A model generated the notes under the pieces. The model had not been told where the DNA came from and did no database searches. It saw only the letters and a list, made by a program, of their open reading frames with translations. Positions 1 through 20,118 of a stretch of DNA of 20,118 nucleotides are shown in pieces. The translations under genes were made by a program, and so were the position numbers. Source of the DNA: an uncultured archaeon (GTDB lineage: Archaea > Nanohalarchaeota > Nanosalinia > Nanosalinales > Nanosalinaceae). The first letter of the stretch is position 1. The number at the start of each line of letters is the position of its first letter. The DNA lies in NCBI GenBank assembly GCA_964421955.1, contig CAYQYU010000015.1, positions 1 through 20,118 on the forward strand, read 5' to 3'.

Positions 1-171
1 TGCGAGGGCGAGGATTTGAACCCCGGAACCCCTACGGGACAGCGCATCTGATCTTCCAGCTTCTCATCGGAGATGCTGGTATCGAAAACCTGGCGGTTTT
101 CTCAAACCGACACCTCTAACGAGGAATCGGTGTCCTCAACGCTGCGCCTTTGACCACTTGGCTACCCTCGC
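1..171 (-). tRNA. tRNA-Leu(GAG) with an 88-nt intron at 37/38 (intron 46..133)
   Basis: Reverse complement reads GCGAGGGTAGCCAAGTGGTCAAAGGCGCAGCGTT-GAG-G[intron]GCGCTGTCCCGTAGGGGTTCCGGGGTTCAAATCCTCGCCCTCGCA. The spliced product is 83 nt with a long variable arm. Relaxed BHB: TTGA pairs with intron TCAG, bulges GG|A and AT|G. Confidence 0.93.
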
Positions 172-218
172 ATATCTTGATGTGCTTGAGTCGAGAAGAC
201 TGAGTCTTCGACCCTCGC
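164..218. repeat. Duplicated tRNA 5' end (ACCCTCGC at 164-171 and 211-218) flanking an imperfect inverted copy and the hairpin AGAAGAC-TGA-GTCTTCG (194-210)
   Basis: Direct repeat and hairpins read directly from the sequence. Confidence 0.75.
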
Positions 219-246
219 GTTGACTAAAATAAGGGTGAGAAGCTAG

Positions 247-254
247 TTTTTTAA
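247..254 (-). promoter_or_regulatory. Putative TATA box (TTAAAAAA) for tRNA-Leu(GAG)
   Basis: AT-rich box 36 nt upstream of the duplicated tRNA 5' end at 218. Spacing is similar to the box upstream of tRNA-Glu. Confidence 0.45.
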
Positions 255-263
255 CTCCGTTTG

Positions 264-971
264 TTAGGCGGCGGGTTTTCCGTCTCCCGGTCCCACAGTG
301 GCGATACAGCTCTCCGGTTCTGTCATGTTGTCGTAGCCGTGGAACGAGAGATCCGCGCCTCCAAGCTGGCTCCGCAGTTTTTCCGGTGAAAGCTGGTAGG
401 CCCTGTCATCGACTATCTCGTCCCAGAGCGCCTGGCCGGTCTCTTCCTCGAACCCGTACATCCGGTCCCTGTATTCTTCCATGTTTACGCCGTCCTGTTC
501 CATCAATTCTTCAGTTTCCGGAGCAGGAGATCTTTCTATCACGAAGGCGCCGTAGATTCGAGGTGTCAGTCTTGATGCCATGGCCACCCCCTTTCGGTCA
601 GGATCTCCCTCGACGAAGATATCCTTCTGGTTCAAAGTTTCCCGTGGATGGATCGCCTCCGCTTCCATCGCGTTTTCTACGTACGGAAACAGCTGGTCCT
701 GGAAGTCCTGCCAGCATCCCGCGGCTTTCAGCAGACTCCAGGAGTTCTCTCCAGGATAGACTGTTTTTCCGCCAGTCACTCTCTGGGTTTCCGGTACCTC
801 GCCCGTGAGATTTTCTGTGGAGGCCCGGCTGGCAAAGGAAGCGCGGTAATCAGTTATGAGAAGTCCCGATTCCCGATGGGCCATGTACTCCTGGGCCAAT
901 CTCTCGTGACCCGGTTCCTCAACTTCCAGCACAGGGATACTGTCGGTTTCTTCCAGAAGTTTTTCGACCAT
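264..971 (-). CDS. Hypothetical acidic protein (235 aa)
   Basis: Long ORF with the E/D-rich composition typical of this genome, 24 bp downstream of the hydrolase on the same strand. No recognisable motif. Confidence 0.75.
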   Translation of the reverse strand: MVEKLLEETDSIPVLEVEEPGHERLAQEYMAHRESGLLITDYRASFASRASTENLTGEVPETQRVTGGKTVYPGENSWSLLKAAGCWQDFQDQLFPYVENAMEAEAIHPRETLNQKDIFVEGDPDRKGVAMASRLTPRIYGAFVIERSPAPETEELMEQDGVNMEEYRDRMYGFEEETGQALWDEIVDDRAYQLSPEKLRSQLGGADLSFHGYDNMTEPESCIATVGPGDGKPAA

Positions 972-995
972 GAATTTCCTGTTCTTTCCGCTCGT

Positions 996-1751
996 TTATT
1001 TAACTTCAGTCTCCACGAAACACTGGACCAGCTCCGCAACTTTTCCCGGTTCTTCCCAGAGCATTAAATGACCGCAGTCCAGCTCCACAAGCTCTGCGTT
1101 GAGGAGTTCGGCAGTCCCTCTGGATTTTTCCGGTGTTATTGCCCCATCTTTCCCACCCGCTACAACAAGAGAGGGTTTCTCCCAGTTTCCGAACTCTTCC
1201 CTAACATCGAACTCTTTCATGGCCTCCAGCGGGTATCTGAGCTCATCCTCACTGGCATCCAGAAGTTCCTTTTTTGACATCTGCTTGAGCTTTTCATCTT
1301 CTATCTGTCCAGCATAGTTCTTGGAGATTTTTTCAGCCCATTTCTCCCTGCTCATCGAATCCAGGTTTTCGAGGTAATAATCAAAGCTTTCGATCTCAGG
1401 CTCCGGAGTAGATGAAGGGGTCCCGAGCAGGATAAGCCCTCCTATGTTATCGTACTCTGAAGCGTAGGATAGGGCAGTCATTCCCCCGAGAGAGTGACCC
1501 ACAATCACGGGGTCTTCAAGCCCCAGTTCATCTACCAGTTCGTGGAGATGATCGGCTAGGTCAGCTATTGAGAATTTGGAAGATGTAAGACGGCTCTGGT
1601 CGTAGAAAATTCCGGGGTTTTCAAGCTCTAGATAGTTCCTGACCAGGTTCCAGGATTCTCTGGAGCCAAGCCAGCCGTGGATGAAGATTACTGCAGGGCC
1701 TTCACCCTCTTCTATCTCATGTTCATGTACCGATTCTTCGGCCTCCTTCAT
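996..1751 (-). CDS. Alpha/beta-fold hydrolase (~251 aa)
   Basis: IFIHGW oxyanion motif, GHSLGG nucleophile elbow, GGKDG acid residue and CGH catalytic His. Start trimmed to ATG 1751 because the longer ORF overlaps lplB/lplA in antisense. Confidence 0.88.
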   Translation of the reverse strand: MKEAEESVHEHEIEEGEGPAVIFIHGWLGSRESWNLVRNYLELENPGIFYDQSRLTSSKFSIADLADHLHELVDELGLEDPVIVGHSLGGMTALSYASEYDNIGGLILLGTPSSTPEPEIESFDYYLENLDSMSREKWAEKISKNYAGQIEDEKLKQMSKKELLDASEDELRYPLEAMKEFDVREEFGNWEKPSLVVAGGKDGAITPEKSRGTAELLNAELVELDCGHLMLWEEPGKVAELVQCFVETEVK

Positions 1752-1785
1752 AGAATATAAATTCTGAAATACTACTTCATATTTC

Positions 1786-2043
1786 ATGGGAAAGGCTTCT
1801 GTAAAGGTTGAAGGAGGGAAGCTGGTGAGTGTCAAAGTAGATGACGCAGAAGTTTCTGTTACTGGCGACTTCTTTATTGAGCCTCCGGAGGCGCGCAAGG
1901 AGATTGAGGCCGTACTGGAAAAGCTCGATGAAAACGTCTCAGGGGAGAAGATAACCGAGGCAGTTCTTGATGTAGATGCCGATCTTATAGGTTTCTCGGC
2001 GGAGCACGTTGCAGAAGCATTCATGGAGGCGCGGAAACAGTGA
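1786..2043 (+). CDS. lplB: Lipoate-protein ligase accessory (C-terminal) domain, stand-alone subunit
   Basis: KVEGGKLV..V.VTGDFFIEP pattern typical of the LplA C-terminal domain. GTGA overlap with the downstream catalytic subunit. Confidence 0.85.
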   Translation: MGKASVKVEGGKLVSVKVDDAEVSVTGDFFIEPPEARKEIEAVLEKLDENVSGEKITEAVLDVDADLIGFSAEHVAEAFMEARKQ

Positions 2044-2789
2044 AGTGGAGAATAATTAATGAGGGCGAATACAGCGAGGCGATGCACCACGCGATCGACC
2101 AGGTGCTTCTCGAAAAACTGGATGAGGGAGAGATTTCTCCAACTTTGAGGTTCTGGTACCGGCCGCACACCTCGATTCCGATGGGTCGTTTCCAGGCATA
2201 TCATGATGAGGTCGAGCATGACTACATCGAGGAAAACGATATCGAGGTCGTCAGGAGGATCACCGGGGGTGGTGCGATGTTCTCAGAGCCGGGAAACGTT
2301 ATCACGTACTCTATCTACATCCCGCGTGACCAGGTAAACCCGGATATCGAGGAGAGCTACCAGGAGCTAGATGGATTTGCGGTCAGGGCCCTGGAAGAGC
2401 TCGGGGTTGACGTGGAATACAGGCCCCTGAACGATATCGAACACGAGGACGGAAAGATCGGCGGGGCGGCCCAGATCAGGAAGGATAACGCAGTACTTCA
2501 CCACACCATGATGAGCTATGATCTAAATACCCGCAGGATGCTCAAGGCCCTGAGGATTGGGAAAAAGAAAGTCTCGGACAAGGCTATAAAGTCCGCAGAG
2601 AAACGGGTCTCCAGGATATCAGACCATATTGACCGTTCGCGTGAAGGAGTGGTCCAGTCCCTGATAGAAAGTTTTGTCGAAGAACATGGAGAAGCGGAAG
2701 AAGGCCAGCTAACCGATGAGGAGCTTGAAGAAGCCCGGGAGCTTGCCGAGAGAAAGTTTTCCAGCGAAGATTGGAACAGGAAGCTGTAG
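2040..2789 (+). CDS. lplA: Lipoate-protein ligase A, catalytic subunit
   Basis: PTLRFW, GRFQ, VVRRITGGGAMF, NDI and KIGGAAQ motifs of the BPL/LplA/LipB family. Confidence 0.93.
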   Translation: MKWRIINEGEYSEAMHHAIDQVLLEKLDEGEISPTLRFWYRPHTSIPMGRFQAYHDEVEHDYIEENDIEVVRRITGGGAMFSEPGNVITYSIYIPRDQVNPDIEESYQELDGFAVRALEELGVDVEYRPLNDIEHEDGKIGGAAQIRKDNAVLHHTMMSYDLNTRRMLKALRIGKKKVSDKAIKSAEKRVSRISDHIDRSREGVVQSLIESFVEEHGEAEEGQLTDEELEEARELAERKFSSEDWNRKL

Positions 2790-2790
2790 T

Positions 2791-3309
2791 TCAGTAATCA
2801 GGATTCTTCTCTTCCACGTTTTCTAGATAGTTCTCGTGTCGCGCCATCAGGAAGAACAGGTCGCTCAAACGGTTGATGTAGGTCAGGACCTCCGGCCGAA
2901 TATATTTCTCGTTTCTCAACGCCGCTATTCTCCTTTCAGCCCTCCGGGTCACTGAACGGGCTAAGTGTAGGAACGAGGCTACTTCTACGCCGCCCGCAAT
3001 TATGAAATTCCGCTGTGGAGGTATTTCCTTCTGGATTTCGTCGCAGCGTTCCTCAAGCCGTTCTACATCCTCGGCTGTAATTTTATGCTCGGAGTTCATG
3101 TCGGCGAGCTCGGCCTGGAGAATGTGTAGCTCGTTCTGTATTTCCTCTATTGCGTCCCGCTTCCTGTCCGACTTTGAGGCTACGACTCCGAGAAGAGAGT
3201 TGAGTTCGTCCACGGTCCCGTATGCTTCAAGTCTGTCCGAGTCCTTGGGTACGCTTTCGCCCGATCCGAGATCGGTTTCACCCCTGTCTCCTCGGCCAGT
3301 ATAGACCAT
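2791..3309 (-). CDS. pduO: ATP:cob(I)alamin adenosyltransferase, PduO type
   Basis: YTGRGDRGET, AYGTVDELNS, ARSVTRRAER and YINRLSDLFF motifs. Confidence 0.93.
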   Translation of the reverse strand: MVYTGRGDRGETDLGSGESVPKDSDRLEAYGTVDELNSLLGVVASKSDRKRDAIEEIQNELHILQAELADMNSEHKITAEDVERLEERCDEIQKEIPPQRNFIIAGGVEVASFLHLARSVTRRAERRIAALRNEKYIRPEVLTYINRLSDLFFLMARHENYLENVEEKNPDY

Positions 3310-3399
3310 ACAGTTGTTCAGTATCCGAAATTTTAATTAGTGATGTCTGCTCGAACTGTCGATACTTATGAAAGCTTGATTGCATTAAATCAAAGCTAG

Positions 3400-4521
3400 A
3401 TGAAGCTATTCGAGTGCGAGGCCAAGGAGCTGCTGCGCGGCTACGGCCTTGATATCCCGGGAGTGAACGGCGAAGAGTTCGTCGTGAAGGCACAGGTACT
3501 GATGAAGAACAGGAAACAGCATGGCGGCATAGAATTCGCCTCCAGCCTTGAGGAAGCGGAGGAAGTCGCTGGAGATATGCGGTCAGGAAAAGTGAACGGC
3601 CACGATGTCGAGAAGGTTATAATTGAGGAAAAGATCGATTACTCGGAAGAGTACTACGTCGCGCTGATATACGATACTGACGTTAGAGCCCCGGTGATGC
3701 TGTTCTCAGGCGACGGTGGAACTGGTATAGAAGATCGAGAGGTCGAGAAGCTGGTTCTGGAGAACCTGGAGCAGTGGAGAATCAGGCAGTTCCTGAAGCA
3801 GAACGGAGTTGACAGTAAAGAGCTGAACTCTCTCGGACCAGTCCTGGAGAAAGCCGCCCGGTGCTTCTTTGAGGAGGACGCCAGAATGCTGGAGATAAAC
3901 CCTCTGGTGAAGAATGAGAACGGTTACATGGTGCTCGATGCGATGATCGATCTTGAGGAGGACGCATCCTACCGCCACAGCTGGAGCTATCCTGAAAGGT
4001 CGGAGTTCGGCCGGGAAAAGACCGAAAGAGAGAGGATGGCTGAAAAGATTGACGAGAATGACCACCAGGGAATTGCGGGCAAATACACCGAGCTTGACGG
4101 GGATATTGCGATGATGCTCGCAGGCGGCGGCGCCTCCCTGGCCAACATGGACGCTTTGATGTCCTACGGGGGTAGACCTGCGAACTACACCGAGTACGGC
4201 GGGAACCCGCCGACAGAGAAAGTTTACAGGTTGTCAAAGATAGTTCTCGGGAAGCCAGGCCTGGAAGGGTGCTGGCACGTGGGCGGAACCGCGAACAACA
4301 CGGATATCTACAGGACGATGAAAGGCTTCTGCCAGGCCCTTGAAGAAATTGAACCCGATTACCCGATCGTGGTCAGGAGGGATGGTCCGAACGCGGATAG
4401 AGCATTCGAGCTCCTGAGGGAGACCAGGGAGAAGCTCGGCCTCGACATGAAACTTTTCCGGAATGATACCCCGATGACTCAAACTGCCAGAGTGCTAACG
4501 AGGATGATTGAGGATGATTGA
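3400..4521 (+). CDS. ATP-citrate lyase beta-like / citryl-CoA synthetase large subunit (ATP-grasp plus citrate-binding domain)
   Basis: KLFECEAKELL, VVKAQV and LEINPL (SCS-beta/ATP-grasp), plus ACL-type AGGGAS, ANYTEYGGNP, GGTANNTD and VRRDGPN motifs. Confidence 0.88.
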   Translation: MKLFECEAKELLRGYGLDIPGVNGEEFVVKAQVLMKNRKQHGGIEFASSLEEAEEVAGDMRSGKVNGHDVEKVIIEEKIDYSEEYYVALIYDTDVRAPVMLFSGDGGTGIEDREVEKLVLENLEQWRIRQFLKQNGVDSKELNSLGPVLEKAARCFFEEDARMLEINPLVKNENGYMVLDAMIDLEEDASYRHSWSYPERSEFGREKTERERMAEKIDENDHQGIAGKYTELDGDIAMMLAGGGASLANMDALMSYGGRPANYTEYGGNPPTEKVYRLSKIVLGKPGLEGCWHVGGTANNTDIYRTMKGFCQALEEIEPDYPIVVRRDGPNADRAFELLRETREKLGLDMKLFRNDTPMTQTARVLTRMIEDD

Positions 4522-5179
4522 GGCCAGAACACCGGTTTTTGACATAGGCGACACTTTGCTGCCGGATGACCGGCTGATGAACGAGGCCGTCGAGCAGGTC
4601 CTGATGGAACAGGGGTATTCACAGGAGGATGTTCCGAAGTTCCCGATCTACAGCTACAATATATTTAAACTGCAGGAGGTGCAGGACTTCCTGATGTCGA
4701 ACAACCTTAAAGCGAACCCTGCAGAGATTGTGGAGGCTTACAAGAAAAATGCCCGGGAATTCTTCGCGGCAAGCGATATTCCAGAGGTTCTCATCCGGTG
4801 TAACTCGGAGATAGGGACCATCGGCTTCATCAGCGACAACTCGGTCGAGGAAAAAGAGTTCATAGAAGAGGTCTTGAGACAGCACTACATCGACTATGAG
4901 GGCTACGTGGTCTCGGAGACGGTCGGGCACGAGAAACCTTCTCAGGAAATATTCCGTGCCTTCCTCGATATAAGGGACGAGAGGGGAGAAAACTTCGCCT
5001 ACTTTGGAAACAACGCCCGGGTTGACCAGGGCTGCGAAAAGGTCGGCATGGAGTTTGTATGGGTGAAGCAGTTCAACACATTCGGCTCCAGCTGGGACGG
5101 CAAAAAGATCGAGGAACTCAGCTTTGAAAACGTGAAGGAACAGGTGATGGAGGAGAAGCATGAGCATACTCATAGATGA
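4514..5179 (+). CDS. HAD-superfamily hydrolase
   Basis: Motif I FDIGDTL, motif II ISD, motif [12 protein letters not shown] and motif IV-like [12 protein letters not shown] 4514 follows GAGG and overlaps the upstream stop. Confidence 0.82.
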
Positions 5180-6050
5180 GGACACTCGCGTCCTTGTGCA
5201 GGGAATAACAGGTCGAGAGGCCTCGGAGAAAGTTCCTGAGATGATGGAGTACGGGACAGAGATAGTAGCGGGAGTAACACCCGGGAAAGGCGGGCAGGAG
5301 GTCTCGGGCGTCCCGGTCTACGACACCGTTGAAGAGGCTATTGAAGAACACCCTGAGATTAATGCATCGGTAGTCTACGTTCCGAACTTTGCCGCGAAAG
5401 ACGCCGCATTTGAGGCACTGGAAAACGATATACCGCTGATCAATATCGTAACGGAGAGAATACCTGTGAAGGACGCATGGAAGATAAAGGAAAAGGCGGA
5501 TGAGAAGGATGCCCGGGTCGTGGGCCCGACCTCAGTTGGGATAATATCTCCCGGGAAATCAAAGCTCGGGCCAATAGGAGGGAACGAGCCCGGAAAAGTC
5601 TACGAGCCGGGCAAAGTCGGTATAGTTTCGAAAAGCGGCGGAATGACAACCGAGACCGCGTGGGTTGTTAGGCAGGCGGGTTACGGAGTTTCCACAGCCA
5701 CGGGTCTTGGAGGCGACGTAATCGCTGGCACAACATTTGAAGATGCACTGGAACTTTTCGAGGAGGACGATCAGACGGAGGTGGTCGTGATGTTCGGAGA
5801 ACTCGGAGGTACCTACGAAGAGAGAGCCGCCGAGGCTCTTGAGCGCGGAGATTTCACGAAACCTCTCGTAGCTTTCATCGCAGGAAAGTTCACAGAAGAA
5901 CTTCCGGAGAAGAAGTACGGTCACGCCGGAGCAATCATCCGCGGGAACAGAGGTACTCCTTCAGGAAAAGTTAAAGCTCTCCAGGACGCAGGAGCTCATG
6001 TGGTAGACGTGCATCACGAGATAGGCGAGAAGCTGGAGGAGGTTCTCTAG
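5160..6050 (+). CDS. Succinyl-CoA synthetase alpha-like subunit (citryl-CoA synthetase small subunit)
   Basis: VLVQGITG CoA-binding motif, [18 protein letters not shown] and phospho-His motif GHAGA. GGAGG ribosome-binding site upstream. Confidence 0.92.
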
Positions 6051-6073
6051 TGGCGACGGCTTCATCGAGGAGA

Positions 6074-6499
6074 ATGGTGAGCGAGTCGGAGGAGGACCCG
6101 ATAGTGAGCCGCGCCTTTATAGATTCTAAAGAAGTAAACGGGGAGACAGTTCCCGGCCTGGACCCGTTTGTCGCGTATGAACATGCCTCTCGAAGAGAGG
6201 AGAGAGGAGAGGATCTGGAGTATGAGGTCACAGAAAATGGAGGTATAAGAATCTTCTACGGTCCAGACTACCTGGATGACGATCCAACCCAGGAAAGCTG
6301 GAGTTTCAGTATAAAGATTGAAGTCATGGATGATCAAGACAATGATTTCGACAGTAAGTATTCTTACGTTGAAGTTCGTTACAATCCAAAGATTGAGGAT
6401 CATAATGATGGAGACATGATATGGGAGAATATCGTTGACACGCTTGAAGACAGGACTGTCAGGTATCACAGGGAGATAAAGGGTGGACTCCATGACTGA
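6074..6499 (+). CDS. Hypothetical acidic protein (~141 aa)
   Basis: ORF fills the gap between the SCS-alpha-like gene and the lyase. ATG 6074 follows GAGGAG (alternative GTG at 6050). Visibly more AT-rich than its neighbours. Confidence 0.7.
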   Translation: MVSESEEDPIVSRAFIDSKEVNGETVPGLDPFVAYEHASRREERGEDLEYEVTENGGIRIFYGPDYLDDDPTQESWSFSIKIEVMDDQDNDFDSKYSYVEVRYNPKIEDHNDGDMIWENIVDTLEDRTVRYHREIKGGLHD

Positions 6500-7193
6500 C
6501 TGGGAGACATCGATCTCTTCAAGCGGAGAGGACGCAGTAGTTAGAGGCCGACCTCTTGAAGAAGTCATGGAGATGGAGTTCGCGGAAGCGATCTGGCTCT
6601 TACTGAAGGGCGAAGAACCCTCGGAGAAGGAGTCGGAGATGTTCAACACGATACTTTCGATTTCAATCGACCACGGCGTGGGCAACCCCTCAACGGTCGC
6701 GGCAAGAACTGTCCAGAGCGGCGGAAACTCGATGAATTCCAGCGTTGCGGCAGGAATCCTTGCGCTAGGTGACAAACACGGAGGCGCGATTGAAGACGCG
6801 ATGGAGATACTTCAGTCGGAAAAAGATGCGGAAACGATAGTTGAAGAATATCTTGAAAGTGGTGAGAAAATTCCTGGTCTCGGTCACAAGGTATATGATG
6901 AAGAGGATCCGCGTGCCGGGAAGATTTTCTCGAAGGCAGGAGAGCTCGGCCTTGCAGGAGACGCGGTGGAGAAGATGAAGTCGGTGGCCGAGGAGTTCGC
7001 GGAGAGAAAGGTTGATCTAGTGATCAACGTCGACGGAGCTACCGCCGCGGTCATGAGTGATCTCGGATGGGATTACAGGCTCGGGAAGGGTGTATTCATA
7101 GTCGCCAGGGCACCAGGTCTAGTGGCACACGTCCGTGAAGAGATGGAAAGGGAAGATTTCCGCCGCGATAACGGTGAATACACGGGAGAATAA
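6492..7193 (+). CDS. ccl: Citryl-CoA lyase (short citrate-synthase-fold protein)
   Basis: W.TSIS N-terminus, DHG..NPS..AAR, HGGA, IPGLGHK..DPRA and NVDG motifs. About 233 aa, lacking the large citrate synthase insertions. ATG 6492 follows GGTGG. Confidence 0.88.
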   Translation: MTDWETSISSSGEDAVVRGRPLEEVMEMEFAEAIWLLLKGEEPSEKESEMFNTILSISIDHGVGNPSTVAARTVQSGGNSMNSSVAAGILALGDKHGGAIEDAMEILQSEKDAETIVEEYLESGEKIPGLGHKVYDEEDPRAGKIFSKAGELGLAGDAVEKMKSVAEEFAERKVDLVINVDGATAAVMSDLGWDYRLGKGVFIVARAPGLVAHVREEMEREDFRRDNGEYTGE

Positions 7194-7195
7194 TT

Positions 7196-7693
7196 TTATT
7201 CAAGAGATTTCCTGATCTTTTTGACCTCGTCAAGAATCTCTACCATCAGTTCCCTCTTCGATCTTGTTTCGTCTTTATCCGAATGGATGCGCCGGTTGAT
7301 CAGCTCCTGGACTTCCCGGGGATTCTCGATGCTGTTGAAGCTCATCTCGATCCCTGAGCCTCCCGCGGTCGAGATGTCAACGTCGCCGTAGCCGAAGTAG
7401 TTGCCGAGCACGCCCTGGCTGAAAGAGATGTTCTGGATCTTCTCGAAACCTATCTTCTGGACCTCCCGGGACAGGACTCCTGTTTTCCTGTAGATTCCCT
7501 GGTTGGTGACCACGAAATCGGTGTTCTTGATCTGGAGATATGCTGCGACCATTATCAGAATTCCGACCCCCGCGAAAGGTAGAAGCATCACACCTATCAC
7601 GATGGCAGGGATGATGCTGACAATCCGGGGCTTTCCTGACCATTCTATGCTTTCGCCTTCTTCGAGCGAGACCCAGTCAAACTCCTGCGCCAT
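7196..7693 (-). CDS. Membrane protein with a bacterial PH domain (bPH_2-like)
   Basis: LEEGESIEWSGKP, hydrophobic hairpin, FVVTNQ.IY.KTG, KIQNISFSQG..G..FGYGDV.ISTAG. Confidence 0.85.
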   Translation of the reverse strand: MAQEFDWVSLEEGESIEWSGKPRIVSIIPAIVIGVMLLPFAGVGILIMVAAYLQIKNTDFVVTNQGIYRKTGVLSREVQKIGFEKIQNISFSQGVLGNYFGYGDVDISTAGGSGIEMSFNSIENPREVQELINRRIHSDKDETRSKRELMVEILDEVKKIRKSLE

Positions 7694-7753
7694 GAAAACA
7701 ATTTGGTAGGCAGGAATTTAATCTTTAGGATAGCTGGGTTGCAGAAAAAGCTT

Positions 7754-8413
7754 CTAGAGCTGCTGCTGTTTACTGGCGATCTGGGCTGGGCCTGCCTTGG
7801 CGCCGAACCCTGCGCTTAAAACCTTTGTGAGGGCGTCTGCAACTGATTCATCTGTCTGGTGTATCCACTGGTCCTCGATCTCGACCACGAAACCCGAAGT
7901 TATGTTGGGTGAGGTGGGCACAAAAACCAGGTTCTTGCCATCCTCATTTATGTTGCCGGTCTTGAAACCGGTAATTTCCATCTTCCCCATCTTGATCTTT
8001 ACCGGCTTGCCAAAGTCTTCTGTATCCCCGAGCACGGTATCTGCTGTTATCTTCGAGGTCTTGTAGACTGAACGCAACAGAGGGATGCTCTGGAAGACTC
8101 TGTCGATCATTTTCTCGATTTTGAGACCTCTCCGGGTTTCCAGGAAGTTGCCGAGACCTGTCACGAAGAAAACCCCTATCACGGACAGAACGGCGATTTT
8201 GATAGCCTGATTGATATGGAAGTAAGGCGTGATCTCCAGTATCTGGGTCCCTGGTATTGTGGCGGCCATGTTCAGCATCCAGTTCACCATAATGAGGGTC
8301 ACAAATATTGGTATAAGCACCACCAGCCCTTTTGTGGCCGAATGCTTACCGTTCTCAAGAAAACTGGTTGTATTTCCAGGCCTGTATGTCCCTGTCTTTG
8401 AATCATCTGACAT
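7754..8413 (-). CDS. DUF502-family membrane protein
   Basis: GLVVLIPIFVT, IPLLRSVY and VFVPTSPNITSGF motifs, C-terminal VLSAG. Confidence 0.88.
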   Translation of the reverse strand: MSDDSKTGTYRPGNTTSFLENGKHSATKGLVVLIPIFVTLIMVNWMLNMAATIPGTQILEITPYFHINQAIKIAVLSVIGVFFVTGLGNFLETRRGLKIEKMIDRVFQSIPLLRSVYKTSKITADTVLGDTEDFGKPVKIKMGKMEITGFKTGNINEDGKNLVFVPTSPNITSGFVVEIEDQWIHQTDESVADALTKVLSAGFGAKAGPAQIASKQQQL

Positions 8414-8751
8414 AACGCCCTACCGTGAGAAAATTCTCTGTATCTGGTTAAAATAATCCTTACACAGGAATAAAGCTGCAGAACAGCTTTTGGAGTACCA
8501 AAAGGGAAAAAGAGACTTTTTTATGGCATCTGAAACCGCTTTGAGCGGCTTTGAGCCGCACTGGTTATAAAAATAGGTCCGTTGACTTATACATGTTAAA
8601 ATAGACTTTCAAATGTGTAAGGGTGTATCAAAGTGCTTTTTTTGGTCTATAAACTTCTTTAAGTAGGAAATAACCTAAATAAAGGTTTAAGCGTTCATCT
8701 ATAGTGCTGAACTACCTAAAAACCGCATATAGATTTCACGAGGTGATCACT

Positions 8752-9645
8752 ATGTCAGAAGATCCTGAAGGTCCAGATAGACCAGATGAACCCACAGATG
8801 AGGAACAGGTAGAAGAGACTCATGTAGAAGAAGAAGAAACTCACGTAGAGGAAGAAACCCATTTAGAAACCACGGGAGAAGAGTACGAGGAAATTCACGA
8901 AGAAGAACTGGAGGAGATAGAAGGACGTGAAGAGTCCGATGGGCTCTACGCCCGAACCAAGAGAAGGATAGGAAACGTCAGAGAGAAGTACTTCACCGCT
9001 GACCCCGATTCAGAAAATTGGGGAGACCAGCCAGTCTTTGGAAACACTAGCCGTAGAGGAGTACTCACCGGAATAGGAGGTCTTGCAGCCGGTGCATTTG
9101 CTCTTTCCGAAGCAACCGATAGAGACGGCTGGGCTATCGACTTGGAGCCCGGAGAGTTCGAGGAACAGCCACCTATCGGAGGTGGAGCACCAGAAGATGA
9201 AGGAGCACAAAACGGAACGGATGGAGAAACTCCGGCAGCAGCTGCAGTAGACATCTCCAATCCTGAGCAGTATGCTTTCGAAACCGAACAGGAACTCATC
9301 GATGAAACAGGGTTCTGCTACCCTGGAGAGGCGGATGTCTACATCGGCGCCGTCGATGCAAGTGAGGTCCAGGAGATGTTCGACGAGGGCTCTTTCAACG
9401 GAGACGATCCTACAGGAGCTCTCAGCTTCGAAGAAGTCGAGATGGAACTCAGCGACATCACCGCGCACCAGAACATGTATGCCGTGGATGTCGACCGAAA
9501 GCAGGGTAACAACGGAGACTATGACCTCTTCGTCCAGCTAGTAGGTGAAGAAGACGGAGGTATGTACGTGACTCGCAAGGGTGCGGCACAGGTCTCCAAT
9601 CTTGATTTCGAGGAAGTCTTCGAAGGCTACCATGTATGCAACTGA
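8752..9645 (+). CDS. Hypothetical very acidic protein with an internal twin-arginine-like motif and hydrophobic segment
   Basis: GAGGTGA ribosome-binding site before ATG 8752. Three EETH(V/L)E repeats. SRRGVLTGIGGLAAGAFALS at residues ~100-119. Confidence 0.8.
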   Translation: MSEDPEGPDRPDEPTDEEQVEETHVEEEETHVEEETHLETTGEEYEEIHEEELEEIEGREESDGLYARTKRRIGNVREKYFTADPDSENWGDQPVFGNTSRRGVLTGIGGLAAGAFALSEATDRDGWAIDLEPGEFEEQPPIGGGAPEDEGAQNGTDGETPAAAAVDISNPEQYAFETEQELIDETGFCYPGEADVYIGAVDASEVQEMFDEGSFNGDDPTGALSFEEVEMELSDITAHQNMYAVDVDRKQGNNGDYDLFVQLVGEEDGGMYVTRKGAAQVSNLDFEEVFEGYHVCN

Positions 9646-9661
9646 CCCGGGGTGATCAGAG

Positions 9662-10864
9662 ATGAAACTCAAACGCCTGAAAGATCCCCTTGTTTTATTT
9701 TTAATCTTAACACTGGCAGTCGGAACACTGGCTGCCGGGGTCAGTGCCCAAGACGGCTTCGGATCCGACTCCGACTCGCAGAACTCCGATTCGGAGATCA
9801 CCAGCTCGGATTTCGGATCGGATGCTGACGACTCGAGTGACGGCACCACCAGCGACACCAGCACCAGGTCAACCGCCACCGGATCTGACAACGATGATGT
9901 CGGCAGTTCCCGCGATGGATTCGGCGAAGACACCGATGACGCCGGATTCGGGAATCCGTCCGACTCTGATTCGACTGGTTCAAATGTCTCCAGCGGAGAT
10001 TTCGGAAGCGACACAGACGATTCGGGAAGCGCGAGCGACGGCTACGGTGGAGACGCTGACGATGCAGGAAGCGGCCGTGACGGAGCCGGCGACGATACCG
10101 ACGATTCCGGGGGCATCCGGAACGGTTTCGGTGACGACACTGACGACCAGGGACCGACCAGCCACGAGGGCTCAGGTTCCACGAGTATGGGTGTGACCAT
10201 GTCACCACAGACAGTCGCACCTGGCGATAAGGTGGAAGTCACAGGAACTGTCGGCGGAATTGAAGACGACGTTATCGTGGAGCTGAACTCGGAGCAGGTA
10301 GCGACCGCAACTCCTGACAGTAACGGAGATTTCAGCGCATCCTTCCGGCCACAGGAAACCGGAACCCACACGGTCACGGTTACTTCGGGAGGAATCACCA
10401 GAAGCTTCACTCTCGAGGTGATATCCGATGTCGAGATCACCTCCGTGACCTGGCCTGAATCCGTAGAGGCAGGTTCAACTTTCCAGGTGTGTGCTGATGT
10501 TGTCTCGTCAAGCACACCGCAGGTGACACTCTACGTCGATGGTCAGTCGGTACAGACCATGAACCAGCAGGGAGTCAACTGTTTCCAGACCTCGATGCAG
10601 CCTGGCGACCACCAGCTCCGGATCGAGGCCACGGCCAACGGAAAGTCCGACCAGAGATCGGCTACAGTGAATGCCTATAGCCCTGGAACAGGCAATCCTG
10701 GTGGAGCCAACGGTGGAAATGATGGAGTTAACAACGGGGGGACGCCTGATGCTCAGGGGCCTCTCGGACAGTTTATCAGCTCCGTTTCCGCTAACGCCGT
10801 CCTGATAATCATCGTCATACTCGTGGCGATTGCAGCGGCCGTCGGGGTCCGAAGATTCGATTAA
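9662..10864 (+). CDS. Secreted, membrane-anchored surface protein with D/S/G-rich repeats and two Ig-like domains
   Basis: N-terminal signal peptide (MKLKRLKDPLVLFLILTLAVGTLAAGVSA), about 7 xxFGxDxDD-like repeats, beta-rich Thr/Val domains, C-terminal hydrophobic helix followed by RR. GGGGTGA ribosome-binding site. Confidence 0.88.
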   Translation: MKLKRLKDPLVLFLILTLAVGTLAAGVSAQDGFGSDSDSQNSDSEITSSDFGSDADDSSDGTTSDTSTRSTATGSDNDDVGSSRDGFGEDTDDAGFGNPSDSDSTGSNVSSGDFGSDTDDSGSASDGYGGDADDAGSGRDGAGDDTDDSGGIRNGFGDDTDDQGPTSHEGSGSTSMGVTMSPQTVAPGDKVEVTGTVGGIEDDVIVELNSEQVATATPDSNGDFSASFRPQETGTHTVTVTSGGITRSFTLEVISDVEITSVTWPESVEAGSTFQVCADVVSSSTPQVTLYVDGQSVQTMNQQGVNCFQTSMQPGDHQLRIEATANGKSDQRSATVNAYSPGTGNPGGANGGNDGVNNGGTPDAQGPLGQFISSVSANAVLIIIVILVAIAAAVGVRRFD

Positions 10865-10867
10865 ACC

Positions 10868-10893
10868 TTTCCATTTTCTTTTCTTTTTCTTCT
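10868..10893 (+). terminator. Oligo-T, archaeal-type terminator
   Basis: T-rich tract (TTTCCATTTTCTTTCTTTTTTCTTCT) immediately after the stop codon at 10864. Confidence 0.55.
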
Positions 10894-11044
10894 GAATTGC
10901 CTAGAACCATATAAACGGCTTTATTGCAGCTTATATGATATATAGAGATGTAAGAATATCCTTATAGGTAAAGAAGCTATTTTAGTTTATCTACCAGGCC
11001 AGATAGAGCTTAGAAATCTAATGGTTGCCTGAGAGGTGGTTTAG

Positions 11045-11704
11045 ATGCCTGAAATACAATGGGAAGAATGTAGAGAATCTCTTGAGGCTGGGGGAGACGT
11101 CTCAAGGAGAAAATATCTTAAGGTTCTCGGGGCAGCAGGAACAACTGCGTCGACTGCTGGCTGCATTTTCAGTGGCGGAGCCACAGAGATCCAGAATCAG
11201 TCCCGTTCAACACAGAATGCTCTCGAAACCCAGCTTCCGTGGGGCTCATACAGGCTGAACTATATCGTTGATAGCGTTGATGTAGACCTGGATAAGGTGG
11301 GTAATACCGGGGTTGAAGGCGCTAGAACATACAGGATCAGTTCTGAAGTCTCTCTTGCCGACAACTCGGATGACCTGGATGGATGGCTGTCGACTGAAGA
11401 ACTGACTGAGGAGTTTTTCAGCCTTCTCAATAAAACCGCCTATGATATGTTTGCAAAGACCTATGAAGGATTTCAGGATTTTTCTCCGCCCAACCAGCCC
11501 AGCCACAGGAATCAGGTGGTCAGCTACCGTGTCAAAATAAGTGCGGAGGGCTGCTCATATATACAGTACGATGTTCCGGCGCAGATAATGGAAGGGACCC
11601 TGTCAAGCCGCCAGGCCTTTTCAGACTACTCTGACCGGCAGGGAGGAAATATCAAGGTGGTAAGGGACAGTGGCCGCCTTGGACTTGGAATATGGTGCGA
11701 TTGA
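11045..11704 (+). CDS. Putative Tat-exported lipoprotein
   Basis: SRRKYLKVLGAAG twin-arginine motif followed by lipobox-like TAGC. GAGGTGG ribosome-binding site. Confidence 0.82.
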   Translation: MPEIQWEECRESLEAGGDVSRRKYLKVLGAAGTTASTAGCIFSGGATEIQNQSRSTQNALETQLPWGSYRLNYIVDSVDVDLDKVGNTGVEGARTYRISSEVSLADNSDDLDGWLSTEELTEEFFSLLNKTAYDMFAKTYEGFQDFSPPNQPSHRNQVVSYRVKISAEGCSYIQYDVPAQIMEGTLSSRQAFSDYSDRQGGNIKVVRDSGRLGLGIWCD

Positions 11705-11719
11705 GTCCTGCCCATCTAG

Positions 11720-11889
11720 TTTCAGAAGTTTGCGGCTACCGGGATCCGAACGAATGGCAGACTCGAAGAACTTTCTTCTGCGATCAAGAAAACTCGAAGA
11801 GTTTTCGATCGATCCCCTTTCTGGAAGGCATTCTCTGAATGCCTTATGATGATCAAACTTTCAGAAGTTTGCGGCTACCGGGATCCGAA
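11720..11889. repeat. Perfect 31-bp direct repeat (11720-11750 and 11859-11889) containing a degenerate tRNA-Glu 3' end, with a hairpin cluster between and after the copies
   Basis: TTTCAGAAGTTTGCGGCTACCGGGATCCGAA occurs twice. Its last 20 nt match 11973-11992 at 17/20 positions. Confidence 0.92.
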
Positions 11890-11972
11890 ACTCTAGCGAG
11901 TTTCTGCTCCTCACAACTCAGAGAGTTGCTTAGTTGCAAGCAAATCCCGGTTCCTAGCATACGTGAAACGGA

Positions 11973-12047
11973 TGCGGCTGCCGGGATTTGAACCCGGGTC
12001 TTCGGCTCGAAAGGCCGAGATGATTGGCCAGGCTACACTACAGCCGC
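11973..12047 (-). tRNA. tRNA-Glu(TTC), intronless
   Basis: GCGGCTGTAGTGTAGCCTGGCCAATCATCTCGGCCT-TTC-GAGCCGAAGACCCGGGTTCAAATCCCGGCAGCCGCA folds into a cloverleaf of 75 nt. Confidence 0.96.
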
Positions 12048-12073
12048 GCTAGAGAAACTACAGAGAAAGGAGG

Positions 12074-12081
12074 ATAATTAA
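12074..12081 (-). promoter_or_regulatory. Putative TATA box (TTAATTAT) for tRNA-Glu
   Basis: AT box 34 nt upstream of the tRNA 5' end, preceded by a purine-rich BRE-like AAAAGTG. Confidence 0.5.
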
Positions 12082-12086
12082 CACTT

Positions 12087-13022
12087 TTAAGCATGTCCGG
12101 GCTCTAGATAGAGAATGTCTTCCATGGTTCTTATGGTGCCCGAAAGAGTTTCTTCTCCCTCGTCAAGAGGGTGGCTGCTCTTGACTATTATGTTGTCCTT
12201 GCTGTCCGAGAGCGTGTAGAGGTAGCTGCCCTTGATATTCCTCTGGAACTTGAGTTCGCCGCTTACCCTGGCTTTCTGGCCCTCCATGCCCCACGAAACG
12301 TCTGAAGGCGCTATAGAGCTCTTTTTGAGTCCCTGGGAGGGTCTGTGTGATCGGGTGCTCTCTATCTTCTGCTCAAGCTCCTCTATCTTCTGCTCGAGTT
12401 CCTGCAGGTCGATGTCTGACAGCCTCTCCTTGCTGGCCTTCTTTTCAAGGTCCTTTCTCAGGTCCTCCAGATCGTTCTCAAGGCTGATTATGTTCTGCTT
12501 GAGCGACTTCTTTTCGTCCTCTATCCGGGAGTTAAGGGACTGTATCTCGCCGCTGATATCCTCCATTTTTGCGCCGAGTTCGTCATGGTTGTCGACCACC
12601 TCTTCCGTGTTCTCTAGACGGGATTCAAGGTTACTGTGGTTGTCCTGGAGTTCCGAGATATGCTGGTCTATCATGCTCTCCATGTTCTCCCTGAGCTCGG
12701 AGGTTCTCTGTTCAATCAGCTGGTCAATCTTGTTGTGCTCGTGTCGGGTAACTTCTTCGAGCTCGTCGCCGACCTCGTCCACTATCTTTTCCCTGATGCG
12801 GTTCACAGCCTCCATGAATCTTTCATGATCCTGTTCGACGTAGTTCCGGAAGGCTCTCTCCCATTCACTCTTCATTTCCTCCAGAGAATCTTCTATGGCG
12901 CTGTTAACACGGTTCTTTATCTTGGATGTTTCCTCTTCCTGCAGATCCTTTAGCTCGTTCTCCAGGTCTACTTCGTCAGAAGCTCCCTCGTGAGAGTCTT
13001 CTTCCAGGAAATCGTCACTCAT
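12087..13022 (-). CDS. Acidic coiled-coil protein with a possible C-terminal OB-fold domain (~311 aa)
   Basis: Long heptad-rich E/K/L region. The C-terminal GQKARVSGELK...YLYTLSDSKDNIIV..LSGTI pattern resembles an OB fold. Start trimmed to ATG 13022 to avoid overlapping the HIT gene. Confidence 0.78.
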   Translation of the reverse strand: MSDDFLEEDSHEGASDEVDLENELKDLQEEETSKIKNRVNSAIEDSLEEMKSEWERAFRNYVEQDHERFMEAVNRIREKIVDEVGDELEEVTRHEHNKIDQLIEQRTSELRENMESMIDQHISELQDNHSNLESRLENTEEVVDNHDELGAKMEDISGEIQSLNSRIEDEKKSLKQNIISLENDLEDLRKDLEKKASKERLSDIDLQELEQKIEELEQKIESTRSHRPSQGLKKSSIAPSDVSWGMEGQKARVSGELKFQRNIKGSYLYTLSDSKDNIIVKSSHPLDEGEETLSGTIRTMEDILYLEPGHA

Positions 13023-13106
13023 ACAGATGATTGTAGAGAGCTTCAATAAAAGCTTGACGAATGTCTGACCGAAAAAGATTAGAGCCTTTGAGACAGTCCC
13101 TATTGT

Positions 13107-13511
13107 ATGGTTGATGACTGTGTTTTCTGCAGCATAATAAAGGGAGATATACCCTCGCATACTGTATACGAGAATGATGATGTCGTGGCATTCCTAGACG
13201 CCAACCCGGTCTCGAAAGGCCATACGCTGGTAGTTCCGAAGAAACATGTTGAGACCGTGCATGAGGCAGGGGAGATGGACTACATGTGGGAAGGTCTCGT
13301 CAAAGTTGCCAACGCCATCAGGGATGCGTTTGAACCGGAGGGCCTGAACATCAACCAGAACAACGGCGAGAAAGCAGGGCAGGAGGTCCTCCACATGCAC
13401 TTCCACGTAACTCCCCGGTACACCGGAGACGAGATCAATATCGACTACGACCGTTCCGAGCTGGAAGGTGGAGAAAAGATAGCGGGACAGATTTCGGCGG
13501 AGATAACTTAA
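13107..13511 (+). CDS. HIT-family nucleotide hydrolase
   Basis: DCVFCSI, AFLDANPVSKGHTLVVPKKH and GQEVLHMHFHV histidine triad. Confidence 0.95.
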   Translation: MVDDCVFCSIIKGDIPSHTVYENDDVVAFLDANPVSKGHTLVVPKKHVETVHEAGEMDYMWEGLVKVANAIRDAFEPEGLNINQNNGEKAGQEVLHMHFHVTPRYTGDEINIDYDRSELEGGEKIAGQISAEIT

Positions 13512-13534
13512 TACCGGAGCGATAAAAGGGTTCC

Positions 13535-14356
13535 ATGGCTTTCCTCGAAAACCTCTTTTTCGTGTTTATTGCTGGTCTGATAACAGACCTGGCGACCGGA
13601 ATCGGTGCCCTGCCGTTCTTCTTCAAGACAGAGTTCAGCGACCGCTGGCTTGTCGGACTATGGGGGCTCGCCTCCGGTATAATGTTCTTCGCCTCGATCT
13701 TTGGATTGATACCGGAAGGGCTTAACGCTGGCGCGGCCTACACCTTCCTGGGCTCAAAGTACCTGGCTGTCGGGCTGGGTCTCGTGACCGGAGTGCTACT
13801 GGTCGAGGCTGGAAGCCGTTTCCTTGAGGAGCGTGAGATTGATCCCGGGACTTTCGAGAAGGCCACCTTCAAGAGGATGATATTGATCCTCGGCGTTTTG
13901 ACAGTCCACAGTTTTCCCGAGGGTGTCTCGATCGGTGTCTCGTTCGCCGAGATGGGGCTGGGGAACGGTATACCTCTACTCGGCTTTGCGGTTCCACCTC
14001 TAGCCATAATAATGACCATAGCAATCTCGGTCCACAACATTCCAGAGGGCGTCGCCATCTCGATACCTTTCAGGTCCATGGGCATGAGCAAGTGGAGGAT
14101 GCTTGGAGCAACAATTTTCTCCAGTTTGCCGCAGCCTATAGGAGCCGTTATAGCATTTGTGTTTGTGAGGCAGGCACGCCAGTTCATGGCCGCGGGCTTC
14201 GGCTTTGCGGCGGGGGCAATGATTTACCTGGTGCTGACAGAGTTCGTTGACGAGGCCAGAGAACAGGGCGAAAACCTTGACGACTGGTGGCGAACGTTTG
14301 CGGCCGGAGTCCTGGGCGGGCTGTTAATAATGGCTCCGTTACTAATATTCCTTTGA
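13535..14356 (+). CDS. ZIP-family (ZupT/GufA-like) divalent metal transporter
   Basis: Multiple TM helices, HSFPEG and HNIPEG metal-site motifs, FAAGAMIY. Confidence 0.93.
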   Translation: MAFLENLFFVFIAGLITDLATGIGALPFFFKTEFSDRWLVGLWGLASGIMFFASIFGLIPEGLNAGAAYTFLGSKYLAVGLGLVTGVLLVEAGSRFLEEREIDPGTFEKATFKRMILILGVLTVHSFPEGVSIGVSFAEMGLGNGIPLLGFAVPPLAIIMTIAISVHNIPEGVAISIPFRSMGMSKWRMLGATIFSSLPQPIGAVIAFVFVRQARQFMAAGFGFAAGAMIYLVLTEFVDEAREQGENLDDWWRTFAAGVLGGLLIMAPLLIFL

Positions 14357-14742
14357 TGTCAATGCAGGAGTTAGCGGGAAATCTGATATTTGAAGACGGG
14401 AAGGTACTGTTGCTCTACCGTGAGGATGAAGAGTACTGGGAGGTGCCTGGTGGAAAAGTAGAGGATACAGAGTCGCCCACCGAGGCCGCTGTTAGAGAGG
14501 CCAAGGAAGAGATCGGTGTAGAGGTCAAGCTGGAGAAACCGTTCTTCTCGGGTGAATTCCAGCACTCGGGAGAAATATTCCTCTGGCACGGCTATATCTC
14601 CGAGATAGTTGATGGAGAGCCCGAACTCCAGGAAGGAAAGTTTGAGAAGATGGAATGGTTTGAGGGCTCCAGACTCGATGAGCTGGAGCTGGCGCCGAAC
14701 CTTGAGATGATTCTGCCGGCGCTTAGAAGGGTGCTCAGGTAA
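14356..14742 (+). CDS. NUDIX hydrolase
   Basis: Nudix box [26 protein letters not shown] overlaps the ZIP stop (TGATG). Confidence 0.92.
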
Positions 14743-14935
14743 TCTTGTGCTCGCCGATTTCGTCAATCGTGTCGACGTGTGTCAGGAAGATTGTCCTGCA
14801 GCAGTACTTCTCTAGCCCAAGATCGTCGAGAACTTCTCCCGGATCTTCCTCATCTTCTTCTACACGTTCCTGGAACTCTTCCCATTTGTCTCCGATGACT
14901 TTGCCGCATGAAAGACATCTAACTGGTATCTGCAT
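14735..14935 (-). CDS. rpoN: DNA-directed RNA polymerase subunit N (Rpo10)
   Basis: [12 protein letters not shown]...[13 protein letters not shown]. Confidence 0.97.
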
Positions 14936-14950
14936 GTTTTGATTGCACCT

Positions 14951-15352
14951 TTAACGGTAGGACTTCTGCTGTTTGTGTCTCGCCCCTTTGGACGACTGGG
15001 ATGGTTTTCTCGTTTCTGTACGTCTCGGATCTTCGACAAGCATGTTCCTGTCGTACTCACGGAACTCTCGCTCGAGTTCATCGTCATCCGTGTATTCGAC
15101 GAGTCCTCGGGCGATAGCCATTCTTATGGCTTCTGCCTGTCCCTGGACCCCGCCGCCCTCGACGTTGACCTTGATCTCAAGGTCATCTACTATTTCTGCT
15201 CCAGCAATTGTGAGGGGCTCCTTGATGCGCTGCCGTGACATCTCTGGTAGCGTGTGGAGAGGCCGGGAGTTAATCCTCAGCGTCCCTTCTCCTTCCTTAA
15301 CTGATGCTCGTGCCTTCGCGGTCTTTCTCTTTCCTGTGGAGTGTACTGCCAT
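14951..15352 (-). CDS. rps9: 30S ribosomal protein uS9
   Basis: TGKRKTAKARA, GGGVQGQAEA, DPRR.E.RK and QKSYR C-terminus. Confidence 0.97.
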   Translation of the reverse strand: MAVHSTGKRKTAKARASVKEGEGTLRINSRPLHTLPEMSRQRIKEPLTIAGAEIVDDLEIKVNVEGGGVQGQAEAIRMAIARGLVEYTDDDELEREFREYDRNMLVEDPRRTETRKPSQSSKGARHKQQKSYR

Positions 15353-15780
15353 CAGTTTCGATCACCTCTTGGAGTCCAGCCTATATACCTTGAGACTTCG
15401 CCAAGCTTTACATAGTTCCTGTTCTTAAGATCGTCGCCTTCTTTTACTTCTACTTCCTCGAAGTCTTCGAACTCGTCGGGAATACCGATATATGTTTTCA
15501 CGCGGTCAAATGCGTCTCCGCCTTCAGAGGTCTTGTACGGGAGCATTCCTCTCACGGTTCTCTTCAGGATTCTCTCTGGAGACTTCGGGAAGTACGGTCC
15601 GTCGTGTCTTGAACCTCTCTCCTTTCTCTGCCGGTACTCGGCCTTGACTTCCTCTTCATCCCCGGAGATAACAGCATCTTCAGAATTAACCACTCTTACC
15701 TCTTCACCGTCTCTGGCATTTCTAGCGATTTCTGAAGCGAGTCTTCCGAGAACCCTGTTTTCAGCATTTATTACTTTCAT
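15352..15780 (-). CDS. rpl13: 50S ribosomal protein uL13
   Basis: VINAENRVLGRLAS, GPYFPKSPERILKRTVRGMLP. Confidence 0.97.
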   Translation of the reverse strand: MKVINAENRVLGRLASEIARNARDGEEVRVVNSEDAVISGDEEEVKAEYRQRKERGSRHDGPYFPKSPERILKRTVRGMLPYKTSEGGDAFDRVKTYIGIPDEFEDFEEVEVKEGDDLKNRNYVKLGEVSRYIGWTPRGDRN

Positions 15781-15834
15781 TCAAAACTCACCTGAGTTTC
15801 TGCATGTCCAGAAAATCTCTGATTTTCTGTCATT
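15777..15834. repeat. 53-bp double-hairpin insert flanked by a TCATT/AATGA duplication at the rpl18e-rpl13 junction
   Basis: TCATT at 15777-15781 and 15830-15834. Hairpins at 15782-15801 and 15809-15829. Confidence 0.75.
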
Positions 15835-16180
15835 TTACAATTCTCACCTCTGAACCTTCTGGATTTTCCTCAACAAGCTCTTCGATAAACTGGAAGCTAC
15901 CGTCCTCTTCAATTGCCTTTCTGGCGCTCCTCGATGCCTTGAACGCGGCAACATCGACCTTCTTCGTCAGACGGCCTGATCCAAGAACTTTTCCCGGAAC
16001 AACTACGGTCTCCCCGTCCTCCGCTACACGTTCGATATCGGAGAGATTGACTTCCGGCCGTTTTCTATTAACTTTTCCAAGATTTTCTCTAACAACACTC
16101 CAGACTGGTGCGTCCTGCTTTTCCAGGAGCTCCAGCGTCTCGACAAGTACGGGATTGGTTGGGTCTGCTTTCTTATCCAT
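15830..16180 (-). CDS. rpl18e: 50S ribosomal protein eL18
   Basis: TNP, VNLSDI, VVVPGKVLGSG and VAAFKAS. GAGGTG ribosome-binding site. Confidence 0.96.
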   Translation of the reverse strand: MDKKADPTNPVLVETLELLEKQDAPVWSVVRENLGKVNRKRPEVNLSDIERVAEDGETVVVPGKVLGSGRLTKKVDVAAFKASRSARKAIEEDGSFQFIEELVEENPEGSEVRIVK

Positions 16181-16284
16181 TTGATAGCACCTCGCGGCTG
16201 TGGTATGCCCGGAGGCTTTCCACTTAAGCAGATCTATTGATCTGCGGCCACTTTGCGGCTGTAGTCATCCAAACGAAGTTAAGA

Positions 16285-16292
16285 TTTATAAA
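16285..16292 (-). promoter_or_regulatory. TATA box (TTTATAAA), likely for rpl18e-rpl13-rps9-rpoN
   Basis: Consensus archaeal TATA box just downstream of tRNA-Leu(TAA) and upstream of rpl18e. Confidence 0.55.
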
Positions 16293-16300
16293 ACGAACTT

Positions 16301-16527
16301 TGCCGGGGCGGAGATTTGAACTCCGGAACCCCTGCGGGACAGGATTTCCAGCTCGAAAACCGCTCACACGATTTTCTCGGTCCTCGTTCTCCTGTGGAGA
16401 ACTTGAGGATCTTAAGTCCTGCGCCTCTGGCCCTCCATGGGCTTGGCAATCGGATCTTTCTCCGCCAGGAGATTGTCCGATAACAAACTCCAAACTCGCT
16501 GGAGTTTGGCCACTTGGCTACCCCGGC
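16301..16527 (-). tRNA. tRNA-Leu(TAA) with two introns: D-loop (16427..16505, 79 nt) and anticodon loop 37/38 (~16346..16410, 65 nt)
   Basis: Removing both segments gives the 83-nt GCCGGGGTAGCCAAGTGGCCAAAGGCGCAGGACT-TAA-GATCCTGTCCCGCAGGGGTTCCGGAGTTCAAATCTCCGCCCCGGCA. The D-loop intron has helix GGCC/GGCC, bulges AA|A and AG|A, and intron stem CTCCA/TGGAG. It lies at the conserved position upstream of rpl18e. Confidence 0.92.
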
Positions 16528-16597
16528 TCTTTGTACATAGCTACGACTATTTTCGTATTTTGTCCCCAAGTTAAAAATAGAGGTAGAATGATTCGGT

Positions 16598-17011
16598 TTA
16601 CAAATGGTAGCCAGGTCCGGTGGCGTCCTCCGCTATTCTTCCGAGCTCTTCCAGATCGAGTTCATCGTTTACGCCGTAGGGACAGTCTATTATCTCGTCC
16701 TGGAAATAGTCTAAGCCAGTTAGTTTCGCATCCTGGAGTTCGTAGTATGCTGCCTCAAGATCAGCTGCAACATCAGTTCCCAGTGCTGCCCGGTCGTGGG
16801 CGTCCAGCGAACTCGGTACCTGGCCTAGACCCATATGGTCTTCAAGTTCTTCTTCGTGTCTTACAAGCATTATGAATGTCTCATAGAGCTCCCTATCTGT
16901 TACCTCTCCATTACTTCTGTGTTCCTGGACTTTTGTCAAGAATGTGTCGATTGCGTGCTCTGCGTCTTCTTTCAGGGTTTCAACTTCGCCCTGTCTTATA
17001 TCTTGAGCCAT
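16598..17011 (-). CDS. Hypothetical acidic protein (137 aa)
   Basis: Acidic ORF filling the rpoD-tRNA-Leu gap, with a TTAAAAA box about 30 nt upstream. No recognisable motif. Confidence 0.7.
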   Translation of the reverse strand: MAQDIRQGEVETLKEDAEHAIDTFLTKVQEHRSNGEVTDRELYETFIMLVRHEEELEDHMGLGQVPSSLDAHDRAALGTDVAADLEAAYYELQDAKLTGLDYFQDEIIDCPYGVNDELDLEELGRIAEDATGPGYHL

Positions 17012-17057
17012 AGAAGTATATACTGGAGCGCAATGTTTTTTAATCTTCCTGTAGTAG

Positions 17058-17630
17058 CTACAGTGACTCTACAGCTTCCTCGAACTCGTCAAGTTCCGCC
17101 TTAACTTCCTGGATTCCGGCCTCGACAAGTTCTTCGTTGGTATACCCGGAGATGGATTCGATCCGGAATAGGTACTCTCCTTCGTCAACTTTCTCATATC
17201 CAACTGTTCCGCCCTGATGCTTTGCGTGTTCTGAACCGTGTCCGAGCCTGGCTTCTGCTTCAAACTCGAGGCCTTGGTCTTCCTTCAGGTCAACTATGAC
17301 TGTTTCCGGGTTGACCGGTTCCGCTTCGTCGTTGTCAGCCTTCAGGTCCTCGGCAAGGACTGTGCCCGGACCCTCCTGCTTTAATGCGATATGGACAGTA
17401 TCTTCCCCGTCAACATTCTCTGGGACGGTGAAGGGTATCTGACCTACGCGGTTGGCGAGAACTTCATCGAAAAGACCTGACTGGTTCTTCGTTATATCAA
17501 GGTGCTGCACCGCGAGCGTTGGAACCTTAGTCATTATTGCCCGCCTTAAAGTGTTGGCCACCGCAGCGTTCGCATCTGTCAGCCTCAGTTTTAGCACGTC
17601 GTCTCCTTCTTCCTCTATCTCTACATTCAT
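17058..17630 (-). CDS. rpoD: DNA-directed RNA polymerase subunit D (Rpo3), short form
   Basis: [52 protein letters not shown] and FRIESISG. Located after rps11. Confidence 0.96.
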
Positions 17631-18007
17631 ACTCTTCGACCTCTTTTTCCGCCCTTCGACCTGACGCCATCATGTGGCTCAGGGGTAACGTCCTCAATAT
17701 TTCCTACATCGAGTCCTGACCTGGAGATTGCACGAATTGCGGGCTGCGCTCCTTTACCGGGCATCTTCTGCTTCTGTCCCCCGGGAGCTCTCACCTGGAT
17801 GTCAACCTCGTCAATTCCTTTCTCCATCGCTTCCTCGGTCGCCTGTTTTGCGGCCTTCATTGCAGGGAAAGGTTCTCCCTGGAGCCGTCCCTTGTCAGTC
17901 ACCATTCCTGAAGAAATCCGTGAAATGGTCTCGGCTCCCGTAGCGTCTGTTATGTGGATGATAGTATTGTTGAAACTCGAGTAGATGTTAACAATTCCCT
18001 TTGCCAT
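17627..18007 (-). CDS. rps11: 30S ribosomal protein uS11
   Basis: [51 protein letters not shown]. Confidence 0.97.
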
Positions 18008-18657
18008 TATTCTTCTTCCTCCTCGGCATCTTCTTCGTTATTTTCGTCTTCATTCTCTTCTGGTTCCGCTTCTTCCTCTTCGTTCTCTAGCTCTTCTTCA
18101 GTCTCTTCCGGCTCTTCTACTCCTTCATCCTCCTTTCGATCTTCAGCTTCGTCTGTTTCGGTTTCTGGTTTCTCCTCTTTATCCTCTTCTGGTTCAGGCT
18201 CTGGAATTATTACTTCGATCTCTTTCTCCTCTTCCTGTGTCAGCATGTACCCGGGAACCGTGACGCGCTGGCCGTCAACGTAGACGTGGCCGTGAACAAC
18301 GGTCTGGCGCGCCTCTGTGACAGTATCGGTGTAGCCGCGCCTGTTGACAGCGGTCTGGAGCCTCCTGTCAAGGAAGTCTGTAACGTTTAGTGATAGTATT
18401 TCTTCGAGTTCCGCGTCATCTCTTACCAGCCCGAGCCGGTTCGCCTTGTCGATAAGTTCTCGCTGCTCCTGCTCGTTTTCGGAAGCGACCAGCTTTCTCG
18501 CCTCGCGCCTGAGATCGCGGAGCTGGCTCTGTGCCTTGTAAACTTCTCTCTTGTTCTTCAGGCCGTAGTCCTCGATCAATTTGTCCTCCCTGTTGATCCT
18601 CTCCTGGTTCCAGCCCTCGTTGGGCGTCTCGTACTGCTTTTTGAGCTTCTTTACCAT
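18007..18657 (-). CDS. rps4: 30S ribosomal protein uS4 with a long acidic C-terminal tail
   Basis: [44 protein letters not shown]. Start set at ATG 18657. Confidence 0.96.
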
Positions 18658-18797
18658 TGAACTTTCACGTGAAGTATCGGTCACTCGAAAACTCGAGAGT
18701 TTTCTGCGGTTGCAGAAGACTCAAAGAGTCTTCGAACGCGGGAACGCGTTACGCTATCGCTCCAGCGTCCTTTCTTTCTTTGATTTTAGCAATCATT
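18655..18797. repeat. 139-bp hairpin-rich insert between rps13 and rps4, bounded by CATT/AATG
   Basis: Hairpins at 18686-18705 and 18714-18734 plus smaller palindromes. CATT at 18655-18658 and 18794-18797. Confidence 0.7.
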
Positions 18798-18798
18798 C

Positions 18799-19287
18799 TT
18801 ATTCCTCCTCGTCTTCCTCGCTGCTTTCTGCAGCCTCTTCTCTCAGCCGGGCTCTTGAAACTCCAACCTTTGAACCTGACCTGAAAGATGATTTTGTCTT
18901 CTGACCTCTCACAGGCAGGCCGATCTGGTGTCTCCATCCCCGGTAAGTACCGGTTTCCTTCAGGCGTCTAATATCGAACTCTTCCTTCAGCTCGAGATCC
19001 GAGCCGATTAGGTGATCGTCCTCACCGGTTTCACGATCCTTCCTTCTATTTCTCAGCCATTCTGGGACATCGGCTTCTTCCGGATTCCTTATTATCTCTT
19101 CTATCTCGTTGATCTGCTCTTCCTCAAGTTCACCTATACGTGTCTCTTCGTCAACATCGATAACCTTTGAGATCGCGTGACCGTACATATCGCCGACTCC
19201 CTGCAGTGAAGTTATAGCCTTGCCTACAGGCTGTGTGCCGTCGATGTCGGTTCGAGCGATTCTTACAATCTCTTTTACTTCAGACAT
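18799..19287 (-). CDS. rps13: 30S ribosomal protein uS13
   Basis: IVRIARTDIDG, PEWLRNRRKD.ETG, TYRGWRH..GLPVRGQKTKS. Confidence 0.97.
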   Translation of the reverse strand: MSEVKEIVRIARTDIDGTQPVGKAITSLQGVGDMYGHAISKVIDVDEETRIGELEEEQINEIEEIIRNPEEADVPEWLRNRRKDRETGEDDHLIGSDLELKEEFDIRRLKETGTYRGWRHQIGLPVRGQKTKSSFRSGSKVGVSRARLREEAAESSEEDEEE

Positions 19288-19315
19288 GGTCGTAACTCAC
19301 AAGTTCCCTGCAAAT

Positions 19316-19323
19316 TTTATAAA
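19316..19323 (-). promoter_or_regulatory. TATA box (TTTATAAA) for the rps13-rps4-rps11-rpoD operon
   Basis: Consensus TATA box about 30-36 nt upstream of the rps13 ATG. Confidence 0.65.
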
Positions 19324-19336
19324 GGGTGGACAGCGT

Positions 19337-19433
19337 CTATCGCTCATCCGTCTTCTTAATCAGTCGAAAATCAGAGATTTTCTCGGTGACCAGAAGACGG
19401 GTTGAGCTATCGCTCATCCGTCTTCTTAATCAG
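19337..19433. repeat. Perfect 27-bp direct repeat of the parvulin gene 3' end with an inverted copy and a hairpin in the 43-bp spacer
   Basis: CTATCGCTCATCCGTCTTCTTAATCAG at 19337-19363 and 19407-19433. Confidence 0.93.
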
Positions 19434-19691
19434 GTGCCACCCGAACTGGGTCTCTATGGGGTCAGAAACCTCTCCGACCTCAAGCTCGAAGGCCTTTCTC
19501 TCGAACGGCTTCACCATGTCTCCTCTGCCGAAGAAGCCTAGATCACCGCCGTTGTCTCCTGAAGGGCCTTCCGACTTTTCCTTTGCGAGCTCTGTGAAAG
19601 TCTTGTCGCTTCTCTCAAGCTCCAGCTTGATCTGCTTCGCATGTTCCTCGTTGTCAACCAGTATGTGGGATGCACGTACTTCTTTTGCCAT
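19407..19691 (-). CDS. ppiC: Single-domain parvulin peptidyl-prolyl cis-trans isomerase (94 aa)
   Basis: VRASHILV, FTELAKEKSEGPS..NGGDLGFFGRGDMVKPFE..AF, PIETQFGWHLI. Confidence 0.95.
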   Translation of the reverse strand: MAKEVRASHILVDNEEHAKQIKLELERSDKTFTELAKEKSEGPSGDNGGDLGFFGRGDMVKPFERKAFELEVGEVSDPIETQFGWHLIKKTDER

Positions 19692-19750
19692 GTTTATACA
19701 GCGTAGAGAAATCTTTATGATTCTAGGCCCGATAATACACGACTTTCCTG

Positions 19751-20032
19751 TCATTCCTCGTGTGATATAACGCTTAGCTGTAGATCATTTTCTCCTACAA
19801 GTCCGGAGGCCAAGATAATGTAATGAGTATTCTCTTCTAACTCTATATCAGACTCCAGAACGTTGTAGTCTTCTCCGTGTGGCCGTACTTCGATTGCGTG
19901 CTCTCCCTCGTCGAGTTCTTCAAGATCTGTCACGTCCCTGAAATCCACACTTTCGAATACTGCGTCTCCGTCCACTAGAACATCGACAGGAGGTGCATCG
20001 GGGGAGAAATGTCCTACCTGGGCCTCTGGCAT
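19751..20032 (-). CDS. DUF4397-like domain protein (~93 aa)
   Basis: GHFSPDAPPVDVLVDG matches the H.SPDAP.VDV signature, followed by L..GEH.IEVR and LEENTHY.I.ASG. Start uncertain (20032 or 20047). Confidence 0.8.
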   Translation of the reverse strand: MPEAQVGHFSPDAPPVDVLVDGDAVFESVDFRDVTDLEELDEGEHAIEVRPHGEDYNVLESDIELEENTHYIILASGLVGENDLQLSVISHEE

Positions 20033-20118
20033 TTTTAACCACACCATTTCAAGCGTGGCGAGCATTTTTATTGAAGACTGTGGTTCTCTGTATCCAAAAA
20101 AGGATGTTTTAGCCCCCC

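Follow-up and report, generated by a model that had tools for sequence, protein, structure and literature searches.

This contig raises the question of whether the repeated gene ends that flank small hairpins along it are traces of real insertions and, if they are, how such inserts were made. The window analysed is the entire contig (20,118 nt), which belongs to the 0.92-Mb genome (98.8% complete) of a tiny, salt-loving archaeon whose relatives are nanohaloarchaea. An initial annotation, made from the sequence alone, had proposed a recurrent layout of target, imperfect inverted copy of the target, hairpin and second target copy at five loci; the parvulin and tRNA-Glu loci bear this out, whereas the direct repeats of 8, 5 and 5 bp at the other three are individually non-significant.

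Gene-end duplications in the window

The 27-bp duplication proposed at the 3' end of the parvulin gene (Pfam Rotamase match on 19407–19754) proved to consist of two exact copies separated by a 43-nt insert, made up of the inverted copy and a hairpin of the family described below:

19407–19433, minus strand: target copy 1, covering the final 8 codons of the parvulin (PPIase) gene and its TAG stop, part of an exact 27-nt repeat
19386–19406, minus strand: imperfect inverted copy of target copy 1 (local alignment versus shuffles, p=0.024)
19364–19385, minus strand: family hairpin, core 19366–19382, its TTCG end abutting target copy 2
19337–19363, minus strand: target copy 2, exact over 27 nt, followed by the sequence that comes directly after the stop in empty-site genomes

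The sequence beyond target copy 2 is the S13 promoter region. Among seven related loci, four are empty (G016, G010, G015 and NAR1, with neither the insert nor a second target copy) and three are filled. Since the insertion is common to three genera, mismatches in the inverted copies may simply reflect age and not the error-prone synthesis proposed initially. At a gene pair elsewhere in the genome (C4), 9 of 11 relatives have the two genes adjacent, with no 81-nt insert and no 17-nt duplication. Because such empty sites occur in related genera, we regard these as true insertions with target duplication. The initial annotation had reasoned that relatives should carry sites with a single copy of the target; these were found at parvulin and the C4 gene pair, together with short spacers at L18e/L13 and S13/S4.

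Two rounds of insertion had been claimed behind tRNA-Glu, and both duplications are present:

11973–12047, minus strand: tRNA-Glu(TTC) gene (ARAGORN and Rfam)
11973–11988, minus strand: target copy 1, the last 16 nt of the gene to the discriminator base, matching the second copy at 14 of 16 positions
11886–11972, minus strand: round-1 insert, 87 nt, with an inverted T-arm copy, a family hairpin (11886–11906) and a pair of small hairpins
11859–11889, minus strand: tRNA-proximal copy of a 31-nt repeat, comprising the diverged second tRNA end (11870–11885) and half of the trailer hairpin
11751–11858, minus strand: round-2 insert, 108 nt, with M4 trailer (11846–11871) and a hairpin (11826–11844)
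11786–11808 and 11763–11780, minus strand: family hairpins within the round-2 insert
11720–11750, minus strand: distal, exact copy of the 31-nt repeat (repeat scan)

The inverted T-arm copy of round 1 (11941–11956) is significant (p=0.021), but round 2 has no inverted target copy (p=0.79). The round-1 insert is matched at 87 of 87 nt by the one that follows tRNA-Glu(CTC) on contig C2, although the second target copies of this pair differ; the inserts of a tRNA-Ser pair are likewise identical (51/51 nt), and M4 pieces of round 2 recur near-identically over 23–26 nt at other loci.

The three remaining loci and a further ribosomal-protein spacer contain the following features:

1–171, minus strand: tRNA-Leu(GAG), with an 88-nt intron of three hairpins at about 45–132 (Rfam, ARAGORN; fold z −5.2)
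164–218, plus strand: 5' end of tRNA-Leu(GAG) (164–171), a 39-nt insert and a second 8-nt copy (211–218)
16301–16527, minus strand: tRNA-Leu(TAA), exons 16506–16527, 16411–16426 and 16301–16345, by alignment to the uninterrupted gene of G007
15777–15850, minus strand: L18e/L13 junction, a 49-nt spacer with a hairpin (15809–15829) directly after the L18e stop
18685–18735: two family hairpins in opposite orientation (18685–18706 and 18713–18735) in the 141-nt S13/S4 spacer

At tRNA-Leu(GAG), both the middle hairpin of the intron (82–103) and the hairpin of the 5' insert (193–211) belong to the family. The 8-mer, which occurs again at 13151, was not significant alone, nor was its inverted copy; the same geometry was found at the 5' ends of tRNA-Tyr and tRNA-Ser on other contigs (14- and 11-nt copies). 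The 5-mers at tRNA-Leu(TAA) (16341–16345 and 16406–16410) and at L18e/L13 (15777–15781 and 15830–15834) are also chance-sized alone, but comparison with relatives identified both loci as lineage-specific insertions. The intervening sequences of tRNA-Leu(TAA) measure 79 nt in the D loop (16427–16505) and 65 nt on the anticodon side (16346–16410), the latter made of module M1 (16379–16408) and a hairpin (16352–16379); an M1 intron occupies the identical place in this gene in G016. The L18e/L13 spacer is 0–20 nt long in 5 of 5 relatives, and its bracketing here is a degenerate 17–20-nt duplication from Shine–Dalgarno sequence to ATGA, a second hairpin (15781–15802) holding the L13 Shine–Dalgarno sequence in its loop and 3' arm. 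One X3 contig has 6 nt in place of 15776–15828. The S13/S4 spacer spans 3–26 nt in six relatives versus 141 nt here.

Genome-wide layout and the hairpin family

Across the genome, 13 loci show a gene end duplicated around a hairpin insert (tRNA termini in 11 cases, protein-gene ends in two), with inserts of 26–130 nt and direct copies of 10–31 nt. Duplication length varied, as first claimed, from 8 to 31 nt across 15 events, or 5–31 nt with the shortest named loci. The boundaries hit are tRNA 5' or 3' termini, stop codons and overlapping stop/start junctions, and the junction between first copy and insert falls, in most events, no more than a base away from the stop codon or the point where the mature tRNA ends. 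Since the boundary sequence is duplicated (5–31 nt) around each insert, both flanking functions survive, and the host gene is left intact, as the initial annotation had it. Our comparisons show lineage-specific micro-insertions of 26–130 nt at gene boundaries, built of short perfect hairpins from a few module families.

Chance does not account for the layout, which is real. Against 4 in a Markov control, the genome has 64 exact direct repeats of at least 13 nt within 250 nt, of which roughly one in three falls inside a single repetitive ORF of contig C6. The TTCG end does face the second copy: at a score of at least 10, 20 of 89 oriented tests were positive (a single tandem array of contig C8 supplying 7 of these 20) versus 0 of 55 mirrored tests, with 0 of 44 among unoriented controls and 4 of 142 in coding DNA. 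The predicted genome-wide excess was recovered for direct copies, but inverted target copies reached significance (p≤0.05) in only 5 of 15 events, the other 10 falling short of it, and a fold-back copy at each locus cannot be upheld beyond those five. To chance similarity or an assembly artefact we give almost no credence. The 8- and 5-nt duplications are indeed chance-sized, and the 31-nt tRNA-Glu repeat, left unbridged by the X1 pieces listed, equals the Logan contig word length (31 nt), one X2 contig joining across it with 139 nt skipped. Against such an origin stand the repeat excess, the mirrored tests, the similar layout in independently assembled genomes of other genera, and an independent contig from run X1 (probably the source sample) that covers 16301–20000, and with it the parvulin duplication, with zero differences.

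The family hairpin, when oriented, has the form A-GAARAYY-loop-RRTYTTC-GA; non-coding DNA is enriched for it by a factor of about 10 or more, and it turned up in 36 of the 41 genomes from the order, whereas controls stayed near zero. Its stems vary among copies yet stay perfectly paired, and its unpaired flanks are conserved (A at −1 in 45/53, A at +2 in 30/53), which, with its breadth across the order, points to a recognised or selected motif over a by-product. The parvulin-insert hairpin has near-identical copies of 18–23 nt elsewhere in the genome, and an 85-nt composite of M3, hairpin and M4 was found as one unit at unrelated targets. In the host genome, most tRNA genes have long introns composed of family hairpins and three partner modules, the hairpin occurring in 14 of 29 tRNA introns. 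The 3'-insert hairpin of tRNA-Lys matches the hairpin of its own intron at 20 of 21 positions, and a tRNA-Arg(TCG) intron module has a 39/39 copy inside the 3' insert of tRNA-Arg(CCT). The earlier claim that the filler derives from the target itself is therefore wrong, because the inserts have conserved bodies common to tRNA introns, some of them identical at other loci.

The hairpins could instead be selected functional RNA structures (splicing-endonuclease intron cores, 3'-end or processing stem-loops, or anti-Shine–Dalgarno hairpins keeping translational coupling), with duplications that are ordinary local tandem ones, kept as rescuing overlapping signals; we consider this unlikely as the explanation. 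Folds of hairpin regions are better than shuffles, 8 of the 14 hairpin-bearing introns have the hairpin end 8–12 nt before the 3' splice site, and 11 of the 14 spacers listed place a hairpin 1–14 nt past the stop and 27–35 nt before the next start (in five of these spacers, the Shine–Dalgarno sequence reads within a second hairpin). At parvulin, the inverted copy pairs with target copy 1 to give a long hairpin whose loop contains the stop codon (fold z −3.4); this stem covaries in G006 and G023, with three different 5-mers across three genera, all complementary, and shorter stop-spanning hairpins occur in the insert-free G015 and NAR1. Selected structure nevertheless leaves unexplained the second tRNA-end copies (no evident function, 100% identical at several loci), the orientation rule and the identical inserts at different genes, and it is compatible with, not opposed to, an insertional origin.

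Candidate origins and known counterparts

The reading we prefer, tentatively and at a little under an even chance, is templated insertion by template switching that reused existing hairpin modules, a mechanism that we infer. During replication or break repair, a nascent 3' end would depart its template at a gene boundary, sometimes snap back on itself (giving the inverted target copy), copy a hairpin module already present at another genomic site, and re-anneal by microhomology upstream of the departure point, giving the second target copy. The TTCGA end of the hairpin, which matches the T-loop TTCRA, may provide the microhomology; tRNA homology continues into the hairpin TTC(G) at the two tRNA-Glu genes, tRNA-Ser(GGA) and tRNA-Arg(CCT). 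Cassettes might later spread among same-ended genes by gene conversion, and perfect stems might be maintained through selection on the folded RNA or template-switch correction. An element-encoded enzyme would be unnecessary, and searches for Y1 transposase, RVT_1, Cas1 and TnpB gave 0 matches in the 98.8%-complete genome. The nick, fold-back and template-switch route suggested initially is compatible with these data.

Direct and inverted flank copies are features shared with template-switch mutations and templated insertions (four-point model; snap-back synthesis, alternative end joining), as are new perfect stems and variable length; template switching can make hairpins and compensatory changes in one step, according to PMC8794818. 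Unlike those sporadic cases, the inserts here are recurrent at gene boundaries and order-wide, with a conserved hairpin family and an orientation rule. Counting against template switching are the junctions at tRNA ends and stop codons, unpredicted by a random template-switch model, the conserved flanks and wide occurrence of the hairpin, the ten events with no significant inverted copy, and the mobile-element-like 85-nt composite at unrelated targets; the identical tRNA-Glu inserts with differing second copies require an extra assumption on where the gene-conversion tract ends.

Somewhat improbable, in our view, is a family of non-autonomous mobile elements, either resembling MITEs or REPs or descended from tRNA introns, that would rely on an unrecognised enzyme devoted to moving it in trans. 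Such an enzyme would recognise the A-GAA...TTC-GA hairpin and cut staggered, candidates being one of the four tyrosine recombinases (the genome has four Phage_integrase-family matches) or an unknown nuclease. The conserved, oriented hairpin with fixed flanks, its spread across the order, the composites, the 100%-identical inserts at two loci and the strict orientation to the second copy would all fit, and the units resemble REP/BIME and MITEs in being short palindromes, dozens per genome, in intergenic or operon-spacer DNA, with a conserved base beside the stem. However, the duplication (absent or fixed in those elements) is long and variable here, units also lie inside tRNA introns, some inserts hold target-derived inverted copies, and stems differ among copies while pairing stays perfect. 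No terminal inverted repeats were seen by eye (the repeat scan covered arms within 300 nt), the genome yielded no match to RAYT/Y1 transposase, TnpB, Cas1 or reverse transcriptase, and the M1 pattern had no match in viral contigs. The distinction first drawn from IS and MITE elements holds accordingly, with no hallmarks seen and none of the searched transposase families found.

We think it very unlikely that the duplications are attL/attR remnants of larger, integrase-mediated elements in tRNA genes whose bulk has since been deleted. The identity blocks span T-arm to discriminator base, a pattern that Williams is said to have described in 2002 as typical of att sites within tRNA genes. The genome does contain tyrosine recombinases, and a fragment of one lies on contig C2, 123 nt downstream of tRNA-Leu(TAG). 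For Caldiarchaeum, PMC3293823 proposes that integration of mobile elements may give rise to tRNA introns and fragments, and our loci resemble this intron-gain model, and tRNA-gene integrative elements, in that the tRNA end is duplicated up to its terminus and that insertion is linked to tRNA gene disruption. Here, however, the copies enclose no integrase or cargo but tens of nucleotides (26–130 nt) of hairpin modules only, block lengths vary widely, and the layout recurs at tRNA 5' ends, parvulin, the C4 gene pair and L18e/L13. Long target duplication by a tRNA 3' end is also a feature of Cas1-type integration (CRISPR repeat duplication; casposon insertion beside a tRNA 3' end, PMC5137440), but no Cas1 was found in this genome and the duplication length is not fixed.

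As with archaeal bulge-helix-bulge (BHB) tRNA introns, different tRNAs carry related introns, the hairpin modules being the intron building blocks here. "Intron transposition" has been described for such introns in Thermoproteales. Unlike them, the modules also occur at tRNA termini and protein-gene ends, flanked by long direct target copies, and no BHB is possible at the gene-end inserts because the two copies are identical, not complementary. Hairpin inserts of the tRNA-intron kind beside a spare gene end may show how tRNA interruptions arise. Among folded anticodon arms, 11 of 24 have a 4–5-bp helix and a 3-nt bulge next to the anticodon stem.

Empty sites and target duplications at gene ends

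The window, which is the entire 20,118-bp contig C15 of a genome of 922,649 bp in 27 contigs, carries on its minus strand an archaeal cluster of ribosomal-protein and RNA-polymerase genes (parvulin, S13, S4, S11, RpoD, tRNA-Leu, L18e, L13, S9 and RpoN), plus other genes, and many of its proteins are strongly acidic. The nearest genomes, which belong to other genera of one family, share only ~66–76% DNA identity with it. The initial annotation had read several gene ends here as copied around an inserted hairpin element. The hairpins prove to be oriented and of the form A-GAARAYY-loop-RRTYTTC-GA, and a search of relatives found empty sites for the parvulin gene, a gene pair on contig C4, the L18e/L13 junction and the S13/S4 spacer.

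In three relatives (G016, G010 and G015) and in metagenome contig NAR1, the parvulin stop codon leads directly into the S13 promoter stretch, which in the window comes after the second parvulin copy. The full layout is present in relative G006, whose second copy is 20/27 identical by our own count, and G023 and G007 keep the inverted copy beside a decayed hairpin. Since the filled or partly decayed layout occurs across three genera, the parvulin insertion is old and common to them; the window's two copies are identical at 27/27 positions despite this age, which implies later homogenisation. The stem across the parvulin stop codon has a different, fully complementary 5-mer in each of the window, G023 and G006. 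A candidate third copy of the parvulin end near 18754 is only a 9-mer and was attributed to chance, as many 9–11-mers of the block recur genome-wide.

The C4 genes lie 0–25 nt apart in 9 of 11 relatives; in this genome they are separated by an 81-nt insert (partner module M3, the hairpin and trailer module M4) bracketed by a 17-nt duplication, which spans the downstream gene's Shine-Dalgarno sequence to the upstream stop. The L18e/L13 spacer measures 49 nt here versus 0–20 nt in all five relatives compared, and a contig from Logan assembly run X3 has 6 nt in place of window positions 15776–15828. The S13/S4 spacer is 141 nt here versus 3–26 nt in six relatives. A joint in a contig of run X2 that skips 139 nt across a 31-nt repeat was left out of the empty-site count because it may be an artefact of 31-letter words. 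Other genera show this layout too: G016 at tRNA-Leu and tRNA-Glu, and G023 on either side of tRNA-Leu. Judged from these sequence comparisons, the events are genuine insertions that duplicated their target.

Direct repeats are also in excess genome-wide: the genome contains 64 exact direct repeats of at least 13 nt within 250 nt, versus 4 in a Markov control, and most of the longest (at least 17 nt) lie at tRNA termini once two unusual regions are set aside. One is a long ORF (C6:8179–9270) with internal repeats of 123 and 135 nt, which supplies about one third of the genome's long direct repeats and is unrelated to the hairpin elements. The other is a tandem array with a 111-nt period at a contig start (C8:1–330), adjoining tRNA-like sequence, whose unit comprises a tRNA-3′-end-like piece, two GAAC..GTTC hairpins and one other hairpin.

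We then scored whether the sequence adjoining a hairpin is repeated on its far side within 220 nt (threshold, a score of at least 10). This score was reached by 20 of 89 tests on the TTCG side, representing 13 loci outside the C8 array, compared with 0/55 for mirrored tests, 0/44 for unoriented hairpins and 4/142 in coding DNA (none at 12 or above), in agreement with the earlier observation that the TTCG end faces the second copy. These loci are 11 tRNA termini (3′ and 5′) and two protein-gene ends (parvulin and the C4 gene pair). For tRNA-Glu, -Lys, -Ser, -Arg, -Met and -Ile the first copy stops at the discriminator base or one base past it; for tRNA-Tyr and tRNA-Leu it begins at +1, and the first parvulin copy ends at the stop codon. 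Second copies at tRNA termini include fresh, 100%-identical target duplications.

Across 15 events the duplications are 8–31 nt long (with further cases of 5 nt), and the inserts between copies, of 26–129 nt, consist of hairpin modules only. This variability, as first described, differs from the fixed-length target-site duplication of IS elements and MITEs, and no terminal inverted repeats were seen by eye in the inserts of the 15 events. An identity block stopping at a tRNA terminus is a feature these copies share with integrase att duplications, but the integrated element with its integrase that would lie between att copies is absent. Elsewhere in the genome (C2:58569–59032), a 106-aa C-terminal tyrosine-recombinase fragment lies 123 nt downstream of an uninterrupted tRNA-Leu(TAG), an arrangement that looks like a classical integrated-element remnant.

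The hairpin family and operon spacers

A 5′ arm starting with GAA defines the most frequent class of perfect hairpin genome-wide, and 94 of 165 GAA..TTC hairpins (stem of at least 6) fall in the non-coding 9% of the genome, as delimited by our own codon-usage gene caller. We compared 53 distinct oriented non-coding copies. An A immediately precedes the stem in 45 of them, and an A occupies the second position beyond the stem in 30; the G that directly follows the stem in all 53 reflects its use in orienting the copies, and there is no conservation further outward. Stems vary among copies (at least 12 arm sequences), yet pairing is perfect. The pattern GAARAYY-N2-6-RRTYTTCG occurs 27 times in this genome; across the order, 36 of 41 genomes contain it, and a reversed control pattern gave 0–3 matches per genome. 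The concentration of short palindromic units in intergenic DNA recalls REP sequences. The RAYT (Y1 HUH) gene associated with those was not found (no PF01797 match in the genome).

Interpreting the trailer module and the family hairpin as a C/D box or kink-turn was set aside after inspection by eye: the boxes are on opposite strands, and only a minority of copies have a fitting tandem G-A geometry. The trailer module (hairpin plus GATCATCAT) was also seen reversed, directly upstream of the 5′ ends of tRNA-Asn, -Gly, -Thr and -Arg (C12:20977–21260 and C17:2198–2230); at tRNA-Arg(CCT) it lies between a TATA-like box and the tRNA start.

Of the 14 operon spacers listed, 11 have a GAA..TTC hairpin 1–14 nt downstream of the stop codon and 27–35 nt ahead of the following start. 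In several of these the intervening stretch forms a second hairpin with the Shine-Dalgarno sequence GGTGA in its loop and 3′ arm:

Loci noted for this spacer arrangement
Window 15781–15802
Contig C3, 64949
Contig C3, 59617
Contig C12, 22364
Contig C9, 4724
Contig C5, 63425

From its sequence, this second hairpin may act as an anti-Shine-Dalgarno structure and restore translational coupling, which would explain why such insertions are tolerated.

tRNA introns

With introns allowed, ARAGORN found 40 tRNA genes in the whole genome, 29 of which have introns of 42–190 nt. A sense-oriented GAA..TTCG hairpin is present in 14 of these introns, ending 8–12 nt before the 3′ splice site in eight of the 14, and by eye the introns are assembled from a few partner modules (M1, M2, M3 and the trailer M4). 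A splicing endonuclease is encoded (one tRNA_int_endo match in a 194-aa open frame). Of 24 anticodon arms folded from elsewhere in the genome, 11 show the expected splicing motif, a 4–5-bp helix and 3-nt bulge adjoining the anticodon stem; it was not seen in the minimum-energy fold of either window tRNA-Leu arm.

Interrupted tRNA genes in the window
1–171: tRNA-Leu(GAG), with an 88-nt intron of three hairpins (Rfam and ARAGORN)
16301–16527: tRNA-Leu(TAA), with intervening sequences at 16427–16505 (79 nt) and 16346–16410 (65 nt)

Without its two intervening sequences, tRNA-Leu(TAA) aligns to the uninterrupted gene of G007, and both are missing from that gene and from the syntenic tRNA-Leu of NAR1; the anticodon-side sequence has a homologous M1 module in G016. 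Removal of the window's tRNA-Leu intervening sequences restores a canonical tRNA, as for archaeal bulge-helix-bulge introns, whereas the gene-end inserts (parvulin, the tRNA-Glu 3′ flank and L18e/L13) do not lie inside a tRNA. Canonical introns had no general direct repeat at their splice sites by eye, bar the 5-nt case in tRNA-Leu(TAA). Splicing of the gene-end inserts was rejected after inspecting the parvulin, tRNA-Lys, tRNA-Ser and C4 junctions by hand: their flanks are identical rather than complementary, so that a central helix would be unable to pair. Without introns ARAGORN recovered one of the three window tRNA genes, and with introns it mislabelled tRNA-Leu(TAA) as tRNA-Glu; standard tRNA counts for such genomes are expected to be too low.

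Inverted copies, module reuse and the proposed insertion mechanism

An inverted target copy had been proposed at each locus. Compared with shuffled inserts, it was significant in 5 of 15 events, namely parvulin (0.024), the tRNA-Glu genes (0.021 and 0.006), tRNA-Lys (0.05) and tRNA-Ser (0.004), and not in the other 10, which include inserts of M3/M4 modules, the second of two successive inserts behind the window tRNA-Glu(TTC), and the tRNA-Leu(GAG) 5′ end. The accompanying idea that the filler derives from the target alone did not hold, as insert bodies are conserved modules also found in tRNA introns. The first-round 87-nt insert is identical behind both tRNA-Glu genes and a 51-nt insert behind both tRNA-Ser genes; a 39-nt tRNA-Arg(TCG) intron module recurs in the tRNA-Arg(CCT) 3′ insert; and the tRNA-Lys 3′-insert hairpin is 20/21 identical to that of its own intron.

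In searches for Y1_Tnp (PF01797), TnpB (PF07282), Cas1 and RVT_1 the genome (98.8% complete) has no match; it has four tyrosine-recombinase matches. Within the families searched, the partner transposase of IS elements and MITEs was not found. IS200/IS605 (no Y1 or TnpB) and CRISPR/casposon (no Cas1) readings were accordingly rejected, as was a diversity-generating retroelement, for which there is no RVT_1 match and the 27/27 identity of the parvulin copies leaves no adenine-specific differences. A viral origin was set aside after the single pattern tried, for M1, gave no match in viral contigs.

Template switching is known to create hairpins (PMC8794818). Inverted flank copies in 5 of 15 events, modules copied from other loci and microhomology read by eye at four tRNA junctions may reflect templated insertion. 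We favour a templated, template-switch insertion that would reuse existing modules, given the variable duplication length, the inverted target copies in one third of events, the module reuse and the absence of the mobilising-enzyme families searched. Given the conserved hairpin flanks, the order-wide spread, the recurring composite units and the precise fit to gene ends, a recognised mobile element is an alternative, as is an RNA function under selection.

How archaeal tRNA introns arrive is still described as open in a 2026 preprint; mobile-element integration is proposed in a Caldiarchaeum study (PMC3293823), and a survey notes that introns of all classes have short direct repeats nearby. 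It is conceivable, though we think it improbable, that self-perpetuating, transposase-free hairpin insertion in nanohaloarchaea is this long-sought route, with template switching copying modules into gene boundaries and tRNA bodies. The insertion process itself would then deposit a target-complementary strand, and because of that strand anticodon-adjacent insertions would fold into spliceable bulge-helix-bulge structures and persist as introns; gene-end insertions would persist because the target is duplicated. The literature searched on nanohaloarchaeal introns and palindromes yielded no description of the layout. The same modules occur in three states, as introns, as tRNA-terminus insertions with 100%-identical duplications and as protein-gene insertions with clean empty sites in sister genera, and so provide a concrete, datable set of events in small genomes from which the insertion chemistry (junctions, microhomology and donor loci) can be deduced.

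Apart from the insertions, window genes at 3400–7193 resemble a split ATP-citrate-lyase/citryl-CoA system (an ATP-grasp protein with citrate-binding, a CoA-ligase alpha-like protein and a citrate-synthase C-terminal domain), interrupted by a HAD hydrolase and a small ORF.

Follow-up and report, generated by a model that had tools for sequence, protein, structure and literature searches.

Dispersed REP/BIME-like hairpin modules at gene ends in Nanohaloarchaeota, some of them possibly co-opted for translational coupling

The 20,118-nt stretch of DNA analysed here (the window, to whose full length all hairpin positions refer, with the strand of each copy in brackets) contains 11 small hairpins near tRNA and ribosomal protein genes. 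An earlier note on this DNA had described these hairpins as a structure-conserved family in which the stems co-vary and the loops differ, a description that our analysis supports; on re-reading the sequence we found each copy where it had been placed, and the labels given to a TTTG variant (15782-15801) and a symmetric copy (15809-15829) are correct. The tRNA-Leu(GAG) gene (1-171, -) has an 88-nt intron (46-133), and the middle one of three hairpins in this intron is a family member with 7 bp and a loop of 4, reading a..g in the tRNA sense (83..102, -; z -3.3). A contig from run X2 skips 46-133, in agreement with this intron span. The hairpin at 194..210 (+; 6 bp, loop 3), which is weak alone (z -1.5), lies between the 5' end of tRNA-Leu(GAG) and the stop of the ORF at 264-971 (-), and is c..u when read in the transcribed (-) strand. 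A second leucine tRNA gene, tRNA-Leu(UAA) (16301..16527, -), was detected neither by ARAGORN nor by an Rfam search and was parsed by eye; its anticodon-loop intron is 65 nt long (16346-16410), and its D-loop holds another insert of about 70 nt with approximate bounds. This intron holds the hairpin at 16354..16377 (-; 9 bp with G-U pairs counted, loop of 4, reading a..g in the tRNA sense; z -0.9, weak alone), upstream of which stand a second conserved hairpin of TTC..GAA polarity and then ACC.

Hairpins and tRNA 3' fragments also lie downstream of the intact tRNA-Glu(UUC) gene (11973..12047, -). Two of the hairpins, a weak one of 5-6 bp (11764..11779, -) and one of 8 bp with a loop of 3 (11787..11807, +), form an inverted doublet. 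The third (11886..11905, -; 7 bp, loop 4, a..g in the tRNA sense; z -2.7) has a 3' TTCG that continues as the T-loop of a tRNA 3' fragment, and a paralogous tRNA-Glu(CUC) on contig C2 has the same trailer and hairpin downstream. A perfect 31-nt direct repeat is present here (11720..11750 and 11859..11889, 100% identical), which on the - strand corresponds to a tRNA 3' fragment, from T-loop to discriminator, followed by trailer. The last 4 nt of its second copy are the first 4 nt of the hairpin at 11886-11905, and a third copy of 68% identity (11962-11992) overlaps the 3' end of the real tRNA-Glu. A run X2 contig joins 11719 to 11859, leaving one repeat copy, but this join is weak evidence, the repeat being exactly as long as the assembler word.

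Between the L18e and L13 genes lies a module of two hairpins (z -3.1), HP1 (15809..15829, -; 9 bp, loop 3, symmetric ends) and HP2 (15782..15801, -; the TTTG variant), the latter carrying the Shine-Dalgarno sequence AGGTGA in its loop and 3' arm and ending its stem 1 nt from the L13 ATG. Both are contained in an unannotated bridging micro-ORF of 18 codons, MTENQRFSGHAETQVSFE (15777..15833, -), whose ATG overlaps the L18e stop and whose TGA overlaps the L13 start, each as ATGA. The earlier placement of all copies in introns or intergenic DNA next to tRNA and ribosomal genes is correct for the window, with the qualification that 15782-15829 is inside this micro-ORF. A run X3 contig is without 15776-15828 and has 6 other letters instead; as we read this joint, L13 would start at the ATG overlapping the L18e stop. 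The 141-nt S13->S4 spacer is occupied by a doublet composed of hairpins at 18686..18705 (-; 7 bp, loop 4; the downstream member in the transcribed (-) strand) and 18714..18734 (+; 8 bp, loop 3), with an alternative fold into a single long hairpin, 1:4 + 2:3 (-28 kcal/mol, z -4.5). Directly before the S13 promoter lies an extra copy of the last 8 codons and stop of the PPIase gene (19337..19363, 27 nt), 100% identical to the functional 3' end of that gene (19407..19433, -; gene 19407-19754). The 43-nt insert between these copies (19364..19406, -; z -3.4) is made up of the PPIase gene end in an imperfect inverted copy, a linker and the small hairpin at 19365-19383 (7 bp, loop 3), and the inverted copy can pair with either direct gene-end copy.

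The basic unit of the family is a palindromic stem of 6-10 bp with GAA(R) at its start and (Y)TTC at its end, flanked by one unpaired A on the 5' side and one unpaired G on the 3' side (C..T on the opposite strand). Among the 1668 perfect hairpins (stem of at least 6, loop 3-9) that the 0.92 Mb genome contains, GAA-starting stems are the largest class, with 108 overall and 55 of the 399 intergenic hairpins. The end asymmetry holds genome-wide, flanks A..G (23) or C..T (17) being present in 40 of these 55, while other hairpins use the 12 flank pairs evenly (113-151 each). The enrichment against shuffled DNA that the earlier note had proposed to check is also seen: the genome has a strict family count of 40, while 20 dinucleotide shuffles averaged 2.15 and never exceeded 4. 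In a non-circular version of this comparison using anchors only (AGAA-N11-TTCG), with the four inner positions scored for complementarity, all four are complementary in 15 of 55 cases in this genome (0.21 expected) and in 23 of 72 in the complete relative G016 (0.28 expected). Moreover, a scan of relatives finds the core GAAAATC-N3-4-GATTTTC in 50 of 70 genomes of the Nanohaloarchaeota, which are salt-loving archaea of very small size, at 0-18 copies each, and its reversed control in none of the 70. G000 and G016 carry identical stem variants, and genome-specific subfamilies are absent, a pattern that fits shared functional constraint and mobility equally well.

Using our own crude gene caller, we assigned the 52 strict copies in G000 to tRNA introns (6), positions no more than 200 nt from a tRNA gene or 60 nt from a T-loop fragment (15), spacers between co-directional genes (18), crude CDS calls (11), a spacer between divergent genes (1) and a contig edge, where the copy lies 51 nt upstream of the 16S 5' end (1). 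The units are thus dispersed, in either orientation, through non-essential transcribed DNA, comprising tRNA introns, leaders and trailers, the 16S leader, inter-cistron spacers and gene 3' ends, and the neighbouring genes mostly encode r-proteins, tRNAs, FtsZ, an S-layer protein and TopoVI. This agrees with the dispersed, REP-like character claimed earlier, to which REPIN-like inverted doublets can be added. Intrinsic terminators or 3'-end stabilisers, bidirectional and with U-rich 3' arms, would account for copies just past the stops of terminal genes (PPIase ahead of the S13 promoter, ftsZ, and an S-layer gene trailed by a T-rich run) and for T4 on both strands of some stems. Six copies in tRNA introns, many others between r-protein cistrons or inside micro-ORFs, the many GAAGA/TCTTC stems that are without a T run, and a total of about 50 copies for about 1000 genes nevertheless make this explanation improbable. 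Given their presence in tRNA introns and between co-translated cistrons, the copies are no plain terminator set, as the earlier note had proposed. The tRNA intron copies, together with the one EndA gene in the genome, might instead suggest mini-introns or bulge-helix-bulge parts that the tRNA splicing endonuclease cuts from RNA; the flanks of a subset form a helix of 3-4 bp beside a 3-nt bulge, and splicing between gene-end copies would explain why the extra copies look coding. In the copies inspected by eye, however, the stems are continuous with no second bulge at a distance of 4 bp, the tRNA-Leu(GAG) hairpin is mid-intron and far from the splice sites, and the modules bring their own good Shine-Dalgarno sequence and start, so that we regard excision as very doubtful.

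The hairpins often combine into a composite unit, an inverted doublet (c-HP1-t, then 6-8 nt of linker, then a-HP2-g), which in operons is a fixed module with HP1 placed 3-34 nt past the upstream stop and HP2 holding the Shine-Dalgarno sequence in its loop and ending 0-5 nt ahead of the next start. Read in the mRNA sense, 18 of 30 c..u copies lie at most 34 nt after an upstream stop, and 9 of 38 a..g copies end at most 5 nt before a called start with a Shine-Dalgarno sequence in the loop. A micro-ORF of 13-34 codons spans the module and overlaps both neighbouring genes; among co-directional spacers of 35-130 nt such micro-ORFs are present in 21 of 32 that contain hairpins versus 19 of 487 that are hairpin-free, and all three frames are used to read HP1. 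The linker and non-stem letters are common to modules at unrelated junctions. HP1 is generic. HP2 is built from the neighbouring gene-boundary sequence and an inverted copy of that boundary, which may be the ribosome-binding spacer and start codon, the T-loop and 3' end of a tRNA, or a gene's last codons. In start-codon modules, the resemblance between the two ribosome-binding copies is mostly confined to the Shine-Dalgarno sequence, and function alone could explain it.

Counting flanking direct repeats of at least 12 nt at 89 sites in G000 and G016, we found duplications of the adjacent gene end, 13-31 nt in length, at 13 sites compared to 14 of 3000 random controls, and one duplication copy usually abuts the hairpin (0-3 nt away). 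The window holds two perfect examples, of 27 and 31 nt. Such long duplications occur at only 15% of sites, which counts against the REP/BIME-like reading preferred below, as do two further points. The inverted target copy is imperfect and the direct copies are perfect, which is unlike the prediction of a single templated event. The extra PPIase gene-end copies in G013 differ from the real end at synonymous sites only, so that a dead duplicate is no explanation. The duplicated tRNA 3' fragments, which start at the T-loop and lie beside tRNA genes, are reminiscent of att scars left by integrase integration and excision, the hairpins then being incidental, and four tyrosine recombinase genes are present elsewhere in the genome, one of them adjoining a tRNA gene. 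That origin seems very improbable given that the inserts are only 37-110 nt, that the same hairpins occur at non-tRNA sites (the PPIase 3' end and start-codon modules), and that two paralogous loci share an identical tRNA-Glu trailer.

Comparison of orthologous loci, where the earlier note had taken identical hairpins throughout as a sign against insertion, shows that hairpins are kept at 5 of 14 syntenic junctions in G016 and absent from the other 9. PPIase->S13 spacers are empty (47-52 nt) in G016, G010 and G015, and those of G006, G013, G004 and G002 hold hairpins together with one or two additional copies of the gene end; in a second set, an extra gene-end copy is present at 4 of 16 loci. 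Similarly, the S13->S4 spacer is at most 22 nt at 18 of 23 loci versus 141 nt in the window, and r-protein junctions of 5-15 nt in G016 are 46-71 nt here. The Top6B->A spacer is 10-16 nt at 9 of 29 loci and 54-125 nt at 20 of 29, with filled and empty states both found within each of genera g8, g10 and g11. Hairpin units have thus been gained or lost between and within genera. Other units persist in G000 and G016 alike, namely the doublet downstream of ftsZ and the modules at S5->L30 and Top6. For Top6B->A HP1, compared across 10 genomes (half of the 20 filled loci, picked for similar length), 94% of cells are paired, 3 of 7 pairs have changed on both sides, and the covariation score is reached by 0 of 500 shuffles. 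This cross-genus conservation with compensatory changes suggests that the hairpins at those sites have a function. An RNA motif that is purely functional, forming in place and never moving, perhaps one protein's binding or cleavage site on pre-tRNA, pre-rRNA and highly expressed mRNAs, would be consistent with these changes, with the modules shared by G000 and G016 and their identical stem variants, with the core conserved across the phylum, and with regular placement relative to stops and starts. We nevertheless consider this reading unlikely, because the core occurs in both orientations to transcription, so that the RNAs differ (loops UYY versus RRA), long target duplications exceed controls, entire modules, linker included, are alike at unrelated junctions, and filled and empty states coexist within genera.

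The best reading, to which we give a probability of about 0.5, is a lineage-specific, REP/BIME-like dispersed palindromic module that has been partly co-opted for translational coupling; by analogy, this Nanohaloarchaeota-specific repeat family would have its closest known counterpart in bacterial REP/BIME/REPIN sequences. Both groups comprise short imperfect palindromes with asymmetric ends, with each genome holding tens of copies in extragenic DNA that is transcribed (3' ends and inter-cistron spacers), regularly paired in alternating orientation and foldable as one long hairpin, and present or absent at orthologous sites. The nanohaloarchaeal hairpins differ in belonging to an archaeal DPANN lineage, in A/T-rich GAA..TTC stems without a GTAG/CGTC tag or a RAYT gene, in having the target's own sequence as one arm of HP2, in flanking target duplications of 13-31 nt, and in occupying tRNA introns and modules spanned by bridging micro-ORFs. 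True REP/REPIN elements moved by RAYT (Y1 HUH transposase) are extremely improbable: the short asymmetric palindromes, the inverted doublets foldable as one long hairpin and the extragenic, transcribed sites would all be expected, but the GTAG or CGTC head is absent and a six-frame search of the 98.8% complete genome gave no Y1_Tnp match at E <= 0.1. Long target duplications are also not known as a feature of RAYT/IS200-type single-strand transposition. The absence of RAYT and reverse transcriptase genes noted earlier for the window extends to the whole genome, where searches found no RAYT/Y1 transposase, RT, Cas1 or TnpB, the sole TnpB-like match being TFB; this lack of a mobilising enzyme counts against the preferred reading. 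Of the earlier suggestion of a REP-like or enzymatically deposited element, the REP-like part is supported, and enzymatic deposition stays a conjecture. The family looks like a repeat that copies itself, and its spread could have involved template switching or ectopic conversion where short motifs are shared, or else an enzyme that is not yet recognised.

For the preferred REP/BIME-like module, we infer that insertion near gene ends would proceed by a process that duplicates a long target stretch; the duplicated target would restore the gene intact, allowing the insertion to survive, and the same duplication might permit later precise loss. Between cistrons, a micro-ORF may read through the module from or beside the upstream stop to the downstream start, rebuilding the stop/start overlaps that termination-reinitiation coupling requires, and HP2 may display or partly mask the Shine-Dalgarno sequence. 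Some modules would then now be under selection as devices for translational coupling and RNA structure. If true, hairpin mini-genes between genes may keep the translation of neighbouring genes linked. As far as the available parts of PMC6728339 and PMC10666635 describe it, archaeal termination-reinitiation coupling needs stop/start overlap or a very short distance. The micro-ORFs recreate ATGA, GTGA, TGATG or TAATG at both module ends, and they do so between genes that encode complex subunits (r-proteins, TopoVI B/A). The relay via a 13-34-codon micro-ORF with two hairpins that we propose differs from the coupling in those parts of the two papers.

Correia, ERIC and Rickettsia palindromic elements are MITE-like, non-autonomous small palindromic inserts in transcribed or coding DNA that are co-transcribed with genes and tolerated when the open reading frame or expression signals are kept. 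The nanohaloarchaeal hairpins resemble them in these respects but are far smaller (units of 17-25 nt, modules of about 55 nt), are without a parent IS with matching ends, and have duplications far above the usual 2-10 nt of MITE-like repeats. Transposed tRNA introns in Thermoproteales, Caldiarchaeum and Asgard archaea, in the available portions of the reports on them, are similar in that related introns occupy different tRNA genes and positions, and the disrupted tRNA genes of these groups also have 3' fragments beside intact genes; relative to those portions, the present module differs in occurring outside tRNA genes and away from splice sites. Finally, the 3' TTCGA of the hairpins overlaps both the ribosome-binding spacer and the tRNA T-loop, an overlap that the earlier note had missed, together with the Shine-Dalgarno doublet, the micro-ORFs, the gene-end duplications and the cross-genus conservation.

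All 11 of the short asymmetric hairpins that an earlier note had described in the window are present where that note placed them, and they belong to a family that is spread throughout the genome carrying the window (G000; 0.92 Mb in 27 contigs, 98.8% complete, 51% G+C), of which the window is one entire contig (C15). The hairpin has a stem of the form GAA(R)...(Y)TTC with an unpaired A on its 5' side and an unpaired G on its 3' side (a..g), read as c..t or c..u on the opposite strand, and a flank logo accordingly shows A preceding GAA and G(A) after TTC. When the 1668 perfect hairpins of G000 are classed by the start of the stem, GAA is the most frequent beginning, accounting for 108 of the total and for 55 of the 399 that are intergenic. 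The end asymmetry noticed in the window holds genome-wide, A..G or C..T flanks being found on 40 of the 55 intergenic GAA stems, and other hairpins exhibit no flank preference. Moreover, the strictly defined family is counted 40 times, compared to a mean of 2.15 and a maximum of 4 in 20 dinucleotide shuffles. When only the anchors AGAA-N11-TTCG are required, the four inner positions are complementary in 15 of 55 cases in G000 (expected 0.21) and in 23 of 72 cases in the complete genome of a relative from another genus, G016 (expected 0.28). Because this anchor-only test shows excess complementarity, the pairing is not an artefact of selection. G016 contains 107 GAA stems, 65 of them with A..G or C..T flanks, and GAA stems are the largest hairpin class in both genomes. 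The core GAAAATC-N3-4-GATTTTC, with loops that are mostly TYY in the a..g reading, occurs in 50 of 70 species genomes of the phylum at 0-18 copies each, and the reversed control of this core variant is matched in 0 of the 70; exact core matches are absent from all genomes of the genera g19 (n=3), g21 (n=4) and g15 (n=2). Searching Rfam at E <= 0.01 with the window and six hairpin-rich loci gave matches only to tRNAs and to the start of 16S rRNA, and no description of the family was found in the literature searched.

Folding of the modules in the window is more stable than that of shuffles (z -3.1 to -4.5); single copies are in some cases weak. We rejected a model in which each small hairpin forms the tip of a longer stem, since enclosing pairs at 44 sites average 5.9 as against 10.2 with shuffled flanks; the site beside the PPIase gene and some tRNA sites are exceptions. 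Hairpin orientation in the complete G016 genome tracks local gene direction, and no separate signal of replication-strand bias is seen there.

The 52 strict copies in G000 were classed by context using our own crude gene calls. Eighteen lie between co-directional genes, 15 next to a tRNA gene or a T-loop fragment, six in tRNA introns (five of these being a..g in the tRNA sense), one between divergent genes and one 51 nt upstream of the 16S rRNA 5' end; the 11 copies inside called coding sequences include several generic GAAC stems or doubtful calls. Neighboring genes mostly encode ribosomal proteins, together with FtsZ, an S-layer protein, TopoVI B/A, Sec61-beta and pyrophosphatase. The presence of copies in tRNA introns and within operons argues against a plain terminator role, as the earlier note had inferred, and most copies are not followed by a T run; a few 3'-terminal copies could nonetheless be intrinsic terminators. 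In the window, the minus strand carries a tRNA-Leu(GAG) gene with an 88-nt intron (1-171), a tRNA-Glu gene (11973-12047) and an operon of PPIase / S13-S4-S11-RpoD-tRNA-L18e-L13-S9-RpoN. We parsed by eye a further tRNA-Leu(UAA) gene on this strand (16301-16527), which has a 65-nt anticodon-loop intron and an insert of ~70 nt in the D-loop, and was missed by both ARAGORN and Rfam. Rfam matches only 27 tRNAs across the 98.8% complete genome, so that extensive interruption is probable for many of its tRNA genes. A second conserved intron hairpin of opposite polarity was also observed, its TTC..GAA stem resting on a helix of 4 bp that has a 2-nt bulge, with ACC as the letters that come next. Several tRNA introns have it directly 5' to their GAA..TTC hairpin, with examples at 16378-16408(-) in the window, at 60-135 and 1890-1925(-) of a locus on contig C17 (L097), and at ~103640-103672 on contig C1; in one C17 intron it is tandemly duplicated and also splits a T-loop fragment.

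Inverted pairs of hairpins are common, the arrangement being c-HP1-t, a linker of 6-8 nt and a-HP2-g, and the doublet between L18e and L13 occupies 15782-15829 of the window. The position classes come from spacers that separate co-directional genes in G000 and G016: of the copies reading c..u in the mRNA sense, 18 of 30 lie within 34 nt past the upstream stop, typically ~30-35 nt ahead of the next start, and 9 of 38 a..g copies end within 5 nt of the next start. About 19 spacers that we printed share a single layout that runs from the stop codon through 0-25 nt to HP1, and on through a linker, in many cases GGNCNCGC-like, to HP2 and then ATG or GTG. HP2 in these spacers holds the Shine-Dalgarno core in its loop, and its 3' arm supplies what is left of the ribosome-binding site (GTGAT-TTTYGA), so that the family's conserved 3' TTCGA is the ribosome-binding spacer of the locus. 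In tRNA trailers the same letters continue as the T-loop TTCGAAT. The window doublet between S13 and S4 can alternatively fold as one long hairpin, and a 2:3 helix of 5-7 bp exists in the modules and is also present in the computed fold. A three-hairpin switch, in which the HP1 3' arm pairs with the HP2 5' arm to free the ribosome-binding site, was considered and is not relied on, because this helix is weaker than HP2.

Comparison of orthologous junctions shows the modules to be present in some genomes and absent from others. The PPIase-S13 junction is empty in G016 and two other relatives (G010 and G015), in which the S13 promoter is located directly past the stop in a spacer of 47-52 nt, and filled in G000, G006, G013, G004 and G002, with one or two units each. 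The unit combines a partial, inverted gene-end copy with a linker, a small hairpin and a further direct copy of that end, after which the sequence continues as at the empty sites; in a second sample of this junction the extra gene-end copy is seen in 4 of 16 loci. Some relatives, including G013 (L005) and locus L029, have two successive units, and hence three PPIase gene-end copies. The three copies in G013 vary only at synonymous sites, and one of them is closer to the G000 version than to that of G013 itself. Spacer length gives a similar picture: that between S13 and S4 is <=22 nt in 18 of 23 loci as against 141 nt in the window, and those of S14-S8, S8-L6 and L32e-L19e are 46-71 nt in G000 compared to 5-15 nt in G016, the old ribosome-binding site and ATG surviving in G000 as the start of a micro-ORF. 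Between the genes for Top6B and Top6A, a bare ribosome-binding site of 10-16 nt is found in 9 of 29 loci and a spacer of 54-125 nt in the other 20, both states being present within each of three genera. One DNA contig that comes from a different sample in the same study has no module between L18e and L13 and, in our reading of the joint, its L13 start is the ATG that opens the micro-ORF in the window. Hairpins at all orthologous loci, which the earlier note had named as an outcome against insertion, are not what is found: between G000 and G016 the GAA hairpin is kept at 5 of 14 syntenic junctions and absent at 9, a comparison that excludes 15 other hairpin spacers (11 for which no orthologue pair was found and 4 with genes that are not adjacent).

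Of the 89 strict copies in G000 plus G016, 13 lie between direct repeats of at least 12 nt, as against 14 of 3000 random sites, and one copy of the repeat usually abuts the hairpin. Two perfect examples in the window are a 27-nt repeat of the PPIase gene end (19337-19363 and 19407-19433) and a 31-nt repeat of a tRNA 3' fragment (11720-11750 and 11859-11889); the 31-nt repeat recurs once more, in diverged form, as the genuine 3' end of the tRNA-Glu gene. On one strand the usual layout is X1, the generic hairpin, a linker, an inverted partial X, and X2, the last of these being the true gene boundary; the inverted target copy is imperfect and the direct copies are perfect. A long duplication reaching beyond the gene end would leave the gene intact, and we infer that surviving copies cluster at gene boundaries for this reason and that loss can be precise. 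The tRNA-Glu trailer and its hairpin are identical behind two paralogous tRNA-Glu genes. In addition, the same tRNA, trailer, hairpin and 23-nt tRNA 3' duplication are observed on C1 (~122185-122553) and on contig C14 (~9339-9747) with identical hairpin and flanks, reflecting either a real duplication or assembly redundancy.

The earlier note reported no mobilizing enzyme in the window, and in the whole G000 genome Y1/RAYT, reverse transcriptase and Cas1 were not found; the search for Y1/RAYT (PF01797) gave no match at E <= 0.1, and a control search matched 7 of 14 genomes. Four tyrosine recombinases and one EndA are encoded in G000, and the integrases are not at the repeat sites. A lead toward TnpB was dropped, as the best PF07282 match (19 bits) is a TFB gene. 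The REP-like reading of the earlier note stands in part. Like REP, REPIN and BIME elements, the hairpins are short imperfect palindromes in many extragenic copies, far above chance, with inverted doublets at many sites, but the flank logo lacks a GTAG or CGTC head and no RAYT gene flanked by REPs was found in G000. MITEs, a further candidate class, are marked by terminal inverted repeats that match an autonomous IS and by a short target duplication of fixed length; the duplications here are variable (13-31 nt), and the Y1 and TnpB searches revealed no transposase. The repeats do not fit integrase att duplications at tRNA genes, since they bracket just 37-110 nt without genes. A 4-bp helix between two 3-nt bulges on opposite strands, as at the excision points of bulge-helix-bulge introns, was not seen by eye in the inspected copies, and a subset of copies has a single bulge adjoining a helix of 3-4 bp. 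The evidence partly supports a variant of the REP/BIME kind, widened here to a module at gene boundaries that includes proposed relay micro-ORFs and long duplications of the target. Modules at unrelated junctions have linker and non-stem letters in common, and so are copies of one another; their spread is possibly due to template switching or ectopic conversion at shared motifs (ribosome-binding sites and T-loops), or to an unrecognized enzyme.

Micro-ORFs that overlap or abut both neighboring genes are present in 21 of 32 hairpin-bearing spacers compared to 19 of 487 hairpin-free ones (co-directional, 35-130 nt). Almost every module has such an ORF running across it: the ATG overlaps or adjoins the stop codon of the gene before it, and the micro-ORF ends in a stop that overlaps the new start (ATGA, GTGA, TAATG or TGATG). 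The one bridging L18e and L13 (15777-15833, minus strand) encodes MTENQRFSGHAETQVSFE. Sites differ in the frame in which HP1 is read, all three being represented, which rules out a common peptide; it is therefore the open frame that is kept. At the Top6B-Top6A junction, the micro-ORF peptide looks conserved among orthologues, with synonymous changes and an in-frame gap. Archaeal termination-reinitiation coupling requires stop/start overlaps or very short distances (PMC6728339, PMC10666635). By sequence, hairpin spacers with a micro-ORF show the overlap or proximity of stop and start expected of coupled gene pairs, and a relay micro-ORF would restore this closeness across an insert of 50-70 nt. 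A different feature, an ORF of ~15 codons at 18740-18797(-), starts 2 nt past the S13 stop and lies upstream of the doublet without bridging to S4; comparable lysine-rich stretches past the S13 stop are seen in relatives (L032 and L033).

Function at some hairpin sites is likely. In an alignment of Top6B-Top6A HP1 from 10 genomes (10 of the 20 filled loci, picked for similar length), 94% of positions are paired as against 37-60% in slid controls; both sides have changed in 3 of 7 pairs, and the covariation score is reached by 0 of 500 shuffles. The doublet past ftsZ is also retained in G016, with altered stems. Two poly-C tracts of ~8-10 nt are present in the conserved 280-nt spacer past this doublet, in G000 (contig C8, ~8600-8800) and in G016.

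We tentatively propose, with a probability of roughly 0.3, that an undescribed insertion process employing no known transposase, reverse transcriptase or Cas1 spreads these modules, and that the host has made relay micro-ORFs of the inserts. The generic hairpin unit would anneal to GATTTTC-like targets in ribosome-binding spacers and T-loops, after which the process would build a target-complementary arm and duplicate 13-31 nt of the target; a duplication of this length would make gene-end insertions self-repairing and reversible. Host-adapted inserts would then hand ribosomes from cistron to cistron. Nanohaloarchaeal genomes are ~1 Mb, with scant space for junk, and despite this small size a phylum-wide repeat is located at the boundaries of the most highly expressed genes. 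If mobile, the modules would represent a REP-like system without a known mobilizing enzyme and with unusually long target duplications, and would show in concrete terms how tRNA introns and disrupted tRNA genes could acquire sequence. If functional, they would constitute a compact natural device, testable and reusable, that couples translation of neighboring genes on either side of an insert by means of a relay micro-ORF together with a hairpin presenting the Shine-Dalgarno sequence. In either case, annotation is needed for ~20 micro-ORFs per genome that lack it and for several tRNA genes that standard tools miss.

Elsewhere in the window, a 407-aa alpha/beta-hydrolase ORF (996-2219, minus strand), dropped by the crude gene caller, overlaps an LplA-like ORF (1786-2789, plus strand) in the start region of the latter, where start positions are uncertain. 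Farther along the plus strand, positions 3400-7193 hold a run of ORFs with ATP-grasp_2/Citrate_bind, HAD and CoA_binding/CoA-ligase domains, one further, unassigned ORF, and the Citrate_synt C-terminal domain. This cluster looks like an ATP-citrate lyase or a citryl-CoA synthetase/lyase-like system, which is unexpected in a 0.9 Mb symbiont genome.

Follow-up and report, generated by a model that had tools for sequence, protein, structure and literature searches.

The locus described here lies in a window of 20,118 nt (the whole stretch of DNA that was analysed) from the genome of a Nanohaloarchaeon (DPANN). It is probably, with a probability that we put at about 0.8, a functional, single-copy tRNA-Leu(UAA) gene with two BHB-type introns of old families, which EndA would cut and RtcB would join to give an 83-nt class II tRNA. 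The route by which protein-spliced introns enter archaeal tRNA genes is unsettled, and the initial annotation of this DNA had proposed an answer for the present gene, namely that both introns were built by duplication of their targets. Our comparisons do not support this mechanism for these two introns; both appear to be old family members, with exon-like ends that BHB pairing and shared hairpin modules would explain. Clean candidate examples of the mechanism are supported in relatives and elsewhere in the window. We regard the flagged gene as an ordinary, caller-defeating member of the multi-intron class.

The genome under study, hereafter G000, consists of 922,649 b in 27 contigs (~51% G+C, completeness 98.82%); other G numbers denote its relatives, and 70 genomes of the order were searched. 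Neither default ARAGORN nor Rfam (both thresholds, E up to 10) called a tRNA at 16301-16527. ARAGORN run with introns found the right ends and the wrong identity, Glu(ttc) with a single 138-nt intron. The 7-nt acceptor strands and the T arm are intact from 16527 to 16301 on the reverse strand, and the tRNA body between them is broken up twice. The resulting gene layout is given in Table 1.

Table 1. Layout of the tRNA-Leu(UAA) locus and position of one further repeat in the window (pre-tRNA position 1 is window position 16527)
Feature	Window position	Strand	Pre-tRNA position	Basis or remark
tRNA-Leu(UAA) gene, 227 nt including discriminator A	16301..16527	-		Acceptor/T-arm scan; same ends from ARAGORN with introns
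Exon 1: acceptor 5' strand, D-stem 5' strand, D-loop through GGCCAA	16506..16527	-	1-22	Boundary slides 1 nt
GCCAAGTGGCCAAA, exon 1	16518-16505	-		
BHB central helix, exon strand GGCC	16508..16511	-	17-20	Followed by 5' bulge AAA, 16505-16507
Intron 1, 79 nt, D-loop, after GGCCAA	16427..16505	-	23-101	BHB scan, fold, homologues, covariation
Inner helix CTCCA	16500..16504	-		Pairs with TGGAG, 16433-16437
7-nt tandem duplication (GAGTTTG x2) inside intron 1	16484..16497	-		Absent from both long-form homologues
Internal hairpin: outer stem, A-rich internal loop, inner stem TCTCC/GGAGA	16450..16480	-		Kept in three long-form introns; outer stem changes
GCCAAG, exon-like 6-mer	16442..16447	-		Chance level
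BHB central helix, intron strand GGCC	16429..16432	-	96-99	Followed by 3' bulge AGA, 16426-16428
GGCCAGA at 3' end of intron 1	16432-16426	-		
Exon 2: D-stem 3' strand, anticodon-stem 5' strand, loop to position 37	16411..16426	-	102-117	
Anticodon TAA in exon 2	16412-16414	-		
Intron 2, 65 nt, canonical 37/38 position	16346..16410	-	118-182	Boundary slides 5 nt (ATCCT); orthologous introns in G009, G016, G010, G038
ATCCT, start of intron 2	16410-16406	-		
Module A: TCCTC..GAGGA around GTTCTCC..GGAGAAC (7-bp hairpin)	16381..16409	-		Fold; copies in other introns
GAGGA in intron 2	16385-16381	-		
Module B: GAAAAYC..GRTTTTC family	16352..16378	-		Fold; 31 sites in genome
AGAAAATCG..CGGTTTTCG hairpin, intron 2	16377-16354	-		
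Exon 3: position 38, anticodon-stem 3' strand, long variable arm, T arm, acceptor 3' strand, discriminator	16301..16345	-	183-227	
ATCCT, start of exon 3	16345-16341	-		
27-nt exact repeat around 43-nt insert (hairpin plus inverted target copy)	19337-19433			

Joining the three exons in silico yields 83 nt that ARAGORN reads as tRNA-Leu(taa), a cloverleaf with a long variable arm. With the inserts removed, the sequence has the 7-bp acceptor stem, the long variable arm and the anticodon UAA of a class II tRNA-Leu(UAA). The identical 83-mer is present as an uninterrupted gene at two of the 12 relatives' loci tested (L006 in G023 and L007 in G024, two related genera), and the remaining loci differ from it by a few substitutions. 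The reading of the locus as a two-intron tRNA-Leu(TAA) gene, made in the initial annotation, is borne out by this product and by its exact intronless matches in two genera. The same annotation had held that another intact tRNA-Leu(TAA) gene in the genome, together with the lack of a spliced product, would mark this one as a pseudogene; BLAST found no second copy of the exons elsewhere in G000, at 98.82% completeness. The 422 ORFs of at least 250 aa in G000 contain 559 TTA codons, and a public contig of 3818 nt, independently assembled and possibly from the same source sample, covers 16301-16900 with 0 differences. The rival view, of a pseudogene in decay or an artefact of assembly, to which the failure of the tRNA callers, the weak BHB of intron 2 and the stable hairpin competing with the intron 1 BHB (both described below) would lend something, is largely refuted already by the 83/83 exon positions shared with intronless genes of two other genera, by the use of UUA codons in a genome with a sole Leu(UAA) gene found, and by the agreement of the second assembly, and we consider it very improbable. 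Judged by these sequence comparisons, the locus appears to be a working tRNA-Leu(UAA) gene, and G000 yielded no other Leu(UAA) gene.

Both a splicing endonuclease and an RNA ligase are encoded in G000. EndA (179 aa) has both Pfam domains, with a PF01974 match of 96.8 bits, and its closest named relatives carry the annotations Candidatus Nanohaloarchaea, Nanosalina, Nanohalococcus and Nanohalobium; RtcB was identified with 554 bits. Compared with the M. kandleri enzyme, EndA has 9 additional residues between the RVY and EH motifs, which align with the ARMAN-2 and N. equitans loops. EndAs of the alpha4 type are classically strict, which we count against our preferred reading, and the broad specificity of the present enzyme is putative. 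Extra loops in DPANN alpha4 EndAs have been tied to more disrupted tRNA genes in a study whose tRNA predictions include one Nanohaloarchaeon (Kaneta et al. 2018, PMC5829648; this and the other sources cited here are drawn on in part). The G000 enzyme resembles the EndAs of that study in its N- and C-terminal domains and in a Lys-rich stretch, absent from M. kandleri, that aligns with the loops of ARMAN-2 and N. equitans.

A structural parse from both gene ends recovered 31 introns in 29 tRNA genes of G000, 27 at the canonical position and 4 in the D-loop (Leu-UAA, Leu-CAA, Glu-CTC and Gly-GCC, the last likewise with two introns). Removing every possible single intron by brute force and passing the products to ARAGORN proved far too lax: it yielded hundreds of 'tRNAs' at each locus and was abandoned. 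Four of the 31 introns (about a tenth) sit where ARAGORN and Rfam miss them. The central helix of the BHB has all four pairs in 22 introns, three in seven and two in two (Thr-CGT and Leu-UAA intron 2). Direct repeats at the intron boundaries measure 0-1 nt in 26 of the 31, 2 nt in one and 3 nt in two, with two outliers, 5 nt at Leu-UAA intron 2 (the second longest) and 9 nt at the Gly-GCC D-loop intron; by our geometric estimate, about 0.14 boundary repeats of 5 nt would be expected among 31 introns.

For intron 1, a strict BHB scan found the order GGCC / AAA / 5-bp inner helix / GGCC / AGA, that is, two 3-nt bulges and a 4-bp helix, and the local MFE fold of pre-tRNA 10-106 gives this BHB unconstrained. 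The BHB-like motif that the initial annotation had described here, with GGCC pairing with GGCC as its central helix, is confirmed by the scan and by the local fold. Only one wobble pair makes up the outer helix, and the D stem resumes after a 4-nt gap; since the outer helix is non-contiguous, the motif has the relaxed HBh' form. The GAGTTTG tandem duplication forms, with the exon-intron junction at 16499-16508, a hairpin of 10 bp in competition with the BHB: the full-length MFE structure (-104.7 kcal/mol) contains this hairpin and excludes the intron 1 BHB, and the fold with cloverleaf plus BHB comes to -99.5. In the mechanism that we favour, the transcript would lose two protein-spliced introns, EndA cutting and RtcB joining. 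At intron 1, GGCC of the D-loop would pair with GGCC near the 3' end of the intron, the splice sites would fall in the AAA and AGA bulges, 4 bp apart, and the 5-bp inner helix would back the motif.

Introns of this kind have precedents. Multiple and non-canonical BHB introns, with relaxed HBh' motifs, have been described in tRNA genes of Thermoproteales and others (review, PMC4090602, as far as the part used here goes). Intron 1 is like them in using a non-canonical site besides 37/38, in its 3-nt bulges around a 4-bp helix and in the missing outer helix (HBh'). It differs from them in its host, a halophilic DPANN archaeon whose single EndA is alpha4-like, in the use of the conserved G18-G19-C-Y tetramer of the D-loop as a strand of the central helix, and in the use of the same D-loop site in Leu, Gly and Glu tRNAs of G000. 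That the Gly, Leu and Glu D-loop introns all employ the conserved GGCY tetramer as a BHB strand bears on how introns arrive.

Homologues of intron 1 were found in several tRNA-Leu genes. Its interior matches that of the Leu(CAA) D-loop intron of G000 at 56 of 69 aligned positions and that of the Leu(UAG) D-loop intron of G036, from another family, at 52 of 66; with the ends held fixed, none of 500 shuffles reached either score. The search of the order (70 genomes) placed further D-loop introns at this site in Leu(CAA) of G055, G060, G019 and G069, and the follow-up added G024, G067 and G009 as well as Leu(CAG) of G010 and G050, bringing the same-site Leu introns to 13 genes in 11 genomes. The long form was seen only in G000 and in one of the eight genomes of family f4. 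With the long form so scattered, vertical descent would need many losses, and lateral movement may apply.

Covariation was scored on 11 of the 13 introns; those of G009 and G067 were left out as being of another type, with three of the four central pairs and no inner helix. In the 11 homologues, the D stem, central helix and inner helix are paired in 98.3% of 121 cells, and 5 of the 11 pairs show compensatory changes, including all four counted inner-helix pairs. None of 500 shuffles reached the covariation score, and slid controls paired at 33-55%. The intron strand equals the exon tetramer in 4 of the 13 introns and differs in the other nine (GGTT, GATC, GACC, GGCA, GTTT), most of which still pair. 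The GGCCAGA strand is identical in a homologue from another family, which argues for conservation and not decay. In the mechanism that we favour, selection would keep the GGCC pairing, and the 3' end of intron 1 would look exon-like because GGCC is palindromic, so that its complement has the appearance of a copy.

The resemblance between exon and intron was then judged by shuffling. The 3' end of intron 1 had been described as a near copy of the exon, and the letters are there; the match is at chance level. The best local alignment of exon 1 with intron 1 is GCCAAG only, a score met by 1791 of 5000 shuffles, and any shared exon 6-mer appears in 1164 of 5000, so the similarity is not above chance. 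A junction copy was also sought within the three long-form introns; the observed scores were reached by 292 (intron 1), 529 and 130 of 2000 shuffles, none of them significant, and by none of 2000 in the positive control, G069. The boundary repeat of intron 1 is 1 nt, not a repeat beyond what BHB pairing needs, as target duplication would leave. The claim that intron 1 was built by target duplication is not supported, given a homologous family, pairing kept with letters that are no copy and an exon-like match at chance level. From its sequence relatives, intron 1 appears to belong to an old family of D-loop introns of Nanohaloarchaeal tRNA-Leu genes.

Intron 2 is of a different make. It is an intron of the canonical position composed of two hairpin modules that recur in introns of G000 and in orthologues of other genera, with a degenerate BHB. 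BLAST matches (73-83% identity) are to the canonical introns of G009, G016, G010 and G038 and to the Leu(UAG) genes of G006 and G002. The pattern of module A has six copies in G000, five in introns of four tRNA genes and one downstream of Arg-CCT; beyond Leu-UAA these are the introns of Lys-TTT, Arg-TCG (twice) and Thr-TGT. The strict pattern of module B has 31 sites in G000, six in tRNA introns and 25 elsewhere, in keeping with the earlier statement that the hairpin family also occurs outside tRNAs. Taken together, modules A and B are present in Lys, Arg, Thr, Met, Val and Leu(GAG) introns, as expected of a shared intron family. No strict BHB motif with a 65-nt span was found for intron 2 by the scan; at 37/38, two of the four central pairs form and the 3' site falls in an AAA bulge beside the anticodon stem. 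That EndA recognizes this weak motif, that the transcript is actually spliced, and in which order the two introns leave it, we infer. For 14000-19000 of the window no RNA run is listed, and the three DNA runs gave contigs and no joints.

The ATCCT at the start of intron 2, its fold-back to GAGGA and the hairpin element are all present as the initial annotation had them; the interpretation of ATCCT as a copy of the 3' exon made by duplication was not supported. Introns of tRNAs with unrelated 3' exons (Gln, Arg, Thr, Lys and Ser) also open with a hairpin module containing CCTC; those of Gln-TTG, Arg-TCG and Thr-TGT begin AACCTC, and the orthologous Leu introns begin ACCCTC, TTCCTC, AACCTC or AACACT. 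Since the CCTC start is common to unrelated tRNAs, the ATCCT repeat is best read as the start of a module meeting the Leu anticodon stem and not as a target duplication. Of the 5 nt of the boundary repeat, CCT belongs to the shared module, and what remains does not amount to a duplicated target. The proposal that intron 2 arose by target duplication is not supported, in view of the introns with the same start and unrelated 3' exons and of the orthologues that begin otherwise.

The comparison of intron presence among relatives, which the initial annotation had suggested, covered the Leu(UAA) gene of 21 other genomes. The gene is intronless in 14, has the canonical intron only in six and has both introns in one (G010); this sample, and the intronless orthologues with it, included none from the genus of G000. 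Within genus g10, Leu(UAA) has the canonical intron in G009 and none in G024, indicating fast intron turnover. The D-loop introns of Leu(UAA) and Leu(CAG) in G010 are identical at 49 of 51 positions, and the tRNA bodies around them differ. In G050, of the same genus, the orthologous Leu(UAA) locus lacks an intron at this site, and only Leu(CAG) contains a related intron, of 32 nt and with GGTT. The near-identity in G010 and the empty site in G050 together point to copying between paralogues.

Copying of this sort might also account for intron 1 of G000, which would then have come from a paralogous tRNA-Leu gene by gene conversion through identical D-arm flanks and not by descent within Leu(UAA). 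The G010 pair and the G050 site illustrate the process, a long-form intron is present in both Leu(UAA) and Leu(CAA) of G000, and most other Leu(UAA) genes are intronless (14 of 21) or carry the canonical intron only (six). The two G000 copies are, however, merely 56/69 identical, so that the transfer would not be recent; Leu(UAA) and Leu(CAA) share the acceptor stem and may be gene duplicates in which the intron was already there; and the genomes compared offer no empty site from the genus of G000. We regard such an origin of intron 1 as possible but on balance unlikely.

The broader suggestion of the initial annotation, that target-duplicating insertion takes place in and around tRNA genes, found support away from the flagged introns, in G069, in G010, at 19337-19433 of the window and in the copies of tRNA ends that flank tRNA genes of G000 (counted below). 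At the orthologous Leu(CAA) locus of genus g10, which has the same downstream flank, G024 carries a D-loop intron of 40 nt and G069 the same intron plus 53 nt. The extra 53 nt consist of a 38-nt insert, containing an inverted target copy and a GAAAACC..GGTTTTC hairpin, and a second, mismatch-free copy of the 15-mer AGTGGTCAAACTCCT; this 15-mer lies across the exon-intron junction, and the repeat spacing is 53 nt. Because the short form is like the introns of three other genera, insertion in G069 is the simpler reading. Leu(CAG) of G010 follows the same plan, an exact 11-nt repeat enclosing a 40-nt insert, and repeat and insert together make up the whole 51-nt intron; Leu(UAA) of G010 carries the 11-nt repeat at 10/11. 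The 27-nt repeat in the window includes the stop codon of an ORF at 19407-19754 (-). In the Gly(GCC) D-loop intron, an exon-like 9-mer is kept in four of five genomes from three genera, and the interior hairpin changes and covaries. With the 9-mer kept while the interior varies, the 'copy' would be under selection, which speaks against simple decay.

These cases bear on the two Leu(UAA) introns in opposite ways. As first proposed, each intron would be the insertion of an element that duplicated its target, the copy of GGCCAAA giving helix and bulges at once, so that the product was spliceable at birth and has since decayed. The same architecture (target, inverted partial target copy, hairpin, direct target copy) is indeed seen more cleanly in the exact repeats of G010 Leu(CAG), with its 10/11 counterpart in Leu(UAA), in G069 as compared with the same-genus G024 orthologue that lacks it, and in the window, and intron 1 does have an inverted junction copy and a 7-nt tandem duplication. 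Yet the exon-intron similarity of Leu(UAA) and its junction copy are at chance level, GGCCAGA is unchanged in a homologue of another family, homologues pair through non-identical letters, and the Gly(GCC) 9-mer persists while the interior changes. Moreover, the G069 event hit an existing intron and made no BHB, and the CCTC module start of intron 2 recurs in tRNAs with unrelated 3' exons. We therefore consider this origin of the two introns improbable, and prefer to see in them members of old intron families.

A more general process can be put forward, tentatively and at somewhat less than even odds: in Nanohaloarchaea, templated, target-duplicating insertion would occur at gene ends and in tRNA genes, a strike on GGCY-AA in the D-loop would create a BHB intron in one step, and the flagged intron would be an old, overwritten product of it. 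The insertion product may have the order target, short loop, inverted partial target copy, spacer, GAAAAYC-type hairpin, 1-4 nt and direct target copy, with repeats of perhaps 7-27 nt. In a D-loop strike, the quasi-palindromic repeat may furnish both bulges together with the central helix, and the ends of the insert may furnish the inner helix, as in G010 Leu(CAG), for example; a strike on an existing intron may enlarge it, as in G069.

If true, target-duplicating insertion would give archaeal tRNA introns a concrete route by which to arrive and to grow. How introns transpose in Thermoproteales is called unknown in the portion of PMC4090602 used here. Near-identical introns across tRNA identities, as in a 2010 study cited in that review, are seen here in modules A and B and in G010 Leu(UAA)/Leu(CAG); unlike in that study, a donor-recipient pair and a same-genus empty site are visible, and what is shared consists of short hairpin modules, present in tRNA flanks and at one protein-gene end as well. 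A mobile-element model of tRNA gene disruption has been drawn for Caldiarchaeum (Sugahara et al. 2012, PMC3293823), in which, as here, intron gain goes with stray tRNA fragments beside the gene. The unit there is 1.8 kb and bears a recombinase, whereas the inserts described here are gene-less, 37-86 nt long and flanked by direct repeats of 11-27 nt. An Asgard tRNA intron census (bioRxiv 10.64898/2026.10.13.758758) likewise has D-arm introns missed by standard callers, BHB-capable sites and repeated gains, and reports no general route of arrival in the part considered; in contrast, the Nanohaloarchaeal loci display paralogue copying and duplicative insertion directly. Direct repeats were reported near all introns examined, including four archaeal ones, in PMC11782384, again as far as the part consulted goes. 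Judged by title and abstract, no paper devoted to tRNA introns of Nanohaloarchaea or Nanohaloarchaeota was found. This lineage offers filled and empty sites within a genus, a paralogous donor-recipient pair and an intron in which an exact duplication of 15 nt brackets a hairpin insert, making intron arrival in Nanohaloarchaea testable through population genomics and EndA assays.

Repeats were also surveyed around the tRNA genes and hairpins of G000. Direct repeats of at least 8 nt surround 17 of 111 sites of a loose hairpin set, against 242 of 2000 random sites, indicating no general enrichment. G046 was considered as an empty site for a downstream tRNA-end copy and rejected, its flanks being unrelated. 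An exact copy, at least 7 nt long, of the gene's own 3' end lies within 200 nt downstream in 10 of 39 tRNA genes (three genes in the survey had less than 20 nt of downstream flank), compared with 15 of 1472 cross-gene controls; on the 5' side, 4 of 39 genes have a copy of their own 5' end upstream, compared with 11 of 1458. In the hairpin-flank test only long repeats stand out, and these are mostly at tRNA ends.

The window carries an insert of the same kind at the end of a protein-coding gene. An exact 27-nt direct repeat takes in the stop codon of the ORF at 19407-19754 (minus strand) and the codons just before it. Between the two copies lies a 43-nt insert that contains a GAAAATC..GATTTTC hairpin together with part of the target copied in inverted orientation. 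Its plan is identical to that of the insert found inside the Leu(CAA) D-loop intron of a relative, G069.

Copies of tRNA ends were also present beside the tRNA genes of the genome that holds the window (G000). In 10 of its 39 tRNA genes the 3' end of the gene was copied exactly (7-24 nt) 37-129 nt downstream, usually directly after a hairpin and with an inverted T-loop copy in the spacer, and in 4 of the 39 a copy of the 5' end was seen upstream; the controls gave about 1%. The flanks of the two-intron Leu(UAA) gene contain neither a 3'-end copy downstream nor a 5'-end copy upstream. A second tRNA-Leu of the window, Leu(GAG), whose discriminator base is the start of the contig, has 8 nt of its 5' end repeated, with a hairpin, 47 nt upstream, and its 88-nt canonical intron also contains a hairpin of module B, the GAAAAYC..GRTTTTC family of Leu(UAA) intron 2.

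The relatives showed similar arrangements. Downstream of tRNA-Leu(UAA) in two genomes of one genus (loci L086 in G020 and L087 in G049) we found a spacer, a hairpin and then 23 nt that repeat the 3' end of the tRNA. Each copy matches the T-loop variant of its own tRNA, TTCGAAT in one and TTCAAAT in the other, which suggests either concerted change or a function. Upstream of the tRNA-Leu genes at six loci (L004, L006, L008, L020, L057 and L087), the tRNA's first ~15 nt recur 40-110 nt away and are followed by a partly complementary stretch; this copy tracks the acceptor sequence, reading GCGGGGG where the tRNA does.

Introns themselves turn over within a genus. At the orthologous Leu-CAA locus of genus g10 (L042, L043, L044 and L045), three intron states occur at one gene: a short D-loop intron together with a canonical intron, an enlarged D-loop intron alone, or a different D-loop intron of 69/78 nt, alone.

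Coordinates of the features described (C, contigs of G000; pre-tRNA position 1 is window 16527)
Feature	Location	Remark
Intron 1 3' end with intron 2 3' end and exon 3 start	window 16427-16434 with 16341-16351	pre-tRNA 94-101 with 177-187
27-nt direct repeat around insert	window 19337-19433	exact; ORF on minus strand
tRNA-Leu(GAG)	window 1-171	minus strand
Flanks with tRNA-end copies, examples	C1:103712-103796; C1:122237-122333; C14:9525-9621; C14:19225-19307	
Third module, Arg-TCT intron	C12:6784-6936	
Third module, tRNA trailers	downstream of C1:102342; downstream of window 11973	
Third module, non-tRNA site	C4:64779-64859	17-nt direct repeat around it
Long canonical intron, Trp	C2:49960-50136	TGATGA- and CTGA-like words
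Long canonical intron, Met	C6:15456-15630	TGATGA- and CTGA-like words
Long canonical intron, Gly-GCC intron 2	C17:5065-5250	TGATGA- and CTGA-like words

In a motif scan of the Leu(UAA) gene, AGGGCCAG, at the 3' end of intron 1, was able to pair with the last nucleotides of intron 2 and the first of exon 3. This pairing would give an AAA bulge with a 4-bp helix on either side, and the intron 2 3' splice site would fall within that bulge. The two-intron genes of the relatives G036 and G010 do not conserve the pairing, which may therefore be due to chance.

ARAGORN with introns and our own scans of the whole genome accounted for 39-40 tRNA genes in G000. The same searches revealed no gene for GTC (Asp), CCC (Gly), CAC (Val), CGG (Pro), CAG (Leu) or CCG (Arg), and for GCT (Ser) there was just a fragment, lying where a contig ends; non-canonical introns may hide some of the unseen genes.

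Beyond the two hairpin modules of intron 2, G000 contains a third, formed by the hairpin CGAACTTCTGAAAGTTCG, then ATCATCA and then a second hairpin, which is common to one tRNA intron, two tRNA trailers and one non-tRNA site. The words listed for the Trp, Met and Gly-GCC introns of G000 are reminiscent of box C/D guide RNAs, which the tRNA-Trp intron of haloarchaea is known to house.
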